In this document: positions 1 to 64,000 of the stretch, piece by piece
Layout: each line of letters begins with the position of its first letter
Numbering within the stretch: the stretch's first letter is position 1
DNA from: a virus
UHGV virus genome: UHGV-0140522
Length of the DNA stretch: 64,000 nucleotides
Direction: 5' to 3' (one strand)
Made by a program: the position numbers and the translations under genes
The notes under the pieces: model-generated
The model's input: the letters and a program-made list of their open reading frames with translations, nothing else
What the model was told of the DNA's origin: nothing
Database searches by the model: none

Positions 1-3000
1 CTTGTGCTGGTCTTCATCCTGACGCAGAGCGAGGTCAATATTGGTTTTGGCCAGAGCCTCGATATTGGTCGATACTTCCGCGCTGGCGCGTTCGACTTCG
101 GCAACGGTCTTTTTCATCTCTTCGACGGCGGCAACGCTGTCATCGACGGAGGATTTCATTGCCTCAATCTGTTTGGCATTTGCCTTATCGCCTTCGACAC
201 GGGCTTCACGCTCTTCAGCAATCAGCGCGGAGGCATTGTCGAGCGCAGCGTGTGCCGCTTCCACAGCACCTGCAACGGCTTTGCCCTGCTCGGAAACGGT
301 CTCCTGCAACTCAACCAGAGCCGCATTAGAGTCCTCAACCTGTTGCAGCGCGTCGTTGACCTTGTCCAGCGTGCCAGAGACTTCATTTTTGAGGTCGTTC
401 TGGGCCTGTTCAAGCCGACCGCTGGTGTCTTCCAGTTTGCTGTCCAGATCGGCAACGGACTGATCAAGCTCTTTCAGGCTTTCTTCCATCTGTTTGTTGA
501 TGGCGTCGACCGCATCCTGAGAGGCTTTAGAGTCGATTTCCTCCAGCAGCTCCTGTCCCAGCTCGGAAGAGGTGATCTTCCCGGTAAGGAATGAGAGGAC
601 GTCTCGCGTCATCGCTTCCGTACCCAGATTGGAGTTCGGCGGGCTTAACATGCCACGCTTGTTCACCGCGCGAACCCAATAGTACCAGGTCTCGCTATCC
701 CCAAGACCGGCATGGGTGAACGTGGTGCTGGCAGCCTCTGCAATCAACTTTGCCGTTTCCAGATCGTTGGTCTGGGAGGCGTACACGTTGATGTGATCGA
801 GGTCGATTGAGTCCGGGTTGACCCAATTCAGAATCACGTTGCGGTAGTCACCAACGGCCGTCAGAGAGGTAGGAGAGCCTGGCGGCGTCATCGTACCTTT
901 CACCTGGTAAACGGTACTGATGATGTCCGTCTTCTTGCCGCTGAACGAAACCGCATAGAGCTGAATGTCGTATTGGCCATTCTCGGCAATATTGAGGATC
1001 TCGAACTGCTCTTCGGTAACGCGTGCGGACTGCCAGTTAGAGACGTTGTTCTCATCGGAACGACGCCAGCTGATCCAATATTCCGCAGACTTACCTTCCC
1101 AGGTGGCAACGAGCTTGATTGAGAGGTTGCCCGGACTGGAGATATACGTCCCTTCCGTCACCTGCAGGTTGGTCGGCTTCGAATAAGTCGGGTCGAGAAC
1201 GGTGTTGTTCTCGGGGATCAGCGTCGCGCCGTTGTCGATGGCTTCGTACTTCGATGCGTTATTCTGGACAACGGTAACGTCAAACGTCCCCTGAGCCTCG
1301 CCCTGGGCAACGTTGATAACACGCACGCGCATTGGTTCCAGATCTGGCTCGGTAATCGTCCAGACGCCATTCATAACCGGCATATCACCAGAATTGAGCG
1401 CTTTGGAGAAGGTTACTTTGGTAATGTCTTCCCCGGTCTCAAGAATATCGCGCTCAACGATTTCTCCTTCCTGATTCAAGATCCGGATGTAGCTACCAGC
1501 CTTATTCAGCGTAACCGGTGCGTCGAGAGTGATGCTGTTCTTTGTGAACGCCACAATGCGGCCAGAGTTGCGTTTACCAGCACGGTATTTGTTCTGAATC
1601 AGCACCGTTTCGCCCGGCATCAGGAAGGAAGCATCCAGCCCTGCCGTAAAGCTGATAACGTCGGACTCCATGCGTGCGGTATACAGCAGCCACAGACCGA
1701 CACGATGCGCCTGGCCACGGCTTGTACAGCCGAACGCAACCACTTCGGTTTTGCGCTCGCCATAACGACGCATCGCCTCCTGGTCTTCGACGTACTCGAT
1801 GTTCTGCTTGTAGCCGTCTTCCTTGTTGTTGTAGGTCACAAGAGCCACTGACGGACGGTCTTTACGCGCAGATCCCTTGTAACTGAACATGCCATCTTTG
1901 ACGTTCGCGTTGGTGAACATCATGACCGGATCTGACGGACTATCCTGCATGACGTTAACCATGCCGCCAGCCCAGAAGACCATTCCGCGGAAGGCGCCAG
2001 CGATATCCTGAATCAGTCGGTACGCATCCTGACGGCTGGTGATCTGGGTGTTGATAGCGAAGCGCTTCTCTTTGCCACCGAAACCATCGTCAATCTCTTC
2101 GTCGCAGTAGCGCCCAATCTGGTAGATCTGCCCGAGGTCAATCATGGACTCAGAAACGTACTGCCCCAGGCCATAACGGGCGTTGGTAAGCAGGTCGAAG
2201 AGAATCCAGGCAGGGTTGGAAGATGACAACAGCTTGAATGTGCCATCCCATACGCCGATATAGGTGTTTGTGTGCTCGTCGTAGTTGGACGGGACTCGGA
2301 TCTTAAGGCCACGCACCAGATACGAACGAGACGGCATCGAGCTGCCGAACTGCTCTGAGTTGACCTTGAGACCAACCAGCGCGGAGTTCGGGTAGTTCAT
2401 CGGCGTATCAACAATCTCACCGATAGAGTCCACCCACGTATCGTTAAAGATGTACTGAGTGTTGCTGTCATCGGTCAGACGAAGCACGCGAACCTTGTAG
2501 GCACGACCTGGCTTGGGCAGTTTTAGCTCATAGCTGCGGTAGTAGACGCCCGTCTTTTTTGCCGTCAGCGTAATTTCGGAAGTGCTCTCCCCTTCTGCGA
2601 TGGCGTCCTTGAAGGCATTATCGCCATTGGCAATCTGGAATTTGTAATTCACGGTCGTACCGTTGGTATCACCGGTCTTTTTGTCGATGCTACGCAGAGA
2701 CGGGAACTTAAGAATGACGCGGACACGGTCTGCCTCATCGTTATCGATGGCAATCGTAACGTCGTGCATTCTTTTCAACTGGATGTTGACTGACTTCGGC
2801 GTTTCAACGAAATCGAACCCGGACATCGGCGTCTGGTCTTGTGAACCATCGCGGAAGTCCCACGTGATACCGCTAAAGTTTGGAGACCCGTCTTCGTTAA
2901 GGATTGGCAGATCATCAACGAAGATCGACTTTGCGCCATCCACCAGCCCGCCAATGACACCCTCCCCGAGCAGGTCGAGGATGGACGCCATAGCACGCGA

Positions 3001-3108
3001 GTTTACGGTATCGTCGGCTTCAACCGGCGTGCGGCTGGAGCCACTGCTTTTCTTACCGCCAGCACCTGCAATCAGGAGAGGCAGTCTCTTCTTCTTGAAC
3101 TGTTCCAT
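1..3108 (-). CDS. central tail fibre / host-specificity protein, lambda J-like (5' portion; ORF runs off the window start)
   Basis: Minus-strand ATG at 3108 (MEQFKKKRLPLLIAGAGGKKSSGSS...) opens a frame with no stop down to coordinate 1; the translation has lambda J-like blocks including a C-terminal coiled-coil region. It follows the I-like gene in lambda order. It is absent from the ORF track because no stop lies inside the window. Confidence 0.75.
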   Translation of the reverse strand, partial: MEQFKKKRLPLLIAGAGGKKSSGSSRTPVEADDTVNSRAMASILDLLGEGVIGGLVDGAKSIFVDDLPILNEDGSPNFSGITWDFRDGSQDQTPMSGFDFVETPKSVNIQLKRMHDVTIAIDNDEADRVRVILKFPSLRSIDKKTGDTNGTTVNYKFQIANGDNAFKDAIAEGESTSEITLTAKKTGVYYRSYELKLPKPGRAYKVRVLRLTDDSNTQYIFNDTWVDSIGEIVDTPMNYPNSALVGLKVNSEQFGSSMPSRSYLVRGLKIRVPSNYDEHTNTYIGVWDGTFKLLSSSNPAWILFDLLTNARYGLGQYVSESMIDLGQIYQIGRYCDEEIDDGFGGKEKRFAINTQITSRQDAYRLIQDIAGAFRGMVFWAGGMVNVMQDSPSDPVMMFTNANVKDGMFSYKGSARKDRPSVALVTYNNKEDGYKQNIEYVEDQEAMRRYGERKTEVVAFGCTSRGQAHRVGLWLLYTARMESDVISFTAGLDASFLMPGETVLIQNKYRAGKRNSGRIVAFTKNSITLDAPVTLNKAGSYIRILNQEGEIVERDILETGEDITKVTFSKALNSGDMPVMNGVWTITEPDLEPMRVRVINVAQGEAQGTFDVTVVQNNASKYEAIDNGATLIPENNTVLDPTYSKPTNLQVTEGTYISSPGNLSIKLVATWEGKSAEYWISWRRSDENNVSNWQSARVTEEQFEILNIAENGQYDIQLYAVSFSGKKTDIISTVYQVKGTMTPPGSPTSLTAVGDYRNVILNWVNPDSIDLDHINVYASQTNDLETAKLIAEAASTTFTHAGLGDSETWYYWVRAVNKRGMLSPPNSNLGTEAMTRDVLSFLTGKITSSELGQELLEEIDSKASQDAVDAINKQMEESLKELDQSVADLDSKLEDTSGRLEQAQNDLKNEVSGTLDKVNDALQQVEDSNAALVELQETVSEQGKAVAGAVEAAHAALDNASALIAEEREARVEGDKANAKQIEAMKSSVDDSVAAVEEMKKTVAEVERASAEVSTNIEALAKTNIDLALRQDEDQHK

Positions 3109-3129
3109 GTTCAAAAATTTCCCTTCTTA

Positions 3130-3717
3130 CTAAAGCTGGTCGATGGTGATCGAAGAACTCACAACCTGTGAGCCGACCAGAATTTCCTCGCCATAAATGA
3201 GCTGAACCGGGTTGCCCTGGTTAGTGGTGTTTTGTGGCCCGTCGAAATAAAACGAGTTCGAGTTATCTGCCTGCCTTACGCTGTCATTGGTCGCCTGGGG
3301 CGAAATTAACTGCGAAATACCTCCCATCATTAGCGACAAGCCGAGCGGGGCCAGCGCTGGGAACCAGAATGAGGCAACCATGACGAGTGCCCCTACGACT
3401 GTCTGGAACCAACCAAAAGCCTTACCGCCACTACCGCGAGGAACCGGCGTGATGCGGATCTTCGCGATGTTGTCGGACTGCCCCATCATTTGAAACTCGC
3501 TCTCATCAACCGACCACTTATGCCCCTGCTTATTGGTGATCTGGATGTGGTAACTGTCGTAGGTCTTCATGTTGCGTTTCATCCAGGCTTTTAAGCCCGG
3601 ACGGTTGGCTTCGACCAAATCCAACGCCTGTTTGGTGTTGCGCACTTTTAAATGCCAGTGGCGGCCGAAATGTCTGGCCATCGGGCCACCAAGTTGCACA
3701 TGAACTAACTCAGACAC
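3130..3717 (-). CDS. tail assembly protein, lambda I-like
   Basis: 195-aa ORF with a Gly-rich GSGGKAFG motif and hydrophobic C-terminal half; lies between the K-like and J-like genes. Confidence 0.65.
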   Translation of the reverse strand: MSELVHVQLGGPMARHFGRHWHLKVRNTKQALDLVEANRPGLKAWMKRNMKTYDSYHIQITNKQGHKWSVDESEFQMMGQSDNIAKIRITPVPRGSGGKAFGWFQTVVGALVMVASFWFPALAPLGLSLMMGGISQLISPQATNDSVRQADNSNSFYFDGPQNTTNQGNPVQLIYGEEILVGSQVVSSSITIDQL

Positions 3718-4529
3718 GTTTCATCTCCCTTGAGTAAGTCTCTGTGACGCAGGTGGTGCGTCGTGTGTTTCTGGTACATGCCACCGTAATAAGCGCGACA
3801 GCTCAGACGGTCGATCTGGTGGTGCAGGATCATTCCGTCTCCGATGTACACCGCGCAGTGGTCAGGCATCTTTCCGTACTGAATGAAGAAGACGTCACCA
3901 CGCTGGGGTTCCGTCCCCGGCGCCAGACGAACAAGCCCTTCATTGCGGTAGTTCTGATCGAGAATGTCGGTATCGCCCGTGTACCACGATGGAATATGCA
4001 GGTGCGGGTTTGGATTCAACTCGACGTTGAACTCACGCTTCAGGTAGTCGCGGCACAGCATCCAGCAGTCGAAGACACCAAACACATAGGGCCGCCCCAG
4101 ATAAGGCATCTCAAAGCCGTCTGGGGTGATCACATTCATCTCACTGAAGTGAAATGGCGCATCGCCCTCGACGTTCTTCCGAACAGCCAGAATCAGCCAC
4201 GGAACTTCCGTTGCCTCGCATCCGGCGCGGTCGGCGTCTGACGCTTCAGCTGATTCGTCAGTGTGGGAGTGCCAGATGGCAACCACGTCTCCCGCATCTT
4301 CCGCTGCGATAATGTCGTCAGCGTGCATAACAAACGTGTTTTCCGGGTTTTCCGACACGTTCCGGGCTTCCATGAAGCGATATTTCTCGCCAGTGGTACG
4401 TACCAGAAAGCCACACGCTTCGTTCGGGTAGCGTTTGATGGCTGTCAGATAGATTTCCTGCATAACGTCCGAACCAAGCTCAGGGAAAGCTCTATTACCC
4501 ATAACGCGTTGCTCCAATGAACCCGCCAA
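3705..4529 (-). CDS. tail tip assembly protein, lambda K-like (JAMM/MPN plus NlpC/P60 domains); alternative start at 4460
   Basis: HSHTDESAEASDAD JAMM-like metal motif near the N-terminus and a CAVYIGDG NlpC/P60-type Cys region; internal Met at 4460 (MQEIYLTAIKRYPNEACGFLV) matches K-family N-termini. Confidence 0.7.
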   Translation of the reverse strand: MAGSLEQRVMGNRAFPELGSDVMQEIYLTAIKRYPNEACGFLVRTTGEKYRFMEARNVSENPENTFVMHADDIIAAEDAGDVVAIWHSHTDESAEASDADRAGCEATEVPWLILAVRKNVEGDAPFHFSEMNVITPDGFEMPYLGRPYVFGVFDCWMLCRDYLKREFNVELNPNPHLHIPSWYTGDTDILDQNYRNEGLVRLAPGTEPQRGDVFFIQYGKMPDHCAVYIGDGMILHHQIDRLSCRAYYGGMYQKHTTHHLRHRDLLKGDETCLS

Positions 4530-5226
4530 AGTGGATTACGCCATTGGCAAAGTAGTTACGGCGTGCGTTGCATGAGTCGTAGCGTTTCGTGCAGTAATCC
4601 GCGCCTGACATGGTGGTTTGCTGGTTGTTTTTGTCGAAATAGGGGCCGGTGTAGCCGCACTCTGGACCGCGGTATTTCCACGGGCAGGTGTTTTTGATGA
4701 TCTGGCGGTACGGCAGCTGCACGCCCATCAGATCGAACACACTCGACAGCTCAAACTCGACAACCTCATGGGTTTCGAGAGTCTTCTGTTCGATGAACCA
4801 CATCTCATCCGGGAAGTGCTGATTTGGATCTGCGGTTGGATTCCCGTCTTTGAAGTTGGCCGCGTCGAGAAAACGCGCCAGCGTCATCTTGCGGATGATG
4901 CGACAGCCAACCAGATCGTCGTTTGCCTGAACTTCAGCGGAGACAGTTCCGGCAAAGTTGGAGACCTGGATTTTTGGACGCGGCAAAGTACCCTGACCAG
5001 TCTTATCAAAGCCTGACGCCTTGATTGGCCACGGTTCGTAGGACACGCCTTGCCAAACGACTGGCTCCATCAGTTCGTTTGTACCAGCGTGGAAAAACAG
5101 CTTGCCCCCAGAGGTGGTGTTCGACATATCAAGTTCGAACAGCTCAATGAGCGCGGAGGGCGACAAGCTCTGAATATCAGCTTTAATACCCATCGTTTCT
5201 TCCTTGAAATAAAGAGGCGCCAACAT
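4495..5226 (-). CDS. minor tail protein, lambda L-like
   Basis: 243-aa ORF between the M-like and K-like genes; C-terminal Cys cluster (CPWKYRGPECGYTG...CTKRYDSC) as in the gpL Fe-S domain. Confidence 0.7.
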   Translation of the reverse strand: MLAPLYFKEETMGIKADIQSLSPSALIELFELDMSNTTSGGKLFFHAGTNELMEPVVWQGVSYEPWPIKASGFDKTGQGTLPRPKIQVSNFAGTVSAEVQANDDLVGCRIIRKMTLARFLDAANFKDGNPTADPNQHFPDEMWFIEQKTLETHEVVEFELSSVFDLMGVQLPYRQIIKNTCPWKYRGPECGYTGPYFDKNNQQTTMSGADYCTKRYDSCNARRNYFANGVIHFGGFIGATRYG

Positions 5227-5239
5227 CCTGTCAGCGCCT

Positions 5240-5271
5240 ATAGATAATAGTAAATAAGTGCTTACTTATCT
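5240..5271. promoter_or_regulatory. AT-rich palindrome family member
   Basis: TAGATAATAGTAAATAAGTGCTTACTTATCTA between the M-like stop and L-like start. Confidence 0.4.
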
Positions 5272-5282
5272 AGTGGGTTGAA

Positions 5283-5618
5283 TTATCCTTCATAAATTTG
5301 TCGGAAGGTCGCAGTGAGAACGAGATAGCCCTGGTAACGCTTCACAGTATGGCTGTCGCACACCACAACCATCTTTTTGCCACGAGGGTTCGTCCAGTAG
5401 AACGACTCAACGGCCGCGCGTGCCGTCAAAAAGTCATCGACGGCATTAATAACGTCGTAAGAGCGCGTAAATGTCAGGCTCCACTCTTCTTTAATGCGAT
5501 TGAGACCTTTGGCCTGGCGCTGTTCGTAATCGTCACCGAAATTCAGCACCGTCACGTTAGGCTTCACGGTCTTTTCCGACTCGTAGTCGGGATACCAGTT
5601 AAAAGTCAGTCTTTCCAT
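5283..5618 (-). CDS. minor tail protein, lambda M-like
   Basis: 111-aa ORF immediately after the tape measure gene; size and position match gpM. Confidence 0.6.
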   Translation of the reverse strand: MERLTFNWYPDYESEKTVKPNVTVLNFGDDYEQRQAKGLNRIKEEWSLTFTRSYDVINAVDDFLTARAAVESFYWTNPRGKKMVVVCDSHTVKRYQGYLVLTATFRQIYEG

Positions 5619-5659
5619 CTCACATCCTTGTGAGGCTGCCCCTTCCGGGGCAGCCGTGG

Positions 5660-8600
5660 TTAGTTACGTTGAGAGTTAGGGTTGAGCGAACCGCCTGGCC
5701 GCTTCTCCTGAGCGATGGTTTCAAGCGCGATCGCCTTCATGCGCTGCGCTGCCTGACTCCATGCGCCTTCGGAATTGCTGTTCTCCGAAACACTGCCGTC
5801 GCTGTTGACGTTGATCTCAATGCTGACAGGTGAGAAAACGCCGCCACCGCCGCCTTTAACACCCTCTGCGTTGAGCGTAACCGGGATGGAACGCCCATCC
5901 GGAAGCGGAACGTAGGCTTCGTTCATATCCCCTTCACCAAACAGCGCCAGCTGTGGAGAGTCAGCGATGCCACCTTTCTGGTACGCACGCAGCGGAACCA
6001 CGCCGTCTTTCCCGAAAATGCCGCCTTTGGCGAACTTCGGAATTGCCGGGATGCCGCCAGTACCATCAGATGCCGATCCGGTGAGATTGTTGAACCCGGA
6101 GTTAGAGCCGGAGGAACCCGATCCGATGTTGTCGAAGCCACCACCAGCCCAGGCAGACACCAGCCCAGAGGCAATGGTAGCGCCGAAGCTCAACCACTTA
6201 TTGCCAGAGCCGGACATGTTTGCTCCCAGCATGGCAAACGCGGCAGAAAGCGCCCCCGTGACAGAGCTAAGGTTCTGCATGGAGAAGATGGATGTCTTCA
6301 CCGCTTTGGTTTCCGCGTCTTTGGCTTCAGTACTGGTGAACAGTCCATTCACCCAGCTGCCGATCGCGTTGGTTGCAGAGCCAATCGCGCTGGTCGTCTG
6401 CTGAGTGGTCTGCCCCAGACCGGAGACCGAGCTGGAGGTCTCTTTCGTCGCCTCACCCACGCTCTTATCGCCGTTGACCGCATTCATCCGGACGCCCTGG
6501 TTGGCAACCGCTGATGCGACACCAGAAAGCAGATTGCCGCTCTGAGAGCTGCCCGCTGCCGTCGTTCCCATCCCCAGCATGTTCATGAGAGGCAGGGTGA
6601 TCTGCGTCTTCACAACCATGTTGGTGATGTCGCGGAGGATGGATTCTGCCAGGCTGGAGAAGTCCATTTTCCCCTTCATGACGAAGTCGGTCAGCGTATC
6701 CGTCATGTTGCTGAACAGGTTGCTCCAGCTGTTTTCCAGCTGATCGGCCAGATTCTCGTACTCAAGCGCCAGCTTCTGTGTCGCCGTACCCGTCTCTTTG
6801 ATGAGAGCGGTGTTGCCTGCCGCCACCAGCTGGTTAATCTGCTTGGTGTAAAGCGCCACGATTTTCGGATCAGAAGCCTGGTCACGCAGATCCATCAACG
6901 CTTTCAGGTTACGGTTGTAGGTGTCGTTGAAATCGGCCACCTTCTCTTCACGAGACGGCTTGTAACCCGCGCTGATGATGGAATCGGATTCCGGCGCCCA
7001 GGTGGAGATCATCTGCTCGACGTTGCGGCGGTTGAACATCTCGCGATAGTCGTCGCTCGCGTTAGCCAGGTCAGCCAGGCGTGACTTGGCTTTGTCGATC
7101 ATCTCCTGAGTGATGAACTCATTCGGTACGGCGTTGGCCAGTTCGGTCAGCGATTTGGTGGTATCGCGTAGAGACTGGTCAAACGACACGGTCGCTTTAG
7201 AGCTTTCACCCATCTGCCCCATAAGCTGATCGGCTTTATCCAGCGCTTTCTGGTAGCCGGCCGCCAGCTTACGCTGCGCATTTTCTTCCTTCCGTGCGGC
7301 ACGCTGAGAAGCATTGGCAGTACGCTGCCCGGCTTTTTCCGCAGCTGCGGCGTCCTGCTCACGCGCTTTGGTTAGTGCGGCGATCGCTGCTGCACGTTCC
7401 TCGTCGCTCATTTTCTCCAGAGAGCTGGCGCTGGAGGCTTTCTGCAGGTTCAGTTGGGTTTTGAGCTGCTTCGGCCCAATGATCGGCTTACCTTCGAAGT
7501 CCAGCATCGCCGTACCGTCTGGCAACGTGCGCTGATAGGTTGCGGAGTCCATCTGGTTGCGCATGTACTGCGCCAGAGCTTTCTGGGCCGCCTTGTCGCT
7601 CGTACCAAGCCCCAAAACGGTTCCCTGGTTGGACATGACACCCTTACCAGTTTTGGCAGCGTTATCACGCTCAAACTCGGCCTGAGTCAACTCCTGAGCG
7701 ACAGCTTCCAGATGCTCCTGATAGCCTCGAATACTGCCTTGTAGCTTCTGAATCTGCTCGGTATTGCCCTCTTTCTTCGCTTTTTCGAGCAGATCGTTGT
7801 AGTGGGCAATCTGCTTCTCGGTCGCGTTTTTACGGGAGGACAGTGAATCGACCAGTTTTTGCGCCGGTTCCAGGTATGACTTGTTCACCGTTTCACGGAG
7901 CGGTGCGAGAAGTTTGTTCTTCTCATCGTCAGACAGTGATTTGTCGTCATTGATTTTCTGGATCTTGTCCAGAGCCTCCTGACGTGCTTTCACAAATGTC
8001 GCAGAGAAGACCTGATTGTCGGCCCGGATTTTCTCAATCTGGGATTCTGCTGCCTCTTTAGCCAGACGTTTGGCTACAGCCCCGTCACCCAGCGCAATGG
8101 TGCCGGTAATCTTCTGGTACTCTTCCTGATTCTTCTTCAGGCGAGCCTCGATATCGGCTTTTGACTCTTTGTGAGTGACAGCGCCAACAGAGTTGGACAC
8201 ATAGCTCACGCTTTCGCCTGTTTTGAGCGCTCGCTGGTCTGCGATGATCTCTTTTTCGAGCTTTTCCGCACGCTCTGCCATCTGCGCACGTTTGGCCGCC
8301 GTCATCGCTTCCGGGATTTTGCGGATCTCGTCAACGACTTTTGACGTTTCGCTGCGGAGCATGGTCATATACGTGATAAGACCGGCTACAGCCACGGTAG
8401 CGACGGTGAACGCTGCACCAATGGGGTTTGCTGCGATGAACGCAGTTAGCCCAGCGAATGCCCCCTGTAACCCCGTGATCGCGCCACGGATAGCGAAGAT
8501 CAGCGATGGGATTGGAGCCAGACCCATACGAGCCGCACGATTAAAGCGGGTGACAGCTGTCGCGCCCAGATTGAACGGCGCCTGGATGACAGTCGACATC

Positions 8601-10264
8601 GTCGCAAACGTGTTAACCATCTGCCCGGCAGTGCCAATCACGCCCATGATGCCCGCGCGCATCAGTTTGAACGCCACCATAGCGGCCACTACTTTGCCCA
8701 GGTTGACAATCAACTCCTGGTTTTTCGCCAGCCACTGCGCCAGCTCACGTAAGCTGTCGATTGCGGTGGTAAGTCCGGAACCCAGCGAGTTAGCGAACGA
8801 AATGCCCTCTGCGCTATTCATGATGGAGGCCAGCTCTTTCATCCCCTTTGAGAGAGAATCCAGATAGCCCGCCTGACCGACACGATCGGCAAACAGCGTA
8901 AAGGAGGTTTGCAATTGCGCCAGCGCACCAGTGTAGGTTTGCATCATGTCTTTGGCGGCGTTTTCGTTCTCCGCACGCAGACCAACGAACATCAGCGATA
9001 GCGCCTGTTTCGCTTCCACAGTACCGGTGGAGACTGCTTTGGTCAGTTCCCCCATAGTGATACCGGCAGCGTCTGCCATCGCCTTCATCGCGTTAGGAAC
9101 GGCTTCACCTAATTGCTGACGCAGTTCTTCCATCGACACGACGCCCTTACCGGACATCTGCTGGACAGCCACGGCAGCACGTTTAAGCAGCTCGCTATCG
9201 CCGCCGAAGCGTGCAACGGAGTCCACCAGTGCTTTCAGCGATCCGTCAGTAGGATCGAGACCTGCCGAGCGGAATTTAACGAAGGAATCGGTCAGCGCCT
9301 GCATCGCAAACGGGGCGTTTTGCGCCATATCCACGATGTACTGCATATCCTCTGCGGCTGCTTTACCAGGGTTGGCCTTGTCCTTGTTCAGCCCGCGCAA
9401 CATGACGCGCATACGCTCCATTTCGGAGGCGGCTTCGACGATTGGCTTCTGCCAGCCAAACAGGATGTCAGTTACCGTTCTTGCCGCATCACCAATCTCG
9501 CCCAGCAGGAAAATATTGCCGCGCAGACCAGAGAACATGCCATTTTCAGCACCGCGCCCGCCGTGGCCATTTGTACCGCCACGTCGACCACCGCCACCAT
9601 TACCACCGCCCTCACCGTAGCCGCTGGTGCGCACACGTACCGGCTTGCTGATCAGTTGCTGGCGGCCAATCACGGCATCCATCTGATCGCGGACTTTCTT
9701 CAGCCCCTCGGCAGCCTGGCTCGTTGTGACGCCCCAATTACTGAGACGCTTCGTCGTGGTGTTAAGGCGCGTATTCATGCCACTCACGGATGAAGAGGCT
9801 TCTTTTACTTCCGTACCGAAGCGGCTGGCGCTCTTGCCAGCGAACGTTGCCCAATCGGAAAACTCGTTGAGTTCAGACTGAACCTTGCGCAGCGATGTGG
9901 TGAGTTTATTAACGGATGAGGTGGTTGTGTCGACGCGCTCAATCAGGGTTTTGAGACCTGAGTTGAGGCTGGTAATGTTGCCTCGCGTCTTGCGCGAAAC
10001 ATCAGACACAAGCTCGAAGCCGGCAGCTACATCCTGTAGTTTGTCTGCCGTGGCATCGAGCTTGGACTCCAGAACGCCGATGATGCGGGAGACCGAACCC
10101 AACGAGCGTTCCAGATTGTTAATTTTCTGAGCGGGCTTTGTGGCCTGCTCCCCGAATCTGGTAAGTAGCTTACCCGCCCGGTCGATTGACGCTGTAAACT
10201 GCTTGTCTTCCAGCGACAGGATAAACTCTACGTTTTGTGACATTCCCTTGTCATCCTCTGCCAA
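5660..10264 (-). CDS. tail tape measure protein, lambda H-like
   Basis: 1534-aa ORF, mostly alpha-helical/coiled, with Gly-rich segments (GYGEGGGNGGGGRRGG) and a Gly-rich C-terminal tail-tip region; sits between G/T and M. Confidence 0.85.
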   Translation of the reverse strand: MAEDDKGMSQNVEFILSLEDKQFTASIDRAGKLLTRFGEQATKPAQKINNLERSLGSVSRIIGVLESKLDATADKLQDVAAGFELVSDVSRKTRGNITSLNSGLKTLIERVDTTTSSVNKLTTSLRKVQSELNEFSDWATFAGKSASRFGTEVKEASSSVSGMNTRLNTTTKRLSNWGVTTSQAAEGLKKVRDQMDAVIGRQQLISKPVRVRTSGYGEGGGNGGGGRRGGTNGHGGRGAENGMFSGLRGNIFLLGEIGDAARTVTDILFGWQKPIVEAASEMERMRVMLRGLNKDKANPGKAAAEDMQYIVDMAQNAPFAMQALTDSFVKFRSAGLDPTDGSLKALVDSVARFGGDSELLKRAAVAVQQMSGKGVVSMEELRQQLGEAVPNAMKAMADAAGITMGELTKAVSTGTVEAKQALSLMFVGLRAENENAAKDMMQTYTGALAQLQTSFTLFADRVGQAGYLDSLSKGMKELASIMNSAEGISFANSLGSGLTTAIDSLRELAQWLAKNQELIVNLGKVVAAMVAFKLMRAGIMGVIGTAGQMVNTFATMSTVIQAPFNLGATAVTRFNRAARMGLAPIPSLIFAIRGAITGLQGAFAGLTAFIAANPIGAAFTVATVAVAGLITYMTMLRSETSKVVDEIRKIPEAMTAAKRAQMAERAEKLEKEIIADQRALKTGESVSYVSNSVGAVTHKESKADIEARLKKNQEEYQKITGTIALGDGAVAKRLAKEAAESQIEKIRADNQVFSATFVKARQEALDKIQKINDDKSLSDDEKNKLLAPLRETVNKSYLEPAQKLVDSLSSRKNATEKQIAHYNDLLEKAKKEGNTEQIQKLQGSIRGYQEHLEAVAQELTQAEFERDNAAKTGKGVMSNQGTVLGLGTSDKAAQKALAQYMRNQMDSATYQRTLPDGTAMLDFEGKPIIGPKQLKTQLNLQKASSASSLEKMSDEERAAAIAALTKAREQDAAAAEKAGQRTANASQRAARKEENAQRKLAAGYQKALDKADQLMGQMGESSKATVSFDQSLRDTTKSLTELANAVPNEFITQEMIDKAKSRLADLANASDDYREMFNRRNVEQMISTWAPESDSIISAGYKPSREEKVADFNDTYNRNLKALMDLRDQASDPKIVALYTKQINQLVAAGNTALIKETGTATQKLALEYENLADQLENSWSNLFSNMTDTLTDFVMKGKMDFSSLAESILRDITNMVVKTQITLPLMNMLGMGTTAAGSSQSGNLLSGVASAVANQGVRMNAVNGDKSVGEATKETSSSVSGLGQTTQQTTSAIGSATNAIGSWVNGLFTSTEAKDAETKAVKTSIFSMQNLSSVTGALSAAFAMLGANMSGSGNKWLSFGATIASGLVSAWAGGGFDNIGSGSSGSNSGFNNLTGSASDGTGGIPAIPKFAKGGIFGKDGVVPLRAYQKGGIADSPQLALFGEGDMNEAYVPLPDGRSIPVTLNAEGVKGGGGGVFSPVSIEINVNSDGSVSENSNSEGAWSQAAQRMKAIALETIAQEKRPGGSLNPNSQRN

Positions 10265-10520
10265 AAATTTGCATCAGTTGCTCTTTGGCGTCAGGGTCTG
10301 CCTTATCCTTGCGTGGATCGTAGACTTTATCGGTTACGACTGGTCTTCCAATCCTGAGTTGCAAACCCTCCATGAACGCCTTCACGCCCTCGCCATCTGC
10401 CTGGGCAGCGCGAGCGACTTGCAGGTTGCGGACATCCTCTTCCGCGCGCAGACGGTCGATGTTGCGACTGAGCATCCAGAACATCGTTAGAGGGACGCCC
10501 AGCAGCTCTAATGGCGACAC
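10251..10520 (-). CDS. tail assembly chaperone T-segment, expressed as a G-T fusion by putative -1 frameshift
   Basis: The frame is open from just after the G stop region (about 10588) down to 10251, with no convincing independent RBS. It overlaps the first codons of the tape measure gene. It is in the -1 frame relative to G. Confidence 0.5.
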   Translation of the reverse strand: MSPLELLGVPLTMFWMLSRNIDRLRAEEDVRNLQVARAAQADGEGVKAFMEGLQLRIGRPVVTDKVYDPRKDKADPDAKEQLMQIFGRG

Positions 10521-10600
10521 GGCGTAGTGAGCAACTACACGACTGAAATAGAATCCGAGATCTATCGATACGGTCTTTACCCCGGATTCATCGCGGGAAA

Positions 10601-10918
10601 TTACTTTGCCCCTTCACCAGCCGCTTTTTCGTTCTCTTCATCAATCACTTCCATAGCGAAGGTGAAGATCTGCTGGAGCTGCGGAACAGTCAGTTTTTCC
10701 AGTACAGCGTCCGGCACGGATGGGATGACCTTGCGAACCAGGTCGGCGTAAGCAGTTACCTGCTCAACAGGCGACATGTTCTGAAGGTCTTTGCCTTCCA
10801 TCTGCTTGATGGAGACGAACAGGCCAACAGTCATTTCAACGATGGGGTATTCCTGACCGCCGAACTTGATGCTTTTCTTCGGAGGCAGAATGGAGTCGAG
10901 ATCGAGTAATTTGGTCAT
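10601..10918 (-). CDS. tail assembly chaperone, lambda G-like
   Basis: 105-aa acidic protein between the major tail gene and the tape measure gene; ends ...AAGEGAK in the sequence GGGGCAAAGTAA where a -1 slip enters the T frame. Confidence 0.6.
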   Translation of the reverse strand: MTKLLDLDSILPPKKSIKFGGQEYPIVEMTVGLFVSIKQMEGKDLQNMSPVEQVTAYADLVRKVIPSVPDAVLEKLTVPQLQQIFTFAMEVIDEENEKAAGEGAK

Positions 10919-10977
10919 TGGTTAAAGTCCTTTTAAAAGAGAGGCTCTTCCTGAGCCTCTGCTTAGTTACGTCGCGA

Positions 10978-11724
10978 TTATTCGGCAGAATTAACCGTTA
11001 CTGCTTTGGTCGCTTTCTTGCCGCCGCTATTGCTGGTAAAGGAGATATTTGCCGAACCTTCAGCTACTCCGCGAACCAGACCAGTCTGGTCAACGGTTGC
11101 TTTCTCCTGATTGTCGGATTCCCACACACCGGTTTTATCGCCGGCATCTGCAGGGGTGATCTGGGCAGTCAGCTGCACGGTCTCACCGGCTTTAACTTCC
11201 GGAGATTCCGGAGAGATAGAGACGGTTTTAACCGGCTTTGGGCCGCTCATTTTCCCCAGCACGCCGTCGTCATCCGGGTAAGCGGTGAACTGAACGGAGA
11301 ACACGCGAACATCATCAGACTGGTAGGTCATGGTGAAGTTACCTGCGGTCGCAGCTTTCGGGATGGTCAGAACGTAGTCGGTGGTATCCTGCGGGGTCAG
11401 AACCAGCTCTTTGGCTACGTCGATCAGGTTGATGCCCTGTGCGGAAGTGATGGTCACAGCGTTATCTTCTTCGCTCAGGGTAGATCCCGGCATCAGATCG
11501 ACCATATTCTGCAACACAGACTCGGCCAGCGGCGCAGTGATAGTGATGTTACGACCCTGCACCAGCTCGGAGATGGTGGTCTGCCCCAGCTGGTCTACGG
11601 TGACTTTCAGAGTTTCGGTCGCAACCTCAACCTGAACACCGCCTTTGGTGTAACCCAGATCAACGCCACCAAACGACACTTTGCAGGCGCCAAGTTTGAT
11701 GTTTTTTACATGGGTATTGGACAT
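10978..11724 (-). CDS. major tail tube protein, lambda V-like, with C-terminal Ig-like (Big_2) domain
   Basis: 248-aa ORF; C-terminal 90 residues have a Big_2-like pattern (VSISPESPEVKAGETVQLTAQITPADA...TVNSAE). Confidence 0.7.
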   Translation of the reverse strand: MSNTHVKNIKLGACKVSFGGVDLGYTKGGVQVEVATETLKVTVDQLGQTTISELVQGRNITITAPLAESVLQNMVDLMPGSTLSEEDNAVTITSAQGINLIDVAKELVLTPQDTTDYVLTIPKAATAGNFTMTYQSDDVRVFSVQFTAYPDDDGVLGKMSGPKPVKTVSISPESPEVKAGETVQLTAQITPADAGDKTGVWESDNQEKATVDQTGLVRGVAEGSANISFTSNSGGKKATKAVTVNSAE

Positions 11725-11769
11725 TGTTGGAAAACTCCTTTTTCCGTTAAATCAGCACCTTCATGGCGC

Positions 11770-11795
11770 TAATGGTAAGTATATACTTACTTATT
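11770..11795. promoter_or_regulatory. AT-rich palindrome family member (perfect 16-bp GTAAGTATATACTTAC)
   Basis: 9 nt after the U-like stop, 55 nt before the V-like start. Confidence 0.45.
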
Positions 11796-11798
11796 TTA

Positions 11799-12182
11799 TT
11801 AATTCAACAAATAGCCCGCAAATTCAATCGGGATACCCGCTTCAATTAATGAGCCTTCGTTTTTGGGATAAGTGATCGGCATAGACATTGGCCGAACCAA
11901 CCGGAAGTAAACGCCCTCTGACACGGTTTCTTCGACCGGGAACATATCCATGATCTTATTGGCTTTCGCCACCGCCTTTGTGATCGTCGCATTACGCACG
12001 ATGACGGTGAAAGAGTCGTGATAAAAGCCTTTCAACTCATGGTCAATAGCGATCCCCGTATTGGGATTAACCAACAGAACACCGGACTTCACATTGGCTG
12101 GCATGTAGTGACAGAAAATGTCAGCGCCGACTGTACCGATCTTCGCCTTCTGCATCAGGCTCGCAAATGCTTCAATAAACAC
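11799..12182 (-). CDS. tail terminator, lambda U-like
   Basis: 127-aa ORF directly upstream of the V-like gene. Confidence 0.5.
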   Translation of the reverse strand: MFIEAFASLMQKAKIGTVGADIFCHYMPANVKSGVLLVNPNTGIAIDHELKGFYHDSFTVIVRNATITKAVAKANKIMDMFPVEETVSEGVYFRLVRPMSMPITYPKNEGSLIEAGIPIEFAGYLLN

Positions 12183-12183
12183 A

Positions 12184-12690
12184 TCAACCTCTCGTAAAAC
12201 CTGCTTTCCTTGCCGCTTCTGCTATCGTCTGAGTGAACTGTTTTTCACTGATCTGTACGGCTCTCTCAAGGAACAAAGGCCCAACTCGTGGCTTCACACC
12301 AGCGACTGGCGGGTTGGTGACGCTCTTCATGCGAGAGAGATAGCCGAGACGATACTTGCCCAACTCCATGTACTCCGCATAATCGCCAACCTCAACGCCC
12401 GGATGCCCTTCGCGTGGTTTGGCTCCAAATACCGATAACTCAATACGAAGCCCGGTATAACCTTCTTTGACCACTCTCGCGAAGATCGCGCTTTCGAGTG
12501 AGCCAGTCTCCAGCGGGGCCATTGCCCGCGCAAGACGCTCAACCAGACGCGCCAGCTTCTCCATGTCACGGATGAGATAACGCTTAAAGGCTTTCTGGCT
12601 GTTATTGAGCCTGTCGCCAGCACGCTTAAACTGATGCGCGTCGTACTTCAGACCCATATGTTTGCCCCTACTTCCAGATGCCCTGGGCAC
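12184..12690 (-). CDS. tail completion protein (lambda Z / HK97 gp10-like)
   Basis: 168-aa basic protein at the Z position of the lambda order; translationally coupled to U. Confidence 0.4.
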   Translation of the reverse strand: MPRASGSRGKHMGLKYDAHQFKRAGDRLNNSQKAFKRYLIRDMEKLARLVERLARAMAPLETGSLESAIFARVVKEGYTGLRIELSVFGAKPREGHPGVEVGDYAEYMELGKYRLGYLSRMKSVTNPPVAGVKPRVGPLFLERAVQISEKQFTQTIAEAARKAGFTRG

Positions 12691-12992
12691 CCACGCAGTC
12701 CCCAGCGACGATGCACGCTGGATACCTTCAGCTTTTGCCCCTCCAGAATGAGAACGTCATCAAGCTGTACTGCGGCCTCAAGTGGGATCACCAGAACAGC
12801 ATCGAACAATTCCAGATCCGCTTTACCGCGACTGCCGGAGCTGTCCGCACGTACCGATGATTTCTCGTTACTTTGCTCAAACTTAACGACGCCGACGTTC
12901 GTCTTCCTGACGAACTGCAATTGCGCTTCACCGTAGACGTTCTTCGAACCCAGACGGTAAATCGCTATCTCTGCTTGCCATGAAATGTTCAT
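12648..12992 (-). CDS. head-tail joining protein (lambda FII-like); track ORF 12648..13106 trimmed to the Met with an RBS
   Basis: The internal start (MNISWQAEIAIYRLG) has an AGGGAGAG Shine-Dalgarno; it gives 114 aa, the size of FII, at the FII position. Confidence 0.4.
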   Translation of the reverse strand: MNISWQAEIAIYRLGSKNVYGEAQLQFVRKTNVGVVKFEQSNEKSSVRADSSGSRGKADLELFDAVLVIPLEAAVQLDDVLILEGQKLKVSSVHRRWGLRGCPGHLEVGANIWV

Positions 12993-13089
12993 GCACTCTC
13001 CCTGTGGTTGGCAGCCGCACTCATTACCAGGCGAAGGCGCGATTGCTCGTCTTGAGCCTTTCGACCAGAAGTAAATAATGCGACTGGCG

Positions 13090-13923
13090 TTACGCACGGC
13101 GAACAATCATGCGGTTATTGATGTAACTGACCAGCAGTCGCCAGGTACTGCGAGCCACATGCACATTTGCCGCTTTGCCGGTGCGGTACATATTGGTCGT
13201 TTCACCAATGGACTCAGACAGAATGCCGTCCTCGCGGGCTGCCGCTACGTCATTACCGTTAGCGATTTCGCAGGCTTCATTAACCACGGCCAGCATTAAT
13301 GCCTGTTTGAAGTAGTCCGGGAACTCGTCGAATTTCTCAGGCGTCATCTGCTCCCAATCGATCAGATCGTGACGATATGCCCCGTCAGCGCCCCACGGAA
13401 TGTCATAGACGTTCAGCATGTTTTGCGGGCGATCGTACCGGTCGAAGTCGATACGCAGGACTTTGCGGATTGAGAACGGCAGCGTTTTGACGCGTCTGGT
13501 GGCCTCAATGAGACGTTTGCGCATCAGCCCTTCGCCATCAGCTAACAGAGTGTCGCCGTTCAGCATATCGATAGCTTGCATCTGGGCGTCTGCGACCGTT
13601 GCGAATGACTGGCCTGGAATTGACAGCTCGAAGCTATTCAGCAGAACGTACATCTTGCGCTCTTCATGCGTCAGCCCGGATGCCACCGCTTTGACAATGA
13701 CGTGTCGCAGATCGCGCTCTTTATCTGAAAGAAGGTTGTGTTCGGCCGACACGACAACCGGAATGGACATCTGCCCCTCAGTAATATCGAGAGGTTCGTT
13801 ATCGACGATGATCGCACCTGCGCCATCTCTGACGGTATACGTGGCCGACTCAATATCCAGAACGTTAAATGCAAACGACAGGGAAACTGCTTCCCCGCTA
13901 CGGTACGTGTCGATCTGCGCCAT
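13090..13923 (-). CDS. hypothetical virion/head-completion protein
   Basis: 277-aa ORF inside the head-tail junction part of the late operon; no recognisable motif. Confidence 0.35.
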   Translation of the reverse strand: MAQIDTYRSGEAVSLSFAFNVLDIESATYTVRDGAGAIIVDNEPLDITEGQMSIPVVVSAEHNLLSDKERDLRHVIVKAVASGLTHEERKMYVLLNSFELSIPGQSFATVADAQMQAIDMLNGDTLLADGEGLMRKRLIEATRRVKTLPFSIRKVLRIDFDRYDRPQNMLNVYDIPWGADGAYRHDLIDWEQMTPEKFDEFPDYFKQALMLAVVNEACEIANGNDVAAAREDGILSESIGETTNMYRTGKAANVHVARSTWRLLVSYINNRMIVRRA

Positions 13924-14369
13924 TACTCACCGCCCTGTGCTTTCAGGATGCCTTCGATCATTTCAACGATACCTTTGGCTTTCACGCCAATCTGGTTGCC
14001 GATCTGACGCAGACCAGCAATACCTTCACAGTCCGCAATCGACTCCAGCTCTTCACGAGTAAAGCGCTGTACCGGTTTGGCTTCCACTTCAGCCGTACCA
14101 CGTTTCATTGGCACAATATCCGGGGCCGCCGTCTCGACAATGTCGTCCGCAGTTAAATCATTGCGGCTGCTGTACGCGGCAGAAGGAGATACATTTTTGC
14201 CTTCAACGGTAGTGGCACGCATGGAGGCACAAATCCGCTGCTGATCGATGAATGGCAGTTCGGCAACCGAGATGCCGTCGACAAACTGGATACCGCAGAG
14301 AATGCCCGTGTACCCCAAAAATTGAGGCTCCAATAAACGAATTTTTGCTGGTTTCATTCTTCTTCTCAC
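13923..14369 (-). CDS. hypothetical head-associated protein (FI position)
   Basis: 148-aa ORF, stop/start overlap with the next gene, late operon context. Confidence 0.35.
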   Translation of the reverse strand: MRRRMKPAKIRLLEPQFLGYTGILCGIQFVDGISVAELPFIDQQRICASMRATTVEGKNVSPSAAYSSRNDLTADDIVETAAPDIVPMKRGTAEVEAKPVQRFTREELESIADCEGIAGLRQIGNQIGVKAKGIVEMIEGILKAQGGE

Positions 14370-14400
14370 TTAATGGGCGGCATCGCCGCCCATGTGTTGG

Positions 14401-15324
14401 TTACGCAGCCGGTGCTGCGGTCACTTCAACGGTCGCAGTGGCTTTGTGGCTACCGTCTTCCGTGGTGACTTCGATAGTGGCAGTACCTGCAGCCACACCG
14501 GTCACAAGTCCAGTTGCGCTATCAACCGTCGCGAACTCGGCATTTTTTGACGCCCAGGTTACGCGCTTATTGGTTGCGCCAGCCGGTTCGATGTTCGCGG
14601 TCAGCTGTACCGTTTTGTTGGCTTCAACGCTGGTGGTGCTCGGATCGACAGAGACGCCAGTAACAGCAACGACAGGCTCAGTGACTTCAACCGTAGCAGT
14701 AGCTTTATGGCTGCCATCCTGCGAAACCACTTCAATGGTTGCCGTACCAACGGCTACGCCAGCTACGTTACCGTTCTGGTCAACGGTCGCTTTGTCGCTA
14801 TTTTTGGAAGTCCAGGTGACTCTTTTATTGGTTGCGTTTGACGGTTGTACATCAACGCGCAACTTGACCGATTTCCCCTTCTCAACAGAGGTAGAGTCTG
14901 GCGTTACCGTAACGGACTCCACGCTGACAGGCTTAACGGTCACTTCGACTGACGCAGAAAGCTGAGTCTGCTTATCGGTGGCGGTGATCTTCACTTTTCC
15001 CGGAGTCACGCCAGTAACCAGACCCGTACCGCTGACTGTGGCGACCTGGTCATTGGCCGACGTCCAGGTGAATGAATCTGCGCTTTTGCTCATGGTGATA
15101 CCTGCACTAAGTTGAACGGTTTTACCCACCAATACGGACGGCGCAGCCGGTGTAATGGTGACAGACTGAGTGAACGGAATTGCCCGGAAGCAAGCCGCAA
15201 GATGATTCTGCTGGCGCTCGCTCAGAGGCTCGTTGGAGATGGAATTGGTGAATTCGGCCCGGCACATATGCCCCGTGAAATCCGCAAACGCCTCTTCCGT
15301 GATCTTCATCTTTTGTTCTGGCAT
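14401..15324 (-). CDS. Ig-like (Big_2 x3) virion surface / head decoration protein
   Basis: Three tandem ~85-aa repeats with a Big_2 pattern (TVQLTANIEPAGATNKRVTWASKN...ATVD...GTATIEV); immediately downstream of the capsid gene. Confidence 0.65.
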   Translation of the reverse strand: MPEQKMKITEEAFADFTGHMCRAEFTNSISNEPLSERQQNHLAACFRAIPFTQSVTITPAAPSVLVGKTVQLSAGITMSKSADSFTWTSANDQVATVSGTGLVTGVTPGKVKITATDKQTQLSASVEVTVKPVSVESVTVTPDSTSVEKGKSVKLRVDVQPSNATNKRVTWTSKNSDKATVDQNGNVAGVAVGTATIEVVSQDGSHKATATVEVTEPVVAVTGVSVDPSTTSVEANKTVQLTANIEPAGATNKRVTWASKNAEFATVDSATGLVTGVAAGTATIEVTTEDGSHKATATVEVTAAPAA

Positions 15325-15336
15325 TTCTCGCTCCTA

Positions 15337-15364
15337 CAAAAAGGGTGGGCGTATAGCCCACCCC
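15337..15364 (-). terminator. rho-independent terminator after the capsid gene
   Basis: Minus-strand GGGGTGGGCTATACGCCCACCC plus TTTTTG; preceded by the palindrome at 15368-15392. Confidence 0.65.
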
Positions 15365-15367
15365 TAA

Positions 15368-15392
15368 ACAGTAGATAATTACTTACCTACTA
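15368..15392. promoter_or_regulatory. AT-rich palindrome family member
   Basis: GTAGATAATTACTTACCTAC, 10 nt after the capsid stop. Confidence 0.4.
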
Positions 15393-15398
15393 TACTGA

Positions 15399-16274
15399 TC
15401 AAATTTTTACGTTGGTCAGCGCGGCGATAGCCTTGTCGTGCTTGTTCGCCAGAGAGCAGTACCACTTAACGCGGGTACGGGTTGCGTCTTTGTTCTGAAC
15501 AGTACCGATGTTCTCAACAACGATACCGGCGTTTTCACCGCCATACAGACCAGTCACACCGTTCTCTTCGGACAGGTGCAGGCAGTAGATGCTTGCTTTG
15601 CCAGAATCAGTCGGGATGAAGTCGTTCACGATGAACGGTACACCGTTGTGGCACAGCATCGGACGACCGAAGTTTTCCATCATGATTTCGGACGGGCCGA
15701 GGCTAACGGTACGCAGCAGAGCGCGATAAGCACGCAGGTGCTCGGAACGCATCATGATGCAGTCTGCGCCCAGATCTTTCACCGCGTCGACCAGCTCGTC
15801 GAACATGGAGAAGGTCATGGAAGCGCCTTCGATGTCGATCTTCTGATCGTCGTGCATCAGCTTCGGAATACCGTCGAACGCTTTGTTGTTGGTGCTGGAG
15901 TCGCCCAGAATCAGGTTGCGGCGGAATGCGCGAGCCAGACCTTTCACCTTCTGACGAACCTGGATTGCCAGCTGGTTGTTGGTGTCGGACATAGTGGTCG
16001 CCAGGAATTTGTCGACGTCTACGTCGCCTGCCAGGATACGCAGCTTCGCAACGTGTTCGGTGAAGGTTGCAGCGCCTTCGGTGATGGTGTCGTTCACATC
16101 AATGAAGGTTGCTTCGCTCAGGGTAGCTTCGCGGTTGTAGAGGTATGCCTTAGAATTAATCTTCATGAAAGGCAGAACAGCGAACAGGTCATCGCGATCG
16201 ATGATGGTCTCGATCACACCCTGCTCAAGTTCGTTGTTAGACAGCTTTTCAGCTTCATCACGCAGTAATGGCAT
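15399..16274 (-). CDS. major capsid protein
   Basis: 291-aa ORF directly after the scaffold-like gene and before a strong terminator. Confidence 0.6.
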   Translation of the reverse strand: MPLLRDEAEKLSNNELEQGVIETIIDRDDLFAVLPFMKINSKAYLYNREATLSEATFIDVNDTITEGAATFTEHVAKLRILAGDVDVDKFLATTMSDTNNQLAIQVRQKVKGLARAFRRNLILGDSSTNNKAFDGIPKLMHDDQKIDIEGASMTFSMFDELVDAVKDLGADCIMMRSEHLRAYRALLRTVSLGPSEIMMENFGRPMLCHNGVPFIVNDFIPTDSGKASIYCLHLSEENGVTGLYGGENAGIVVENIGTVQNKDATRTRVKWYCSLANKHDKAIAALTNVKI

Positions 16275-16300
16275 CTTTCATTTCCCTATGATTTAAGATG

Positions 16301-17197
16301 TTACTTGAGTCCGATTTTCCCCAGACCGGAGGTCAACTTATCCATAGTCGACTTGCTCTTCGGCTGGTTTACTTTGTGGGTCGGTTTGCTATTGGAACCA
16401 GCACCCTGCTTGGCTTCGCTGCGCAACAGTGCGTCAGCTTCCGGATCTGCACGCAGAATGCGCTCAATCGCGGATTCGAACGGTAACGGTTTGCCTTCAC
16501 CGTCAACCAGAACTGCACGTTCTTTCTGACCGGCTGGCTTATCAAAGCCCACAACACTACCGTCTTCACCCACTTCGAAATGAGAGCCGTAGATAACGCG
16601 AGCCTTAGCCGGAGTCATCAGAACTTTGTCACGCAGGAAGGCAGAGCCGCTGAAGGAAGCGCCAACAGTCATTTCGACCAGTTGGGCCTTCAGTGCGGCG
16701 TTCTCGCTCTCCAGAGCGGAGTAGCGTTCGTCGCGCTGTGCCAGTTCAGCCTGGTGCGCTTCGATCATCTGCTTTTTCACAGCATCGAACTCACCACGGC
16801 GTTCCAGTTCAGCCTGCTCCGCCTCCCGACGTGCGGTTTCTGCGGCTTGTTCAGCTTCGAGAAGCTGGCGAGCACGCGCCGGGTCAATATCACCGTACTG
16901 AGCCAGCTGATCGGCCAATGTGCGCTCTTTCTCCTTGCGCTTCATGTTCTCTTTCAGCAGGTCAGCACCGGCTTTCTTGGACTTACGCAGTTCTGCCAGC
17001 AACTCTTCCTGAGTCATACCGGCATACTCGTCGTCGTCACCCTTCGGTTGCTCTTTTTGCTCGCCCTGTTTGCCTGGGTCTTGATTGCCCTGCTCATTGT
17101 CTCCAGCAGGAGCACCGCCACCAGCGCCTCCGCGCTCATGCGCTTCAGCTACATCCATCAGGCCACGACGGGCCATAAGCATTTGCCACAGATTCAT
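16301..17197 (-). CDS. scaffolding protein
   Basis: 298-aa highly charged, Ala/Glu/Gln-rich coiled-coil protein (EAEQAAETARREAEQAELERR) between the portal and capsid genes. Confidence 0.6.
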   Translation of the reverse strand: MNLWQMLMARRGLMDVAEAHERGGAGGGAPAGDNEQGNQDPGKQGEQKEQPKGDDDEYAGMTQEELLAELRKSKKAGADLLKENMKRKEKERTLADQLAQYGDIDPARARQLLEAEQAAETARREAEQAELERRGEFDAVKKQMIEAHQAELAQRDERYSALESENAALKAQLVEMTVGASFSGSAFLRDKVLMTPAKARVIYGSHFEVGEDGSVVGFDKPAGQKERAVLVDGEGKPLPFESAIERILRADPEADALLRSEAKQGAGSNSKPTHKVNQPKSKSTMDKLTSGLGKIGLK

Positions 17198-17219
17198 AGA
17201 AATTCCTTTTCGTTACTTA

Positions 17220-18794
17220 TCACTCGGTCTCTTGAGTAGATGAGTCCCCATTCCCTCGGGGTTGATCATGCCCGCTTTCTTGGGCTGTATCTTGATCATA
17301 AGTAAGTACTGACTTATTTTCAAGGGTGTTAAGATCATTTTTTGGAGGAAATTTCAAGAGATCTTTTTGAAATTCCTTCTGCATCGCATCGGAAATGTTC
17401 GGGAAGACCTTCTCGATGAGCATTTCCATCTGATGACGACGAACAGAATCAGGCGCCTGAAGCAGCGACAGTTTCTCGGCAACGGCAAACTCGTCAGTCA
17501 GACCGCGAATGTCGAAACTTTCCGGGTATGCGATCAGAGAGTGGTCTTCATCCAGTTCGACACCCATCCATTTCGCTGCCAGTTGCATCATCTGGCGCTC
17601 TGCCCTTTCGAGACGTTCTGCTTTCGTCACCAGCAGACTGTTAACGCGCTGGAAGTCGTACATCTTCGCTGCGCCCGAAGAGTTATCGATGCCCTGTGCG
17701 TTATCCTGCTTGGTTCGCTCACCTGCCACGCCAACGGAATGGTAGATCTCGTTAATCACCGTCTTAATCGTGGTGATAATCATCTGGGCCTGTTTCGGGT
17801 CCGGAGACAGGTAGAATGGCTGATTACCGCTCTCAGAGTCGAAGGTGAAGACGCGTTTTGTCCCCATTTCGAGCACTTTGGTGTGGTTTTCATCGCCCGG
17901 CAGCAATGACTGAACCGGGATCGCCAGCTGGCTGAATGTCTGATCCTGAATAATCGCGTCAAGGTTCGACAGGTAGTTGGCCACGGCGCGATCAAGATAG
18001 GCGATATCGTCAATCAACGACGGGCTGAAATACGGAGACTCGCTTTCACCAATGCAATCCACCGGGAACACCGGCACCACGCCCAGATTATGCTGGCCGC
18101 TATCCTCCAGAACGACTTTGGCCTGACGGCGACCGCTATTTCCGGAACCTTTCTTCACTTCTTCACGGAACAGATACCACTCGTTTTGCGTCCACAGACG
18201 GTAACGCTGGTATTCCTGTCCGGTTGAAGTGAACGGATCTTCGTCGTCGCGCGCGATTTCAACAATTAGCGCCCACAACATATTGCCGTCTTCATCCCAG
18301 GCAACATCAAGCAGCTGCTGCGGCGAAATCCAGTATGCGTAGGCACGCGCATCATTTTTCTTCTCGTCTGCAACAGACTCAACATCGACGTTCATCGTGC
18401 TGTCCACGACAACCCAGATACGGCCATAAATGGATGATTGCAGATCGATAGCCGCCATAAACGCATCGATGGAGGCGTTCTGGCGCGTGGCTCGCTTCCA
18501 GAAATTGCGGATCTGCTCCGGTGCTTCATCAGTGTTGCGGTGAATGACCTCTTTGAAGAGGTATTTGTTGATGAGGTTTACCACTTCGCGCGTATGGTTG
18601 AAGCGATAAGCGCGTTCCAGGCGCTCTTTGAACTCCTGATCGCCCTCTTTGAAGTAACGGAAGATATTGTCGTTGAACCAGGCACGCCCGCCAGCGTAGG
18701 TGCTGGCGAGGAAGTCCCAATGTTCTTTTTTCTTCTCATATTCAGGGTGGCGTCGTGCCACAAGGTCTTTGATTTGCTTGTCAGTCAATTCCAT
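17220..18794 (-). CDS. portal protein
   Basis: 524-aa ORF immediately downstream of the large terminase; acidic C-terminus. Confidence 0.7.
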   Translation of the reverse strand: MELTDKQIKDLVARRHPEYEKKKEHWDFLASTYAGGRAWFNDNIFRYFKEGDQEFKERLERAYRFNHTREVVNLINKYLFKEVIHRNTDEAPEQIRNFWKRATRQNASIDAFMAAIDLQSSIYGRIWVVVDSTMNVDVESVADEKKNDARAYAYWISPQQLLDVAWDEDGNMLWALIVEIARDDEDPFTSTGQEYQRYRLWTQNEWYLFREEVKKGSGNSGRRQAKVVLEDSGQHNLGVVPVFPVDCIGESESPYFSPSLIDDIAYLDRAVANYLSNLDAIIQDQTFSQLAIPVQSLLPGDENHTKVLEMGTKRVFTFDSESGNQPFYLSPDPKQAQMIITTIKTVINEIYHSVGVAGERTKQDNAQGIDNSSGAAKMYDFQRVNSLLVTKAERLERAERQMMQLAAKWMGVELDEDHSLIAYPESFDIRGLTDEFAVAEKLSLLQAPDSVRRHQMEMLIEKVFPNISDAMQKEFQKDLLKFPPKNDLNTLENKSVLTYDQDTAQESGHDQPRGNGDSSTQETE

Positions 18795-18810
18795 TTGCTT
18801 TTCCTTTCCG

Positions 18811-18837
18811 TTTAGGTAAGTACTTACCTATCTAGAT
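18811..18837. promoter_or_regulatory. perfect 18-bp palindrome TAGGTAAGTACTTACCTA between terL stop and portal start
   Basis: Contains the terL stop codon; 25 nt upstream of the portal ATG. Confidence 0.5.
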
Positions 18838-20084
18838 CCGCCAAGAATAACACGATTTTTCACCGGATACCTACGATGAACCGGATAACCCAACGCATCC
18901 GCACTGTGTTCGATGCCGCCAGTCTTATCCATATCGCGTGAGCCTGGCTTGTAGATCACCTTCTCCAGCGAGTCGATGAGGTGTTTGCACTTCGGATCGA
19001 TGTACAACCGGGTTTCGCCCGAGGCACTCATCAACATGCGGTTCACTGCGTTAACACGGTCTGCGATCGGCGGGTGCTTCTTCGGATAATCGACTCGAAG
19101 GAAACCTTTTTCCTTGAAGATATCGACGTCCGATTCACCGCGTGCGTGCTGGCGATACGCACCTGCCGGGTCAGGGAAGATAGTGACCTGAGACTTCCAG
19201 CGCCAGAAACGACGCTCCAGCTCATCACACACTTCAGCCGTGTTGGAAGAGAACAGCACAACCTCGTCCACGGCCCACAGCTCACCATTTGGCTGCGGCT
19301 GCAGGATGACCGATGACATAGGGTCGATGTTGAAGTCCTGACCAACCCAGATCGGCAGTTTCGGATTGAACTGGAGTGGCTTCACATGCACATTGCGGTC
19401 GAACGGGTAGTAAACGCGTCCGGACATGTTTTCGAAGCTGGCCAGGTATTCCTGCGCGAACGATTTAGGGTCCATATCGTTCTTCGCCGCTTCGATTTCC
19501 GCGCTCGGTACGAACGGAGAATCGGCCGTAACGAACTGCCAGCTCTTCCACTGCCCTTTGCGTTGCAAATCTATGTTCTGACCGATAGTCCACAGCTTGT
19601 GGAACTCGGAGAAGCCTTTTGGCGTACCGATGATCAGCGCACCGCCACGGGTAGAGGACAGTGTCGGACGCAGTACCTTGTACCAGGTGTCAGGCTTCAT
19701 ATCCTGAAATTCATCGAGCACCACGAAGTGCAGTGCCACACCACGAAGCGTATCGGGCTTATCCGCACCTTTCAGCGCGATTTCAGAGCCGTTCTTCAGC
19801 ACAATGGTCATCGTGGTGTCGTTTTTCTTACGAACCCATTTACGAGGCAGAACTTCCTGCAGGTCATCCCACAAGATCTGGCGAGCCATCTGGTAAGTCG
19901 GTGCGACGTACCAGACACGTTGCTTTTTCTCTTTGGCTGCCGCGCGGATGATGGTGGAGATCGACAACCGGGATTTACCCCAGCGTCGACCCGCACACAC
20001 CACTTTGAAACGATGTGGTGACTGGAAGACTTGCATCTGCCCAGAATGCAGCTGTACGAGACTCAGAGACGACGGGATGGCCAT
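18828..20084 (-). CDS. terL: terminase large subunit
   Basis: Walker A VVCAGRRWGKSRLS, Walker B VVLDEFQD, C-terminal acidic nuclease-like motifs; 418 aa. Confidence 0.8.
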   Translation of the reverse strand: MAIPSSLSLVQLHSGQMQVFQSPHRFKVVCAGRRWGKSRLSISTIIRAAAKEKKQRVWYVAPTYQMARQILWDDLQEVLPRKWVRKKNDTTMTIVLKNGSEIALKGADKPDTLRGVALHFVVLDEFQDMKPDTWYKVLRPTLSSTRGGALIIGTPKGFSEFHKLWTIGQNIDLQRKGQWKSWQFVTADSPFVPSAEIEAAKNDMDPKSFAQEYLASFENMSGRVYYPFDRNVHVKPLQFNPKLPIWVGQDFNIDPMSSVILQPQPNGELWAVDEVVLFSSNTAEVCDELERRFWRWKSQVTIFPDPAGAYRQHARGESDVDIFKEKGFLRVDYPKKHPPIADRVNAVNRMLMSASGETRLYIDPKCKHLIDSLEKVIYKPGSRDMDKTGGIEHSADALGYPVHRRYPVKNRVILGGSR

Positions 20085-20086
20085 AG

Positions 20087-20728
20087 TTAGACGCTCCCAT
20101 CACTTTCATCACCAGACGCGTCAGAATCGCCCTCTGCTTCGCTCAGTGCTTCCTCTTCGAGCGACTCAAGCAGATCGTCATCAATCAGATCCGGCTCATC
20201 ATCTTCCTTACGCAGCTGCGCCACCTGGGAAGGCGTAAGTTCGCCAAATACCAGGTTCGGGATTTCGTCGTCTTCGTTCTCTGCGCGATCCATACCGAGC
20301 GCTTTCGAGGATATTTCGAAGCACTTAGCGAGTGTGCCGCTGGCACGCTGGAGACTCTTCAGGTCATCTTCGATGGTTGCCAGTGGCTTGCCGTCCTTCT
20401 TGGCTGTGGCCACCTCATGCATCACCATTCGACCGAGTGCGAACGCCCAATCGTCGTAACGAGTCCGGCGCTCTTCGATTTTCTCTGCACGCGCCTTTGC
20501 ACGCAGCTCTGCGTCGGATTTGAGCGACTCGCGCACCATCTTCCCAACGGAGTCCGCGCCTTTCTCTAATCCACGCTTTTTGAAATGTCTGGAGAGCGTT
20601 TCACGACGAATGCCGTACTCTTCCTCCAGCTTGGAGAGTGTGTATTCACCGGAAGTCCACTTTGCTTCGGCTTCTGCCCACTCAGCTGGCGTCAGGCGAG
20701 TTTTGCTCTCGTCTTTTTCTACAGTCAT
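20087..20728 (-). CDS. terS: terminase small subunit (putative)
   Basis: 213-aa protein with an N-terminal HTH-like segment and acidic C-terminal tail, translationally coupled to terL. Confidence 0.5.
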   Translation of the reverse strand: MTVEKDESKTRLTPAEWAEAEAKWTSGEYTLSKLEEEYGIRRETLSRHFKKRGLEKGADSVGKMVRESLKSDAELRAKARAEKIEERRTRYDDWAFALGRMVMHEVATAKKDGKPLATIEDDLKSLQRASGTLAKCFEISSKALGMDRAENEDDEIPNLVFGELTPSQVAQLRKEDDEPDLIDDDLLESLEEEALSEAEGDSDASGDESDGSV

Positions 20729-20767
20729 AGATCCCTCTAAAACACTCAGAGCGCATCCTTGCGCTCC

Positions 20768-20820
20768 TAAACAACTTGTTTAATTCTGTGCCTAACCAAT
20801 TTGTTTTCTGGGTGTTTAAA
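20768..20820 (-). promoter_or_regulatory. split early-motif-like element upstream of terS
   Basis: TAAACAACTTGTTTA...CCAATTTGTTTTCTGGGTGTTTA. Confidence 0.4.
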
Positions 20821-20921
20821 ACCGGGCTGGGGAGTATTCAGAGCCTGCTTCCGTATATATTTAATAAGTCACTTAGTATTTATATATACGGAAGCAGGCT
20901 CTCAAACTGGCTCCCAGACCG
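20805..20921. repeat. large palindrome block, copy 1
   Basis: Perfect 20-bp arms GAGCCTGCTTCCGTATATAT / ATATATACGGAAGCAGGCTC (20841-20860 / 20882-20901) around a 21-nt spacer TTAATAAGTCACTTAGTATTT, then TCAAACTGGCTCCCAGACCG; 113 nt upstream of the terS start. Confidence 0.65.
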
Positions 20922-20923
20922 AC

Positions 20924-21190
20924 TTACATCACCAGTAATTTGGCTCTGGCACGACCTAACGTGGTCAGTCCCAGCGTGCGACGGTGGTAGCCGGAATCAC
21001 CGCGCTGGCGGCACATTCCTTTCTCCACCAGCCCCTTTTTCACCAGTGCGCGGATAGAGAACTGCATACTCTGTTTGGTCGTTTTGTACGGCAGCACTTC
21101 AAGCAGCTCGTCCAGATCGAGCAGATGCCCACGCTCATGGCCTAAATTGATGGTTTTGATGATGTCTTTTTGTTTGTCGGTCAACGTCAT
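20924..21190 (-). CDS. winged-helix transcriptional regulator (MarR/PadR-like)
   Basis: 88-aa protein with a predicted HTH (LEVLPYKTTKQSMQFSIRALVKKGLV). It lies directly upstream of the large palindrome block and terS, so it may act as a late regulator. Confidence 0.4.
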   Translation of the reverse strand: MTLTDKQKDIIKTINLGHERGHLLDLDELLEVLPYKTTKQSMQFSIRALVKKGLVEKGMCRQRGDSGYHRRTLGLTTLGRARAKLLVM

Positions 21191-21199
21191 GGCAAATCC

Positions 21200-22099
21200 T
21201 TATGCCGGTAATGCAATTTCAAGAGGTTTATTCAAAGGCTGTTTGTCGAATGCCAGCAGTGGCAACGTGTCCGGCAGCTGACGACCAAAGTCCGGGTTTC
21301 GGTACACGCCATACAGCGGAGAGGTGAAGCTCAGGTTGTGAATGTCCTTGAGCAGCTTCACGATGCTGGCCTCGTCCACCAGGCTGTCGGCAATGTCCTG
21401 AATCGTCGTGCCACGATTACGCCCGGCTTTGGCCAGGGAACTGTTCTTGTGGTAGTCAGCGACCAAATCACGCAGCGCACGACGACGGCGAGACTCACTC
21501 ATGGCGAACAGCTCTTTGACGATCGCTTCGTTGTCACCAGGGTCGGAACGGAAATGACGCTGGAAGACGCGCAACGCACTCTCGTAGCTCTTCGGACGCT
21601 CCGGACGGATGAACTGGAACCCTGCTTTCATGGCGAACGGGTTGTATTTGCTCATCGACGACTGGATCTCGATGATTGGCCGGTCGTGCATCCTGCTAAC
21701 CAGGTTAATCATTCGATAGGAGACGCCGACGCCGCGGTACTGAGTGTCCACAACGGAACGGCTGATCACTGCAAAGTTGTTGTTCACGTACCGGCCCCAA
21801 TACTGGTTGGCCACGGTGGTATTGGTGGTTGGCTTCAGCTTAGGAAACATGCGATGGCGAGGCGCCAGCAGCAGTTTCGGGTAAGCCATAACCACGACGC
21901 CCACCAGCCGGTCGTCCAGTTCGCAGCGATAATACGTTGGCGCGAACGGCTTACCATCCGTCTTGTAGTGCAGCGACTTCAGCGCGTGCCAGTCTTCAAC
22001 CGTGCCTTTGGTAACGGTCATACGCTCCAGAAAGTCCAGATGACGCGGGAACTCTTCCGGGCGGTAGCGTTTGATGATGATGTCTGTCATGTCGATCAC
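21200..22099 (-). CDS. GNAT-fold-like protein (acyl-CoA N-acyltransferase motif), last gene of the ParB-ABC operon
   Basis: Motif VVDTQYRGVGVSYRMINLV resembles the GNAT CoA-binding Q/RxxGxG/A block; 4-nt start overlap with the upstream ORF. Confidence 0.3.
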   Translation of the reverse strand: MIDMTDIIIKRYRPEEFPRHLDFLERMTVTKGTVEDWHALKSLHYKTDGKPFAPTYYRCELDDRLVGVVVMAYPKLLLAPRHRMFPKLKPTTNTTVANQYWGRYVNNNFAVISRSVVDTQYRGVGVSYRMINLVSRMHDRPIIEIQSSMSKYNPFAMKAGFQFIRPERPKSYESALRVFQRHFRSDPGDNEAIVKELFAMSESRRRRALRDLVADYHKNSSLAKAGRNRGTTIQDIADSLVDEASIVKLLKDIHNLSFTSPLYGVYRNPDFGRQLPDTLPLLAFDKQPLNKPLEIALPA

Positions 22100-22350
22100 C
22101 TGCGCTCGATATTGGCATTGATGAAGTCCAGGCGAAGCGATTCCATCGCCCCAACCATGACGTATGGACGCCCACCGTTATGCCAGCAATCCAGAACACT
22201 GCCGTCGTTGTTAATCATCAGCAGCGCCAGGCTCTGGCTTTTGCCTTCTCTGGCGTACTGGAGTGCTTCTTCCAGCAGGCGGATGACTTCAAGGTTGTTG
22301 TTATCTGCCTCTTTCGATGGTTTCAGCTCTACGATCTTCAAATCAGGCAT
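22096..22350 (-). CDS. hypothetical small protein (84 aa) in the ParB-ABC operon
   Basis: Overlapping stop/start on both sides indicates translational coupling. Confidence 0.4.
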   Translation of the reverse strand: MPDLKIVELKPSKEADNNNLEVIRLLEEALQYAREGKSQSLALLMINNDGSVLDCWHNGGRPYVMVGAMESLRLDFINANIERR

Positions 22351-22981
22351 ATTCCACCTTCACGCGTTCTTTGTAGTGCTTGGTAATCTGCATATCCGGG
22401 CGCAGCGCGTTCTTCAGGTCTTCGTGGGTCGTCGCCACCATTACCGTCGCACCAACCTTTCGAGCGGCACGCTGGAGGTTCGACGCCACAACCTGAGCGG
22501 TTACACGGTCGAGAACAGCGCCAAATTCGTCGGCTGCCCAGACTTTGGCGCCTGACTCGATCAGCTTGGCAATCTTGAGGCGGTATTTCTGGCCGTCAGA
22601 CATCTCGGATGGCTTGCGCACAAAGAGATAGGCGTCATTCAATCCGGCCATAGACAGCAGCCCCAGCGCTTCGCTGGTGGTTTTGCCCAGCTGGTCGATG
22701 ACGTTAACCTCATTGTCGAAGGTAAAGTCATCGATGGAGGCTACAGAAAGCCCTTCATCCTTCATCTGGCGTTGCAGTTCGCGCAGCACAACGGATTTGC
22801 CGGAACCGGATTGGCCGGTGATGTACACCACATCGCCCTGCTTCACTTCCAGCTCCAGATTGTCGTAAAGCGTCCACTCTTTTTCGTCCAGGCCAAGACC
22901 GAACGATTCGGCAATCTCCAGCGTGCGCGTGGTTTTGTTCACGCGGGTCTGAAACGATACATTGATGGTGTATTTGCTCAC
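22343..22981 (-). CDS. compact ABC-type ATPase (212 aa)
   Basis: Walker A YITGQSGSGKS, ABC signature-like MSDGQKYRLKIA, Walker B KVWAADEFGAVLD, H-loop VATTHEDL; no transmembrane or coiled-coil partner domain. Confidence 0.65.
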   Translation of the reverse strand: MSKYTINVSFQTRVNKTTRTLEIAESFGLGLDEKEWTLYDNLELEVKQGDVVYITGQSGSGKSVVLRELQRQMKDEGLSVASIDDFTFDNEVNVIDQLGKTTSEALGLLSMAGLNDAYLFVRKPSEMSDGQKYRLKIAKLIESGAKVWAADEFGAVLDRVTAQVVASNLQRAARKVGATVMVATTHEDLKNALRPDMQITKHYKERVKVEYA

Positions 22982-23679
22982 GCAGCCAGCTCCCCTGAAG
23001 AAACTTTCTCCGCATATGCCACGAAAGCGTCTACCCCGCTCTCTCCCGTGATTTCTTCCATGTGGGCAAGCAAATCCCCAACCACAATGGCAGAGCCAGC
23101 AGGGAGCGTTTTAAAGCCCAATACGTCGATGACGCGGACTTCTTCAGAGGCTACTTCGCGACTGATCTCGGTGTGCTCTTCTTTCTGGCGTTCCGTCTCT
23201 TCGCCCAGATCGAGCACCAGAGAGCCGGTTTCCATCTCTTCGGTCATGCTGCCGACAAGCACGTTCAGCTCGCGCTCTTCAAAACCGAAGACCTCGACGT
23301 CGCCCAGCACCAGGGATTCCAGTTCCTGCTGCAATTTGATGGCGTCGTAGTCAATACTGGCCAGGCGGTTGTCTTCCAGACGCTTCGCCTTCACTTCTTC
23401 TTCGCTCAGATCGTCGCGAACGATGACCGGCACACGCTCCAGACCAGCCAGAAGTGCCGCCTCGCGACGACCGTGGCCAGTAATGATGACGTCGTGCTTG
23501 TCGACCGTGATCGGCTGGTCAAAACCGCGCTTTTTGATGGCGGCCGCCAGGTCGCGGATCTGCTGTTCGTCATGTTTTTTGGCGTTCATCTCATACGGGA
23601 TGAGTTCTGCCGGGTTTCGATAGACGATTTCAAAGTTTTTGGTCATTACATACGCTCCTTGTAGTAGTCGACCAGCCAC
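22978..23679 (-). CDS. ParB/Srx-fold N-terminal domain protein with acidic C-terminal half (ParB-like 1)
   Basis: ParB box motifs (IVYRNPAELIPYEMNAKKH; ITGHGRREAA) followed by a Glu/Asp-rich region. Confidence 0.6.
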   Translation of the reverse strand: MAGRLLQGAYVMTKNFEIVYRNPAELIPYEMNAKKHDEQQIRDLAAAIKKRGFDQPITVDKHDVIITGHGRREAALLAGLERVPVIVRDDLSEEEVKAKRLEDNRLASIDYDAIKLQQELESLVLGDVEVFGFEERELNVLVGSMTEEMETGSLVLDLGEETERQKEEHTEISREVASEEVRVIDVLGFKTLPAGSAIVVGDLLAHMEEITGESGVDAFVAYAEKVSSGELAA

Positions 23680-24344
23680 ACCAGGGCTTCCCCGGCGTTC
23701 TCCATTTCGTTACCGGTATTGATTCCCTGCTCTTTGATGATGGTTTTGATGGTGTCGGCGACGCGATCTGACGCATCAAACGTCACTTTGAAGCGCATCG
23801 TCTGGTGTTCAGCGCCGACTCGCTCGGTTTTCTCGCGTTTGTCCTCATCGACCGGCTCGTCATCGCCACGGGAGAGCGCTTCCAGCGCTTCAAGATCGAT
23901 AACGGACGCTTTGGCGAGTGTTGCCGCCATTTCGTCGTCATACGGGGCGATATCGGACAACCGGTAGTCGATTTCAGACTGGATTTCTTCGATTAAGCGC
24001 TGCAAAGCGACCTGATCGTCTTCGCCGTAGCGTTCGTTATCGACGAGAGACATCTGTTTGGCCACCAGGTCGTTAATTTTGCCCACGGAGATGACGGGAA
24101 CCGTTGAAATGCCCTGCTCCATCGCGGCACGCCAGCGGTGTTCGCCACCGAGGATCTCAAAAATGCCCCCGTCCAGCTCCCGCGCCAGAATTGGCTTAAA
24201 AAAGCCCAATTTTTCGATCGAGCCTTTCAGTTTTTCGAAGTTTTGCGCCCCAACGGAGTTGGTATTCCAGGGATTCGGACGCAGGTTCGCGACTTCCACC
24301 TGCAGAATCGTAATTTTCACATCCATAATTCTGATACAATCCAT
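23646..24344 (-). CDS. ParB/Srx-fold N-terminal domain protein (ParB-like 2), first gene of operon; probable start 24326
   Basis: EVANLRPNPWNTN and EILGGEHRWRAA ParB-type motifs; acidic central region. Confidence 0.6.
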   Translation of the reverse strand: MDCIRIMDVKITILQVEVANLRPNPWNTNSVGAQNFEKLKGSIEKLGFFKPILARELDGGIFEILGGEHRWRAAMEQGISTVPVISVGKINDLVAKQMSLVDNERYGEDDQVALQRLIEEIQSEIDYRLSDIAPYDDEMAATLAKASVIDLEALEALSRGDDEPVDEDKREKTERVGAEHQTMRFKVTFDASDRVADTIKTIIKEQGINTGNEMENAGEALVWLVDYYKERM

Positions 24345-24408
24345 TGTATAAGTACTTACTTACTATAATAGCCAATTACCATACAAAAGGCACGAAGGAA
24401 AGAGGTTT
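24345..24408. promoter_or_regulatory. 64-bp divergent control region (ParB operon / helicase) containing palindrome TAAGTACTTA
   Basis: cattGTATAAGTACTTACTTACtataatagcc; TATAAT-like hexamers on both strands. Confidence 0.45.
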
Positions 24409-25968
24409 ATGACAGTTCGGATTGTATCGAATGCAGTCAATGCGCTGATTTCTGGCGCTGATGACAACGTGAAACGGCTCGTTCAGGAGATGTTGAGCTA
24501 TGAAGTGGAGGCTGGTGACTGGAAAGGAACCAGCACGATGTTCAACTGGAGCAAAAACGCGTTCCCGGCTGGGTTTGCGAAGCCAGTTGCAGCCAACCTT
24601 CTGAAAGCTGGCATCAAATGCGTGCATGTGCGCAAGGAAAAAGCCCCCGCGCTTGGCAAGCCGAACCCGGTAGTTAACCCATTCCCGTATAACCCGGACT
24701 ATGCGTATCAGGATCAGACTGTGGAAACACTGGTGCGAGAAGGGATGATGATTGCCCAGATTGCGACGGGTGGCGGTAAATCGAACGTAGCGTGTAAGGC
24801 AGCTGCTCGCATTGGTCGTATGACGCTGTTTTTAACCACGCGCTCGGTTCTGATGTTCCAGATGGCAGAGAACTTCCAGAAATCCATCGACTACCGCGCG
24901 GAGAATGGCGAGCCGTGGCTGAAAGGTCAGAAAGTTGGGGTGATTGGATCTGGTGAGTTCCAGGTCTCGCGCCATATCAACGTTGCCACGGTGCAGACCC
25001 TGGCCAGTTTTCTCGAAGAGCCACCGCGCGACGCATCACCGGAGAAAAAACAGTACCACCTGAAGCGCCGGGAACTGGTTAAGCGCTTTCTGTCCAGCGT
25101 TTCTCTGCTGATTCTGGAAGAGGCACACGAATCATCTGGTTCAAACTTCTACGATATCGCCCGGTTGTGCATCAATGCCGATTACCGTCTGGCGCTGACA
25201 GCTACGCCGTTCATGAAGGACTCGACCGAAGCAAATATGCGTCTCATGGCCGTTGCCGGTCGCATTGAGATAAAGGTAACGGAGAAATATTTGATCGATC
25301 GAGGTATTTTAGCGAAACCATACTTTCTATATCATAAAATCGCGTACACTCCAGACGAGGTGCGGATTAGGGCCGAACTTGCTTCGAAACACCTGAACTT
25401 TCGGGTTGGAATGAGTACGGCTTACCAGAAAGCCTATCAGTTAGGCATCGTTTACAATCTGGGCCGCAACGAGGCTATTGTGCGCGAAGCGTTAATGTAC
25501 AAAAGTCACGGTCTGAACTGTATGACGCTGGTTCGTTTGAAGCGTCATGGTCAGATTTTGATGGAAATGATGAAGGAAAGCGGCCTGAAGGTCGATTTCA
25601 TCTACGGAGAATCAAACCAGACTACCCGACAAGCAAAGCTCAACAGTCTGGCGGCAGGCAAGATAGATGTTCTGATTGGTTCAACCATTCTGGATGTTGG
25701 TGTCGACGTTCCAAGCGTAGGGGCGGTGATTCTGGGTGGTGGCGGCAAAGCCGAAGTTGAGATGCGCCAACGTGTTGGTCGCGGTCTTCGAGCCAAAAAG
25801 AATCAGGCTAACGTGTGCTTTATTACCGACTTTATCGACGTGAGCAACAAATATCTCATGTCGCATTCATATGAGCGGAAGCACATTATCGATACGACGC
25901 CTGGGTTTGCCGAGGGCGTTTTGCCGGTGGGTAGCACATTCGATTTCACTGTTTTGAATAGAGAGTAA
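24409..25968 (+). CDS. SF2 helicase (DEAH-like)
   Basis: Motif I AQIATGGGKSNVA, motif II LILEEAHE, motif VI QRVGRGLRA; 519 aa; divergent from the ParB operon across a 64-bp gap. Confidence 0.8.
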   Translation: MTVRIVSNAVNALISGADDNVKRLVQEMLSYEVEAGDWKGTSTMFNWSKNAFPAGFAKPVAANLLKAGIKCVHVRKEKAPALGKPNPVVNPFPYNPDYAYQDQTVETLVREGMMIAQIATGGGKSNVACKAAARIGRMTLFLTTRSVLMFQMAENFQKSIDYRAENGEPWLKGQKVGVIGSGEFQVSRHINVATVQTLASFLEEPPRDASPEKKQYHLKRRELVKRFLSSVSLLILEEAHESSGSNFYDIARLCINADYRLALTATPFMKDSTEANMRLMAVAGRIEIKVTEKYLIDRGILAKPYFLYHKIAYTPDEVRIRAELASKHLNFRVGMSTAYQKAYQLGIVYNLGRNEAIVREALMYKSHGLNCMTLVRLKRHGQILMEMMKESGLKVDFIYGESNQTTRQAKLNSLAAGKIDVLIGSTILDVGVDVPSVGAVILGGGGKAEVEMRQRVGRGLRAKKNQANVCFITDFIDVSNKYLMSHSYERKHIIDTTPGFAEGVLPVGSTFDFTVLNRE

Positions 25969-25970
25969 GC

Positions 25971-26249
25971 ATGAGCGAGAAACGCGCTATACACTGCCAG
26001 GTTCAGTTAACCGAAAAAGCAAACGACAAGCTGGAAACCTTTCAGAATCGACTGCGTGAACGCAATATTAAGCTGTCAAAGGCAGACATCATCAATCTGG
26101 TGCTGTCCAACATGACGATGGCTGATTTTGATAAGGCAGCTACGTCATTAGAGGCTTCTGCAAAGGCCCGTGAAAAGGTCATGAAGATTTACGAATCCTC
26201 TGGCATGACCAAAGAAGATCTGGCCGATATTCTCAAACGTCTCGATTAA
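25971..26249 (+). CDS. small DNA-binding protein, ribbon-helix-helix-like (putative)
   Basis: 92 aa; N-terminal KRAIHCQVQLTEKANDKLETF fits an RHH beta-strand plus helix; start overlaps the helicase stop. Confidence 0.3.
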   Translation: MSEKRAIHCQVQLTEKANDKLETFQNRLRERNIKLSKADIINLVLSNMTMADFDKAATSLEASAKAREKVMKIYESSGMTKEDLADILKRLD

Positions 26250-26307
26250 GCATTAAGGGCGTCGCAAGACGCCTTGTTCGTTGAGTGATAAGGATTTAGT
26301 TCAAGCC

Positions 26308-26730
26308 ATGAAACACGTTCTACTTCCACTGATTACCATCCCCGTTTTACTCCTGAGTGCATGTTCATCCCGCCCTGTGTCTGTAGCTGATGCAAAACCG
26401 GCTCCGCAGGCCAGAGTTTTCAAATACCAGACGTCTGCACCAACCACGCTGGTGGTTATGAGGGACAAAGGTATGATAGGTGCGGGCTGTGACGCATCCA
26501 TCTTCATCAATGGTGAGACGGTTGCGAAACTTGAGACCGGTGAAAAAGCGACGTTCCATCTTGATGCCGGGCAATGGATTGTTGGCGCTTCACTGGAAGG
26601 CGCCGGGCTGTGCGCACTGAACCCTGCTCGTCAGGAACGCGAGACCTTCACCAAAGCTGGCGAGACGAAAGTCTTCCGGGTGTTCACCAGCAACGCAGGT
26701 GACATCGATATCCTACCAACGACACTGTGA
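26308..26730 (+). CDS. lipoprotein (candidate exclusion/envelope protein)
   Basis: MKHVLLPLITIPVLLLSAC signal peptide with an LSAC lipobox; the track ORF begins at an upstream TTG at 26281. Confidence 0.55.
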   Translation: MKHVLLPLITIPVLLLSACSSRPVSVADAKPAPQARVFKYQTSAPTTLVVMRDKGMIGAGCDASIFINGETVAKLETGEKATFHLDAGQWIVGASLEGAGLCALNPARQERETFTKAGETKVFRVFTSNAGDIDILPTTL

Positions 26731-26734
26731 CGAT

Positions 26735-27262
26735 ATGACGAATATTACTGACATCACCTACGGGATTCCTGCAGAAGTCTGGCCGCGCGATTACACCAAC
26801 GTGGAGAAGGCGCTGATGTTCTGGCGTAAGTCTCTCATTCCTGTAAGGGTCACGATGGAAGATGGTCAGGTGTTCTGCATGTACGTTCAGGGTCTCATGT
26901 CGTCGCGCAACAAAGTCGATCTTTGCCCTGCCCCGTTCGACAAAGAAAATCGTATAAGGCTCCCACTTGAGCGAATCAGTACGATTGAATCAGGTGTGAC
27001 AGAAAGCATTGCGCACGATTTCACGGGTCGGACAACGGTACACCCAGACTATGTGGACAATCGGCCATCTCGCCGTGATTTCTTCAAAATTTGTCGCCAG
27101 GCTCATGAGATGCAGAAGTCTATAAGGGTCTACATGGCGGATGGCCGTGAAATTGAGGGTGTGTCTTCAGGCGTTGACGCTTGCCAGGTCACGCTCAACA
27201 TGGGGGACGGTCGGAAGACAGTCGTCATGTTCGATTGGGTCGAACGGATTTTACCGTTTTAA
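26735..27262 (+). CDS. hypothetical protein with internal ~80-aa duplication
   Basis: Halves align (KSLIPVRVTMEDGQVF.. vs KSIRVYMADGREI..); DNA repeat TCTATAAGGGT appears in both halves; followed by a rho-independent terminator. Confidence 0.4.
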   Translation: MTNITDITYGIPAEVWPRDYTNVEKALMFWRKSLIPVRVTMEDGQVFCMYVQGLMSSRNKVDLCPAPFDKENRIRLPLERISTIESGVTESIAHDFTGRTTVHPDYVDNRPSRRDFFKICRQAHEMQKSIRVYMADGREIEGVSSGVDACQVTLNMGDGRKTVVMFDWVERILPF

Positions 27263-27274
27263 ATCTATAAGGGT

Positions 27275-27305
27275 AATAACCGGCTAAGTCCGGTTATTAT
27301 TTTAT
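27275..27305 (+). terminator. rho-independent terminator
   Basis: Hairpin AACCGGCTAAGTCCGGTT followed by ATTATTTTA. Confidence 0.6.
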
Positions 27306-27585
27306 GTGTCACTTCCCGTTATATTTATTTCCCCTAATCCCTATTCCACTTTAAATATATAAGGGTGAATGACCGAATAGGGAATTTATTTAGGCAACAC
27401 CTTCGAGAAAACGCGATTTATTTCTAAGACTTTGATTTTTGTTGAAGAAAATTTTTTTTCGTTCCCGTGTAAAAAACTCTTGATTTTAATTTCTGTATAT
27501 CGATAATTAGTCACATCGAAAGCGAACACGCTAACGATAAACAAATAACAAATTAAGTTATCAATATTACATAAGGATTAATATC

Positions 27586-28236
27586 ATGTCTAACGTTGCT
27601 ATCTCTAAAAAATCCATCATCGACGCTGCTGTAGTTATCGCTAATGAATTACAAGTTGCAGCCAATAATGCTACTCAGACTTATAACAATCATTATCAGA
27701 ATGGTACGCACACAAAAGCAGATAAAGCTAACATGCTTGCAGCGACTACCAAACTTGCATACTTCACCAACAACGTTTTAAACGCTGTTAATGATGAGAA
27801 ATTAGCTGGTGTCTTTTACTACGCGATTAAAGCAAGCAAACAAGCGCCAGAAGTGTTTTTCCGCGAAGCTATGACCAATAGCTATTCACTCGAAAAATTG
27901 GTTTATCTGGTTAAATCTATCAAGTCTGGTAAATGCGTTTATTCCGTCGCTGATATGTCCGGATCTCGCGTATTCGCATTAATCGAAATGATTAATGATG
28001 AATTAGAAACATTCACAAATGGCGCTGTTTTCGATTTGATGAATGAAGCGAAAAAAGCCAACGAAATTAAATTGGACGCTGGCTACACTCAAGCCAACCA
28101 GCTGATCAATCTTTGCGAGCGTCTCGGACTGGTCGAGAAGATCAAAGGAATGGGCGCAGCGAAAAACGGATCGCAACAATATCGCTTTATCAAGAATGAT
28201 TTTTATAACTATCTGGCTGATGCTTTCAAAGCGTAA
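27586..28236 (+). CDS. hypothetical protein (216 aa) in an AT-rich, strongly punctuated module
   Basis: Codon choice biased to GCT/GTT/CGT/AAA unlike neighbours; 280-bp AT-rich leader; terminator immediately downstream. Confidence 0.5.
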   Translation: MSNVAISKKSIIDAAVVIANELQVAANNATQTYNNHYQNGTHTKADKANMLAATTKLAYFTNNVLNAVNDEKLAGVFYYAIKASKQAPEVFFREAMTNSYSLEKLVYLVKSIKSGKCVYSVADMSGSRVFALIEMINDELETFTNGAVFDLMNEAKKANEIKLDAGYTQANQLINLCERLGLVEKIKGMGAAKNGSQQYRFIKNDFYNYLADAFKA

Positions 28237-28246
28237 TTAGATGGAT

Positions 28247-28274
28247 ATAGCGCCCACTATGGGCGCTAGTTTTA
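28247..28274 (+). terminator. rho-independent terminator
   Basis: GCGCCCACTATGGGCGC hairpin plus TAGTTTT. Confidence 0.6.
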
Positions 28275-28286
28275 AGGATAAAAATC

Positions 28287-28490
28287 ATGATTAGTTATGA
28301 CCAGATCCGCGCGGAGTATCGCGCAAAATATCGCGCTTATAAACTTGAATTAATCGACGACTTAAAAGCGCAACGTGACAAATTAAATTTTACGTTTTCT
28401 GATTTGCTTAACAGCAAAAGAGACTGTAAACGCAAACGTGAATATTTGCGCTTGTCTGAAATGATCGGAAAACTACAAAACAGCATTTAA
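28287..28490 (+). CDS. hypothetical small coiled-coil protein (67 aa)
   Basis: Charged heptad-like sequence; bracketed by the same hairpin in opposite orientations. Confidence 0.4.
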   Translation: MISYDQIRAEYRAKYRAYKLELIDDLKAQRDKLNFTFSDLLNSKRDCKRKREYLRLSEMIGKLQNSI

Positions 28491-28492
28491 GC

Positions 28493-28518
28493 AATAGCGC
28501 CCATAGTGGGCGCTTTTT
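28493..28518 (+). terminator. rho-independent terminator
   Basis: GCGCCCATAGTGGGCGC plus TTTTTT. Confidence 0.65.
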
Positions 28519-28540
28519 TCGTTTCAAGATCCGCACACCA

Positions 28541-28568
28541 TAACGCGCCATTGTTGGCGCGTTTTTTA
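28541..28568 (+). terminator. second tandem terminator
   Basis: AACGCGCCATTGTTGGCGCGTT plus TTTTTT. Confidence 0.55.
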
Positions 28569-28989
28569 TTGTCTGAAGTCAGCCAAAACAGACCCAAAAT
28601 AAGCGCCATAAACGCGCCAATTTAACGCGTTTTTATGTGTGGTGGTACATGCCCATTACCCACAATAAAAAACACGTTATAGCGCGTTTTACAGCGTTTT
28701 AGCGCGTGGCTTATTTTTTCGTGTCGTGGGCGTGATCGTCTGGCGATATCTGGCGACGTGATCCGCGCTATCCTTCGGGACGTGTCGGCAATATTGGCAT
28801 GATCCGTGGGCGCTCGCGTATCATTGGCACGTTGGCGTGACGTGTACGCGCTTGCAGTGGTTTACCCACGGATTCACATAATCACATAGCGAAAGCTATC
28901 TGGATGGCTCAGGGGCTGAAACCCCACCAGCGCTACCCCAGCGCCCCTGCGATATTTTCTGGCAGGATTCTGGGCTTCTCCCGCTCTGT

Positions 28990-29100
28990 TTTCTACATAA
29001 AGGCAAACCCAGCCGTTTCCCGAAAATTCCCTGGCCGTTTCCCTTCGGTTCCCCGGACAGCCCTCTGGCCGTTTCTGAATATCCCTGCGGCAGCTGGTGG
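28990..29100. repeat. three direct copies of GCCGTTTCC(C) in a non-coding stretch; related triplet at 32225-32300
   Basis: agCCGTTTCCCg / gGCCGTTTCCCt / gGCCGTTTCtg spaced 22-32 bp; no ORF. Confidence 0.5.
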
Positions 29101-29130
29101 ACGAAAAGAAAGGGGCGTTTCCAGCCCCTC
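29100..29130 (-). terminator. rho-independent terminator for the 29136..29618 gene
   Basis: Minus-strand hairpin AGGGGCTGGAAACGCCCCT followed by TTCTTTTCG. Confidence 0.55.
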
Positions 29131-29135
29131 CCCTC

Positions 29136-29618
29136 TTACTTGCCAGCCAGGATGTGAATGCGGTTCTTTCCGTACACCTCTTTCACGTAGTCCCCGCACG
29201 AGATACTCCACGAGTCGATTCCTGCTTCATAGATGACGTTTTTGCACTTGATGGCGTTGTTGGCGATGCGCATTCCCTCCCCCACTGCTTCCTGTTCGCT
29301 GAAGTCGAACCCGGATTCTGTTTTAACCCATAGCGCGATCTGCGTGGCGAACTCGATGAGTTTTGACTGGCAGAAGCGACCGCTGCGTACCGGGAAGATG
29401 AATACGCCAAATCCCGAGGTGGAGACATACGCTTTCTCAAATACGCGCTTATGGCGACGGTTGCAGATAATGTCATTGGTGATCTGCTGTTTCTCTTTCC
29501 CGGACAGCTCGATGGCTACATTGTCACGCCAGGCGCCCAGCACGCTTTTCTCGTTATCAGAGAACGTCACAGAAATATGGCCATGCGCAGGGGTGTTAAC
29601 AGTAGCGATAAAATTCAT
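29136..29618 (-). CDS. hypothetical early protein (160 aa)
   Basis: Early operator motif then AAAGGA 8 nt before the ATG. Confidence 0.5.
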   Translation of the reverse strand: MNFIATVNTPAHGHISVTFSDNEKSVLGAWRDNVAIELSGKEKQQITNDIICNRRHKRVFEKAYVSTSGFGVFIFPVRSGRFCQSKLIEFATQIALWVKTESGFDFSEQEAVGEGMRIANNAIKCKNVIYEAGIDSWSISCGDYVKEVYGKNRIHILAGK

Positions 29619-29631
29619 ATCATCAATCCTT

Positions 29632-29666
29632 TAAACAACTTGTTTTCTTGTTGGTTTAATTATCGC
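29632..29666 (-). promoter_or_regulatory. early promoter/operator motif copy
   Basis: TAAACAACTTGTTTTCTTGTTGGTTTAATTATCGC; 14 nt upstream of the start codon on the gene strand. Confidence 0.6.
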
Positions 29667-29734
29667 TACGCGCATAAGGTGTCCAAGCGTTCTGTTCCGG
29701 CAGCTGGTGGCCGGCAGGGAGTCGGAGAGTTGTT

Positions 29735-29770
29735 CGGTAGCCTGGCGGCAAGAGGTGGGTGTTTTTAGCC
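29735..29770. repeat. TAGCCTG-N-AAGAGGTGGGTGTTT element, also present 3 times at 32905-32995
   Basis: cggTAGCCTGgcggcAAGAGGTGGGTGTTTTtagcctg. Confidence 0.45.
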
Positions 29771-29823
29771 TGCGGGAAACAGGATGGTCATTTAAGGCCA
29801 CCAGCGTGGGTGGCCTCGTTCTC

Positions 29824-30105
29824 TTAGTGGAGCAAACCGACGTCGATGGTATCGCCGGAGCCATCCACGCGGATCATCAGCATGGCGAAGGCATTTAGTG
29901 GGTAGCCTGCGTGCCAGTCCGGGAAGCGGTCATCGCGCATGAAGTCGGCAATGTCATAAACGCTGTCCTCAAAGCGGAAGAAACGGGCATCACATTGTTC
30001 GTCCTGTTCAACGTGATCCATTTCCTGCTGCTCTTCCGGCGACAGGTCGAGCCAGGATTCCAGCCATACGTTTTCAGCTTTAGGGGAGATGGTGAAATCG
30101 GTCAT
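29824..30105 (-). CDS. small acidic protein (93 aa from Met at 30105), DNA-mimic/anti-restriction-like composition
   Basis: About 27 percent Asp+Glu; GGAGGA 7 nt before the ATG at 30105. Confidence 0.45.
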   Translation of the reverse strand: MTDFTISPKAENVWLESWLDLSPEEQQEMDHVEQDEQCDARFFRFEDSVYDIADFMRDDRFPDWHAGYPLNAFAMLMIRVDGSGDTIDVGLLH

Positions 30106-30123
30106 GTGCATATCCTCCATGCG

Positions 30124-30158
30124 TAAACATCTTGTTTTCTTGTTGGTGTAATTATCGC
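30124..30158 (-). promoter_or_regulatory. early promoter/operator motif copy
   Basis: TAAACATCTTGTTTTCTTGTTGGTGTAATTATCGC. Confidence 0.6.
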
Positions 30159-30231
30159 AATGTGGATAAGGCAAAAAACATTTTGTTATCGGGAATAAGA
30201 AAATGGCGCGGGGTACGCGCCATTGGAGGGA

Positions 30232-30627
30232 TTAAGCGAATACGCTTTCCGGGATGTAGTTTTCAACCGGTTCGTTGGACACGATGCGCAGACCGTATTG
30301 TCCAAGCCAGGTGTTGCTCGGGTTCAAGTAGGAGGTGTACAGCTCGTCTGCTTTCACCATCATCTTCTCAAACATCTCTTTGTTTACGCCGCGGAAATAC
30401 GTTTCCAGTTTCAGCAGCATTGGTTCGGATGCGTTGCTGATGCTCTGGAAGCCTACGGTGTACACCCCATCCTCTTCTGTCCCGGTGCGGATCAGGGTGG
30501 TGGTGAGCACTTCAGTCCCGTTCGTGCTGTCACGCAGAATAGCGGTCAGTTTTGCAACTTTTCCGCCTGAGGTTGTTTCTGACGCATAGTACAAATCAAG
30601 AACCAGGTTTTCACGAATTACAGTCAT
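30232..30627 (-). CDS. hypothetical protein (131 aa from internal Met with GGGAGA RBS)
   Basis: Track ORF 30232..30678 trimmed to MTVIRENLV. Confidence 0.45.
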   Translation of the reverse strand: MTVIRENLVLDLYYASETTSGGKVAKLTAILRDSTNGTEVLTTTLIRTGTEEDGVYTVGFQSISNASEPMLLKLETYFRGVNKEMFEKMMVKADELYTSYLNPSNTWLGQYGLRIVSNEPVENYIPESVFA

Positions 30628-30665
30628 TTTTGGTCTCCCTGTTGTTGACCTGATTATATTATTGT

Positions 30666-30695
30666 CGTAGGTAAGCACTTACAATACAGGTAAGC
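30666..30695. promoter_or_regulatory. AT-rich palindrome family member (GGTAAGCACTTAC)
   Basis: cgTAGGTAAGCACTTACaatacaGGTAAGC, about 40 nt upstream of the 30627 start. Confidence 0.4.
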
Positions 30696-30755
30696 AAAAA
30701 AGCCCCGAAGGATGGACGGGGCTGTCGTAGGGACGACTAATCGCTTTTGCACATG

Positions 30756-31067
30756 TCAGGCTGTCGCCAGGAGAGAGGCACGCTGGATTTCTTGCTGGGC
30801 TACTTTGTTCGCTTCCAGTAGCGCCTGTTCCAGCTCTCCTTCCGGCCAGATGATCTGTTTTGCCATCCACCCTCTTCCACTCTGGCGACGCACACTCATT
30901 ACGTAACGCGTGCGGGAACCATTGTCGAACGAGACCAGCGTCTCTTTGAACAGGCGAATAGCAGTGCCGTTGGCGATGATATCGAGCAGGGTCAGCTGGC
31001 TCATTACGGTTGGTTTTTCTTTACGTGGCTGGCCCGCGCTCAGTTTGGTGATCATCGCGTTTTTCAT
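30756..31067 (-). CDS. hypothetical early protein (103 aa)
   Basis: GGAGTG RBS; motif copy upstream. Confidence 0.5.
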   Translation of the reverse strand: MKNAMITKLSAGQPRKEKPTVMSQLTLLDIIANGTAIRLFKETLVSFDNGSRTRYVMSVRRQSGRGWMAKQIIWPEGELEQALLEANKVAQQEIQRASLLATA

Positions 31068-31078
31068 AATTCACTCCG

Positions 31079-31114
31079 TAAACAACTTGTTTTCTTATTG
31101 GTGTAAATAATACC
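31079..31114 (-). promoter_or_regulatory. early promoter/operator motif copy
   Basis: TAAACAACTTGTTTTCTTATTGGTGTAAATAATACC. Confidence 0.6.
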
Positions 31115-31207
31115 AGCGAGAAAACGGCTACAAAGCATAGCGTTACGGTGCTGCGCTGCCCCGGAGGTTGCAAACAGCAAAAAGCCACCGTGCTGGTGGT
31201 CTCACTC

Positions 31208-31426
31208 TTAATCTTCGTCGTCCGGGAACTCGATGTGTACCGCGTCCACCAGCTCCCGCTGTTCATCTTCACTGAGCAGATGCCAGATATCCTTCCCTTT
31301 GGGTGATTCCCCTTCAGCCGGGACGAACGACCACAACTTGCGGTACAACTCCGGCCCCACAGCATCCAGGCACTCAGCCAAGGAATCCTCGCTCCACACC
31401 TCAACCATCACAGGCATCTTAATCAT
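31208..31426 (-). CDS. small acidic protein (72 aa, MIKMPVMVEVW...)
   Basis: Track ORF 31208..31618 trimmed to the Met 11 nt after the upstream stop; Asp/Glu-rich. Confidence 0.4.
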   Translation of the reverse strand: MIKMPVMVEVWSEDSLAECLDAVGPELYRKLWSFVPAEGESPKGKDIWHLLSEDEQRELVDAVHIEFPDDED

Positions 31427-31436
31427 CTCTTCACCC

Positions 31437-31652
31437 TCACTTCGTTTCTGACGTCGTGCAGTTCCACGCGACGGACATTGGGTTGTCCTCGATATGGAAA
31501 TCAAACGTCCCTTCTCTATATCCTTCAGAGATGAGCGTCGCCACGCGACCAGCAACATCCTGGGAACGGATAACGTCATCGAGGGAGATCTCACACTCGG
31601 AGGACTCTTCCTCGCCACAGAGGGTGATGCTGATATTCAGATGCTTGTACAT
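31437..31652 (-). CDS. small acidic protein (71 aa)
   Basis: AAGGAG RBS; motif copy upstream. Confidence 0.5.
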   Translation of the reverse strand: MYKHLNISITLCGEEESSECEISLDDVIRSQDVAGRVATLISEGYREGTFDFHIEDNPMSVAWNCTTSETK

Positions 31653-31668
31653 GTGTTTCTCCTTTGTC

Positions 31669-31703
31669 TAAACACGTTGTTTTCTTGTTGGTGTTATTAT
31701 CGC
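31669..31703 (-). promoter_or_regulatory. early promoter/operator motif copy (between divergent genes)
   Basis: TAAACACGTTGTTTTCTTGTTGGTGTTATTATCGC. Confidence 0.6.
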
Positions 31704-31794
31704 AATAAGAAAACGGGGAAAAAGAATTCCTTAAAGGCTGATGTGCTTGTGCCGATTTATTGCTATGTATGTATCTGGCTAACTCAGAGGGAAT

Positions 31795-32040
31795 GTGATG
31801 AGCACTAAAGACTACACAGACGGGTACTTCAGCATCGACGCCGAGAGAGGCGAGTTGCTACATGGCGGCATCACTGTCGGACGCGTCATTTTGGTTAACG
31901 GTCAGATTTACACAGAGCTGGACGATACCAGTTCAAGCGCACCTGTCGTCTCCGGCCCCTTCGGGACAAGAGAAGAGGCGCTCGATGATTTGTGGGACAA
32001 CAGGGACGATGCGAATCAGGGCAGTGAGATTTTCGAATAA
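31795..32040 (+). CDS. small acidic protein (81 aa), plus strand
   Basis: GAGGGAA RBS; divergent from the 31652 gene. Confidence 0.45.
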   Translation: MMSTKDYTDGYFSIDAERGELLHGGITVGRVILVNGQIYTELDDTSSSAPVVSGPFGTREEALDDLWDNRDDANQGSEIFE

Positions 32041-32049
32041 ACGTCCTCG

Positions 32050-33030
32050 GCGATTTCACCACCAAAACCCGTAACCCTTTACACTAGATCTGGCTTCCCG
32101 ATATGAGCGTGCGAAGCTGATCTGGTCTCAATGCTCAACTGCGGGATTCACCAATTCCCGCACTATTCAGGTGAATGAGGAAAAGGCATACTCCCGCAGC
32201 CGTCCCTCGCTCTGAACTGGGATGTACCCGTTTCCCGACCGGCAGCCAGCCTTTTCCCTGCGGCGATGCCCCCGTTCCTGAAAAGGAACATGGCCTTTTC
32301 CCTAGATGGCCCGAAGGCTGACCGAAGGGGTGGATAGGGACGTTACGGGGGATGAAAACTATGGCTTGAATTTCTACGGAGAAAGTAGCGATACCCCTCT
32401 TCCCCTTCCCACTTATACCTCCAGTTAAATCTCTACGGATTTTCTCTCCTGTGGACGTGTAAACCTTCCCCCTGATAACGCTCTATACGGCGAGTATTCC
32501 TTTGGGTGAAATGGGTGGTTTGTTCTCTCTACCGGCGTATGTGGTTTCGTTGTTCTTGAGGTGGTTCTTCTCTGTGTTTTCGTCTGGGTTGTTCTCGTCG
32601 TTTTGGTGAGTGTTCTTCTCCGTGTATAGAGTAATGGCATGTGCGCTTCTCTCTTCGTTTACGTGAAGAGATGGAAGTGTGGGTAATGGCAGTAGGGCGC
32701 TTTTGTTGTTCTCCGCATATGAAGTAATGGCGTTCCCTGCTATTCAGGAATTTGCGCTCCCTTTCGGGGTAATGGTGGGTAAACGAGATTGCGACGGTTC
32801 CTGTTCTGGTCTGGGTTTGTCCGGGGTTTCGTTCTGGCTGTTCTTCTCCGTGTATTGGGTAATGGCGTGTAGGGGTTTGCGTGCGCGAGCTGCGTTCTCG
32901 GTTGCCTGGGGAGATTAGGTGGGTGGTCTGTAGCCTGGGGCAAAGAGGTGGGTCTTTTCGGTAGCCTGACAGGAAGAGGTGGGTGTTTCCGGGATTGTGG
33001 GTAATGGCGTCTCTGGTTTTCCTGTGGGTG
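32050..33030 (-). ncRNA. candidate ~1 kb non-coding RNA / repeat-rich regulatory region
   Basis: No credible ORF; strong strand skew; six or more GTAATGGC repeats, a 226-bp internal duplication, three CCCACCTCTT...CAGGCTA repeats; an early motif copy at 33033-33070 is positioned to drive minus-strand transcription with no start codon or RBS after it. Confidence 0.4.
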
Positions 33031-33032
33031 TG

Positions 33033-33070
33033 GTTAACTTGTTTTCTTGTGCCTGAAAACAACTTGTTTA
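33033..33070 (-). promoter_or_regulatory. early promoter/operator motif (double partial copy) at upstream end of the non-coding region
   Basis: GTTAACTTGTTTTCTTGTGCCTGAAAACAACTTGTTTA. Confidence 0.5.
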
Positions 33071-33262
33071 GATGTCCAATATAACGCAACGGGAGCGCTT
33101 CTGAGCGTGTCTGTTTTTGGGTGGTATCACGAGTCGTTTTTGACGTTTTGGTCGCAGGGAGATGGATTCTGGTGCGTAGGATTTTGGGTATAAGAGATGG
33201 CTTGCGAAAACGTCAACTTTTTAGACCAAATCAAGGGAAAGCGTTGACTTTTCGTTGATGTG

Positions 33263-33295
33263 TTATTTATTTGTTTTCTTATGGGTGTAATTGGC
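33263..33295 (-). promoter_or_regulatory. degenerate early motif copy
   Basis: TTATTTATTTGTTTTCTTATGGGTGTAATTGG. Confidence 0.35.
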
Positions 33296-33412
33296 TTAAA
33301 TGCCTTGTCACGCCTGGGCTGGGGCAGGTTGGAGGGGTGGGGAAAGTGGCGATCAACGGACTCTTATAGAAATCCTCAATTTGTGACCGCCAATGTCAAC
33401 GAGTTGCAGCCG

Positions 33413-33982
33413 CTAGTTGTTCAGATAGGCATCAGGAACGCGGACATAAAAGTTTCTGTCGCCGGTCAGTTCCAGAGTAACGTTAATGTCATTGCCGTTA
33501 TCCAGCGTAGCCGTCGCTTTATAGAACTTGTCCGTCACCTTGTCCTGAATTGTCACCTTCATACATTTCGGCGCTGTGGTTCCGTTATTCTCTTTCAGAA
33601 TGGTCGTTACGAGAGGACAAGCCGCTTCTTCAAGAGCAACCTCTTCCTGGTGCGGGATGCCGATAAAGATGATGCAAGCCAGCGAAGCGACAATGACGAT
33701 AAACGGAATCCGACTCCCTTTTGTGATGGTCGCACGCTTCCAGAGATAGACCGGCAGGAAGAGTACGCCCCACAAAATGGCCGGTGGTTCATAGCCTGCT
33801 TCTGAGAGTGCCATTCTGTCGGCCACCAGCAAACCGATGACGGCAACACCGCCAATGACCATTGCGTAATTGAAGTACTCGTCTGGCGGTACGCCAAAGA
33901 AGAGAGGCAGGAACGCTAATATCCACGCATAAATATTTTTCAGAGGTTTTGTTTGTTGGTTCTGGGTTTCCATCACATCCAT
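33413..33982 (-). CDS. integral membrane protein (4 predicted transmembrane helices)
   Basis: Hydrophobic segments IYAWILAFLPLFF, VIGGVAVIGLLV, ILWGVLFLPVYLW, IVIVASLACIIFIGI. Confidence 0.55.
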   Translation of the reverse strand: MDVMETQNQQTKPLKNIYAWILAFLPLFFGVPPDEYFNYAMVIGGVAVIGLLVADRMALSEAGYEPPAILWGVLFLPVYLWKRATITKGSRIPFIVIVASLACIIFIGIPHQEEVALEEAACPLVTTILKENNGTTAPKCMKVTIQDKVTDKFYKATATLDNGNDINVTLELTGDRNFYVRVPDAYLNN

Positions 33983-34059
33983 TCCATCAGATTAAAACAG
34001 TGGTCATATGTTACCAATTTTCCTCGCTTATATAACCTGATTACTCAACGGGTGGGCGA

Positions 34060-34380
34060 TCACCAATCCCATGCAGGCAGCCCATCCACCATCTCGGCGT
34101 CGCAATCGAAGTGAACCGCGTCATAGCCGGCATCCAGTACCTTCTGAATGTTCTCGATGGTTTGCCATGTGACGCCGTAATCACGTAGCTCTTCTTTCCA
34201 GTCGTTGCCACGCATACCTGCGCGGACAATCCATCCGTACTCCGTGCCGTGTACCCAATTCAGTCCACGATCTGTTAGTGGGTCGAAACAGATATTAGGC
34301 AGACACTCAGAGTCATGCTGTGTAACGTGGGCGGTGCTGATCACCGCCGTCTTATACGATTCGGTGATTTTCAGCATCAT
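34060..34380 (-). CDS. hypothetical early protein (106 aa)
   Basis: Coupled to the upstream gene (ATGA overlap). Confidence 0.45.
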   Translation of the reverse strand: MMLKITESYKTAVISTAHVTQHDSECLPNICFDPLTDRGLNWVHGTEYGWIVRAGMRGNDWKEELRDYGVTWQTIENIQKVLDAGYDAVHFDCDAEMVDGLPAWDW

Positions 34381-34631
34381 GCCTTCTCCTTTGGAAACAG
34401 AATGTCGGCCGTGTCAGAAATGACATCCCAATTCACACCGACGCTGGCGTCATGGCACTCTTTGATTTTTCGCAAAACCTGAACGCACTGTTTGTCAGTC
34501 AGATCTGGTCGCACTTCACCTACATCTTCCTTGTGCCACATTACCATCAGCAGCGGCTCGTCTTCTGGGTAGTTCTCCAGCTTTTCGATGATGTCTTTTG
34601 CGGTTCCGAACATGATTAACTCCTTAAACAA
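34377..34631 (-). CDS. hypothetical early protein (84 aa)
   Basis: AAGGAG RBS; motif copy upstream. Confidence 0.5.
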   Translation of the reverse strand: MFKELIMFGTAKDIIEKLENYPEDEPLLMVMWHKEDVGEVRPDLTDKQCVQVLRKIKECHDASVGVNWDVISDTADILFPKEKA

Positions 34632-34657
34632 CTTGTTTTCTTGTTGGCGTTATTATC
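34624..34657 (-). promoter_or_regulatory. early promoter/operator motif copy
   Basis: TTAAACAACTTGTTTTCTTGTTGGCGTTATTATC. Confidence 0.6.
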
Positions 34658-34698
34658 TAAAATAACAAAAGGCAGAAAACAAGATGTTTAAGGGATGA

Positions 34699-34965
34699 TT
34701 AGGTGAGTTTGAAGTCGTCCGCATCGTCGACGAACTCCATAAATCTGGCCTCCACGCTTGAGTGCGTTATCAGAAACTCAAGACCCCTTCCAAGCGAGGT
34801 TGGTTCTTCCAGCAAAAACTCGAACCCATCTTCATGAGTCCTGCCTAACCAGTATCCGCCGCCATACTCCTTCAATCGTTGAAAGAAAACGTACTGCCCC
34901 GGTTTGAAATTTTGAAGAGTCTCGCCCCTATAAACGATCTGATAGTTTGAGTCTTTGAGTCCCAT
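34699..34965 (-). CDS. hypothetical protein (88 aa from MGLKDSNYQ...)
   Basis: Trimmed from 34699..35022 to the Met with RBS. Confidence 0.4.
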   Translation of the reverse strand: MGLKDSNYQIVYRGETLQNFKPGQYVFFQRLKEYGGGYWLGRTHEDGFEFLLEEPTSLGRGLEFLITHSSVEARFMEFVDDADDFKLT

Positions 34966-35152
34966 TTTTTCGCCCTCAATACTGTATATACAAACAGTAG
35001 TATTTATTACTATACCGGTCAACTTTGCGGGTTAAGGGAATAACAAGGTGGTGAAAACAATTTGTTTCGGCACTTGAGATTTTGCAAACCGCACATACAT
35101 GAAAAGCGGCAATTTTTGAAACCTGATTTGACCCAAGTGAAAGGAGGAAACG

Positions 35153-35356
35153 ATGAAGACCTATGATCGCAACCGTAACGCTATCACTACCGGCAGCCGA
35201 GTGATGGTGGCAACGAATGGTGCAACGGGAGTCATCAAGGAAATCTGCGGAGAAGGCAAATCAGAAGAACAATTACGCCGTTCTGACTGCGTGTCTATCG
35301 AAGGTGTGGAGGGTCTGTTCTGCCCAATGGATTTAGTTCGCCTGGGATTCCATTAA
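35153..35356 (+). CDS. hypothetical small protein (67 aa)
   Basis: AAGGAGGAAACG RBS; plus strand. Confidence 0.5.
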   Translation: MKTYDRNRNAITTGSRVMVATNGATGVIKEICGEGKSEEQLRRSDCVSIEGVEGLFCPMDLVRLGFH

Positions 35357-35384
35357 TTTAATAATCTAGAAAACAAATTGTTTA

Positions 35385-35404
35385 AGGCCACTACTGTGGC
35401 CTTC
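35385..35404. terminator. hairpin between convergent genes (possible bidirectional terminator)
   Basis: AAGGCCACTACTGTGGCCTT; stem resembles the hairpin upstream of nrdA. Confidence 0.35.
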
Positions 35405-35406
35405 AT

Positions 35407-35778
35407 TTACTCTGCGATAAGCGATCCAATCATCGCCTGTAGCTCTCGTTCTTTTTCTTTGGCTACACGGAGTAATTCGGCATTTACATGACGTTGCAGC
35501 TTATCCATTACGCGGAACGACGGACGGCGCATGACGCTCTCGTCGATGGCTTTGGTATTCAAGCTAATAAGATGCCCGAAGTGGTTGAAGCCAGCCCCGA
35601 CGAACACTTCATATAGCTGGGCATCGCGCTCAAACAGAGCGATCCCATTTCGCACCTCAAGCAGCGTTCCTTCCTCAATAAGCGTATCCAGCGCCTTATC
35701 CCAGACCGGACAAAAGCGATAATTGAAACCTTCCAGTAATGCTGTAAAAAACAGCGAAACGGCATTACCCAACTTCAT
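35407..35778 (-). CDS. hypothetical protein (123 aa)
   Basis: Three-gene minus-strand cassette with 35781..36071 and 36059..36748. Confidence 0.45.
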   Translation of the reverse strand: MKLGNAVSLFFTALLEGFNYRFCPVWDKALDTLIEEGTLLEVRNGIALFERDAQLYEVFVGAGFNHFGHLISLNTKAIDESVMRRPSFRVMDKLQRHVNAELLRVAKEKERELQAMIGSLIAE

Positions 35779-35780
35779 AG

Positions 35781-36071
35781 TTACTCTTCCTTACTCCTTG
35801 CTCTGTTAGCCTGCACTTCCTTAGCCAGCTCGTAGGTAATTTTGCACGGCACAATCATCGCCCAGCCTTTTTCGTGGCTGTTAATCACCTGCTGAACATG
35901 GCCGTCTGTAATGGGCAGATCCGGCAACTGTTTAAAAACTTCCATCTGCTCATGGATATGCAGAAACCACCTTGCCAGCTCCATCTGCTCACCGCGGGTG
36001 AGGGGATTATCCAGCGGGGACTTAACAAAAGCGGAGACGCGCTCGACAGGCAGATCATTCATGCCGCGCAC
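35781..36071 (-). CDS. hypothetical protein (96 aa)
   Basis: Start overlaps the upstream gene. Confidence 0.45.
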   Translation of the reverse strand: MRGMNDLPVERVSAFVKSPLDNPLTRGEQMELARWFLHIHEQMEVFKQLPDLPITDGHVQQVINSHEKGWAMIVPCKITYELAKEVQANRARSKEE

Positions 36072-36748
36072 CTCTCTGCTTTATCCTGCAATTCGCGGAC
36101 ATACTCGACCAAAGAGCCGCCTGGTGGGACCTGGCATTCCTCAACTAACTGGAAGTAGATGTCTGCGGCCGCGCGTGTGTTCGAGCCTTTGTTTAGCTGC
36201 TCTTCGCGCAGCGCATCACGTTCGTTGATCAAACGAACACACTCGCCGTTACGCTGATCAACAACGGCCTCAAGTTCAGCGATACGTTCGCCTGGCGTCT
36301 TGCCTTCTTTGCGCTGGATGGTGACGGTAAACTCGCCCATTTCAGGAACGTTGTATCCCAGCTCCAGGTAATTTCTGGCGCCGCTGCGGACGAACTCACC
36401 TGCGAACATGGTGGCGAACATCGCAGAGGCCATCTCTCCTTTGAAAAGCGACTCCAGAGCTAACGGAGTGCCGGCAGACAGAGCCTCTTTTGCTGTGTCC
36501 ATTGCGTCCATGAACCGGTCGAACTCATTGGCGCGTTTCTCAAGGTCTCTCCACTGCTGGCTCCAACGGCGTGCCAGATGTTCGATAAAAACCTGCGCCG
36601 ATTCATCAAAGTTACCTTCGAACGTCACAAGCTCCTTGTCGATTTTGATGGTTCCGGCAGGCGTTCCTTCGTTCCCCTGTAGCACTAAATTAAATGGCAG
36701 CTTCGCCTGATTAACGCTGGCGAATGTAATTCTCGATTTTTCGCTCAT
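36059..36748 (-). CDS. hypothetical protein (229 aa)
   Basis: First gene after the methyltransferase. Confidence 0.45.
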   Translation of the reverse strand: MSEKSRITFASVNQAKLPFNLVLQGNEGTPAGTIKIDKELVTFEGNFDESAQVFIEHLARRWSQQWRDLEKRANEFDRFMDAMDTAKEALSAGTPLALESLFKGEMASAMFATMFAGEFVRSGARNYLELGYNVPEMGEFTVTIQRKEGKTPGERIAELEAVVDQRNGECVRLINERDALREEQLNKGSNTRAAADIYFQLVEECQVPPGGSLVEYVRELQDKAERCAA

Positions 36749-36784
36749 GTGTTCACCTCTGATAAAGTGGCTCTATTCTTACAT

Positions 36785-36814
36785 AAATTAGGTAAGTATT
36801 TACCTATCATTTTA
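36785..36814. promoter_or_regulatory. AT-rich palindrome family member
   Basis: aaatTAGGTAAGTATTTACCTAtcatttta overlapping the methyltransferase stop. Confidence 0.45.
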
Positions 36815-38510
36815 CGCGTTTGAAAACGTATACGCTTACAGTGATTCCGGTGTCTTCAAACTCGTCAGTAAACGACTTCCCTTTGGCATAAACGTAATTA
36901 TCCAGCGTCATCCAGTTCAGAGCTGGCGCATCACCCGGCAGTACTGCCACCAGTCGCCCGCCGACTTTAAGATGCTCCAGCGCGGTCAGCGTATGCTCTC
37001 TGTGACGGCCAAGAGAGTAGGGCGGGTTCATGACGATTTTGTCGAACTGATAGCCTGCGTTGTCCTCAGACCACTTCATGAAGTCGCAGCAGACCGTATT
37101 TGTGTACCCCTTGCCAATCAGGATATCAGCGAAGAGAGGTGCGACTTCTATGCAGGTAACGTCTTCCGGATTGGCGTCGATGCAGGCCAACAGATCTCCG
37201 CGCCCGGCTTCAGGCTCCAGCAGCTTCTCACCTGACTTCAGCTCGATGGCTCTGGCAACGTACTCCGCTATCAAACGCGGGGTAGGGTAGAACTGGTGTG
37301 ATTTTGTATCCGGTATTAAGCCAGTGGCCACAATCGTATTTAGCGTATGACCGATCTCATACGGGAACTGCCAGTGCTTTTTCTCCTGCACACCGCCAAT
37401 GAAGTTCAGTGTGCGCTCAAGCTCTTCCACCTGTGACTTCTGTAGGTTGGAATCAGAGAAGTACCAGACGCCTTTGTCTTTGCTGAATCGCCCGTCGCGC
37501 AGCGCGGTACGAACCGGCTCGGAGATCGTCTTCTGGATTAACCCGAACTCTTTTGGTGCCGGTGTTTTGGGTGCAGTACGGCATGGCGCCGGGATTGCTG
37601 CAGGCATACTGTAAGCCAGCACCTCATTCAGCTTCCAGGCCACGTCAGGATGTATTTCAAAGTGAACGTTGCCGTTCTTGAACATCTTCACGCGCATCAG
37701 GTTTCCGTCGACATTCATCCAGTCACCGGTCTGGCAGTCGTTTGCCCGGTACGCAGCTGATAGCATCTCAGTTGTGCGGTTGATGGTGATGAACTCTTTG
37801 TGCGCGAAGAAATGAAGCATGACGCGCAGATCGTCGATGTAGTCCTCTTTCCGGTAGTTCACGCTCACGCTGTCCCGCCAGAACTCGGAAATGAAGTTGG
37901 CGATGATCAGACGCTCGCTAAAGCCGTTCGTCTTATTGGTCTTGTGGGCAGGACTCAGCGCCTTAAACAAGCCATACACGCGCTCAGAGAGATATTTGTG
38001 CCTGTCATTCAGCAGATTGAGCATCGTGGGGATGACCGTTTCTGCTTTGAACTCCGGCACGCCAACGAACTCCTTAACCTTCATCTGGTAGCCGGTTCTG
38101 TCAGTCCTGATGGTTTCCTGTTTGCCTTCGATGAACTGCTCACGCCACTCGTCGCGGCGGGAAGCTGGCATGATCAGCAGAACGTTTGTCATATCCGTGA
38201 CCTTCTTCCAGTACTCGGCCCAGATATTCTGTTTCACCCATTCAAGGTCGACCTTGTCCAGCCAGGCTCTGTTAAAGCGTGTGCGCTCGTCATCCGGCCG
38301 GTGGTTGAGTCGCAGTAGGCGGTTAATCATGTTGTGGCGTTCGTCGCCATAAATGAAGTCGTGAACCTGATGCATGAATGCGATCTCTTTCTCGCACTCG
38401 GCCACAATTTCGTGGATGACGTTCATTTCCTGCCGGTAGTCGATATCAGTGTTTGGGGTGATAGCGTCAATGATAGAAAGAGCTGTATTCATGATTGCAC
38501 CATTAAACAA
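36807..38510 (-). CDS. orphan N6-adenine DNA methyltransferase fused to a ~400-aa N-terminal domain of unknown function
   Basis: C-terminal motifs QFYPTP, EPEAGRGDLL, NPPYS (NPPY catalytic motif IV); N-terminal 400 aa without recognisable motif; no adjacent restriction endonuclease. Confidence 0.6.
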   Translation of the reverse strand: MFNGAIMNTALSIIDAITPNTDIDYRQEMNVIHEIVAECEKEIAFMHQVHDFIYGDERHNMINRLLRLNHRPDDERTRFNRAWLDKVDLEWVKQNIWAEYWKKVTDMTNVLLIMPASRRDEWREQFIEGKQETIRTDRTGYQMKVKEFVGVPEFKAETVIPTMLNLLNDRHKYLSERVYGLFKALSPAHKTNKTNGFSERLIIANFISEFWRDSVSVNYRKEDYIDDLRVMLHFFAHKEFITINRTTEMLSAAYRANDCQTGDWMNVDGNLMRVKMFKNGNVHFEIHPDVAWKLNEVLAYSMPAAIPAPCRTAPKTPAPKEFGLIQKTISEPVRTALRDGRFSKDKGVWYFSDSNLQKSQVEELERTLNFIGGVQEKKHWQFPYEIGHTLNTIVATGLIPDTKSHQFYPTPRLIAEYVARAIELKSGEKLLEPEAGRGDLLACIDANPEDVTCIEVAPLFADILIGKGYTNTVCCDFMKWSEDNAGYQFDKIVMNPPYSLGRHREHTLTALEHLKVGGRLVAVLPGDAPALNWMTLDNYVYAKGKSFTDEFEDTGITVSVYVFKRVK

Positions 38511-38538
38511 ATTGTTTTCTTGTTGGTGTTATTTTCCC
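38503..38538 (-). promoter_or_regulatory. early promoter/operator motif copy upstream of methyltransferase
   Basis: TTAAACAAATTGTTTTCTTGTTGGTGTTATTTTCCC. Confidence 0.6.
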
Positions 38539-38633
38539 AAACTAGAAAAGGCGTAAAAGCAGCATTCACAGGCGTTGCAGCTGATTTAAGGCGTAAAAAT
38601 GGGGGCTTTCGCCCCCTGTCGGCAGGTGAGAAA

Positions 38634-39233
38634 TTAGTGGTGTACGTGCTGCGTTTTGTGCGGCTGTTTGTTCAGGTCGTGGCGATGCGTAAGCTCGCGC
38701 ATCATGTCTTCAAGACGACTCTTGGTGTCGTCAAGCTGGTCGGCCATTGCCCCCAGCAGCTGGCGAACGGCCATCGGATCGTCGCTGTTCAGCTCAGGCA
38801 TTTTGAACCCAGACTGTGAAGACATCAGTTTGAAAGCGGCCAGCAACATCGCCAGAGAAGACTTCAACCCGGCGATTTCACGATCTTTGCTGGCGTTGGT
38901 TTCATCTGCCTTGACTGAATCCGGTGAGCACTTCGGCTTGCTTACCATTTCCAGAGTTGCCTGAAGTTTGTCGGCGCGTTCTTTCTCTTCCAGATACGCT
39001 TCGCCGAAATGACGCGCCAGCATCACAATTTCAATAGGATCATCAATCATGCTAGAGAACTTGAGAGCGCTGAAAAGGCGGTCGATAGGGGAGGCGTAGT
39101 CTTCGTGACCAACCACAAGACCCATGATCTCAACCAGTTCGGCCGCACCAACTTTTTTAATCACGCTTTCAACTTTGGCATTAGTTTTTTTGCATTTTTC
39201 GCACATGTGTTTTTTCCTTATGTTTTTAAACAA
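38634..39233 (-). CDS. hypothetical protein (199 aa) with N-terminal CxxC
   Basis: MCEKCKK near the N-terminus; His-rich C-terminus. Confidence 0.45.
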   Translation of the reverse strand: MFKNIRKKHMCEKCKKTNAKVESVIKKVGAAELVEIMGLVVGHEDYASPIDRLFSALKFSSMIDDPIEIVMLARHFGEAYLEEKERADKLQATLEMVSKPKCSPDSVKADETNASKDREIAGLKSSLAMLLAAFKLMSSQSGFKMPELNSDDPMAVRQLLGAMADQLDDTKSRLEDMMRELTHRHDLNKQPHKTQHVHH

Positions 39234-39262
39234 GTTGTTTTCTAGATGGCGTTATTATGGCG
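39226..39262 (-). promoter_or_regulatory. early promoter/operator motif copy
   Basis: TTAAACAAGTTGTTTTCTAGATGGCGTTATTATGGCG. Confidence 0.55.
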
Positions 39263-39323
39263 TGACTGAAAAGGTGGGCAAACGCTACGTAAAGGCGGAC
39301 GCCCACGCTGAAGGTCTTCATTG

Positions 39324-39512
39324 TTAAAAAAATCCGAGAATGCTACCCACCGGAACAACGAAAATTCCCACGACACGCGCAAGTGTCATTCCGGCATCAA
39401 ACTGAAGATCGCCACCGTTCACGAGTTTCACCAGATTCATGATCCAGCCATCAAGCAGAAAAATGGCGAAGCCAACAATCATCTCGATGACTTTCTGGAA
39501 GCTCCATTTCAT
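39324..39512 (-). CDS. small two-helix membrane protein (62 aa; holin-like topology)
   Basis: Two hydrophobic helices (VIEMIVGFAIFLLDGWIM; ARVVGIFVVPVGSILGFF). Confidence 0.4.
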   Translation of the reverse strand: MKWSFQKVIEMIVGFAIFLLDGWIMNLVKLVNGGDLQFDAGMTLARVVGIFVVPVGSILGFF

Positions 39513-39521
39513 GCAATAGCC

Positions 39522-40016
39522 TCAGTCACAGCAGAAGGAAGATCCGGAGTTGCAGGTCGAGCTGGAATCGTGTCCAGCAGCATCCCATCCAGAGAGACAG
39601 GGGGTCGTTCTGGCAGTGGTGTCGTCTGCAGGGTTGTAGTGGAAGTAGTTGTGTCCGGTATCAACAGACTCTGACCGGCTGGTACGGCTACCGCTGCCAG
39701 GGTTGCTAAAATTACTCCGTAGGCCATTGGCTTCAGTCGATTTCGTTGAAAATTTTCCATGAGAACTGTCCTTGTGTGCCTGGGATTCACGCAACACACG
39801 AGAGGCGACGGAATCACGCACCTTCTCCATGCCTACTGTCGCGCCCAGATTTGCTATGGCGGTAGCTTGCGCATCAATGCGCTTCTCCAGCTCAAACACT
39901 CGTTCTTCCAGTTCCGCAAGGCGTGCAGAAACACAACCGCTAAACAGCTCGGCCAGAACCAGGCGAATTGAACGGGGACGTTTATTGAAAGAAGTGAAAG
40001 GCGTTTGACGTGCCAT
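39522..40016 (-). CDS. hypothetical protein (164 aa) with N-terminal coiled coil; second overlapping frame 39509..39817 encodes a signal-peptide/Pro-Thr-rich product
   Basis: LAELEERVFELEKRIDAQATAIANL heptads; the overlapped frame reads MAYGVILATLAAVAVPAG...TTTSTTTLQTTPLPERPP. Confidence 0.35.
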   Translation of the reverse strand: MARQTPFTSFNKRPRSIRLVLAELFSGCVSARLAELEERVFELEKRIDAQATAIANLGATVGMEKVRDSVASRVLRESQAHKDSSHGKFSTKSTEANGLRSNFSNPGSGSRTSRSESVDTGHNYFHYNPADDTTARTTPCLSGWDAAGHDSSSTCNSGSSFCCD

Positions 40017-40140
40017 TTGGATTCCATTCAGTGTCAGAAAGAGTTGCGGCTGGCCAAGCCAGCCGCCTTTTGGCGTTCCATCCTAGAACAGTACCTAACC
40101 GGTACTTCGTCATCCTGACGAACGGTAAGATACCTGATTT

Positions 40141-40172
40141 AAAATGATAGGTAAATACTTACCTATCATTTT
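40141..40172. promoter_or_regulatory. 32-bp near-perfect palindrome of the GGTAAGTACTTACC family at the left edge of the cargo island
   Basis: AAAATGATAGGTAAATACTTACCTATCATTTT. Confidence 0.5.
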
Positions 40173-40410
40173 GTGACAAAAATCCAATGTCACGCTTGTG
40201 AGGCATATCGGCTGCGGAGTAGGCGGCGATCAGAGCAGGCCGTTCAATAGATCTGCTTTGAGAGAGGATTGGACCAAGCCCTAGATAACGAGAGAGCACG
40301 GTGCTAATACCCAAGACGACAACAGACGAGTTCATGGCAACATTTTGGAAGGTATCTTCGTATCATGATGTGGTTAAATAGACACAATTTAACCCAATGG
40401 AATTTTAGCC

Positions 40411-41013
40411 ATGCTAACCTTCTGGCACGAATATTCAGATCTCATCTCCGCATTTTTAGCGGCTCTTTTAGGTGGCTGTTTCACGATGAAAGGAGTGACA
40501 GCTCAGGTGAAACAGCAGGCAAAACAGCAGGCAACAGCGGCCAGAGAGAAGCGTATAACAACGCTATTGGGTGTCAGAGAGGAAATAGACTCACTGATTA
40601 AGTTGTATAAGGCCAGAATTGAAGAGGAAATCAAACAATACGACCGGAACTCACCGTTCGATAACATTTTCCCCATTACTCAAAACTACTTCACTTTCTA
40701 TGAAGCTAACTCGGCATCTCTACCTGAAGTTCATAGAGAAACACTATCAAAAATTGTGGCTTTTTATACAAGCGCAAGAAGCCTAATTGATTCCTATCGC
40801 GGTAATAATGCCCTTATCGAAAGGCTGGACTCCACGCAGGTTGCCAGTGACATTACTGGCAACAAAGAGCATCTTGCACACCTGAAAAGATACACAATCC
40901 TAGCCACAGAGTACGGCCGCGGATTAATGATGATTCATGAAGAGGTCATGCTGCGCTATAAACAGGTTATAGAAGCCATCGATGGTGAAATCTCGCAGCT
41001 ACAATGCAGTTAG
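40411..41013 (+). CDS. membrane-anchored hypothetical protein (200 aa)
   Basis: N-terminal transmembrane helix LISAFLAALLGGCF followed by a helical cytoplasmic domain; own promoter region; opposite strand to the phage genes. Confidence 0.5.
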   Translation: MLTFWHEYSDLISAFLAALLGGCFTMKGVTAQVKQQAKQQATAAREKRITTLLGVREEIDSLIKLYKARIEEEIKQYDRNSPFDNIFPITQNYFTFYEANSASLPEVHRETLSKIVAFYTSARSLIDSYRGNNALIERLDSTQVASDITGNKEHLAHLKRYTILATEYGRGLMMIHEEVMLRYKQVIEAIDGEISQLQCS

Positions 41014-41147
41014 TACTACAGCCTGTCCGCTTATGGCGCGTAGCGGACTAGCTCATTGGGCAGAAGGTCCGCTCTGAGCGAGGAGCGGACATTCGCCCCT
41101 CTGTCGTATGTCCTTAAAGAGCGCACACCAGATATAAAAGAATTGCG

Positions 41148-42350
41148 TTAGTGTACCTTCCTATTTTGACGGGATGTTGCATATGTCATCACTACCGCCC
41201 CCAGTAGTAACAAACCACTTAAACCAAATGCACTTCTCCATCCCAGACTGTCGAATGCCAGACCTCCAGCCGTTGAACCAAGCGCAATCGATAGCTGGAT
41301 CACCGCAACCATGAGGCCACCACCCCTCTCTGCATCTTCGGGTAACGCTCGTGCTATCCATGTCCACCATCCTGTTGGCGCAGCCGTCGCAAGTAGCCCC
41401 CACAGGCTTAATAATACGGCAACGGCCCAGATGTGGTGTCCGACCAGCAGTAACGCACCAGTAATCGCGGCCATAAGCAACGGGATCATGATTAAGGTCT
41501 TGTAAAATTTGGCGTTCAGGAATGTTGAGACGATCATTGTGCCGACAAAACCTGCTATGCCTATTGCAAGCAAAATCAGAGAAAGGTTAGAAGGTCCCAC
41601 TCTGGTGACGCTCTCCAGAAAGGGGCGCACGTAGGTAAACAAAGCAAACTGTCCCATAAAGAAGAGCCCGCAGGCAAGCATTCCCGTTGGTACGATGGCA
41701 ACGCTGAACAGACGAAGCACAGACCCCTGTGGTTTTTGTGTTTTATCGCTTTCCATCGAAGGCAGGCTGAACCATTGCCAGATGAACGCAGCTATCGCAA
41801 GAGGGACGAGACATAAAAAGGCCCCACGCCAACCGACCGTTGTCCCCAGATAACTACCAAGCGGCGCAGCCACAACGGTGGCCAGCGCGTTACCGCCGTT
41901 AAAAATTGCCAGTGCGCGGGGAACCTGGTGCTGTGGCACGAGCCGAATGGCGGTTGCAGCCGACATTGACCAGAACCCTCCGATGACGACGCCAATCAGA
42001 GCCCTCCCCAGCATATAAATCGGATAGTCAGGCGCCATGGTGATAACTAACCCTGATATGGCCATTAAGACCGTTAGCCCAAGCAGAAGATATTTACGAT
42101 TCAGGTCTCCGGCAATATGGGAGATAGTCAGACTGGTCAGCACTGCCAGTGCGCCAGAGACGGCAATTCCTTGCCCTGCCAACCCTTCGGTAACGTGCAA
42201 ATCGCGGGCAATGAGCGTAAGCAGGCTGACTGGCATAAACTCAGAAGCGATCAGCACAAACACGCAAAGCGTCATGGCAAATACGCCGCTCCAGTATGCA
42301 TGCTTTTTTTCGTATGATGGTTTTAGACTTACAGTGGACATTATTAGCAT
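41148..42350 (-). CDS. MFS efflux transporter, NepI (purine ribonucleoside efflux) family-like
   Basis: 12-transmembrane DHA1 MFS; N-terminal region closely resembles E. coli NepI as I recall it ([38 protein letters not shown]). Confidence 0.8.
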   Translation of the reverse strand: MLIMSTVSLKPSYEKKHAYWSGVFAMTLCVFVLIASEFMPVSLLTLIARDLHVTEGLAGQGIAVSGALAVLTSLTISHIAGDLNRKYLLLGLTVLMAISGLVITMAPDYPIYMLGRALIGVVIGGFWSMSAATAIRLVPQHQVPRALAIFNGGNALATVVAAPLGSYLGTTVGWRGAFLCLVPLAIAAFIWQWFSLPSMESDKTQKPQGSVLRLFSVAIVPTGMLACGLFFMGQFALFTYVRPFLESVTRVGPSNLSLILLAIGIAGFVGTMIVSTFLNAKFYKTLIMIPLLMAAITGALLLVGHHIWAVAVLLSLWGLLATAAPTGWWTWIARALPEDAERGGGLMVAVIQLSIALGSTAGGLAFDSLGWRSAFGLSGLLLLGAVVMTYATSRQNRKVH

Positions 42351-42518
42351 CCCTTAATATCGAACCAGCCAGATTCAGGCGCAGTCGGGTCAGAAGTTAT
42401 TCAGGGAATAACGACATAATAGGTGGGTGAGAATATGGGGCGATGTGACATATTCGGCGTCACACCAGGCAGGTAAAAGCCACCCGTTTATGACAGGTGG
42501 CCTGGTAAACTTTTCGGG

Positions 42519-43667
42519 TTACCTTAAGTTTGCTTTGAAAAATTGCTCAAATTTGGCAAATGGGATCTTACCCGCAACGTTGTCGTACAGATCAACATGG
42601 TTTGCCCCAGGGACAATCACTAACTCTTTCTCTTTGCTGCCGATTGCCTTAAAGGCATCTTCAGCAAAATAGCGTGAATGGGCTTTTTCGCCGGTCACGA
42701 TGAGTGTAGGGATAGTAACTTCATTGGCGTAACTCAGCAGCGGCATATTCATAAATGACAGCGGCATGGTTGCGTTCCAGGCACCGGTTGAGTTGACCGA
42801 ACGCTCATGGAAACCACGCGGCATGCGGTAATAATCAAAGAACTCTTTCAATACTGGGTTAGGATTCGCGGGCAGAGTTTCCGGCAGAATACGATCGGAA
42901 GCGGTGACGTTGCCCTTCTCATCAACATAAATGTCATGCCCGCCTGGCGCGAAAGCGCCATTTTCCGCATCCTTCCAGCGCTGCGTGTTCAGATACTGCA
43001 ATACGGCACGACGATCGGCAGTGGTATAGCGGTCTTTGCCATCGCCCACGCCATGCCCCATCGCACGGCTCATGTCATACATCACGCTGGTCGCCACCGC
43101 CTTGACACGCGTGTCCATCGCGGCGTCGTTTAAGGCCATGCCGCCCCATCCGCAGATACCGAGCAGCCCGATACGGTTGCGATCCACCTCTTTTTGCAGG
43201 CCTAAGAAATCAACCGCCGCGCTGAAATCCTCGGTGTTGATATCCGGAGATGCGACGTTGCGCGGGTAGCCGCCGCTTTCGCCCGTGTATGAAGGGTCGA
43301 AAGCCAGAGTGACAAATCCCTGTTCAGCCAGCGTCTGCGCATACAGGCCGCTGGATTGCTCTTTCACCGCCCCGAAGGGGCCGCTAACAGCAATAGCTGC
43401 CAGCTTGCGATCACCACGATCCTTCGGGATGTAGAGATCCCCGACTAAGGTGATCCCGTATCGGTTCGGAAAGGTCACCTTACGGTGATCAACTTTCGTG
43501 CTCTCAGCAAAAGTTTTATCCCATTTTTCGACCAGCGAAACGGGCGCGTTCGGATTGGCTGTATCAGCGTAACTCATATTTGTGACTCCACTTAATGATG
43601 CGCATAACAACAGGGCGGGTATCGCAGTTGTCAATTTTTGGGTGAAAGCAGTCATCAAAATCCCCTT
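42519..43667 (-). CDS. secreted alpha/beta hydrolase (dienelactone hydrolase/YcjY-like)
   Basis: Signal peptide MKGILMTAFTQKLTTAIPALLLCASLSGV; nucleophile elbow GICGWGG; track ORF 42519..43733 has an upstream extension. Confidence 0.65.
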   Translation of the reverse strand, partial: KGILMTAFTQKLTTAIPALLLCASLSGVTNMSYADTANPNAPVSLVEKWDKTFAESTKVDHRKVTFPNRYGITLVGDLYIPKDRGDRKLAAIAVSGPFGAVKEQSSGLYAQTLAEQGFVTLAFDPSYTGESGGYPRNVASPDINTEDFSAAVDFLGLQKEVDRNRIGLLGICGWGGMALNDAAMDTRVKAVATSVMYDMSRAMGHGVGDGKDRYTTADRRAVLQYLNTQRWKDAENGAFAPGGHDIYVDEKGNVTASDRILPETLPANPNPVLKEFFDYYRMPRGFHERSVNSTGAWNATMPLSFMNMPLLSYANEVTIPTLIVTGEKAHSRYFAEDAFKAIGSKEKELVIVPGANHVDLYDNVAGKIPFAKFEQFFKANLR

Positions 43668-43825
43668 CATAAAACGTGCCAGAAACAGGTTTCCTACGGA
43701 CAACGCTGCTGTGCTTTGTTGCAATGCGCACATTATAGTTAGCAGAAATAGTACTGATTAGAGGGTGAAAAATGCTAAGATTGATAACATATTGTTCTGA
43801 ATTGTGATGCGGCAGCAGGGGAAGG

Positions 43826-44713
43826 ATGATGGCGAAACGGGAAAACTATAACGATCTCTATCTGTTTATGCAGGTCGTGCGAGAAGGGAGTTTTACTGCC
43901 GCCGCGCAGAGGCTTGGCCTGGCGCAGTCAGGAATTAGTCGTGCAGTGCGCGAGCTGGAAGAACGACTGGGCGTGCAGCTTCTGGTGCGTACCACGCGCA
44001 AGTTATCGCTCACCCATGCCGGCGAGTTGCTCTATCGAACCGTCGAATCTGGATTTGACGCTTTAGATATGGGGCTTGCCACGCTGGCCCATTATCGCCA
44101 TACCCCATCGGGTACGGTCCGTATTAATGCCAGTCAGCACGCCATTGATAAAGTGCTGCTGCCGAAGCTGGCGGTGTTTAAACAACGCTACCCAGATATT
44201 CGGCTGGAGCTCATCAGCGAAAGCCGGTTTGTCGATATTATTGCTGAGCGCTTCGATGCCGGTATACGTCTGGGCTCGGAAGTAGGTAGCGGTATGGTCG
44301 CTGTGCGCATTTCGCCCGATATGGAGATGGCCATTGTCGGCACGCCCGAGCACTTTCGTCGCTACGGATTTCCGCAAACTCCCTCCGATTTAGTTATTCA
44401 TCCCTGCATCGCTTACCAGTTTGGAGACGGCAGCCTGTATGCATGGGAACTCAATCAAGACGGTAAAAAGATAACCCATCAACCTCAGGGACAATGGGCC
44501 TTTGCTGACAGCTATATGGAAGCCAAAGCCGCCCGGCTAGGCCTGGGACTGGCTTATGTTCCGGAGGAATTAGTTTCTGATGATATAGAACAGGGGGCGC
44601 TGATCAGAGTTTTGCAATGCTACAGTCAGCGCCTGGAAGGTTCATATCTCTATTATCCGCACCGCAATGTGTCACCCGCTCTAAGAGCGGTTATCGATAC
44701 ATTGAGAATTTAA
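43826..44713 (+). CDS. LysR-family transcriptional regulator
   Basis: N-terminal HTH LYLFMQVVREGSFTAAAQRLGLAQSGISRAVRELEERLG, LysR substrate-binding fold length; divergent from the hydrolase. Confidence 0.85.
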   Translation: MMAKRENYNDLYLFMQVVREGSFTAAAQRLGLAQSGISRAVRELEERLGVQLLVRTTRKLSLTHAGELLYRTVESGFDALDMGLATLAHYRHTPSGTVRINASQHAIDKVLLPKLAVFKQRYPDIRLELISESRFVDIIAERFDAGIRLGSEVGSGMVAVRISPDMEMAIVGTPEHFRRYGFPQTPSDLVIHPCIAYQFGDGSLYAWELNQDGKKITHQPQGQWAFADSYMEAKAARLGLGLAYVPEELVSDDIEQGALIRVLQCYSQRLEGSYLYYPHRNVSPALRAVIDTLRI

Positions 44714-45335
44714 GGGATAAAGATGAGGTGGTTCGCAGGCCTGGGTAATAGTTGGAAAACAACGTCCGCTCCTGGCACATTGAAGACATTACGATGGGCG
44801 ATTTTTCCCCTCACGCGTGTGCGTAAATATTAAAATTTTTTCTAGAAAAGAAAAACTTACTTCCCAGAACAGGTTTTAATAAAACCTGAACTGAACGAAC
44901 GAAGTGAGTGAAGTTCACCTCGAACGAAGTGAGAGGTTGTCTTTTCAGGTAATACTCTCCCAGGGAGGTGAGTACAAAATTCCCTCACCAACCTGGTCGT
45001 TACATAACCTGAAAAGTTATGACCTAAGTCTACTGCCAGCTTAGGCTTGGGAAGTTATGGATGACAGCACCCCAGAACCGAGATCTTCCCACACTTTATG
45101 AAGGGGAGTACTGGATTCAACCTCTCGAAACACTCCAGACTCGACAATCATAAAGTGACCTTTCTCTCTGCCCACTTTGGTTCCCCCTTCCCCAACCCCT
45201 AAACGGTGCTGGTTCTACGCTGGTAGTGAGCTTTTTTAAACCTGACGCCAGTGACGCTATCCCCCACCCATCAGGTCGAGCTGCCGGAATCAATCCGGAA
45301 AGCGGGTAGATTTTATCACTGGCGATCTGCGTTTT

Positions 45336-45360
45336 AAATGGTAAGTACTTACCGATTATT
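45336..45360. promoter_or_regulatory. AT-rich palindrome family member at right edge of cargo island
   Basis: aaatGGTAAGTACTTACCgattatt. Confidence 0.45.
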
Positions 45361-45586
45361 TCGATTGATTATTTTCTCGACCATGAAGCTGGACGTTCAG
45401 GGCAAACACCTCATTGATGAGTTCCCCTAACAGCTGCTCGACCAGCTCTTTGTGCTCACCTGAGTGAAGGCACTTGAGCGACCATTCGTAGAGACTGAAA
45501 GCCTTATCGCGATCTTTCATCATGTCGCGTACTTTGGTCAGAAAATCGCTCTCAACGAGCGCTACGACGTTCGTCGGGTATACCAT
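45356..45586 (-). CDS. hypothetical small protein (76 aa)
   Basis: Lies about 116 nt downstream of the second copy of the large palindrome block, the same spacing as terS from the first copy. Confidence 0.4.
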   Translation of the reverse strand: MVYPTNVVALVESDFLTKVRDMMKDRDKAFSLYEWSLKCLHSGEHKELVEQLLGELINEVFALNVQLHGRENNQSK

Positions 45587-45654
45587 GATAGTTTTCCTTA
45601 CTGTGGTTCATAAAATCGATTCTAGAGCGTCTGGAGAGGGGTTCCAGTGGGTTC

Positions 45655-45785
45655 TGGAGGTGTAAAACGGTCTGGGAGTTGTTTGGAAATCACGTCTTAA
45701 AAAGCCTGCGTCTGTATATATTAATAATTAGTACTTAGTTATTTATATATACGGAAGCAGGTTCTCAAACTAACTCCCAGACTGG
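45655..45785. repeat. large palindrome block, copy 2 (degenerate)
   Basis: Arms AAGCCTGCGTCTGTATATAT and ATATATACGGAAGCAGGTTC around a 23-nt spacer containing AGTACTTAG, then TCAAACTAACTCCCAGAC; flanks also similar to copy 1. Confidence 0.6.
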
Positions 45786-45788
45786 TGT

Positions 45789-46406
45789 TTACGCTGCCTT
45801 TTTACGTGGTCTCTTCTTCCTGACAACATTGGCAGGATCATAACCACCCAGCTTTTTCATCACCGCCAGCGGTATCTTGCTGATGGTGTGCCCAGCTTCC
45901 TGACAGTAGCCACGGAAGATAAGCAACATGCTACCACCAGGGTTGATGTTCACCTCCACCAGCCCAAGTTCAACATCCGGCTCAACGAACGCCACGCGGC
46001 CGCCAGACAAGATGACGGTTTCGTTGGCGCATTCAGCCGCACGCTCGTACCACTGCGTATCGAGGGATTGTGGTATCAACATGACTGTCGTCACTCCACG
46101 CGCCTGCTCGCGAATGGCTGCGTCTATCCAGGGGGTGATTTTGGAGTAGGGCGGGTTAAGGAACGCCACAGTGCCAGGTTCTCCCCAGCTGCACTTGAGC
46201 GCATCACGCTCAACACCGATAAAGTTCGGCAGGAGGGCATTATCTTTGTTGCAGGCGACGTCCACATCGAACTTTACGCCTATGTAACGTTGGATGGCGA
46301 CAAACAACCACTGCGGTGTGCGCCAAAGGTCGCGAAGAGAGGCATCACGCTCTCGCTTTTTGATTTTTTCGGCTGCGATCATTACTTTGTTCTGATAGGT
46401 AAACAC
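45789..46406 (-). CDS. dam: DNA N6-adenine methyltransferase (phage Dam family)
   Basis: LWRTPQWLF and FLNPPYS motifs; alternative ATG at 46382 because the listed start is a GTG inside a palindrome. Confidence 0.6.
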   Translation of the reverse strand: MFTYQNKVMIAAEKIKKRERDASLRDLWRTPQWLFVAIQRYIGVKFDVDVACNKDNALLPNFIGVERDALKCSWGEPGTVAFLNPPYSKITPWIDAAIREQARGVTTVMLIPQSLDTQWYERAAECANETVILSGGRVAFVEPDVELGLVEVNINPGGSMLLIFRGYCQEAGHTISKIPLAVMKKLGGYDPANVVRKKRPRKKAA

Positions 46407-46419
46407 TTACCTATTTTTT
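46393..46419. promoter_or_regulatory. AT-rich palindrome family member
   Basis: TGATAGGTAAACACTTACCTATTTTTT. Confidence 0.45.
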
Positions 46420-46567
46420 CATTTAATCCAACGGATAGCAAACAAAGAAGAACGCGCCAGATCCGCAAACGGGAAGCTCTCTGGCGCGTTTTATCGATGC
46501 TGGGTATGCGATTAGCTTACCCAGCGTCCTAAAGCTCTCAGGGGGCTTTAGATCGGGTAGGGGAACA

Positions 46568-47413
46568 TCATCCAATGGAATACTCCGCTATGAATTTTTT
46601 GACGATCGGCGACTCTTTATTAAGGGTTAGATTTCCACCTTCCCTGGTGGCAATGCCAGTAGCTGGAAACACAGCCATCATCTGGCCAGCCTGAGTCGAA
46701 GCGGTGTTGAGCGGATATGGTTTTTCCGGGTTGCTCATTAGCGCCAGTTTAATGCTATTGCTGGTCGCCGTGTTCGCGTCAAGGATATGGCGCATTGCGA
46801 TTACCGTGTAGACGCTGATTTCCGGCCCACCACTAAACCAGTTCAAAAGGTTTAAGATCTTGTCTTTCGCTTTGACTGGCGCCCCTTCGAATGCGGCAGT
46901 AAAGCTCTCACTTTCCAGACCGGCTGTCGCATAGAACGATTCGTCCTTACCTTCCAGCGTGAAGCGAGGTTTGGCCGGTGTACGCTCTGATTTTGCCTTC
47001 TGGCGTTTTGGCTGCTCTTCTTCAGGTTTAGGCTCTGACGCCACTGAAGGTAAAGGGGTTGGATCTGTACCGGTAGTCTCAGTACTTCGAGCGTCAAGTT
47101 CAGGCGCTGTCTCGTTCACTATCTCCGCAACAAGGTCACGCTCTGGTTCCTCGACCTTCACCGATTCGTGCTCAATCTCAAGTTCTTCCAGAACGCTACT
47201 CAGATCGCCGGTAGAGCTGGCATTCATGACTTCATCCGCCACCGCCTCGACTGGTTTTGCGATTGCATCATCCAGACCAGAGAGAAGATCGTCTATCTCG
47301 TCGACCCCGCTCATTTTCGCAGCTTTCTGAACTGGTTCGTCGAGAGATTGCAGCATTGCAGTCAGTTCGTCCAGGTCATCGTTTTTAACAGTGTTTGTAA
47401 CTGCGCTCATTTT
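46568..47413 (-). CDS. hypothetical acidic protein (281 aa from Met with AAGGAG RBS)
   Basis: Track ORF 46568..47494 trimmed; Asp/Glu-rich N-terminal half. Confidence 0.45.
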   Translation of the reverse strand, partial: KMSAVTNTVKNDDLDELTAMLQSLDEPVQKAAKMSGVDEIDDLLSGLDDAIAKPVEAVADEVMNASSTGDLSSVLEELEIEHESVKVEEPERDLVAEIVNETAPELDARSTETTGTDPTPLPSVASEPKPEEEQPKRQKAKSERTPAKPRFTLEGKDESFYATAGLESESFTAAFEGAPVKAKDKILNLLNWFSGGPEISVYTVIAMRHILDANTATSNSIKLALMSNPEKPYPLNTASTQAGQMMAVFPATGIATREGGNLTLNKESPIVKKFIAEYSIG

Positions 47414-47538
47414 TAACTCCTTATGTTTTCGTTGGTGCGTTTCCGCGTTTTGGTTGAGCGTATTTTGGCAAAACCTATCAGGCGGAAAAGTCATAATTAC
47501 AGGCAGTTAGAAGAACTGAAGGCAAAGAAAAAGCGCCA

Positions 47539-48096
47539 TCAGGCGCTTTCGAATGGGAGTTTGAAGAAGCCGTATTTCTCTCGGGCTTTGAAGAAACACT
47601 GCATCATCAGGTCAGTATCGTAGAGAGCGCTGTGGGCCTTCTCACGGTCGTAAGTGAACCCAAGTGAGAACGCCAGCTCTTCCAGGCGTGGGCGCTTCCC
47701 ATCCTCGGTAGCCCACAAGCCATCCAGCATGGAGTCAACCAGAGGGATATCTGGCAATTTCACCCCATAGCTACCGAACTCGTGGCGAATGAACGGAAGG
47801 TCAAAAGCCTCTCCGTTATGGGCGACTAACGCGCTACATGCGCCCATGTACGCAGCAATCTTGCCTGCGTGGTCAGCCAGTAGCGGTTCCGTCGCCAGAT
47901 CTTCCAGTGAAATGCCATGCACTGCCTGCGCCTTCGGATCTATGCTTCGACGCGGGTTGAAGCGCATCTCAAGGCTGTCGATGTGCTTCTGGGTTTCCAG
48001 TTCATAACGGGTTATCGCGATTTCGATAATTTTGTGGCCGGATGTGAAGTCCAGCCCTGTGGACTCAATATCGACGCCACCGACAATCGTGGTCAT
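47539..48096 (-). CDS. DnaQ-like 3'-5' exonuclease (DEDDh)
   Basis: Exo I VDIESTGLD, Exo II HNGEAFDLPF, Exo III HSALYDTD. Confidence 0.7.
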   Translation of the reverse strand: MTTIVGGVDIESTGLDFTSGHKIIEIAITRYELETQKHIDSLEMRFNPRRSIDPKAQAVHGISLEDLATEPLLADHAGKIAAYMGACSALVAHNGEAFDLPFIRHEFGSYGVKLPDIPLVDSMLDGLWATEDGKRPRLEELAFSLGFTYDREKAHSALYDTDLMMQCFFKAREKYGFFKLPFESA

Positions 48097-48105
48097 TCGT
48101 ACTCC

Positions 48106-48525
48106 TTACAGCTTCTTCGCGCCTTTCAGCAGTGCGCCACGCACAAACTGAGCAGCCTTTTTCAGTGCGTCCTCGCCACTTTCACAGACGACCGGCTCGC
48201 GCCATTCGCCCGTTGATGTGTTGAGGATCTGGATTTGGTTGGTCTCCAGGCAAACGGACACGTACAGAACCGTACCGCCTGAGAGTTTGAGGTGCATAGG
48301 AAACAGAGGGCGCTTGGTGCCGCCATTGAACTGCGACATCGCCACATTGATGGCTTCGCCAACCTCTTCCCCAACAAGCCCTTGAACGGACTCAAACACT
48401 GCGCGGATAGCCAGACGTGCTTCACGTTCACTCATCAAAGAGCGGGATTGTTCGTCAGCAATGCGGATCAGTGCTTCAATCGCTTTACGATCTAATTCAT
48501 CCGAGAGGGGAAGTTCGTCTATCAT
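48106..48525 (-). CDS. hypothetical protein (139 aa)
   Basis: Within the minus-strand DNA-metabolism operon. Confidence 0.4.
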   Translation of the reverse strand: MIDELPLSDELDRKAIEALIRIADEQSRSLMSEREARLAIRAVFESVQGLVGEEVGEAINVAMSQFNGGTKRPLFPMHLKLSGGTVLYVSVCLETNQIQILNTSTGEWREPVVCESGEDALKKAAQFVRGALLKGAKKL

Positions 48526-48588
48526 TCTGTTTTTCCTCGATTCATTTCGCGTGTCTTATTGTCACACTGCCCAACAGGGGAGCAACAT

Positions 48589-49233
48589 TCAGTGGAAGGT
48601 CACTCGTCCTGTTATACGGCGCTCGATGTTTTCAGCGGCTCTGTCCAGCACTCGCAATACCGATCTGGCTCGCGCTTCAACCGTGCGGCACTTTTCAGAA
48701 ATAACGAACACCTGCAGATCGCCGGTTTGGGGAAGCGTGTTGATTTTCGTCAGCTCACCGCACATAAGTGCATCGATGCGAGCAACATAGAGACGGTCAA
48801 GCGATCCTCGCTGGGGACGCGCGAGATCTTTGCTGGAAAGCTCAACGCCCGGGCGAAGACCCGCGATAGCATTGAAGTTGGAAATGGCCGCTTTGTGGCA
48901 AAACTGCTCAATGTCGAGAGCCAGCTCGATGCAGCGGTCTTCGTTGGTCTGGCCGACCAGGTCAAGCGTATAAGCCATGACATCGGCTGGCGTGCGGTCG
49001 ATAACAAAACCTTCAACGCCGCGGGTGATCATCTCGATGTGTCTGGCAATCTCCATCTGAACCTGAAGACGTTCGTAAAGGGGCAAACGCTCGCCAACCT
49101 TCACCCCCAGACTGCTCATCAGCTTGCCAACGCCGGCATCCACATACGGAATGCCATAATGCGCATCGATGTACCTTGCCAGGGTTGTTTTTCCACTGCC
49201 CTGTGCGCCAGTGATTCCAATCCGGTAATCCAT
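48589..49233 (-). CDS. P-loop nucleoside/nucleotide kinase (putative dNMP kinase)
   Basis: GITGAQGSGKTTLA Walker A at N-terminus, DRTPAD lid-like motif; adjacent to dhfr/thyA. Confidence 0.45.
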   Translation of the reverse strand: MDYRIGITGAQGSGKTTLARYIDAHYGIPYVDAGVGKLMSSLGVKVGERLPLYERLQVQMEIARHIEMITRGVEGFVIDRTPADVMAYTLDLVGQTNEDRCIELALDIEQFCHKAAISNFNAIAGLRPGVELSSKDLARPQRGSLDRLYVARIDALMCGELTKINTLPQTGDLQVFVISEKCRTVEARARSVLRVLDRAAENIERRITGRVTFH

Positions 49234-49709
49234 TACGACCTTCTGTATACGATCTGCAAAAAGCCAGACTCATCCTCATTTGCACGTTGGGTATAAGCCG
49301 TTTCGACTGGTACGAACCCTAAAGAACGCATCATTGGCGCCGGGAAGAACGCATCCGCGCCCGGCACATCCACGCCAATATGCGACAGCCAGATCTCTTC
49401 TACGTGTGGCATAAAGAGCGAGTAAATCTGCCCGCCACCAATCACCCAGACCGGATCTGGTAGTCTCAAAACGTCATCGATGCCAGCGGGGTAGAACCCA
49501 TTGGGGATATAGCCACGAGAGCGCGTCAAAACGAGGTTATGGCGCTCTGGCAGCGGGCGTTTAAGACTTTCCATCGTCTTACGTCCCATCACGACAGTGG
49601 CGTTTTTGGTGAGTTGTTTGAACAGTTTCAGATCGGTCGGGCAACGCCAGGGAAGTTCGTTGCCAATGCCGATTTCATAGTTGCGGCCGACAGCTGCAAT
49701 CATCTTCAT
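49233..49709 (-). CDS. folA: dihydrofolate reductase
   Basis: MKMIAAVGRNYEIGIGNELPWRCPTDLKLFKQLT...VVMGRKT matches the DHFR N-terminal pattern; 158 aa. Confidence 0.75.
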   Translation of the reverse strand: MKMIAAVGRNYEIGIGNELPWRCPTDLKLFKQLTKNATVVMGRKTMESLKRPLPERHNLVLTRSRGYIPNGFYPAGIDDVLRLPDPVWVIGGGQIYSLFMPHVEEIWLSHIGVDVPGADAFFPAPMMRSLGFVPVETAYTQRANEDESGFLQIVYRRS

Positions 49710-50118
49710 TGGCTTACCTCATAGATGGTTGGTCGCTGGTGAGAATCTGCCAGCGCAGAACGCAGACGCGGATCGTGAACCAGTGCGGCGATAAGTAAGT
49801 CGCCTTTGTGCTCTGCCAGCGTGCGCTTGATATGGGTTTCAAAACTGACACCGCGCGGAACCAGGTGGAGCCAGTCATAATCAATGCCGAAGTCCTTCAG
49901 CCAGCGTTTGGTTGGGCCTTCGAGCGCTTCCGGACGACTACTGATAAGCACCACTTCAGCACCGGAGCGAGCAAAACCACGCAACATGCGGCTGGTGGGA
50001 AAGATGAGTTCATCACCGGCAATGAGAGCGCCTGCATCCGCATCAGGCACTGCTTTGCGATGGCTGGCTCTCGCCAGCACACCTTCAATTTCACACAACA
50101 CATACATCCCTCTGGCCA
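49706..50118 (-). CDS. hypothetical protein (137 aa), degenerate HAD-like N-terminal motif
   Basis: Start 2 nt after the thyA stop; VLCEIEGVL resembles the HAD motif I with Glu in place of Asp. Confidence 0.35.
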
Positions 50119-50120
50119 TA

Positions 50121-51236
50121 TCACACCGCCACTGGAACCTTGATCCACGGAAGAGGGCTGTAGCCGCACACCTGCACACCTTCCCATTTGAAGTCGTCCA
50201 GTTCGGCCCATTCATGCGGGAAGATGACAACCGGGTCGGACTCTTTGGGCGGCTCGCGCTTCATCAGTTCCTCAACGCCTTCCATGTGGTTGTCGTAGAG
50301 ATGAACGTCAAAGCCAAAATGCACGAATGCGCCAGCCATGTGGCCGGTGATCTTCGCGAGGAAGTGGGTGAGAATGCCGTAACCGGCGATGTTGAACGGC
50401 ATACCAACAAAGGTATCGACGCTGCGCTGCACCAGGCATGAGTTCAGAATGCGTTTCGGGATGCCCAGCTCGTCCAGCATGTTCTCAGTAATGCCGCCAT
50501 CTCTTTCCAGAAGACACAGCATCTGGGTGTAAATGGACTCGTGGCCGTGGCGGTTGTGCTGAATGCCAATATCGGTGGCCATCGTCAGTCGGGTCTCAAA
50601 GTCCAGCTCGCGACTCCACAGTGAAAACACGAAATGGCATGGCGGCAGCTTCATATCTTCCAGTTCGCCAACATTCCAGGCATTCAGCAGGATGCGACGA
50701 TCTGTCGGGTTGGTGCGAAGCGTGTGAACGATACGCTGTAGCTGGTCGATTTCACGGGACAACACAACGCGATCTTCGCTTACGCCCAGATACCCCTCGA
50801 CCTTGTACCCGCGCTCACGGAACGTGTCGATTTTGCTCAAATACTCGCTATGGCTCACGATGCGGGTGTCTTCCCACCGACGCCATTGCTTGCCATAGAC
50901 CGGGCCTAAATCGCCATTTTCATCAGCCCAGGCATCCCAGATTTTGACGCCATTGTCTTTCAGGAACTGGATGTTGCCCGTTCCTTTGAGATACCACTCC
51001 AGCTCAACCAGTAACGGCTTCAGATTGACGGCTTTTCCGGAGATAAGTGGAACAGAGCCGCCCGTCAGCATGTAGTAGGAAGGGACATATGAAACGCTTT
51101 TTGTGCCGGTTCCGGTGCGATCACCAGCGTGAACGCCAGTGTTGAGCACCGTTTCAACCACTTTGGCATACGAACCACTGGCAAACTGACCGTTCGTAAA
51201 GTCTCGATTCAGTAGGATAGACAAAATCAACCTCAC
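50121..51236 (-). CDS. thyA: thymidylate synthase (ThyA family) with ~50-aa insertion
   Basis: Catalytic KLPPCHFVFSLW and CLVQRSVD...GMPFNIAGYGILTHF motifs; 371 aa vs ~264 for E. coli ThyA. Confidence 0.75.
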   Translation of the reverse strand: MRLILSILLNRDFTNGQFASGSYAKVVETVLNTGVHAGDRTGTGTKSVSYVPSYYMLTGGSVPLISGKAVNLKPLLVELEWYLKGTGNIQFLKDNGVKIWDAWADENGDLGPVYGKQWRRWEDTRIVSHSEYLSKIDTFRERGYKVEGYLGVSEDRVVLSREIDQLQRIVHTLRTNPTDRRILLNAWNVGELEDMKLPPCHFVFSLWSRELDFETRLTMATDIGIQHNRHGHESIYTQMLCLLERDGGITENMLDELGIPKRILNSCLVQRSVDTFVGMPFNIAGYGILTHFLAKITGHMAGAFVHFGFDVHLYDNHMEGVEELMKREPPKESDPVVIFPHEWAELDDFKWEGVQVCGYSPLPWIKVPVAV

Positions 51237-51390
51237 ACAAGATAAGTAAGTACATACACATTATTTTATACAAGTTTATCTGTCAGAAGTGTGTAAGGCT
51301 AGGAGGGGAGTAAAAAAAATGGTGGCTCTTAGGCCACCATTGCAATGAGCAATTAAGAACTTGGACAATAAAACACGCCAAGGCAATATA

Positions 51391-51420
51391 TAATGATAAG
51401 TAGATACTTACAATTATTTT
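51391..51420. promoter_or_regulatory. degenerate AT-rich palindrome family member
   Basis: taatgATAAGTAGATACTTACaattatttt. Confidence 0.3.
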
Positions 51421-52283
51421 TTTACCATCTCGTAAAGAGATGATGATTTCGCCTTCTCAACAAAGCGAGTCAGATCCACATCGCTGTAGGTCGGGGATTT
51501 GAGGATCTTGCCATCAGAAATTCTGAAGCCAATCATCATGTCAGTCCCTTCAGCATGGCGGAAGCCCAGGTCTTCCTTGTCGTATTTGCAATTCTCTACC
51601 GCCACACGACGCTCTTCGGCGTCAGCCGGCCACAGCTTGGTCATGTTGGAGCGATGGATTTCTGCCACCAGCTCAACAATATCGATACCGAGAAAATCAG
51701 CCAGGCGGTAGGTCATCATGCAGGCAACGTAGATTTTGTTCATCACGCGGCGCAGCTCCTGCACCAATTCGGAATCGCTTATCGGCTTCGCTTCTAGTTT
51801 GTCAGCCAGCGCATTCAGCATTAATGCAGCTTCTTTTGCTTCTTCAAACGGGATGGCCATATCGTCAAAGACCGTGTTGCCCGGAACCATGATGGTGTGG
51901 ATGAAGCGATCAACACTCTGCTCTTGGGTGTAGTAGCTCATGCCCGTAGAGATTCCGCCTTTGATGGCCACCATTGTGCCGACGCCCACGTAAAGGAAGT
52001 CAGCCATCGCGTCCAGCAGTGCCGTCATATCCCCATTTTTGGCTGCCGGGATGCCCTCGGTAACAGCTTCTTCGTGGATCAGCTTGGCACGCAGACGCAG
52101 TAATGCCGGATCTGGAATGGCACGGCGTGGGTGCTGAAACAGTGTGTGGAACTGGTCAACCATCAGGTAGATGCTTTCCGTTGCCTTGCCAAAACCAGGA
52201 TTCAACTCGTAAGGCTCTGGCTTAAATCCCACGAGTTTGTCTGCGGCAAGTTTCAGATGATCGGTCAGTTTCGTAAATTTCAT
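51414..52283 (-). CDS. all-alpha NTP pyrophosphohydrolase-like protein (MazG/dimeric dUTPase-like), putative
   Basis: EExxE...DxxD-like acidic helices (LIHEEAVTEGIP...DAMADFLYV; ELVAEIHRSNMTKLW); start taken at MKFTKLTD. Confidence 0.3.
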   Translation of the reverse strand: MKFTKLTDHLKLAADKLVGFKPEPYELNPGFGKATESIYLMVDQFHTLFQHPRRAIPDPALLRLRAKLIHEEAVTEGIPAAKNGDMTALLDAMADFLYVGVGTMVAIKGGISTGMSYYTQEQSVDRFIHTIMVPGNTVFDDMAIPFEEAKEAALMLNALADKLEAKPISDSELVQELRRVMNKIYVACMMTYRLADFLGIDIVELVAEIHRSNMTKLWPADAEERRVAVENCKYDKEDLGFRHAEGTDMMIGFRISDGKILKSPTYSDVDLTRFVEKAKSSSLYEMVKK

Positions 52284-52365
52284 GTCTTCTTTCTTTCCTT
52301 TGGACTTCATTTGATACGTCAATTGTGACCCAGCAGCGCCAGGCCACAAAGTGGTTAAACTCGGC

Positions 52366-53508
52366 TTAAAGGTCTGCGAACTGGCTCAGGCCGGAGCGAT
52401 CGACAGCGGAGTCAATCTGGCCAACGAGGTAGTTGCTTTGTTCAGCTTCCTGCGGAGCGATCTGCAGGGTGTCTGACAGCAGCCATTTGTTCATCCATAC
52501 CAGTGGATCGTCTTTGATTTCCGGGAACAGCGGTCGCAGCCCAAGACGACGCATTGCCAGGTTGGTGCGGTATTTCACATAGCTTTTGAGGATGTCGGCA
52601 TTCAAGCCAATCATTGCGCCGTCTTTAAACAGATAGTCAGCCCAGCGCATTTCCTGCCCGGCCACGTCCATCATGGTCTGATAGATGAAGCTCTCTTCTT
52701 CTGCGGCAATCATCTTCCACATCAGACCTTCACGACCGGTACGCATAAAGCGGATCATGCGTTCAGTACCTTCGCAATGCAGAGCCTCGTCGCGCGCGAT
52801 GAAGCGCATGATCTTCGTGTTGCCCTCCAGCAGCTTCCGCTCACCAAAGGCGAACGTACATGCAAAGCTCACGTAGAAGCGAATCGCCTCCAGTGCATTC
52901 ACTGACACCAGTGTGCGGAACAGCTGGCGCTGGAGAGGGTAGGGCTTGCCATCAAACTCGCTGACATACAGCCGTTCAAATTCGTCTTCGCCAAGATGCT
53001 GGCGAGCGCAGGTCATTTCGTACAGTCTGTCATATTCGCTTGAGATGCTTACAGCCCGGCTGATGATCTCTTCGTCCGTGACGATGCCGTCGAAAACGAT
53101 GCTCGGGTCATCCACCATACCGCGGATAATGTGGGTATAGCTGCGGCTGTGAATCGTCTCAGAGAACGACCAGGTCTCAACCCATGTCTCCAGCTCAGGA
53201 ATGGAGATCAGCGGCAGTAGTGTTGCGTTTGGACTGCGACCCTGAACGGAATCCAACAGCGTCTGGTAACGCAGGTTGCTCAGAAAAATATGGCGTTCGT
53301 GCTCTTGCAGCTTGGTATTGAAGTCGATGCGGTCAGTGGTAATGTCGACTTCTTCAGGGCGCCAGAAGAACGAGAGTTGTTTCTCAATCAGCTTTTCGAA
53401 GTCACGGTACTTTTGCTGATCGTAGCGTGCTACGTTGACAGACTGGCCGAGGAACATAGGTTCCTTCGTTGCGTCGTTAGCGCCCAAACGGAAAGTAGAA
53501 TAAGTCAT
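52366..53508 (-). CDS. nrdB: ribonucleotide reductase class Ia beta subunit
   Basis: Strong identity to E. coli NrdB blocks including [15 protein letters not shown]. Confidence 0.9.
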
Positions 53509-53537
53509 GTGTTTCCCTCTGAATGTTATCGAGTGGC

Positions 53538-53573
53538 TTTAAACAAATTGTTATCTTATTGGTTTAAATAAGG
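53538..53573 (-). promoter_or_regulatory. early promoter/operator motif copy upstream of nrdB
   Basis: TTTAAACAAATTGTTATCTTATTGGTTTAAATAAGG. Confidence 0.55.
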
Positions 53574-53615
53574 TGCTCAACTCAATGAAAAGGTGGGGAT
53601 TTCTCCCCACGCTCA

Positions 53616-55931
53616 TCAGATTTTGCACGCGCCATCGCACTCATCTTCTGGCTCAACAACCTCCGCAGCGGAAGGTTCTGACACCTGATCGTCGTCATCA
53701 CGCTTACCTGCGCCATCACGCGTGTTGTGGTAATAAAGCGTCTTCACACCTTGCTGATACGCAAACAGCAGATCCTCCAGCAGCTTCATCATTGGAACCT
53801 TGTCGCCAGGGAAGCGAGTCGGGTCGTAGTTGGTGTTCGCAGAGATGGCCTGATCGAAGAACTTCTGAATGATGGCCACCTTAGTCAGATAGCCGCGGTT
53901 ATCAGGCATATCCCACAGGTACTCGTACTGGTCTTTCAGTTGCGCGAAGTCCGGAACGACCATCTTCACGATGCCGTCTTTGGAAGACTTCACGGACACC
54001 GGGCCGCGGGGCGGCTCAATACCATTGGTGGAGTTGGTGATCTGGCTGGACGTCTCACACGGCATTTGAGCGGTCAGAGTGGAGTTACGCAGACCATGCT
54101 CACGGATACGGCCACGCAGTTCTTCCCACGGCATTTTCAGCTCGAAAGAGGTCTCCGGGTTGGTATCCAGCGTTTTGCGATAGTGGTCGACTGGCAGCTG
54201 GCCCTGTGCATATTTGGTGTGGGAGAACCAGTCACATGCACCTTTCGCTTCGGCCAGTCGGCAGCTCGCATCGAGCAGGTAGTACTGAATGGCTTCGAAG
54301 GTCTCATGTACCAACTGGTTGCCCGCAGCGTCAGAGTAGTTAAAGCCGTTCTTCGCCAGATAGTAGGCAAAGTTGGTCACGCCAATACCCAGACTACGAC
54401 GAGCTTTAGCCGGGATTTCTGCAGCAGCCATCGGGTAGTCCTGATAGTCGAGCAGAGAGTCCAGTGCCGCCACAGCGTAAAACGCCACGTCTTTCAGTGA
54501 GTCCAGCGTGCGGATCGCGCCCAGGTTGAACGCAGACAGGGTGCAAAGCGCGATTTCCCCGTTCGGATCGTCAGTGAACGCCAGTGGCTTGGTCGGTAGC
54601 GTGATCTCCATGCAGAGATTGGACTGGTGTACCGGTGCAATTTCCGGAACGAATGCGCCGTGATCGTTCATGTGGTCGACGTTGGCAATGTAAACACGAC
54701 CAGTGGAGGCACGCTCCTGCATCAGCGTAGAGAACAGGTCGACGGCCGGGATAGATTTCTTACGGATGCTCTCGTCGGCCTCGTACTTCAGGTACAGCTC
54801 TTCGAACTTGTCCTGATCAACAAAGAACGCGTCGTACAGTCCCGGCACATCGTGTGGGCTGAACAGCGTAATGTTTTCGTTGCGCACCAGGCGGCGATAC
54901 ATCAGACGGTTAATCATCACGCCATAGTCGAGATGACGAACGCGGTTCTCTTCAATGCCACGGTTGTTTTTCAGCACCAGCAGACTTTCAACTTCCAGAT
55001 GCCAGATCGGATAGAACGCTGTAGCAGCGCCGCCGCGAACACCGCCCTGAGAGCAGGATTTCACCGCCGTCTGGAAGTGCTTTAGGAATGGAATAACACC
55101 TGTGTGGGTGGCCTCGCCATTGCGGATCTCACTTCCCAGCGCACGCAGACGCCCAAAGCCAATACCAATGCCCGCGCGACGTGACACGTAGTCAATGATT
55201 GCGGAAGACGCAGCGCTAATCCCTTTCAGACTATCAGCAGCTTCAATCAGCACGCAGCTGGAGAACTGGCGAGTAGGGGTGCGCACGCCGGCCATAATTG
55301 GCGTTGGCAGAGACAGCTTGAATGTACTGGTCACATCGTAGAAGCCTTTAACCATCTCCAGACGCGTCTTACCGGCGTAGCCATCTTCCCAATTCTGGAA
55401 CAGGCACATGCCGACCAGCATGTAGAGTTGCTGTGGCCCTTCGTAGATAGCGCCAGTTACACGGTTTTGAACGAGATACTTGCTCGCCAGCTGCACGGTT
55501 GCGGCATAGCCGAAGTATTCGTCGCGCTTAGGCTTGATGTACACGCCCAGCTCGGCAATTTCTTCCTGAGAGTAGTACTTGAGAAGGTCTTCATCGTAAA
55601 CGCCACGGCTGACGTTGCTGACGATGTGATTGTAGAAATTCGGGTAGTCATACTGCCCGAAGGCGTCCTTGCGGATCTTGAACAGGCTCAGTCGCGCGGC
55701 AACCTGCGAGTAGTTCGGGGTTTCCGGAGAGATCAGATCGGCAGCGGACTTCACCAGCGCTTCATGCAGCTGGCAGGTGGTCATTCCGTCGAAAATGCTG
55801 GCAGCGGCGCCCATAGCGACAGCAGACGCGCTAACGTTGCGAATGTTTTCGACTCCCCACATCACAACGCGGTTGTATTTTTCCTCTGACAACGGCTCTG
55901 TGGAACCGTTACGTTTTACGATGCTTATCAT
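53616..55931 (-). CDS. nrdA: ribonucleotide reductase class Ia alpha subunit
   Basis: ATP-cone N-terminus (VKRNGSTEPL) and long blocks matching E. coli NrdA through the C-terminal ...GACKI. Confidence 0.9.
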   Translation of the reverse strand: MISIVKRNGSTEPLSEEKYNRVVMWGVENIRNVSASAVAMGAAASIFDGMTTCQLHEALVKSAADLISPETPNYSQVAARLSLFKIRKDAFGQYDYPNFYNHIVSNVSRGVYDEDLLKYYSQEEIAELGVYIKPKRDEYFGYAATVQLASKYLVQNRVTGAIYEGPQQLYMLVGMCLFQNWEDGYAGKTRLEMVKGFYDVTSTFKLSLPTPIMAGVRTPTRQFSSCVLIEAADSLKGISAASSAIIDYVSRRAGIGIGFGRLRALGSEIRNGEATHTGVIPFLKHFQTAVKSCSQGGVRGGAATAFYPIWHLEVESLLVLKNNRGIEENRVRHLDYGVMINRLMYRRLVRNENITLFSPHDVPGLYDAFFVDQDKFEELYLKYEADESIRKKSIPAVDLFSTLMQERASTGRVYIANVDHMNDHGAFVPEIAPVHQSNLCMEITLPTKPLAFTDDPNGEIALCTLSAFNLGAIRTLDSLKDVAFYAVAALDSLLDYQDYPMAAAEIPAKARRSLGIGVTNFAYYLAKNGFNYSDAAGNQLVHETFEAIQYYLLDASCRLAEAKGACDWFSHTKYAQGQLPVDHYRKTLDTNPETSFELKMPWEELRGRIREHGLRNSTLTAQMPCETSSQITNSTNGIEPPRGPVSVKSSKDGIVKMVVPDFAQLKDQYEYLWDMPDNRGYLTKVAIIQKFFDQAISANTNYDPTRFPGDKVPMMKLLEDLLFAYQQGVKTLYYHNTRDGAGKRDDDDQVSEPSAAEVVEPEDECDGACKI

Positions 55932-55939
55932 GTATCACC

Positions 55940-55970
55940 CAATAAAAAAGGCCACTAAATATAGTGGCCT
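55940..55970 (-). terminator. rho-independent terminator 10 nt upstream of the nrdA start
   Basis: Minus-strand GGCCACTATATTTAGTGGCC plus TTTTTTATT. Confidence 0.6.
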
Positions 55971-55976
55971 CATGTT

Positions 55977-56006
55977 AATAGATAAGCACTTACCTATCAA
56001 TTACCG
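55977..56006. promoter_or_regulatory. AT-rich palindrome family member; possible TTGATA-N17-TAACAT promoter on the minus strand
   Basis: taatAGATAAGCACTTACCTATCaattacc. Confidence 0.4.
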
Positions 56007-56008
56007 AC

Positions 56009-56614
56009 TTATAAAATTCCCGCAAGAACATCGCGAACCTGACGGAATTGATCAGTTTGCATACCTGTGTAAATCGACGCGACAGCGTCCGCAAGGTGCT
56101 CGTTTTTATTCACCAGCACTTCCTTACCAGATTGCTTCCGGCGCAACCACGGGGCGTTTGGCTGCTTCTGCGTAGCCCACTGAATGATCTCTTCCTTCGA
56201 CGTGGTCAGCTTATTCCCAACATAGTGCTTAATCTCGTTTGGCGTGACCTGTATCAGTGGCTTATCCACGCACGCCAGTACGCCAATGCAGATGCCGTAT
56301 GAGGTTTGTGCGCGACTGGACTGGCTACCAACCGGCAACTCGCAAAACACCATATGAGCCTGCTCGATTATGGGCTTGGCGGTACGCCAGATTTCGTTAG
56401 CGCGGCGCAGATCGTCGCTGTTTACGCGAACCGTCTTCTTGTTGCCACCAGCTTTGGTTTCCACCAATGTCAGGCCATGAATGTCCAGCTTATCCGTTTC
56501 CAGATCCAGCGTGCCAATCGCCAGGCCAAAGTTGCTCATTGAAGGGTCGACGCCGACCACACGAATGGTTTTACTCATTTTTGGTCTCCTTACCACGTAG
56601 CCCAGGTTGGGCAT
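56009..56614 (-). CDS. RuvC/YqgF-like Holliday junction resolvase (putative)
   Basis: IRVVGVDPSMSNFGLAIG resembles the RuvC-fold motif I. Confidence 0.45.
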   Translation of the reverse strand: MPNLGYVVRRPKMSKTIRVVGVDPSMSNFGLAIGTLDLETDKLDIHGLTLVETKAGGNKKTVRVNSDDLRRANEIWRTAKPIIEQAHMVFCELPVGSQSSRAQTSYGICIGVLACVDKPLIQVTPNEIKHYVGNKLTTSKEEIIQWATQKQPNAPWLRRKQSGKEVLVNKNEHLADAVASIYTGMQTDQFRQVRDVLAGIL

Positions 56615-57336
56615 TCCATTAGTTTCTGTTCAAGTGTCTTCTCCGGCTCGCGAGTTGGCGGCTTCGGAATGTCGCTAACAACATGAATGCTATCGTTGGT
56701 TAGAACGCCTGCCGCAATATCTGCATCAATCATGCTCTGGCCGATGAAATGTCGCATGATGTCGATCAGATGGCGTGCAGCCGTTTCATTCGCGCTGAAT
56801 ACATGGGGGAGAAGAACTTCAATAACCGCTACTTCACATCCCTCCTCGTAAAAGCAAAGTTTCGCCCGCTTTGAGATTGGCGCGTGCCGATCATAGTCAA
56901 CAGAGAAGCTGGCGAAGGCAGCACCCGGCATTGCAACGTGATCTGCGCGTGCGTTAGCGTGTCGAATCAGATTAGTGAATGCGGTGCTGATGTGCGTCTC
57001 CATCGCATTGAAGAGCGCATTTTCTTGGATGTTCAGCGTTCCGGTTTCAGGAATCACAACGAACCCCGGCCCAGAATGTGGGAGATATCCACCTTCCGTA
57101 AATGGATTAATAAGGATCGGCGCAGTGCTTCCTGACGGCAGCATAGACAAACTCGGCATCAACGGAGTCGATGACAACAGACTGGTTAATACCGAGAACT
57201 GGTCGTCATTGATGTTTTCGTTTTTCCACAAAAGTGCAGGCGCAGCTGCTTTTGCCGTATGGTGGTTTATCAGCTTTATAGACTGCATCACGGCAAACAT
57301 CTGCAAAAACTGCGTTCGGCTCAAGTTAAACGACAT
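56590..57336 (-). CDS. hypothetical protein (248 aa)
   Basis: Between the SbcC-like and RuvC-like genes. Confidence 0.4.
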   Translation of the reverse strand: MSFNLSRTQFLQMFAVMQSIKLINHHTAKAAAPALLWKNENINDDQFSVLTSLLSSTPLMPSLSMLPSGSTAPILINPFTEGGYLPHSGPGFVVIPETGTLNIQENALFNAMETHISTAFTNLIRHANARADHVAMPGAAFASFSVDYDRHAPISKRAKLCFYEEGCEVAVIEVLLPHVFSANETAARHLIDIMRHFIGQSMIDADIAAGVLTNDSIHVVSDIPKPPTREPEKTLEQKLMECPTWATW

Positions 57337-59242
57337 AGCTGCGACCCTCTTTGACTTCGACTGTGATGGTTTCCCGGAACCACGATTTCATCTCTTTGTG
57401 GGAAATGATCATCACTGTGCCGCGTTCACGCGCTTTGGCTTCCAGAATCCCCATGAGACGCTCCAGACCGGCAGTGTCGAGCGCGTCGTCAATTTCATCC
57501 CCGATAAACAGCTCGATATTCTTACTGGCGCGACTGGCAACCAGATCCTGCAAAGCAAGAGAGCACGCAATGCGTACCTTACGCTTCTCGCCACCAGACA
57601 ACGTCTGGAAGGATTTGCTGGAGCCTGTTTTGGTTACGCTGATATTGAATTTGTCGCGATACTCGCCTTTCTTTGTTGTCTCCATTGTCGACCATTCGGC
57701 AACGATATTGCCGTCCGACAGCGTGTTGAGATACTCCGCAGTCCTGATGTTCAGGAAAGGCGTAACAGAAGTCAGGATGTGTGAACGCACGCCAGCTGGG
57801 GAGTAAACCTGGCGAGCTTTCTCCAGCAACAGAGCCTGTTCCTGAATGCTTTTTAACTCTTTTTTAAGTACTGCATGATTAGATTTATTGGCAGCCAGGT
57901 TGTCTTCATGGCGCTTAATGACAGCCAGAAATGGGTTTACCTCTGCCATGATGCGATTCACGTCAGTACGCGCCCGCGCCACCATCGCTTCGACGGCCAC
58001 AACTTCACGTTCTCGATGACGCAGCGCACTTAGCTCATTGGTCAGGCGTTCGATTCTGGCGATGATTTCTGAGACGTCGGGTGTGGCTGCGACCAGTGCA
58101 GACTCGATGCCGAGCGCTTTCTCAAGACGAGCTTTGTGTTGAGCCACTGCCGCTGCTGATGCCTGCGCCTGGCCGATCTCATTACGCGCTTGTTCAATGA
58201 AACTCTCCTTCACGGTGGACAAATCTTCTTCGCAGTAGGGCTTTCCGCACGTAACACAAGGCGCCCCGACCTTTGTGCTGACCTCTTCTGCTTTGGTTTT
58301 AAACGAACGAGCACGGTTCATGGACTCGTTCTGTGCCGCTTCTGAAGTGCGGATGCTTGAGCGGATCTCCGTAATCGCACCGCGCACCTTCAGCAGTTTG
58401 GCGTCATGCTCTTCTTTGGAGGCCAGCTTGCTGCGTTCGCCAGCAATCGCGTTTTCCGTATCCCGGATCTGTTCCGGCAGCGAGCGAATTTCCATCACGA
58501 CTTCAGACAGTGTTACCTCCGCGCCAGCCAAATCGAATCGAGCCTTGTCCAGACGTTCGCCGCGATCGCGCTCCCAGCTATCAGAGGACGCTTTGGCCGC
58601 CTCAATCTCTGACTGTGCGGTCTCGATAAGCGTGAGACAGGCGTCCATTTTGGATTTGGTAACATCCATACGTGCGGCAGCTGCGTTGGCTCGCTCGCGA
58701 GCAATTGCATAGGCTCGCGTTAACCGGTCGACGCCAGCGGCTTCTTCAACGATGGTTTTGAGGTTCTTGTCGGACATACCCGGCAGATCTGGCATTGCTT
58801 CCTGACTGGCGTAGATGGACGCCATGAACACCTCTTTCGATGCACCAATCAGGCGTTCAACGAACTCCTGCGTCAGTGTGTCTTTGCCTTTGGTCATATC
58901 ACCGTCTTCGCCACGGACGATCAGCCGGTTCTTGAACTCTTTGTGTTTGCGGTGGCGAATGATGGCGTAACGCTTTCCTTCATCCTCAACAGTCACCATC
59001 ACGCGACAGTTTTTCTCGTGGCCTGTAGACAACACGTCGTCACCTTTAACGCCATGCGCAGTTTCGCCATACAGACACCACATCAGGCTGTTCATCAAAG
59101 TCGATTTGCCCGCGCCATTGCTGGCAGCAGAGGAGTCGCCACTGTTAACACCCTGAATGAGCACCAGACCGCGTTGGTCTAACTCAACTTCGGCGCTGGC
59201 TAACGCCATGAAGTTCTCAACCTGGAGCTTTAGAAATTTCAT
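57326..59242 (-). CDS. sbcC: SbcC/Rad50-like ATPase (T4 gp46-like recombination nuclease subunit)
   Basis: N-terminal Walker A GVNSGDSSAASNGAGKST, long coiled-coil middle with CxxC zinc hook (CVTCGKPYC), C-terminal signature and Walker B. Confidence 0.75.
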   Translation of the reverse strand: MKFLKLQVENFMALASAEVELDQRGLVLIQGVNSGDSSAASNGAGKSTLMNSLMWCLYGETAHGVKGDDVLSTGHEKNCRVMVTVEDEGKRYAIIRHRKHKEFKNRLIVRGEDGDMTKGKDTLTQEFVERLIGASKEVFMASIYASQEAMPDLPGMSDKNLKTIVEEAAGVDRLTRAYAIARERANAAAARMDVTKSKMDACLTLIETAQSEIEAAKASSDSWERDRGERLDKARFDLAGAEVTLSEVVMEIRSLPEQIRDTENAIAGERSKLASKEEHDAKLLKVRGAITEIRSSIRTSEAAQNESMNRARSFKTKAEEVSTKVGAPCVTCGKPYCEEDLSTVKESFIEQARNEIGQAQASAAAVAQHKARLEKALGIESALVAATPDVSEIIARIERLTNELSALRHREREVVAVEAMVARARTDVNRIMAEVNPFLAVIKRHEDNLAANKSNHAVLKKELKSIQEQALLLEKARQVYSPAGVRSHILTSVTPFLNIRTAEYLNTLSDGNIVAEWSTMETTKKGEYRDKFNISVTKTGSSKSFQTLSGGEKRKVRIACSLALQDLVASRASKNIELFIGDEIDDALDTAGLERLMGILEAKARERGTVMIISHKEMKSWFRETITVEVKEGRSYVV

Positions 59243-59471
59243 ACAATGCCTCTAACTTTTTGATTCAAATGCTGGCCTTTTCGCAGTTGAAACTCCGTGT
59301 GGGCTGGGAAAGATCTGCGTTTCAGTACGCCTTGTTTGCTCAGTCTTCCCAGATAAAACGCCACAGGGTTTCCGTCAGGTGGGTAGGGCTTGTGGAACAT
59401 CACCGTCTGGCCTCGTTCAAGTCTTTTCATCGTGGAGATGAAGTCCCGAAAGCTCCCAGAATGGCTCGTAC

Positions 59472-60557
59472 TCACACTGCCTCCGCACTCTCCGCTTCGG
59501 TCAGGATCTCCTGACACAGCATGTCCAGCTTGCTCAGGTCGAAGCCGCCGTCAGTGTCGTGAACGATCTTGCAGTACGCCGCGACGGACTCGCCCAGGCT
59601 GTCTATTTTGCTGGTCTCCGCAGTACTGGCAGTGCCTTCCATCATCGATGCCTTGCGGATGAAGTTGCAGACGACACCCTTAGCGCCCATTGTTTTCAGG
59701 ACGTTCTGGAGTTTGATGCCTTCTTCATCGCTCTCAACAACGGCACGAAAGCGCACGTAGTTACCGCGAATTTGGTCGTCTTCCACATCGTCCTCAAGGT
59801 TGACGAACTTGGGTGCGGAGGTTTCGTGGTGGGTGAATGTGCCGTCAGGGTTGACGATCATGAAGCCAGCCAGAGAGCCAACATCGCCCCAATTCTGGTG
59901 CGTCAGCGCCCCGATGCTAACCACTCCAGGCAGCACTTCTTTGTGGTTGTGGTAGTGTCCGGACAGCAACAAACGGAAGCCGATATCTTTCAGTTCCTGT
60001 GCGTCGATGCCGACATCAGGCATGGTGGGGATCGCTTTGTTGATCGAGGTATGCACAACGACATCGTGGTTGTCGCCATCCAGCCCGGAACGCAGTGTTT
60101 TGAGGTCGCTGATAAGCTCTGCGTGGTTATTGCGCCAGCTAATCAGGTGGACGGTAACGTCGCCCATTTTGATGGAGTGAGAGCGTTTGCCGCAGACGAT
60201 TTCCACACCGATTGAGCGCAGAGAGGCCGCTGCATTGGCGCTGTATACGGAATCGTTGGTTTCGAGGTCGTGGTTGCCGGCCAGCATGACCACTTCGAGG
60301 CCCAACTCTTTGATGATCCACTCGTAAGTTTCGGTCACGAAATGCAGGACGGAAGGCGATATAGCACCACGAACATGGAAAGTATCACCAGCCACCAGCA
60401 TGTGCTTGCAGCCCGCAGCTTTCATGGCTTTGGCAGCTTCTTTCGTGGCGTCCAGTTGGATCTCCAGTCGAGAGTTCAGCCCGTCAGCGTTTGTTGTCGC
60501 AAAAGCATCCCAACGATGATAATGGGGATCTGATATCACCCCGTATGGCAATGTCAT
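59472..60557 (-). CDS. sbcD: SbcD/Mre11-like nuclease (T4 gp47-like)
   Basis: Calcineurin-like phosphoesterase motifs (SDPHYH, AGDTFH, GNHD, SGHYH). Confidence 0.75.
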   Translation of the reverse strand: MTLPYGVISDPHYHRWDAFATTNADGLNSRLEIQLDATKEAAKAMKAAGCKHMLVAGDTFHVRGAISPSVLHFVTETYEWIIKELGLEVVMLAGNHDLETNDSVYSANAAASLRSIGVEIVCGKRSHSIKMGDVTVHLISWRNNHAELISDLKTLRSGLDGDNHDVVVHTSINKAIPTMPDVGIDAQELKDIGFRLLLSGHYHNHKEVLPGVVSIGALTHQNWGDVGSLAGFMIVNPDGTFTHHETSAPKFVNLEDDVEDDQIRGNYVRFRAVVESDEEGIKLQNVLKTMGAKGVVCNFIRKASMMEGTASTAETSKIDSLGESVAAYCKIVHDTDGGFDLSKLDMLCQEILTEAESAEAV

Positions 60558-60669
60558 GTGTCTTTTCCTTTGTGGTTATTTTGATACAGATGTTAAGCGT
60601 GTTTGAGAGGCGAACAACCCAGACAACACGGCACAGAAGAAAATCTACAGGCACATGATTATGACAAGA

Positions 60670-60696
60670 TATATAAGTAAATACCTACTTATTTTT
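60670..60696. promoter_or_regulatory. degenerate AT-rich palindrome family member
   Basis: atatAAGTAAATACCTACTTATTTTTA upstream of the sbcD start. Confidence 0.3.
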
Positions 60697-60732
60697 ATGG
60701 TGGTGACAATATCTCAACCGTATGGGGGCTTA

Positions 60733-61227
60733 TTACTTCGGATCGCGAAACAGCATCTGCGTGCCTTTGGGGGACGTGTCAAAAAGGAGAAAACCTCTGC
60801 GTTTTAGCATGTCGGCCATTTGCGAGGATTTGACATAGCACTTCGCCATCATCGGCTGGATCGGGTTTGAATCGATCATGTCGGACACCAGCATTGACCC
60901 ATAGCCTTTCCCGCGTAGCTCTTTGACGATACTGACGGCACGGAGTTCAAGTCGTGGCGCACCGGTTGGATCGAGTGCGGCACAGAGCCAGATTAGCCCT
61001 GCTTTTTTGTCATCAGAACGGCGCAGCAGGATGTAGATATAATGCCCGGAGTATTGGCCCTGCTCGTTCGTCTTGATGGCTAGCCTGGTCTGCTTCTCAA
61101 AGGTTTTACCCCCCTTTGATGTGAGGATCTCTTCGTAGAAGTGACCCTTGCGTGCGCCGTCTTCGAACTCACCCATGATAAATGGCATGTCTGCCACAGT
61201 TGCTGCCCTTGAATAAAATTCACTCAT
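60733..61227 (-). CDS. GNAT-family N-acetyltransferase
   Basis: ELRGKGYGSMLVSDMI (Q/RxxGxG/A CoA-binding motif); 164 aa. Confidence 0.6.
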   Translation of the reverse strand: MSEFYSRAATVADMPFIMGEFEDGARKGHFYEEILTSKGGKTFEKQTRLAIKTNEQGQYSGHYIYILLRRSDDKKAGLIWLCAALDPTGAPRLELRAVSIVKELRGKGYGSMLVSDMIDSNPIQPMMAKCYVKSSQMADMLKRRGFLLFDTSPKGTQMLFRDPK

Positions 61228-61302
61228 GTATTAATCCCTAAAGCTCTCAGTGTCTTTCTAAGACACCATATTTTATGCCCCGGTAAAACCATGAGTTTAC
61301 GT

Positions 61303-61947
61303 TTAAAACGTCTCAGGGGGCTTCTGACGCGCTACGCTGATGTCGATTACCCCAGCTTTTGGGCGAGGGTCGACAAGATTCAACTCTTCAGCGCTGTGAT
61401 ACTCCGTATCGAACTCCCGATCGACATGGCGAATGTAGATGGCCGTGAGAAGGCTGTCGTCGTTCAGGAAGTGTCCGTAGGATTTGCGGATCACTTCGCC
61501 AACCTTCTCGATCTTCTCCCCACCCATGCAAAGATGGTTAAACCGGCTATGTTTCCGCAGCATCTCATCCACCGGGCCGGAGTAGACCTTATCGACTCTC
61601 CCGAACCGGATGATATTTCCAGTATCAGCCTCAACCAGACAAACGAGCTTGCCAGGTTCGACCCGGTCTCGCCATGTTACACCAGAGCGCAGTGTGTTGA
61701 AGTAGGGAGCGTCTAATCCGATGATCGGTTTACGAAATGCCAGCAGTGGCACGTAACGTATGCAACTGTTCAGGTGGAAGTGCGCACCGGCGTCGTGGAG
61801 TTTGAGCCGGGTTTCGTTAATCGGGCACTTCGACGCAATGCCACACAGGTCGCAGAGCAACTTCTGTTTGTTCAGGCTAGTGTTCGATTCAATGGTGTAG
61901 GAGCCATCTTCAAGACGGCGAACCCAGCGCGTGCGTTTGAGATCCAT
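61303..61947 (-). CDS. hypothetical protein (214 aa) adjacent to replication origin
   Basis: No motif recognised. Confidence 0.4.
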   Translation of the reverse strand: MDLKRTRWVRRLEDGSYTIESNTSLNKQKLLCDLCGIASKCPINETRLKLHDAGAHFHLNSCIRYVPLLAFRKPIIGLDAPYFNTLRSGVTWRDRVEPGKLVCLVEADTGNIIRFGRVDKVYSGPVDEMLRKHSRFNHLCMGGEKIEKVGEVIRKSYGHFLNDDSLLTAIYIRHVDREFDTEYHSAEELNLVDPRPKAGVIDISVARQKPPETF

Positions 61948-62035
61948 AATTCTTATTCAAATAGTTTTGTCCGGGGCAACGATAACTGACAAGGCGCACC
62001 GATGTTTGCAAATGCCTGTTTTACTTATACCCATT

Positions 62036-62112
62036 ATTCACAGGACCGATCCAATAATTAGATCCCCAGAGAGATCCTACAGAAGATCAAAAGAGATCCC
62101 CGATCGTCTCCA
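62036..62112. promoter_or_regulatory. GATC-rich origin block A (6 Dam sites in ~60 bp)
   Basis: GATC at 62048, 62061, 62073, 62085, 62095, 62102; block repeated with 3 GATC at 62413-62490. Confidence 0.55.
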
Positions 62113-62142
62113 GCCGTTGCGGTTACTGGCCTGAGAGGGGGT

Positions 62143-62252
62143 TACTATCCACTATGGGGAGGAAAGTAACCTCTGTAGAGAGCATATTAACCGCTATGAA
62201 GAGCAAAACAACCTCTCTGGAGAGTGGTCGGCATCCACTGTAGTGAGTAGGA
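62143..62252 (+). repeat. iteron array 1 (5 x ~21 bp)
   Basis: ATCCACTATGGGGAGG / ACCTCTGTAGAGAGCA / ACCGCTATGAAGAGCA / ACCTCTCTGGAGAGTG / ATCCACTGTAGTGAGTAGG. Confidence 0.6.
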
Positions 62253-62412
62253 GACATTGTCTTAACTGGATAACTCAGTGCCTGTGTTTCTACGTCAGGT
62301 AGCTGATATTCATAGAGATGTTGGAAGTTTTGCGTTCAGGCGTGTTTGTTTCGACCACACATTATCCCCAGAAGGGGAGTGATGGCTGGTTATGCAATTA
62401 CCTGATTTTTAT

Positions 62413-62490
62413 ACACAGGCCCGATCCAGTAATTCAGATCCCAAAGAGAACCCAAGAGACCCACAAAGACCCAAAAAGATCCCCGCACCC
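62413..62490. promoter_or_regulatory. GATC-containing origin block B (paralogue of block A)
   Basis: ACACAGGCCCGATCCAGTAATTCAGATCCCAAAGAGA...AAAGATCCCC. Confidence 0.5.
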
Positions 62491-62528
62491 CGCAAACCGT
62501 TGTGCCGCATGGTCTTAGAGGTGATCGA

Positions 62529-62655
62529 TATCCACTATAGAGAGAAGATCAGCCACTATGAAGAGCAAACCAACCACTGTAGAGAGTAGAAAAACCACTA
62601 TAGGCGGTAGGATAACCGCTGTGATGAGTGCTACTATCCACTGTAATCAGCAAAG
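62529..62655 (+). repeat. iteron array 2 (6 x 21 bp) immediately upstream of repA
   Basis: Consensus AACCACTGTAGAGAGTAG; e.g. CCAACCACTGTAGAGAGTAGA, AAAACCACTATAGGCGGTAGG. Confidence 0.7.
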
Positions 62656-62691
62656 GCCACCAAAGCGGTCGAATAAAAAGAGACACTTGGA

Positions 62692-63747
62692 ATGAGCGAA
62701 AACGGCAATAAAAACATAGCGATCGTTGAAGCATTCTCAGAAACAGACAAAAAGACAGGCGAAGTTGTTACGTTAGTTCCTAACACCAACAACACAGTTC
62801 AGCCCGTTGCTCTGATGCGTCTTGGTCTCTTCGTTCCAACGCTGAAATCGACCGCCAGGGGCAGAAAGGGGCAAATGGTCTCTATGGACGCCTCTGCTGA
62901 ACTCAAACAGCTGTCTCTGGCCAAAGCTGAAGGGTACGAGGACATAAGGATCTCCGGTGTTCGTCTGGATATGGATAACGACTTCAAAACGTGGGTTGGC
63001 ATCATCCACGCGTTCGCTAAGCACAAGGTTGTTGGCGACACTGTCACGTTACCGTTCGTCGAGTTCGTCAGGCTCTGTGGTATACCAACGGCCAGATCGT
63101 CAGCGAAGTTACGTAAGCGCCTGGACAGTTCTCTAACTCGTATCGCCACAAACACGATCTCATTCCGCAGTAAAGGCTCTGATGAGTATTACGTGACGCA
63201 CCTTGTGCAGACAGCAAAGTACAGCACCAAGAACGACACGGTCTCTCTGCAGGCTGATCCTAAGATTTTCGAACTCTACCAGTTCGACAAAAAGGTTCTT
63301 CTGCAACTCCGGGCAATCAACGAACTCTCCAGAAAAGAATCCGCGCAGGCGCTCTACACCTTCATCGAAAGTTTGCCTCCTGACCCGGCACCAATCTCGT
63401 TGGCTCGCTTACGCGCCAGACTTAACTTAACCAGCCGCACCATCACCCAGAACGCGACAGTCAGGAAGGCGATGGAGCAGCTGCGGGAGATCGGCTATCT
63501 CGATTACACCGAAGTGAAGCGCGGCAGCTCGGTCTACTTCATCATCCACTATAGGCGGCCGAAATTACGCCCAGCACTGCCACCAACTAAAGCTGCGCCT
63601 GAAGAACCAGAAGACATCTTGCCTGGTGATGATCAGGAGGACATTATCGATGTTGTTCCTGAAGAAAAAGAGGGTGAGATGGTCATGTTGAGCAAGGAAG
63701 AACTGGCGATTCTCGAAGAGCTGCGCAAGGCAAAGGCTCGCAAATAG
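62692..63747 (+). CDS. repA: replication initiator RepA (P1 / RepFIB family)
   Basis: N-terminal [27 protein letters not shown] and [25 protein letters not shown] blocks match P1/RepFIB RepA as I recall them; flanked by iterons. Confidence 0.8.
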
Positions 63748-63980
63748 CCCAACCACTGTAGAGAGTAGAAAGGCTCACTATCCGCTGTAGTGAGCCTTTT
63801 GTTTATCTGAAATCCGCTAACCACTGTAGTGAGTAACAACTACCGAATAGTAACCACTGTAGGCAGTAGCGCTCAAATAACGAAATAAATGTTAGTGGTT
63901 ACAAACCTAGATGAAACAAGGGCTGCGAGGTTAGTGGTCACTGGGTGACTTGTTAAATCCACTCTCTATAGTGGTTATCG
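63748..63980. repeat. iteron array 3 downstream of repA (copies in both orientations) including the repA terminator hairpin
   Basis: CCAACCACTGTAGAGAGTAG, TAACCACTGTAGTGAGTAAC, TAACCACTGTAGGCAGTAGC; inverted copies GTTAGTGGTTAC, GGTTAGTGGTCAC, CTATAGTGGTTATCG; hairpin AGGCTCACTATCCGCTGTAGTGAGCCTTTT at 63770-63801. Confidence 0.65.
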
Positions 63981-64000
63981 TTGCTCCCTTCGCTATTGGC

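Follow-up and report, generated by a model that had tools for sequence, protein, structure and literature searches.

An 18-bp palindrome at gene junctions of an SSU5/pHCM2-type phage-plasmid: possible dispersed operators of a prophage repressor

Why does one short palindrome recur at gene junctions throughout a phage-plasmid? The window analysed here, a 64,000-nucleotide stretch of virus genome UHGV-0140522, belongs to an element of the SSU5/pHCM2 type (52% GC) and holds 15 copies of an 18-bp palindrome (TARGTAAGTACTTACYTA) bordered by AT-rich symmetric flanks, the longest copy reaching 32 bp. Fourteen were listed in the initial annotation, each of whose coordinates does hold a copy; the fifteenth lies in the portal gene (Table 1). 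Allowing up to three mismatches to GGTAAGTACTTACC, the window contains 13 matches, against a mean of 1.01 and a maximum of 3 in dinucleotide shuffles; an iterated weight matrix finds 15 strong sites, and no shuffle reached 15 bits. AT composition does not explain the family, because shuffling the non-coding DNA alone (47% GC) leads to an expectation of 0.34 where 9 are observed. One match, at 10747, is probably due to chance, and weak matches at 20877 and 45732 are members of another repeat of about 120 bp.

Table 1. Palindrome copies and candidate binding proteins in the window; positions of sites relative to genes are in gene (minus-strand) orientation.
Feature	Position	Strand	Context
Copy TAAGTAAGCACTTATTTA (minus-strand reading)	5251..5268		14 nt past minor tail gene stop; terminator ~5238-5207; ATG 58 nt downstream
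Copy TAAGTAAGTATATACTTA	11776..11793		5 nt past stop codon; 51 nt before Ig-domain tail gene start
Copy TAGGTAAGTAATTATCTA	15372..15389		9 nt past major capsid gene stop; terminator directly after, ~15364-15338
Copy TAAGTCAGTACTTACTTA	17299..17316		Within portal gene 3' end; absent from the initial annotation
Perfect copy TAGGTAAGTACTTACCTA	18813..18830		Between large terminase and portal genes; 18 nt before portal ATG
Winged-helix protein, 88 aa, MarR/PadR-like fold	20924..21190	-	Candidate binder of the initial annotation; conserved in all three lineages
Two ParB_N-domain proteins	23646-24344 and 22978-23679 (22978..24344)	-	Candidate binders under a ParB/KorB-like reading
Copy	24345..24362		Divergent region between ParB-like operon (minus) and helicase operon (plus); TATAAT next, in helicase direction
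Copy ATTGTAAGTGCTTACCTA	30668..30685		Just past terminator; left arm gives TTGTAA, with TAATAT 17 bp downstream
Copy TAGGTAAATACTTACCTA	36789..36806		Adjoins DUF4942 methyltransferase gene stop; extended -10 (TGTAAGAAT) 5 nt downstream
32-bp perfect palindrome	40141..40172 (core 40148-40165)		67 bp from left junction of cargo island
Copy TCGGTAAGTACTTACCAT	45338..45355		527 bp from right junction of cargo island; TG-extended promoter-like site adjoining downstream (45338-45310)
Copy TAGGTAAGTGTTTACCTA	46396..46413		13 nt before adenine methyltransferase gene start
Degenerate copy TGTGTATGTACTTACTTA	51243..51260		Between terminator and thymidylate synthase start; unable to fold (-0.5 kcal/mol)
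Copy ATTGTAAGTATCTACTTA	51397..51414		Forms TTGTAA-17-TATATT; reads into short unit ending at terminator 51341-51318
Copy TAGGTAAGTGCTTATCTA	55979..55996		In TTGATA-17-TAACAT spacer; then terminator 55971-55948, then nrdA start
Copy TAGGTATTTACTTATATA	60670..60687		112 nt before metallophosphoesterase gene start; indel versus SSU5 starts 8 nt away

The tight spacing between stop and start codons claimed for these sites is confirmed: at 8 of the 12 co-directional sites the upstream stop codon is 0-15 nt away or overlaps the palindrome, and the next start codon follows 13-131 nt downstream. At the terminase/portal junction, the TAG stop of TerL is itself the first three bases of the palindrome. 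Terminators had been noticed directly behind two copies (15372-15389 and 55979-55996); both are present, and the copy at 5251-5268 is a third case. The copy inside the portal gene fills the gap between the two hexamers of TTGAAA-17-TATGAT, the window's strongest sigma70 match, and is conserved in SSU5 and pJN2-26; its A-to-C departure from the consensus avoids a stop codon in the portal frame, while the rest of the motif is kept.

Conservation in relatives is extensive. The complete genomes of SSU5 and the Klebsiella element pJN2-26 have 26 and 25 copies, respectively (0.15 in shuffles), and 23 of the 26 SSU5 sites are orthologous in pJN2-26, with identity of 0.75-1.0 within the palindrome and about 0.5 in its flanks; each site's own departures from the consensus are conserved between the two. 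More distant relatives from Acinetobacter and Aeromonas (terminase identity 60% and 54%) have matching punctuation with an altered palindrome (TCAGTCAGTACTGACTGA; TCAGTAAATRYTTACTGA). The terminase/portal junction is occupied in both, the divergent region between the ParB-like and helicase operons holds a site in all three lineages, and the order of capsid stop, copy and terminator is found likewise in SSU5, pJN2-26 and Acinetobacter. Positions are kept across genera, with the palindrome altered by lineage.

Comparison with relatives also bears on the earlier proposal of recombination boundaries, in which modules or cargo cassettes would be swapped at these short conserved sequences. Two copies do flank a variable cargo hotspot, and the indel next to the 60670-60687 copy would fit. 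However, most breakpoints relative to SSU5, pJN2-26 and a Citrobacter plasmid have their nearest site 0.5-2.7 kb away, with only 2-3 of about 14 falling within 100 bp of one, and core genes that are never exchanged, terminase and portal for example, are separated by sites as well. The cargo island (40232-44811, its bounds set by homology breakpoints) is bracketed only loosely, with 67 bp and 527 bp separating its junctions from the closest copies. A role in cassette exchange is scarcely credible on this evidence.

Do the sites act as DNA or as RNA? Hairpins in polycistronic mRNA, with a part in processing, stabilisation, weak termination or translational control, would suit the intercistronic location, often right behind a stop codon and, for Aeromonas copies, 0-5 nt ahead of the ribosome-binding site, as well as the folding energies of the best copies (-7 to -13 kcal/mol). 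The enterobacterial lineage also encodes a protein like FljA, which has been reported to bind mRNA. The arms nevertheless lack covariation: Watson-Crick arm pairs number 437, against 434 +/- 7 with arms swapped among sites, and position 7 is mismatched in about 45% of sites. Energies range overall from -0.5 to -13 kcal/mol, and conserved weak copies, at merely -0.5 to -4 kcal/mol, are essentially without structure. The stems are AT-rich with no regular U-tracts, copies in divergent regions sit upstream of any transcript, Acinetobacter and Aeromonas are without the FljA-like gene, and the palindromes give no match in Rfam. Because the arms vary independently and several conserved copies are unfoldable, the palindromes are better read as DNA half-sites for a dimer than as RNA hairpins, for which the processing or stability role suggested earlier is very unlikely.

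Most probably, then, the palindromes are protein-binding DNA sites that control transcription. That they might serve a dimeric late regulator, as first suggested, holds as to the class of site, supported by the independent arms, the conserved unfoldable copies, the cross-genus positions and the promoters described below, but not as to late specificity, since nrdAB, thyA, dam, the helicase operon and replication genes are also preceded by copies.

Of 128 sites, 40 have a stringent sigma70 match on the gene strand and 13 on the opposite one, where chance would give 2.2%; in the window alone the figures are 7 of 15 and 0. Relative to the predicted promoters the site register runs from -49 to +1.5, a variability usual for operators and unusual for activators, and several overlapped promoters are near consensus (TTGAAA-17-TATGAT and TTGATA-17-TAACAT, for example), which a stable prophage would have to repress. 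Two observations count against operators. Roughly two thirds of the sites have no stringent sigma70 match, and most of these have an A-rich tract in the -35 place and a TAnnnT hexamer at +8 to +13, an arrangement reminiscent of activator-dependent promoters. Four conserved sites, moreover, have an intrinsic terminator 8 nt downstream, which the operator model does not explain.

The reading we favour, though with somewhat less than an even chance, is that the sites are dispersed operators of the family's XRE-type repressor, following the logic of P1 C1. The two 9-bp half-sites of each palindrome would bind a dimeric regulator encoded by the phage-plasmid, within or beside sigma70-type promoters heading most lytic units (packaging, head, tail, nucleotide metabolism, methylases, helicase operon). 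The likeliest binder would be the XRE-type prophage repressor, encoded outside the window, and its operators would silence about 100 kb of co-directional lytic genes while the element persists as a plasmid; copies at junctions with no recognisable promoter may block read-through transcription. The family's existence and conservation, its action at the DNA level, its gene-strand association with promoters and its presence at the repressor's promoter are shown, whereas we infer which protein binds, whether it represses or activates, and the block to read-through. No description of such a control system was found in the literature searched.

What ties the repressor to the sites? Cyrano is induced by ciprofloxacin, and its LF82 lysogen expresses CYRAN_45, an HTH "putative repressor" (PMC9928086). 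Homologues of CYRAN_45, conserved in the family, occupy syntenic positions in elements from E. coli, Klebsiella, Citrobacter, Acinetobacter and Aeromonas, and in each lineage checked a palindrome is present at the repressor's own promoter, 30-47 nt upstream of the ATG and just past a TAATAT hexamer. The densest Acinetobacter cluster (four sites in 850 bp) lies in the repressor's divergent promoter region, and the start of the recognition helix differs between lineages (NANN/NPNI, RPNV, QTSM), as the palindrome does. Within 42 kb of Cyrano, the lysogen-expressed genes CYRAN_26/27, 29/30, 40, 43 and 50/51 are without upstream palindromes, the exception being the repressor itself; in the remainder, the roughly 1 kb upstream of CYRAN_99, 102 and 109 is likewise free of copies. 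Against operators, CYRAN_81 (162 nt past the 78486 copy) and CYRAN_117 (in the helicase operon that starts behind the 105116 copy) are 12-fold above background in the lysogen despite their upstream palindromes, and phage SSU5 is without the repressor gene yet retains all 26 sites, although at 95% identity it is too recent for site decay.

The main alternative, itself rather unlikely, is that the sites are activator boxes in the style of P1 late promoters: an activator would bind just upstream of a -10 with no -35 and, once the phage is induced, turn on about 26 lytic units. Ten annotated P1 late promoters have the form AAGT(G/T)ACTT, 4 nt, TAnnnT; many copies here have the core AAGTACTT, 3 nt, TATCAT, with an A-rich rather than TTGACA-like -35 region, and many Acinetobacter and Aeromonas copies have TATACT or TATAAT in place of their downstream end, with a constant offset along the gene direction. 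The best candidate activator would be the winged-helix protein, which the initial annotation had proposed as the binder, whose winged-helix DNA-binding fold is confirmed, and which is conserved in all three lineages; its gene directly precedes the small terminase gene, where late activators are usually encoded. A further repeat, also located before the small terminase gene, has exact P1-type 9-mers (AAGTGACTT, AAGTTACTT), arranged in its 20.8-kb copy as 9-mers, 4 nt, AATATA. On the other hand, a homologue of Lpa was looked for and not found, late genes are not the sole targets, and the register to predicted promoters varies. Some sites cannot be the next gene's promoter, because only 7-18 nt, ribosome-binding site included, remain before the start codon. 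Several overlapped promoters, whose -35 and -10 elements are good and 17 bp apart, do not require an activator, the repressor's own promoter has a copy over its start region, and the winged-helix protein hardly varies in helix 3 across lineages with differing palindromes. As a binder this protein is equally plausible: fold and conservation speak for it, but its tie to the sites is no stronger than that of the XRE-type repressor, whose own promoter carries the palindrome.

Other candidates are the two ParB_N proteins, which have a GERR-like motif and occur in all lineages, in an operon that starts at a palindrome common to the three. ParB-family proteins typically bind 13-16-bp palindromes, and KorB has 12 dispersed sites; in the manner of RK2 KorB or Bacillus Noc, a CTP-dependent clamp loaded at the palindromes could silence or organise the replicon. 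This is improbable: no clear helix-turn-helix region was seen in these proteins, alignment to Spo0J is weak past the N-terminal domain, and their genes are located in a packaging-proximal operon. Gene-strand and promoter bias would be unexpected for clamp-loading sites, and so would their near-absence within genes, where parS and Noc sites are often located.

How do the sites compare with known systems? Like REP elements and the promoter-stem-loop cassettes (PeSLs) of T4, they are short palindromic units punctuating intergenic regions; unlike them, they are orthologous in position across genera rather than mobile, show no hairpin selection, and lie off exchange junctions. KorB and its 12 OB operators on RK2 offer a palindromic operator spread over a replicon at variable promoter distance, and this element too has ParB-family genes, but specific DNA binding by its ParB_N proteins is only putative. 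The P1 Lpa box (-22) shares the half-sites AAGT/ACTT, the core AAGTACTT resembling AAGTnACTT, and likewise stands just before a TAnnnT hexamer with a poor -35, in about a dozen or more copies, one P1 box being bidirectional. The P1 box, however, spans 9 bp around a central base and is separated from the -10 by 4 nt, whereas here an 8-bp core inside an 18-bp palindrome lies 3 nt from the hexamer and non-late genes are also served, with no Lpa homologue found. P1 C1 differs in its operators, which are asymmetric 17-mers rather than 18-bp palindromes, and in its repressor: no C1 homologue was found, the candidate here being a small XRE-type HTH protein with about 26 sites, many at tight gene junctions. 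P1 is nevertheless also an enterobacterial phage-plasmid in which one repressor acts through many scattered operators, overlapping the -35, -10 or start of lytic sigma70 promoters in variable register and, according to the P1 annotation, present at the repressor's own promoter as well.

The AT-rich palindromes scattered along the window are a real and conserved family. A copy is present at every position listed in the initial annotation, and searches against shuffled controls bear the family out: the 14-mer with up to three mismatches gives 13 matches (1.0 in shuffles), and a weight matrix finds 15 strong sites, with none in shuffles at 15 bits or more. Overall AT composition fails as an explanation, since shuffling of non-coding sequence only predicts 0.34 copies where 9 are observed. 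One copy absent from the earlier list (17299-17316) is inside the portal gene, and the weak matches at 20877 and 45732 are members of another repeat. Each site is built on the 18-bp palindrome TARGTAAGTACTTACYTA, flanked symmetrically by AT-rich sequence.

The window (64 kb, 52% GC) belongs to a phage-plasmid of SSU5/pHCM2 type; its identity is about 95% with Salmonella phage SSU5 and about 82% with relatives from Klebsiella and E. coli. Phage-plasmids of the SSU5/pHCM2/pMT1 type occur commonly in Klebsiella, E. coli, Salmonella Typhi, Yersinia pestis, Enterobacter and Acinetobacter, with resistance genes on some of them. There are 26 sites in complete SSU5 and 25 in Klebsiella phage pJN2-26 (0.15 in shuffles); at about 80% genome identity, 23 of the 26 SSU5 sites have an orthologous pJN2-26 partner. 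Per-position identity between the two is 0.75-1.0 over positions -9 to +9, falling to about 0.5 in the flanks, and even site-specific departures from consensus are kept (for example ATTGTAAGT, TAAGTCAGT and CTGATCTA). Mobile palindromes of REP or MITE type were rejected: copy positions are orthologous, and the same junctions are occupied in other genera.

Most telling, on sequence grounds, are the copies in distant relatives, which were located via the terminase. About 30 copies of TCAGTCA(G/C)TACTGACTGA are present in a plasmid of Acinetobacter baumannii whose terminase is 60% identical; in one of Aeromonas caviae, at 54% terminase identity, TCAGTAAATRYTTACTGA is found about 25 times. The kinds of junction shared with these include terminase|portal, one or other side of the capsid gene, places beside intrinsic terminators, the region before nrdA, and the divergent helicase/ParB region. 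A cis element whose places are kept, and whose sequence has changed in concert, points to a specific, element-encoded trans-acting partner. A host-factor site is unlikely, since the motif varies with element lineage and is confined in IMG/VR to SSU5-like contigs: in an exact-match scan the perfect 18-mer was found in 31 stretches, many on contigs whose length (about 100-113 kb) matches that of an SSU5-like element.

The conserved feature is in the DNA, rather than in a transcript. The 58 distinct enterobacterial copies have 437 Watson-Crick arm pairs, versus 434 +/- 7 after exchange of right arms between sites, and at the sole truly polymorphic position (+/-7) arm pairing is at chance level. 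Predicted RNA stabilities range from -13 to -0.5 kcal/mol; the conserved copies at 51243-51260, 51397-51414 and 24345-24362 are effectively unstructured, and a scan of the window at Rfam gathering thresholds returned 0 matches. The hairpin reading of the initial annotation was rejected on arm shuffling and folding energies, with no compensatory change, and a terminator or processing site along with it. The intragenic portal copy (TAAGTCAGT) has a single departure from TAAGTAAGT, removing a would-be stop codon in the portal frame; it is held as near consensus as the coding frame permits.

Recombination boundaries, also proposed earlier, fare no better. Of the breakpoints relative to SSU5, pJN2-26 and the Citrobacter plasmid, just two, at 40231 and 60695, come within 100 bp of a site, and homology breakpoints do not coincide with the palindromes as cassette or module recombination sites would require. 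The cargo island is 67 bp and 527 bp from its flanking copies. Citrobacter plasmid pRHBSTW-00524_2 is 99.9% identical to the window over 36-56 kb, the cargo segment excepted; in the same spot it has IS66, DUF2254 and BetT, and SSU5 has RNase H. To judge from gene content, this looks like a cargo hotspot, and the palindrome family would also mark it as an insulated spot of cargo-gene accumulation.

Sites are associated with promoter-like sequences on the gene strand. In the window this is the minus strand for nearly all genes, from tail, head, portal and terminase through a ParB-like/ABC operon and accessory genes to methyltransferases, nucleotide metabolism and SbcCD-like genes. With the stringent sigma70 definition of the promoter scan applied to five genomes, matches accompany 40 of 128 sites when the gene strand is read and 13 of 128 when the other strand is read, where chance predicts 2.2%; within the window the counts are 7/15 and 0/15. 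Extended -10 elements 5-7 nt 3' of the palindrome are kept between SSU5 and pJN2-26 (TGTAAGAAT, TGTCATAAT). Sites are found in divergent regions, where a promoter must exist, and none of the SSU5 sites is between convergent genes.

Sequence features associated with the palindromes and the cargo island
Feature	Coordinates	Remarks
Palindrome, probe form		TAGGTAAGTACTTACCTA
TTGAAA-17-TATGAT	17295-17323	Spacer filled by palindrome; upstream of scaffold and capsid genes
TTGATA-17-TAACAT	55972-56000	nrdA
TTGTAA-17-TATATT	51385-51413	Palindrome left arm is the -35
Palindrome and intrinsic terminator pairs	15338-15389, 55948-55996, 5207-5268	Stem starts about 8 nt after palindrome
Cargo island	40232-44811	Boundaries by homology; MFS transporter, alpha/beta hydrolase, LysR regulator
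Unknown ORF, part of	40411-41013	N-terminal end inside cargo-island boundary
MFS transporter gene	41148-42350	In cargo island
Alpha/beta hydrolase gene	42519-43733	In cargo island
LysR regulator gene	43826-44713	In cargo island

The register is variable: measured from the predicted start, palindrome centers range over about -49 to +1.5. Some copies, in Aeromonas and at terminase|portal, are 7-18 nt from the start codon, a stretch that includes the ribosome-binding site, and so cannot be the next gene's promoter. About two-thirds of sites have no stringent sigma70 match; most of these have an A-rich tract in the -35 place and TAnnnT at +8 to +13. In the enterobacterial lineage about half of the copies have this hexamer, placed symmetrically on the two sides. 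The palindrome as a fixed-geometry promoter was rejected: the mean -10 score is positive at +8 in the enterobacterial lineage only, and is just as positive on either strand, which gives no support to a single fixed register.

Four conserved copies are about 8 nt 5' of intrinsic terminators, a spacing also seen in SSU5, in Acinetobacter and at the pJN2-26 nrdA site; at the pJN2-26 capsid site the stem starts about 12 nt after the palindrome. This coupling is explained by none of the models considered. A short unit at 51318-51413 (minus strand), between the pyrophosphohydrolase and thymidylate synthase genes and kept in SSU5 and pJN2-26, has the promoter-like TTGTAA-17-TATATT and, about 45 nt further on, a strong terminator (AATGGTGGCCTAAGAGCCACCATTTTTTTT). 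This unit has no Rfam match, and may encode a small RNA of about 70 nt.

What binds the palindromes? One candidate is the family's XRE-type prophage repressor (126-154 aa), encoded outside the window beside an integrase and a CobT-like gene. It is homologous and syntenic in Cyrano (an SSU5-like element of E. coli LF82), pJN2-26, a Citrobacter plasmid of the window's type, Acinetobacter and Aeromonas (the Citrobacter homologue is WP_000224608), and is found in about 900 plasmids across genera with SSU5-like elements; it is absent from phage SSU5. In Cyrano, pJN2-26, the Citrobacter plasmid and Acinetobacter a palindrome is at the repressor's own promoter, 30-47 nt 5' of the ATG and directly after a TAATAT hexamer, a placement that covers the start region of that promoter. 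In the Citrobacter plasmid another copy precedes it by 37 bp, and in Acinetobacter the densest cluster of the genome (4 sites in 850 bp) is in the repressor gene's divergent promoter region. The first residues of the predicted recognition helix are lineage-specific (NANN/NPNI, RPNV, QTSM). The repressor would bind the scattered palindromes as phage P1 C1 does its many operators. In Cyrano the "putative repressor" CYRAN_45 is expressed in the lysogen, and ciprofloxacin induces the element 39-fold (PMC9928086). Over the 42 kb around the repressor, lysogen-expressed genes lack an upstream palindrome, the repressor itself excepted.

Relatives also encode a LexA-like S24 peptidase (Cyrano, sequence L048, 27311-27700) and Hfq homologues (Acinetobacter, L039, 818-1357; Aeromonas, L043, 3059-3376), which may bear on SOS induction and RNA-level control.

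Our leading but tentative reading, inferred from the candidate-binder and promoter evidence, is that the palindromes are dispersed operators at which the element's prophage repressor would bind, act negatively on transcription and perhaps also form a roadblock. Variable register and overlap with near-consensus promoters are expected of repressor operators, and not of a fixed-geometry activator. Four points count against it: the two-thirds of sites without a stringent sigma70 match; the terminator-adjacent copies; the core AAGTACTT, which is near the P1 late-promoter box; and two lysogen-expressed genes downstream of copies in the rest of Cyrano. Of these, CYRAN_81 is 162 nt 3' of a palindrome and yet 12-fold above background in the lysogen (expression data from PMC9928086), and CYRAN_117 belongs to the helicase operon, which has a copy at its head, and is nonetheless expressed.

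Because of these points, the main rival is an activator system like that of Lpa, the P1 late-promoter activator, with the winged-helix protein at 20924-21190 as activator. The close resemblance of the core to the P1 box speaks for it, as do the many sites with an A-rich tract for a -35 and TAnnnT at +8 to +13. It is nevertheless rather unlikely: the register varies, the overlapped promoters are already near consensus, and the sites are not limited to morphogenesis and lysis genes (copies are also 5' of nrdA, thyA, a dam-like methyltransferase, the helicase operon and replication genes). An Lpa homologue is also missing: tblastn in five genomes found none for either C1 or Lpa (E > 2 for Lpa in all five).

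The winged-helix protein was the candidate binder named in the initial annotation, and that proposal survives in part: the fold is as described and conserved in three lineages, but helix 3 is near-invariant though the palindromes differ. Its 88 residues are predicted to form a MarR/PadR-like winged helix plus a C-terminal helix (TM about 0.75 to MarR-family structures); the AlphaFold model was poor from the single sequence (pLDDT 51) and confident with an alignment (pLDDT 86). The gene is directly 5' of the small terminase gene. Lambda CI and Cro share sites; by analogy, the repressor and the winged-helix protein could share the palindromes.

Loading sites for a ParB-, KorB- or Noc-like protein are kept in view by two conserved ParB_N-domain proteins. 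The strand and promoter bias of the sites, and the lack of an HTH region evident by sequence in either protein, make this very improbable. A broader scheme, which we consider doubtful, would have the palindromes act as conditional punctuation of a 100-kb, near-co-directional prophage: one and the same protein-DNA complex would close promoters, stop read-through where genes meet and keep the cargo hotspot insulated, possibly with KorB/Noc-like ParB_N clamps, its binder having co-evolved with the sites across Enterobacterales, Acinetobacter and Aeromonas.

A FljA-like protein (26699-27262) was dropped as a binder because the Acinetobacter and Aeromonas elements lack it but share the palindrome system. 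The gene itself (plus strand, in the helicase operon) encodes a full-length homologue (PF03614, E = 1e-96) of FljA, the repressor of phase-1 flagellin, and is confined to the enterobacterial members; through it the element might interfere with flagellin expression in its host.

Other repeats are present. A second family of about 110-130 bp is at 20837-20905 and about 45670-45782 in the window, and at 33.48, 78.33 and about 103.27 kb in SSU5. Its core is a long inverted repeat (CCTGCTTCCGTATATAT...ATATATACGGAAGCAGG; 24-nt arms, 96% complementary), centered on AAGTGACTT in the 20.8-kb copy, 5' of the small terminase gene, and on AAGTTACTT in the SSU5 33.5-kb copy. These are 9-mers of P1 late promoters (LP23; LPdar, LPs and LPhot), followed in the 20.8-kb copy by 4 nt and AATATA; the 45.7-kb copy, after the dam-like methyltransferase gene, has the 8-bp form AAGTACT instead. 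This repeat might serve as a packaging or late promoter, as a lytic origin or as a pac-related element. Beside the RepA gene (window about 63.85-63.95 kb, SSU5 about 59-61 kb) are iteron-like repeats (CTCACTACAGTGGATA-like, about 6 in SSU5). SSU5 is also enriched in an unrelated word, AAACAAATTGT, with 9-11 occurrences.

For the choice between plasmid life and lytic growth in SSU5-type phage-plasmids, the palindromes, about 26 per genome, would provide a probably complete cis-regulatory map of the lytic program. They also point to two specific candidate regulators, and their lineage variants (TAAGTAAGT, TCAGTAAAT, TCAGTCAGT) make up a natural specificity series for tests of protein-DNA recognition. 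Neither the motif strings nor a description of the family was found in the searchable literature, which does not take in subscription papers on SSU5-like genomes. Genome-wide phage regulatory motifs are known as a kind; new to the literature searched are this family, its spread over three bacterial orders, and its link to the repressor and winged-helix pair.

Two P1 systems offer the closest comparisons. The late box, taken from the GenBank annotation of ten P1 promoters, is AAGT(G/T)ACTT, 4 nt, TAnnnT: in P1 the 9-bp Lpa box AAGTnACTT is near -22 with the -10 hexamer 4 nt on, and here the same half-sites form an 8-bp core within an 18-bp palindrome. P1 C1 operators are asymmetric 17-bp sites, whereas those here are palindromic, and there is no C1 homologue; the likeness to C1 is therefore one of mode of working and not of membership. 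It consists in many dispersed, conserved copies, with an operator-like copy at the repressor's own promoter here too.

Follow-up and report, generated by a model that had tools for sequence, protein, structure and literature searches.

Long palindromes upstream of terS and after dam belong to a three-copy element family in SSU5-type phage-plasmids

Two long palindromic blocks lie in the window analysed here (i.e. the whole 64,000-nucleotide stretch of UHGV virus genome UHGV-0140522): copy 1, between an 88-residue protein gene and terS, and copy 2, between dam and a 76-residue open reading frame (Table 1). The region around these palindromes is 98.6% identical to Salmonella phage SSU5 and 81–85% identical to SSU5-like phage-plasmids of Klebsiella and E. 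coli; judged by its sequence, the window is a phage-plasmid of the SSU5/pHCM2/pMT1 type. Both downstream genes are on the minus strand, and each block follows directly on a minus-strand stop codon (20924 and 45789), with its start within ~10 nt of that codon, i.e. downstream of the end of the upstream gene. The position of the 88-residue gene is occupied by a small gene in all relatives examined. Pfam and PHROG searches of the small neighbouring proteins returned no function except for a weak winged-helix hint in the 88-residue protein. ParB-like genes adjoin copy 1.

Direct reading of the sequence bears out the duplicated palindrome block that an earlier note had described. Copy 1 does have perfect 20-bp arms around a 21-nt spacer, and a repeat search extends these arms to 24 nt at 96% identity. 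The tail that the note had placed after the palindrome (TCAAACTGGCTCCCAGAC) is present at 20902–20919, and this motif occurs twice in total against 0.13 expected. The distances to the next start codons are also as claimed, namely 113 nt from copy 1 to terS (20728) and ~116 nt from copy 2 to the 76-residue frame (45586). The reported identity of ~80% between the copies holds over 66 ungapped nt; across the whole intergenic regions, where >130 nt can be aligned, the mean column identity is 75% and copy 2 contains a 16-nt insertion. The arms of copy 2 are imperfect, with two to three mismatches (including C.A and U.C on the gene strand), and they enclose an AT-rich spacer of 23 nt that includes AGTACTTAG.

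Table 1. Genes and sequence features at the palindromic elements of the window, and positions of the three elements in the SSU5 genome.
Feature	Position	Strand	Remarks
Window
terL	18828-20084	minus	
terS	20087..20728	minus	213 aa; opens packaging/structural block
Small GC-rich hairpin and U-run	20738..20767	minus	GGAGCGCAAGGATGCGCTCT GAGTGTTTTA; directly before terS ribosome-binding site
Two AAACAAGTTGTTT-type motifs in terS leader	20765..20823	minus	degenerate ACACCCAGAAAACAAATTGGTTA; exact AAACAAGTTGTTT at 20769-20781
Copy 1, downstream outer repeat	20824..20834	minus	CTCCCCAGCCC; inverted partner of GTCTGGGAG
Copy 1, core palindrome	20837..20905	unstranded	arms and AT-rich spacer
Copy 1, arms	20841-20860 / 20882-20901		GAGCCTGCTTCCGTATATAT / ATATATACGGAAGCAGGCTC; perfect, 20 bp
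Copy 1, spacer	20861-20881		TTAATAAGTCACTTAGTATTT; 21 nt, AT-rich; holds sub-palindrome TAAGTCACTTA
Copy 1, upstream outer repeat	20911..20919	minus (gene strand)	GTCTGGGAG
88-aa small protein gene	20924..21190	minus	weak winged-helix/LexA-type DNA-binding similarity; stop codon 4 nt before copy 1
76-aa open reading frame	45356..45586	minus	opens third block; PHROG 5343, no assigned function
Promoter-like element	45636-45619	minus	CTCCAGACGCTC-TAGAAT, read whole as CTCCAGACGCTCTAGAAT; -10-like hexamer 45624-45619
Copy 2, downstream outer repeat	45669..45678	minus	CTCCCAGACC
T-tract right 3' of copy 2 hairpin	45697..45704	minus	GCAGG CTTTTTAA; terminator shape
Copy 2, core palindrome	45705..45761		arms CCTGCGTCTGTATATAT (45705-45721) and ATATATACGGAAGCAGG (45745-45761)
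Copy 2, upstream outer repeat	45774..45782	minus	GTCTGGGAG
dam (PF05869)	45789..46406	minus	closes replication/nucleotide-metabolism block; stop few nt before copy 2
SSU5 genome
Copy A (= copy 1)	103263/5		across linear-record junction; upstream of terS
Third copy (C)	33458-33513		between SSU5_037 and SSU5_038; upstream of DnaB-like helicase and primase
Copy B (= copy 2)	78304-78360		after dam

With up to three mismatches allowed, the arm 15-mer occurs five times against 0.93 expected, and five was reached in 0 of 100 shuffles. Together with the count for the tail motif, this excludes chance. A larger inverted repeat, which the earlier note had not described, additionally brackets each palindrome and reads GTCTGGGAG...CTCCCAGAC on the gene strand; at copy 2, the CTCCCAGACC repeat and positions 45774–45790 form a lower stem or outer inverted repeat matching at 16/17 positions. 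We rejected CTCCCAGAC as a genome-wide array: with at most one mismatch, 30 sites were found where 23 are expected, and only the exact copies cluster at the elements.

The two copies differ in what follows them. After the copy 1 palindrome comes GCAGG CTCTGAATA with no T-tract, and the T-tract of copy 2 sits in the 16-nt insertion that copy 1 lacks. The leader between copy 1 and terS contains motifs of the AAACAAGTTGTTT type, which elsewhere in the window lie downstream of ~10 extended -10 promoters. It also contains a small hairpin with the appearance of an attenuator or terminator, and relatives show compensatory changes in it. Downstream of copy 2, the CTCCAGACGCTCTAGAAT element occurs only once in the window and lacks a good -35 region.

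A search for further copies, which the earlier note had suggested, revealed a third copy in complete relatives, outside this window. The complete SSU5 genome contains exactly three full elements, all of one polarity relative to the genes and spaced at 0, 33.5 and 78.3 kb. SSU5 genes are almost uniformly co-directional, and the elements split them into three blocks: (i) packaging, structure and lysis (33.5 kb); (ii) replication and nucleotide metabolism (44.8 kb); and (iii) small early/regulatory genes (25 kb). Every element starts a few bases past a stop codon, and from its end to the opening gene of the next block there are ~95–118 nt. The copy next to dam, which had been left unexplained, is thus partly accounted for as a member of a three-copy family at the borders of three co-directional blocks. 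At the third copy, the upstream edge carries cargo that varies among relatives right up to the palindrome, while the downstream side is constant. This suggests that the element is tied to the operon after it.

The element is also widespread. A 161-bp block is matched in 798 PLSDB plasmids from Klebsiella, Escherichia, Enterobacter, Yersinia pestis, Salmonella and other genera, and the family is present in 12 phage records. Our literature searches found no description of the palindromic element. The palindromes are a real and strongly conserved family of cis-elements that has apparently gone undescribed so far.

We then compared 62 distinct oriented elements of the three types, collected from viral contigs and terS-anchored loci. 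The core consensus consists of CCTGCnTCYGTATATAT, an AT-rich centre and the inverted half-site, bracketed by GTCTGGGAG/CTCCCAGAC. This half-site is the most conserved part of the element and is retained even in a clade in which Dam is 76% and the 76-residue protein 56–63% identical. Changes in the arms cluster at positions 5, 6, 8 and 9, frequently with no compensating change. Among arm-pair cells of the terS copies, 448 are Watson–Crick, 17 gene-strand G.U, 3 A.C and 8 other; the corresponding counts are 134, 4, 10 and 6 for the dam copies and 216, 20, 0 and 2 for the third copies. In the third copies, all deviations in the outer 12 arm positions are gene-strand G.U (20/20 cells). The sequence of the centre is conserved within the terS copies and within the third copies.

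All types are predicted to form hairpins (−43 to −56 kcal/mol, with z-scores of −7 to −9), and the favoured strand differs between them. Copy 1, the most perfect palindrome of the three copies in this clade, folds equally well on both strands, with a perfect 20-bp stem plus extensions on the gene strand (−53.1 kcal/mol). Antisense folding is favoured in copy 2 (−56.1 versus −42.8 kcal/mol on the gene strand) and sense folding in the third copy. A reading as RNA covariation was rejected, as the 62 elements give no consistent strand signal: the third copies show G.U only and the dam copies mostly A.C. As the RNA strands show no uniform signature, the conservation can be explained only if the DNA sequence itself is recognized. 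A search of the window against Rfam 15 gave nothing at gathering thresholds; below them, it gave only matches of a generic hairpin kind to miRNA precursor models.

The flanks separate the copy types further. In the 9 nt after the palindrome, most third copies have 5–7 T and the dam copies of the SSU5 and E. coli clades 4–6, compared with 2–4 in the terS copies (34/34 distinct) and 2–3 in the dam copy of the distant clade. A consensus scan for intrinsic terminators called neither window copy because loops longer than 8 nt are outside its definition. A -10-like element, i.e. CCAG(A/T)CG(C/T)T followed by TAGAAT, TAAAAT, TATGAT or TATCAT, is also present in most variants of the dam and third-copy types, 56–72 nt downstream of the palindrome and with ~40 nt left to the start codon. 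Copy 1 lacks it.

More distant phages retain the layout with other sequences. TerL is 54–58% identical to that of 106–122-kb siphophages of Pseudomonas (Nickievirus), Rhizobium, Stenotrophomonas and Xanthomonas, and two of these phages, nickie and B1VFA, are syntenic with SSU5 across the whole genome. Pseudomonas phage nickie has imperfect long palindromes at the positions syntenic with A and C (upstream of terS and of the SSU5_038 homologue), which share sequence with each other but not with SSU5. A gap-free palindrome scan had suggested that the element is plasmid-specific and absent from virulent relatives; this was withdrawn once the imperfect palindromes in the syntenic intergenic regions of nickie were recognized. 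Rhizobium phage RHEph10 has an 86-nt hairpin, GC-clamped and AT-centred, upstream of terS, and Rhizobium phages X66 and B1VFA have another palindrome there, with arms ATTCCCGTCCATTCACTGTC. Half copies, with an AT-rich segment containing TATAAT and the right arm only, occur in B1VFA at 40.07 and 84.18 kb; these copies away from terS keep the sequence but not the symmetry. A further palindrome of B1VFA lies at 54.26 kb. No T-tract follows the palindromes of nickie or of the Rhizobium phages.

With palindromes at the same syntenic positions in distant lineages, the element is ancient and belongs to the heads of the same operons. From one lineage to another its sequence is replaced, but the copies within a genome share it, as expected of a site paired with a lineage-specific factor. 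Furthermore, the half-site kept in the divergent clade, the uncompensated arm changes and the half elements of B1VFA together indicate that it is the sequence that is recognized.

On this basis, we tentatively propose that the three-copy module may be a transcription-unit boundary and control region at the block borders. The GC-rich half-sites would be recognized as sequence by a phage-encoded dimeric DNA-binding factor, and in read-through transcripts the palindrome would fold into a very stable hairpin. The T-tract that follows the hairpin at copy 2 and the third copy would make it a factor-independent terminator, and transcription would restart ~60–70 nt downstream at a weak promoter, probably one that depends on a factor (CCAGACGCT-TAGAAT). 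Copy 1 has no T-tract, so that read-through from upstream is possible; transcription of the conserved genes before it could continue, and entry into terS might be governed by the operator-like AAACAAGTTGTTT motifs and the small terminator-like hairpin. Stopping or insulating, followed by a regulated restart, would make the element a block-boundary control region rather than a simple promoter or a simple cos site.

The suggestion of a late promoter with an activator site, made in the earlier note, survives in part. A consensus scan for sigma-70 -35/-10 hexamers 16–18 bp apart found no match inside either block. By contrast, an upstream site plus a promoter is plausible for copy 2 because of the conserved -10-like element 56–72 nt downstream; this candidate promoter lies beyond the block as originally delimited. 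Some observations count against a boundary function. The putative restart promoters have poor -35 regions and were missed by the consensus scan. The gene strand of copy 2 contains C.A and U.C mismatches, and its antisense RNA gives the better fold. Termination cannot be the conserved core function, as the T-tract is missing from copy 1, the distant-clade dam copy, nickie and the Rhizobium phages. Also, the boundary of the SSU5 record inside copy 1 can be explained in these terms only as an accident of assembly or curation, and an assembly accident is less likely because modern short-read assemblies run through the element.

Inspection led us to discard two regulatory signals. The first, a LexA box, was suggested by the T-variant half-site CTGTATAT, which is similar to half of such a box; the spacing does not fit, however, and CCGT is what the canonical arm has. 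The second is a sigma-54 promoter, whose GG-N10-GC pattern is absent downstream. Late promoters of the P1 type, which depend on Lpa, combine a -10 element with a short inverted repeat centred ~22 bp upstream of the start. A separate GGTAAGTACTTACC family (13 sites) fits this layout better than the palindrome blocks do.

Alternatively, copy 1 could be where the terminase recognizes and cuts DNA, either with cos-type nicks at the arm/spacer junctions or as the boundary of a long direct terminal repeat (T5-like); the other copies would then be paralogous terminase-binding or pseudo-sites, inactive through a 16–17-nt insertion and a different downstream flank, or the other repeat boundary. We regard this as doubtful, although a position directly upstream of terS is the canonical place for cos and pac sites, the palindrome architecture before terS is conserved in four lineages and the copy located there is the most perfect of the three in this clade. 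The terminase element proposed in the earlier note has a sole support, the linear SSU5 record, both ends of which fall at the arm/spacer junction of copy 1; the three near-identical copies and the relatives with multi-kb direct terminal repeats (DTRs) speak against it. This record boundary corresponds to window position 20861/20862, which is 133 nt before terS, and compared with circular relatives the two record ends join without a seam. Among public assemblies with an identical TerS, whole-plasmid contigs cross copy 1 and none ends in it. Contigs of whole plasmids built from short reads go across the element, so that an assembly break of a generic kind would not be expected at this place. However, the draft contig L118 starts inside the palindrome of a third copy, so breaks at these repeats do occur, and the SSU5 ends show neither the duplicated nor the missing bases that are the usual trace of a long cohesive end unless the record was curated. 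The record of Cyrano, whose boundary is 1 nt away, was not counted as independent support: its paper reports no end mapping and aligns the genome directly with SSU5, so that this boundary is probably derivative. Our literature searches found no paper mapping the SSU5 ends, and a paper on phage-plasmid induction contains no end data. Related phages do have fixed ends. The nearest TerL relatives with determined ends are Nican01 (56% identity) and B1VFA and V1VFA-S (54%), which have long direct terminal repeats and not cos ends: those of Nican01 are given as 'DTR (long)' (PMC11256456), and the repeats measure 3,605 bp in B1VFA and 3,939 bp in V1VFA-S (PMC12509600). Their records help little in placing the ends, as that of Nican01 is re-oriented to terL, that of nickie has no repeated ends, and B1VFA and V1VFA-S differ in where their records begin, for which reason the start of the B1VFA record was dropped as a physical end. 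The presence of three near-identical copies in each genome speaks against a plain cos site and is hard to square with unit-length cos cutting. In addition, the upstream flank of copy 2 is almost exactly that of copy 1, and packaging offers no explanation for a third copy kept next to the replication genes in nickie as well. Judged from sequence records, copy 1 may nevertheless be one fixed end of the packaged DNA. A more specific and improbable version is that cruciform-prone palindromes mature a T5-related genome with long terminal repeats, where a cut at copy 1 would give one virion end and another copy (e.g. copy 2) would be either the other boundary of the multi-kb repeat or a hairpin-priming site that duplicates the repeat. 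If true, a plasmid-prophage would package fixed-end, terminally repeated DNA through repeated palindromic signals.

Two further explanations, lytic replication origins and purely RNA-level hairpins, address the palindromes without a regulated boundary. As origins, inverted initiator boxes would flank a meltable AT-rich centre, and three copies would speed replication of ~105 kb after induction. An AT-rich centre clamped by GC-rich inverted boxes is a classical origin design, and here GC-rich boxes surround a strongly AT-rich centre of 21–45 bp even in relatives with 57–59% G+C. Paralogues have the box sequence in common and it changes with the lineage, which is what an origin and its initiator would be expected to show; the copies are dispersed (0, 33.5 and 78.3 kb), and the third one lies directly upstream of SSU5_038, the DnaB-like helicase and the primase in both SSU5 and nickie. 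Nevertheless, we consider origins rather unlikely: our search identified no initiator, with SSU5_038 and its homologues lacking a recognizable domain, the plasmid replicon with iterons is located elsewhere, and the constant polarity, T-tracts and downstream -10-like element would be left unexplained. The cumulative GC skew stays positive throughout and does not inflect at any of the copies, which is a weak test as all genes point one way. As RNA hairpins, copy 2 and the third copy would be terminators and copy 1 an RNase III processing or mRNA-stabilizing structure, with no sequence-specific protein and a similarity due to descent and selection for pairing. The RNase III sites of phage T7 are long stems with a lower stem and an internal loop, which the stems of at least 20 bp found here, with their own lower stem and internal loop, resemble, and the predicted fold of copy 1 provides the double-stranded RNA of at least ~20 bp that is typical of such sites. 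In the same direction point the location of the elements directly after stop codons, the excess of gene-strand G.U over A.C cells among all distinct variants (41 versus 13) and the persistence of the hairpin architecture while its sequence turns over completely between lineages. We still think this explanation improbable, given uncompensated mismatches in the Klebsiella-clade terS copies and in the dam copies, the better pairing of copy 2 on the antisense strand, half copies in B1VFA that keep their sequence with no partner arm, a centre conserved in sequence within terS and third copies, a strong AT bias of the interior that has no RNA rationale, and the lack of an Rfam match. Some of these alternatives could coexist with a boundary-control function.

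Phage-plasmids of the SSU5/pHCM2/pMT1 type are common in Salmonella, E. coli, Klebsiella, Enterobacter and Yersinia pestis, and some carry resistance genes. Hardly any work has characterised how they regulate their genes, replicate in the lytic cycle and package their DNA. A three-copy element that is more conserved than its neighbouring genes offers a handle on all three processes. It supplies defined candidate sites for the ends of packaged DNA, for the switch of late and replication operons upon induction and for lytic origins. The comparison with the Pseudomonas and Rhizobium relatives shows the layout to be ancestral in a large group of ~100–120-kb siphophages, so that an answer obtained in one system would carry over to others.

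Each of several known systems matches the element in part. The cos site of lambda (cosQ-cosN-cosB) likewise lies just upstream of terS and has two-fold symmetry around a central segment, and the SSU5 record ends at the corresponding junction; by contrast, the present element has three copies, its 21-nt spacer would be unusually long as a cohesive end, and the mapped relatives have multi-kb DTRs (PMC11256456, PMC12509600). Herpesvirus oriS/oriL share the GC-rich boxes flanking an AT-rich spacer and the few identical intergenic copies near promoters, but here no initiator or skew signal was found and the polarity to transcription is constant. The dispersed operator and centromere sites of plasmids (KorB OB sites of RK2, SopB sites of N15) resemble the element in that a few identical palindromes are scattered, here around a plasmid-prophage, with some of them 60–120 bp upstream of promoters and with ParB-like genes next to copy 1; the known sites are palindromes of 13–16 bp, compared with an element of ~60 bp here, and unlike partition-type sites the element has analogues in virulent nickie, which needs no partition. 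Intrinsic and bidirectional phage terminators have a stable GC-clamped hairpin after a stop codon, as do these elements, with a T-tract at copy 2 and the third copy. However, terminator stems are 5–14 bp with a small loop, whereas the stem here is 20–28 bp with a long AT-rich interior, one sequence is reused at three loci and kept across clades, and copy 1 and the copies of distant relatives have no T-tract. Finally, phage T7 has several RNase III sites at gene borders of co-directional operons, and these too are long hairpins, similar to one another, with an upper and a lower stem. In contrast to these, arm mismatches in the present element are not consistently tolerated on the gene strand, and its AT-rich centre, its outer repeat and the half copies in B1VFA exceed what RNase III needs.

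Enterobacterial SSU5-type phage-plasmids share whole-genome synteny with virulent Nickievirus phages of Pseudomonas and with the Rhizobium phages B1VFA and RHEph10, and a conserved cluster encoding a helicase, ParB-like proteins, two ABC-type ATPases and a small protein lies upstream of terS in all of these groups. B1VFA also carries a sigma-70-family factor gene between its cobaltochelatase-like genes and DNA polymerase. Directly 5' of the terS ribosome-binding site is a small GC-rich hairpin followed by a U-run. This hairpin is kept in different clades, where it shows compensatory and G.U changes (e.g. GAGCGCA/TGCGCTC versus GAGCATA/TGTGCTC). Such conservation suggests that the packaging genes are under attenuation or antitermination control.

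Two further motif families recur through the window. One is the palindromic AAACAA(N)TTGTTT motif, of which at least nine exact cores are present, most of them on the gene strand inside a conserved unit, TGCGATAAT(-10)-AACACCAACAAGAAAACAAGTTGTTTA-RBS-ATG. By their sequence, these units look like an extended -10 promoter family with a common operator or leader. SSU5 contains ∼20 units of this type, and in the Pseudomonas phage nickie a related motif is found within the palindrome centres.

Relatives of the palindrome half-site also occur elsewhere. The spacer of a promoter-like TTGATT-16-GATAAT element, in a region equivalent to the SSU5 repressor genes, holds the half-site TTCTGTATA, and the 9-mer TTC(C/T)GTAT(A/T) occurs 12 times in SSU5 (∼3 expected). 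One SSU5 locus has inverted 13-bp arms (TATTTCCGTATTA / TAATACGGAATTA), akin to the inner portion of the main palindrome arms, that flank a single AAACAAATTGG-type promoter/leader motif, and thereby links the main palindrome family to that motif family.

Features located in the window and, where named, in SSU5
Feature	Position	Strand
terS-leader hairpin and U-run	20738-20767	minus
AAACAA(N)TTGTTT, exact cores	20769-20781, 29633-29645, 31080-31092, 33057-33069, 34626-34638, 35055-35067, 35371-35383, 38505-38517, 39228-39240	
AAACAA(N)TTGTTT motif, additional location	53537-53570	
GGTAAGTACTTACC sites (not exhaustive)	15374-15387, 18815-18828, 30670-30683, 36791-36804, 40150-40163, 45340-45353, 46398-46411, 55981-55994	
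TTGATT-16-GATAAT element	27462-27510	plus
Inverted 13-bp arms (SSU5, outside the window)	56823-56875	
Direct-repeat arrays, 21-nt spacing	62146-62629, 63749-63839	
Local repeat sets	32611-32870, 32895-32989	
∼30-nt repeat, additional location	29731-29765	
LysR-type regulator ORF	43826-44713	plus

Several other repeats were observed. The direct-repeat arrays (consensus ∼AACCACTGTAGAGAG) look, from their sequence, like iterons of a plasmid replication origin. The local repeat sets comprise three 32-nt repeats (TGTTCTTCTCCGTGTAT...) at 32611-32870 and, in the same region, three ∼30-nt tandem repeats (TTCGGTAGCCTGG...GAGGTGGGTGTTT) at 32895-32989, which recur at 29731-29765. The LysR-type ORF, whose neighbours lie on the opposite strand, is probably accessory cargo inserted ∼1 kb from the palindrome copy that follows dam.

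The second recurrent family in the window is the palindrome GGTAAGTACTTACC, with 13 sites at three or fewer mismatches against one expected. These sites usually follow the order TAAAAT/TATAGT-like hexamer, palindrome and TATCAT, and the family may represent a promoter/operator class for a conserved phage factor. B1VFA carries the same motif, as GTAAGTAAGTCCTTACTTAT, at a syntenic position. GGTAAGTACTTACC also resembles the SlmA-binding consensus.

What the first reader, a model, noticed from the sequence alone, without database searches (positions are those of the whole stretch)
21200..24344. Tightly coupled five-gene operon: ParB-like, ParB-like, compact ABC ATPase, small ORF, GNAT-like protein
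Two tandem ParB/Srx-fold proteins have intact GxxRxxA boxes and acidic C-terminal halves. They precede a 212-aa ABC-type ATPase with Walker A, a signature-like SDGQKYR and Walker B, then an 84-aa ORF and a 299-aa protein with a GNAT-like CoA motif. All five have overlapping stop/start codons. The ATPase is not a ParA-type deviant Walker protein, and a P1-type repA sits 38 kb away, so this is unlikely to be the plasmid partition system. The operon lies between the packaging genes and the helicase, divergent from the latter across 64 bp. It does not match any named multi-gene system I know. Candidate functions are a packaging-associated nuclease complex, a DNA-modification or anti-defence module, or a second segregation-like device.
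Basis: partly seen in the sequence, partly recalled or inferred. Interest (0 to 1): 0.8.

Follow-up and report, generated by a model that had tools for sequence, protein, structure and literature searches.

The report
ParB-linked ATPase–acetyltransferase module in phages
Next to the DNA-packaging genes of SSU5-like phage-plasmids (and the plague plasmid pMT1) lies a conserved, unstudied gene set: two ParB-like proteins plus the two halves of an ATPase–acetyltransferase enzyme, which most likely acts on the phage's own DNA rather than in plasmid partition or transport.

Summary
Five translationally coupled minus-strand genes lie at 21200-24344, and a sixth (p88) follows after 9 nt. The replicon is an SSU5-type phage-plasmid: 100% identical to a Citrobacter plasmid and 97.6% to Y. 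pestis pMT1.

New findings:
- The 212-aa ABC ATPase and the 299-aa GNAT are the two halves of one protein family, the "ABC-type ATPase fused to acetyltransferase" (COG2401/MK0520 type). It is fused in hundreds of archaeal proviruses and in Firmicutes prophages.
- Natural ParB–Zn-ribbon–ABC–GNAT triple fusions exist, so ParB, ABC and GNAT work as one machine.
- ParB1 and ParB2 are full-length paralogues. Both lack the HTH domain and the ParA-binding motif.
- p84 is a dispensable insert.
- The four-gene core is present in every phage record of this lineage in the phage collection (31 of 31 with TerL at least 54% identical). It always lies beside the putative TerS (p213) and TerL.
- It is not the partition locus: pMT1 and SSU5 carry separate parA loci. 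It is not a transporter and matches no known defence system.

Best reading (confidence 0.4): an NTP-gated ParB adaptor carries an ATP-driven acyltransferase that modifies phage DNA before packaging. The function is untested. Interest is moderately high.

The parts
24345..24408 (.). 64-bp divergent intergenic region between ParB1 and the UvsW-like helicase; presumed promoter region of the operon
   Evidence: Sequence read. The sigma-70 consensus scan found no site in 20000-25000, so the promoter is inferred, not shown.
23646..24344 (-). ParB1: ParB/Srx-fold NTP-binding domain (about residues 6-116), an acidic linker and a small conserved C-terminal domain; no HTH
   Evidence: Pfam ParB_N E=9e-14 and phrog_723 E=3e-86. 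The family profile hits Noc/ParB CTPases only over positions 6-116. Invariant residues include W26, N27, N29, G66, G67, H69, R70, D102 and N103. No ParA-binding motif.
22978..23646 (-). ParB2: full-length paralogue of ParB1, of the 'GHGR' subtype also found at the N-terminus of phage ParB–DNA-methyltransferase fusions. The longest ORF starts at GTG 23679; the likely start is ATG 23646.
   Evidence: Pfam ParB_N E=1e-8; phrog_930 E=4e-115; phrog_498 (DNA methyltransferase, N-terminal part) E=8e-33; PADLOC MTase_II N-terminus E=7e-18. hhalign ParB1 family against ParB2 family: 99.2% probability, E=3.6e-19, 204 columns.
22343..22981 (-). Compact ABC-type ATPase (nucleotide-binding domain only); the N-terminal half of the split ABC–GNAT protein
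   Evidence: Pfam ABC_tran E=4e-13 and phrog_293 E=6.5e-59. All catalytic motifs are conserved. It is homologous to the N-terminal half of the fused proteins, with the same xSDGQKYR signature. It is the best conserved gene of the module, 53-65% identity between alpha- and gammaproteobacterial loci.
22096..22350 (-). p84: small ORF in a variable slot between ABC and GNAT; an accessory insert, not a core component
   Evidence: phrog_796 E=4e-46, but no Pfam, NCBIfam or PADLOC match. tblastn finds it only in near-identical loci. It is absent in L005 and L007, where ABC and GNAT abut. Other lineages hold different small ORFs in this slot.
21200..22099 (-). GNAT-fold acyltransferase (about residues 27-165) plus a helical C-terminal domain (172-299); basic (pI 9.7); the C-terminal half of the split ABC–GNAT protein
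20924..21190 (-). p88: small basic protein (pI 10.1), possibly a winged-helix DNA binder; coupled to the GNAT gene by a 9-nt spacer and conserved in most related loci
   Evidence: phrog_900 E=5e-49. Weak matches to LexA_DNA_bind (E=0.14) and to a PADLOC CARF model (E=3e-4; matched stretch at the model's C-terminal end). tblastn hits in about 18 of 26 loci. The fold is not verified.
20837..20905 (.). 24-nt inverted repeat with a 21-nt AT-rich centre, between p88 and the TerS-like gene; candidate cos/pac site, operator or terminator
   Evidence: The SSU5 and Cyrano linear records are cut inside it. Inverted repeats of different sequence lie at the same position in L004, L011 and L108. Function unknown.
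20087..20728 (-). p213: DNA-binding protein immediately upstream of TerL, the putative small terminase subunit (context gene)
   Evidence: phrog_867 E=2e-108. Always precedes TerL in related loci. The TerS role is inferred from position.
18828..20084 (-). Large terminase subunit (context gene)
   Evidence: 99.8% identical to SSU5 TerL. Conserved downstream of the module in all loci.
24409..25968 (+). Divergent SF2 (UvsW-like) helicase, conserved partner at the upstream border (context gene)
   Evidence: Pfam DEAD, ResIII and Helicase_C. Present divergently in all full-length related loci.

Best explanation
The conserved core (ParB1, ParB2, ABC ATPase, GNAT) is one nucleoprotein-directed enzyme machine, made together with the packaging genes.

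Proposed mechanism:
1. ParB1 and ParB2 are HTH-less paralogues that keep the NTP-binding boxes. They form an NTP-gated hetero-dimeric adaptor or clamp.
2. The ABC ATPase and the GNAT protein form the same unit as the natural single-chain ABC–GNAT enzymes.
3. ATP-driven dimerisation of the ABC heads positions the basic GNAT subunits on DNA.
4. The GNAT transfers an acyl group, most likely acetyl from acyl-CoA, to a base of replicated phage DNA before it is packaged. This would protect the DNA from nucleases in the next host.

Shown here: gene coupling, folds and motifs, paralogy, the fusions, conservation and context.
Inferred: complex formation, NTP and CoA use, DNA as the acceptor, and the protective role.
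For: 1. Rosetta-stone fusions.
- ABC+GNAT are one polypeptide in 66 of the 150 best cluster representatives and in more than 2,000 database proteins.
- Six representatives are ParB–Zn-ribbon–ABC–GNAT. Their N-termini match the ParB1 family (hhalign 98.3%, E=1.7e-14) and the ParB2 family (98.5%, E=2.1e-15).
- One of them, P0264, hits the PHROGs of all three window proteins.

2. Translational coupling of the genes.

3. Intact catalytic motifs. The ABC Walker A, signature, Walker B and H-loop are conserved. So are the GNAT CoA-binding R-x-x-G and ParB box II Arg and box III D-N.

4. DNA-centred context everywhere.
- The module lies beside the putative TerS (p213), TerL and a UvsW-like helicase in 26 genome loci and 31 phage records.
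- The fused form lies directly after TerL in archaeal proviruses and directly before the TerL block in Firmicutes prophages. It lies next to Pol III alpha in a 96-kb phage and is fused to PolB in others.

5. ParB2 is most similar to the ParB domain of phage ParB–DNA-methyltransferase fusions.

6. The GNAT family is uniformly basic (median pI 9.4) and the ParBs uniformly acidic.

7. The nearest structural neighbours include the nucleic-acid-modifying GNATs NAT10, TmcA and Mom, and Mom is the top viral hit.

8. Literature precedents.
- Phage ParB-like proteins without an HTH are obligatory activators of DNA T-dioxygenases (10.1101/2025.08.14.668559).
- ParB-fold fusions to methyltransferases and to an acetyltransferase exist (PMC12704722).
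- GNAT enzymes act on DNA polymers: PaMx11 gp48 (PMC8989533) and Mom (PMC13219725).
Against: - No modified base is known for SSU5-like phages, and none could be tested here.
- Most fused ABC–GNAT genes have no ParB within 8 kb, so ParB is not a universal partner.
- Strict conservation of the module as a lineage core, with ABC as conserved as TerL, is more typical of an essential replication or packaging function than of an anti-restriction accessory.
- In Firmicutes prophages the neighbours are Amidoligase_2 and GGACT, which could point to peptide or protein modification instead.
Confidence: 0.4

Rival explanations
1. Packaging or maturation helper acting on proteins. The ParB-guided ABC–GNAT acetylates DNA-bound proteins, either host nucleoid proteins or the phage's own terminase, portal or DNA-binding proteins. 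This would clear or prime replicated DNA for packaging.
For: - The module is always placed beside the putative TerS (p213) and TerL, and it is a lineage core.
- ABC is as conserved as TerL.
- Amidoligase_2 and GGACT neighbours in Firmicutes prophages.
Against: - No known packaging system needs an acetyltransferase.
- Some relatives lie in replication modules or at provirus ends away from TerL.
- ParB-fold partners documented so far assist DNA-modifying enzymes.
Confidence: 0.2
2. Counter-defence or host-takeover enzyme whose target is not DNA, for example acetylation of tRNA or ribosome components, a host immune protein or a signalling nucleotide. The ABC domain would then act as in soluble ABC-F/ABCE-type factors.
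For: - The ABC domain is closest to soluble or transporter-type nucleotide-binding domains, including ABC-F.
- GNAT toxins and RNA acetyltransferases exist, and TmcA and NAT10 appear among the fold hits.
- Location at provirus ends in archaea resembles accessory-gene positions.
Against: - Universal conservation within the lineage.
- Fusion to ParB-fold domains, to PolB and to an intein-bearing ABC domain.
- No match to any PADLOC model beyond generic P-loop similarity.
Confidence: 0.15
3. ParB-type nuclease complex for genome-end processing. One or both ParB/Srx proteins act as nucleases at cos/pac together with terminase, and ABC/GNAT are regulators.
For: - Some ParB/Srx members are nucleases, as summarised in PMC10853773.
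- Several PHROG relatives are labelled 'ParB-like partition nuclease'.
- A large inverted repeat lies 20-90 bp downstream of the operon, before the TerS-like gene.
Against: - Both proteins keep the NTP-binding boxes of the CTPase-type fold, and profile matches are to ParB/Noc CTPases.
- TerL supplies the packaging nuclease in tailed phages (established knowledge).
- This reading does not explain the conserved GNAT or the fusions.
Confidence: 0.1
4. Second plasmid-segregation device or ABC transporter/'auxiliary metabolic gene', as current database annotations imply ('ParB-like partition protein', 'ABC transporter ATP-binding subunit').
For: Only the family names given by annotation pipelines.
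Against: - No ParA, no HTH and no ParA-binding motif.
- Separate par loci exist in SSU5 and pMT1.
- The module is present in phages not known to be plasmids.
- There is no permease or binding-protein gene in the operon.
- The 'ATP-binding subunit' label on the 299-aa protein is wrong: it is a GNAT.
Confidence: 0.03

Closest known systems
ParB-dependent phage T-dioxygenases (5mYOX plus a ParB-like regulator; O'Toole et al., bioRxiv 10.1101/2025.08.14.668559; PNAS 2026, PMC13229309)
   Same: - The phage-encoded ParB-fold protein has an N-terminal NTP-binding domain, an unstructured linker and a small C-terminal domain, and lacks the HTH.
- It is encoded next to an enzyme, and it often co-occurs with terminase genes.
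   Different: - The partner here is an ABC ATPase plus a GNAT, not a Fe/2OG dioxygenase.
- There are two paralogous ParBs instead of one.
- No modified base has been demonstrated.
ParB-fold–DNA methyltransferase fusions (phage phrog_498 and PADLOC MTase_II; surveyed in PMC12704722) and the bacterial ParB–acetyltransferase fusion in the same survey
   Same: - ParB2 matches the N-terminal ParB domain of these methyltransferases best (E=8e-33 and 7e-18).
- The principle 'ParB fold plus nucleic-acid or acyl-transfer enzyme' is the same, and a ParB–acetyltransferase fusion that binds GTP is reported.
   Different: - Here the enzyme is in separate polypeptides and includes an extra ABC ATPase.
- It is not known whether the published ParB–acetyltransferase belongs to this GNAT family.
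'ABC-type ATPase fused to a predicted acetyltransferase domain' (COG2401 / MK0520 family; phrog_11143)
   Same: The window's ABC and GNAT proteins are homologous to the two halves of this family and share the xSDGQKYR signature and the GNAT motifs.
   Different: - The window version is split, with a variable ORF slot at the break point, and is joined to two ParB genes.
- The family itself has no experimental function and no paper in the searched library.
TmcA / NAT10 (ATP-dependent RNA cytidine N4-acetyltransferases)
   Same: An NTPase module is coupled to a GNAT that acetylates a nucleobase. Both appear among the top Foldseek hits. ATP dependence of NAT10 is cited in PMC8989533.
   Different: - Their ATPase is helicase-like, not ABC.
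- Similarity is at fold level only (TM about 0.33).
- The substrate is RNA.
Phage Mu Mom and PaMx11 gp48 (GNAT-fold enzymes that modify DNA bases)
   Same: GNAT fold; phage-encoded; act post-replicatively on DNA (Mom; PaMx11 gp48). Mom is the best viral structural neighbour and is also found in the PDB searches.
   Different: - Sequence relation is marginal.
- Mom uses charged tRNA and needs no ATPase or ParB.
- gp48 acts on a pre-installed aminomethyl group, and no such pathway genes are annotated in SSU5.
ParABS partition systems and DpdA/DpdB or DndB-type ParB-fold accessory NTPases
   Same: ParB/Srx N-terminal fold with conserved box II and box III. DpdB and DndB are ParB-superfamily members that serve DNA-modification systems.
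   Different: No ParA, HTH, TGT or Dnd genes are present, and there are no PADLOC hits to Dpd or Dnd components except a generic P-loop match.

Membership tests
Canonical ParABS partition system | ParB N-terminal NTP-binding (CTPase) fold | tested here: met
   Pfam ParB_N 51.7 and 35.5 bits against a cut-off of 26.3. Profile hits to Noc/ParB/Spo0J structures.
Canonical ParABS partition system | Adjacent ParA (deviant Walker A) ATPase | tested here: not met
   The only ATPase in the operon is ABC-type (ABC_tran E=4e-13; CbiA E=0.0025, below cut-off). ParA genes lie elsewhere in SSU5 and pMT1.
Canonical ParABS partition system | Central HTH DNA-binding domain and N-terminal ParA-binding motif [LFI]G[KR]G[LFI] | tested here: not met
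   No HTH_ParB Pfam hit. PDB profile alignments stop at about position 116-142. The motif is absent in both proteins.
Canonical ParABS partition system | parS centromere repeats bound by the ParB | not tested
   Only one inverted repeat (20837-20905) was noticed nearby. Binding cannot be tested with these tools.
ABC transporter | Nucleotide-binding domain with Walker A, signature, Walker B and H-loop | tested here: met
ABC transporter | Cognate membrane permease or substrate-binding protein gene | tested here: not met
   The operon proteins are ParB-fold, GNAT and small soluble ORFs. In relatives the ATPase is fused to the GNAT, not to a transmembrane domain.
GNAT acyltransferase superfamily | GNAT fold | tested here: met
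GNAT acyltransferase superfamily | Motif A R/Q-x-x-G-x-G/A (CoA pyrophosphate binding) | tested here: met
   R122-G-V-G125-V-S, with R122 and G125 invariant in 31 diverse members.
GNAT acyltransferase superfamily | Acyl-CoA-dependent transfer activity | not testable with these tools
   Needs biochemistry.
ABC–GNAT fusion family (COG2401/MK0520 type, phrog_11143) | Homology of both halves to the fused protein | tested here: met
   - phrog_11143 matches ABC212 (profile positions 2-184) and GNAT299 (positions 205-252).
- phmmer with both window proteins hits all 80 fused genes.
- All 23 fused members hit phrog_293 and phrog_886.
ABC–GNAT fusion family (COG2401/MK0520 type, phrog_11143) | Single polypeptide | tested here: not met
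   Here it is split into two genes separated by p84. The genes abut in L005 and L007.
ParB-assisted DNA-modification modules (ParB–MTase, ParB+5mYOX, DpdAB) | HTH-less ParB-fold protein encoded with, or fused to, the enzyme | tested here: met
ParB-assisted DNA-modification modules (ParB–MTase, ParB+5mYOX, DpdAB) | Partner enzyme acts on DNA and a modified base is present in the genome | not testable with these tools
   There are only contextual and weak structural hints.
Known anti-phage defence systems (PADLOC-DB) | Significant match of system-specific components | tested here: not met
   The only hits are to the ParB N-domain of MTase_II models and generic P-loop hits (mad3, mad8, PtuA, BrxD). 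There is none for p84, and GNAT299 has no hit.

The most novel reading that the evidence does not exclude
This is a new class of DNA hypermodification machinery. An NTP-gated ParB1/ParB2 clamp carries an ATP-driven ABC–GNAT enzyme along replicated viral DNA. The enzyme installs an acyl group (for example acetyl on an exocyclic amine of C or A) genome-wide before packaging. The fused ABC–GNAT of archaeal and Firmicutes viruses would be the stand-alone form of the same enzyme. It would be the first acyl-CoA- and ATP-dependent direct base acylation of DNA, shared by bacterial phage-plasmids (pHCM2, pMT1, SSU5) and archaeal viruses.
Probability: 0.3. Interest if true: 0.85.

Novelty: new variant of a known kind. 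Interest (0 to 1): 0.68.

Why it matters
- **Reach.** The module is intact in 782 enterobacterial plasmids. They include Yersinia pestis pMT1 and many 106-115 kb Salmonella, Klebsiella, Escherichia and Enterobacter plasmids. The related phage records include one named for a KPC carbapenemase (vB_Kpn_1825-KPC53). Public annotation nevertheless labels its parts 'partition protein' and 'ABC transporter'.
- **New biology.** If it modifies DNA, it would add a new chemistry (ATP-coupled acylation) and a new client to the emerging theme of ParB-fold NTPases that steer DNA-modifying enzymes. It could also help explain how these phage-plasmids cross restriction barriers between genera.
- **Breadth.** The fused form is common in proviruses of Thermoproteota, Nitrososphaerota and Bathyarchaeia, so the function probably matters for tailed viruses in two domains of life.
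- **Testability.** SSU5 is cultivable, so the question can be addressed directly with nucleoside mass spectrometry and four clean deletions.

Tried and rejected
- **NCBIfam and PADLOC.** Scans gave nothing specific.
- **PDB sequence searches.** The GNAT family profile found no hit even at E<=10. The N-terminal 394 aa of the 878-aa relative P0194 also found none, so its suspected P-loop + PD-(D/E)xK architecture is unverified.
- **Literature.** Searches for COG2401 and 'ABC-type ATPase fused…' returned no papers. The ABC-ATPase classification paper (Krishnan et al. 2020) is not held.
- **Searches swamped by near-identical relatives.** The homologue search with ABC212 and the viral-contig scan with the split GNAT returned almost only near-identical enterobacterial copies and added nothing.
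- **ParB1 structure.** The single-sequence run gave pLDDT 38 and was discarded. The idea that the ParB C-terminal domains are ribbon-helix-helix-like therefore remains a guess.
- **AFDB50.** The fold library was unavailable.
- **Genome terminus idea, rejected.** I first read the many IMG/VR contigs that end just after the fused gene as a genome terminus. The contigs end exactly on the stop codon, which is provirus trimming at a gene boundary.
- **SSU5 and Cyrano record ends.** Both records are cut inside the inverted repeat. This cannot count as independent evidence for cos, because the records may simply have been co-oriented. Nican01 starts 15 bp before TerL.
- **Mom.** A specific sequence relationship to Mom was examined and found too weak: 2 of 23 members, E>=5e-4.

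Full report
**What is there**

On the minus strand, 21200-24344 holds five ORFs exactly as described: ParB1 (232 aa), ParB2 (233 aa from GTG), an ABC ATPase (212 aa), p84, and a 299-aa protein. The junctions were read from the sequence.
- ParB1/ParB2: TAATG, if ParB2 starts at its Met12 ATG as PGAP annotates in pMT1.
- ParB2/ABC: GTGA.
- ABC/p84: ATGCCTGA.
- p84/GNAT: GTGA, or an ATG 5 nt later.

The next gene, p88, starts 9 nt after the GNAT stop, so the coupled unit has at least six genes. Upstream, 64 bp separate ParB1 from a divergent SF2 helicase. Downstream lie a TerS-like DNA-binding protein (p213) and TerL. A Rep3-type RepA lies 38 kb away at 62692-63747.

**Which replicon**

- The region is 98.3% identical to Salmonella phage SSU5.
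- It is 100% identical to a 112.6-kb Citrobacter plasmid and 97.6% to Yersinia pestis pMT1. In all, 782 plasmid records carry it.

**The proteins**

*ParB1 and ParB2*
- Both pass Pfam ParB_N.
- Profiles of their orthologue families match ParB/Noc/Spo0J CTPase structures only over the first ~116 positions (one hit, 4umk, extends to position 142 for the ParB1 profile). There is no HTH, and the C-terminal parts have no solved relative.
- The box II Arg (GGEHR / GHGR) and the box III D-N are invariant.
- Neither protein has the ParA-binding motif. Both are acidic throughout the family, with median pI 4.4 and 4.6.
- The two families are full-length paralogues (hhalign 99.2%, E=3.6e-19, 204 columns). 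This suggests a heterodimer (inference).
- ParB2 resembles most the ParB domain at the N-terminus of phage DNA methyltransferases (phrog_498 E=8e-33; PADLOC MTase_II E=7e-18).

*ABC ATPase*
- It is a bare nucleotide-binding domain with all catalytic motifs conserved.

*The 299-aa protein*
- It has no convincing Pfam hit.
- The CoA-binding R-x-x-G is invariant.
- Foldseek's top hits include NAT10, TmcA and Mu Mom. Among viral models, Mom ranks first. These similarities are weak (E about 1e-4).

**Key result: the parts are pieces of one protein**

- A profile of the GNAT family searched against 1.84 billion cluster representatives found 908 relatives.
- Among the best 150, 32 are stand-alone proteins like the window's, 66 are ABC–GNAT fusions of about 450-560 aa, and six are ParB–Zn-ribbon–ABC–GNAT fusions of 634-699 aa.
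- The N-termini of the triple fusions match the ParB1 family (hhalign 98.3%, E=1.7e-14) and the ParB2 family (98.5%, E=2.1e-15).
- One of them, P0264, hits the PHROGs of ParB1, ParB2, ABC212 and GNAT299 along a single chain.
- The fused family has over 2,000 members. They are named by sources as 'ABC-type ATPase with predicted acetyltransferase domain', and come mostly from Thermoproteota, Nitrososphaerota and Bathyarchaeia MAGs plus some Firmicutes.
- Other relatives carry an intein in the ABC domain or are fused to family-B DNA polymerase.
- p84 is not part of the machine. It is missing in Xenorhabdus loci, where ABC and GNAT abut, and it is replaced by other small ORFs elsewhere.

**Context**

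- In 26 genome loci from gamma- and alphaproteobacteria the gene order is conserved at about 40% identity. The order is helicase (divergent), ParB1, ParB2, ABC, (variable ORFs), GNAT, (p88), p213, TerL.
- ABC is 53-65% identical across these loci, as conserved as TerL (54-63%).
- In the phage collection, the 31 records with TerL at least 54% identical are exactly the 31 that carry the GNAT gene. They include Pseudomonas phage nickie and Nican01, Rhizobium RHEph10-like phages and Stenotrophomonas and Xanthomonas phages of 105-122 kb (PMC11256456).
- The fused gene lies immediately after TerL in most of 80 archaeal proviral contigs.
- In Heliorestis and Fredinandcohnia prophages it lies just before an Amidoligase_2–(GGACT)–TerL–portal block.
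- In a 96-kb phage contig it lies next to Pol III alpha.
- No ParB lies within 8 kb of the fused genes.

**What it is not**

- Not the partition locus. SSU5 has a ParA-like gene elsewhere. pMT1 has the same operon at 16.2-19.3 kb and a separate ParA-sized 'AAA family ATPase' gene followed by a 'ParB family protein' gene at 61.8-64.0 kb. From my own knowledge this is the P1/P7-family par system characterised by Youngren et al. 2000.
- Not a transporter: there is no permease, and the ATPase is fused to a GNAT in relatives.
- Not a catalogued defence system.

**Most likely mechanism**

Shown:
- translational coupling;
- intact NTPase, ATPase and CoA-binding motifs;
- paralogy of the two ParBs;
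- fusion of all three activities in nature;
- persistent placement beside DNA-processing enzymes (terminase, polymerase, helicase);
- a basic GNAT and acidic ParBs.

Inferred:
- ParB1/ParB2 form an NTP-gated adaptor or clamp.
- ABC+GNAT form the equivalent of the fused enzyme.
- ATP-driven dimerisation of the ABC heads places the GNAT on DNA.
- An acyl group from acyl-CoA is transferred to a DNA base before packaging, giving protection from host nucleases.

Precedents from the literature:
- HTH-less phage ParB-like proteins are obligatory activators of DNA T-dioxygenases and often co-occur with terminases (10.1101/2025.08.14.668559).
- The ParB fold is fused to methyltransferases in phages and to an acetyltransferase in bacteria, and binds CTP, ATP or GTP (PMC12704722).
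- GNAT-fold enzymes modify DNA polymers: PaMx11 gp48 (PMC8989533) and Mom (PMC13219725).
- NAT10 and TmcA couple an ATPase to base acetylation.

I give this reading 0.4.

**Rivals**

- Acetylation of DNA-bound proteins as a maturation or packaging aid: 0.2. This is favoured by the strict core status and by generic GNAT neighbours.
- A non-DNA counter-defence or takeover target: 0.15.
- A ParB-type nuclease role at genome ends: 0.1.
- Partition or transport: 0.03.

**Novelty**

The ABC–GNAT family is known only as an annotation label. I found no paper on it. Its split form, its union with two paralogous ParB-fold proteins, the triple fusions and the terminase linkage appear undescribed. I file it as a new variant of ParB-assisted nucleic-acid-modification modules, with the chemistry unproven.

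**What failed or misled**

See the 'tried and rejected' field. In short:
- the single-sequence ParB1 model was unusable;
- contig ends at the fused gene are a trimming artefact;
- the link to Mom is only fold-level.

Noticed in passing
window 20837-20860 and 20882-20905: A 24-nt inverted repeat (96% complementary) with a 21-nt AT-rich centre lies between p88 and the TerS-like gene. The linear GenBank records of SSU5 and Cyrano are cut inside it. Inverted repeats of different sequence lie at the same position in L004 (14-nt arms), L011 (35-nt) and L108 (34-nt). It could be cos/pac, an operator for p88, or a terminator.
   Followed up: partly
L005:9947-12190; L019:9898-12487: The TerL homologue is interrupted by about 0.9-1.3 kb in the Xenorhabdus hominickii and Chelativorans composti loci. 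This could be an intein, an intron or a homing-endonuclease insertion.
   Followed up: no
P0163, P0168, P0193, P0155 (relatives of the GNAT family): Some ABC–GNAT relatives carry a Hint/LAGLIDADG intein inside the ABC domain. Others are fused to family-B DNA polymerase or to a TFIIB repeat. This points to archaeal or viral DNA-metabolism contexts.
   Followed up: partly
P0194, P0205, P0238 (878-908 aa): A further architecture has about 450 extra N-terminal residues: a Walker A/B P-loop (weak KAP/Pox_A32 hits) and a segment that looks like a PD-(D/E)xK nuclease, ahead of ABC–GNAT. It was not verified, and there are no PDB sequence hits.
   Followed up: partly
L111:11534-13338; L114:11567-12722: In Firmicutes prophages the fused ABC–GNAT gene is followed by Amidoligase_2 and, in Heliorestis, a GGACT/AIG2 cyclotransferase gene, just before TerL. 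This hints at amide or peptide chemistry in the same pathway.
   Followed up: no
L034, L039, L054-L056, L060, L062, L067, L095, L106 (3' ends): These IMG/VR 'contigs' end exactly on the stop codon of the fused gene. This reflects provirus boundary trimming at gene edges, not a genome terminus. It does show that the gene is often the last recognisably viral gene of archaeal proviruses.
   Followed up: yes
window 60733-61227 (-) and 62692-63747 (+): A second, small GNAT (164 aa; Acetyltransf_1 E=1e-3) and the Rep3-type replication initiator of the plasmid prophage.
   Followed up: partly
window 21200-22099 and public records (SSU5, nickie, Rhizobium phages): Public annotation calls the 299-aa GNAT 'ABC transporter ATP-binding subunit'. 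It also calls ParB2 'DNA methyltransferase' in phage nickie. Both labels are transferred from fused relatives and are misleading.
   Followed up: yes
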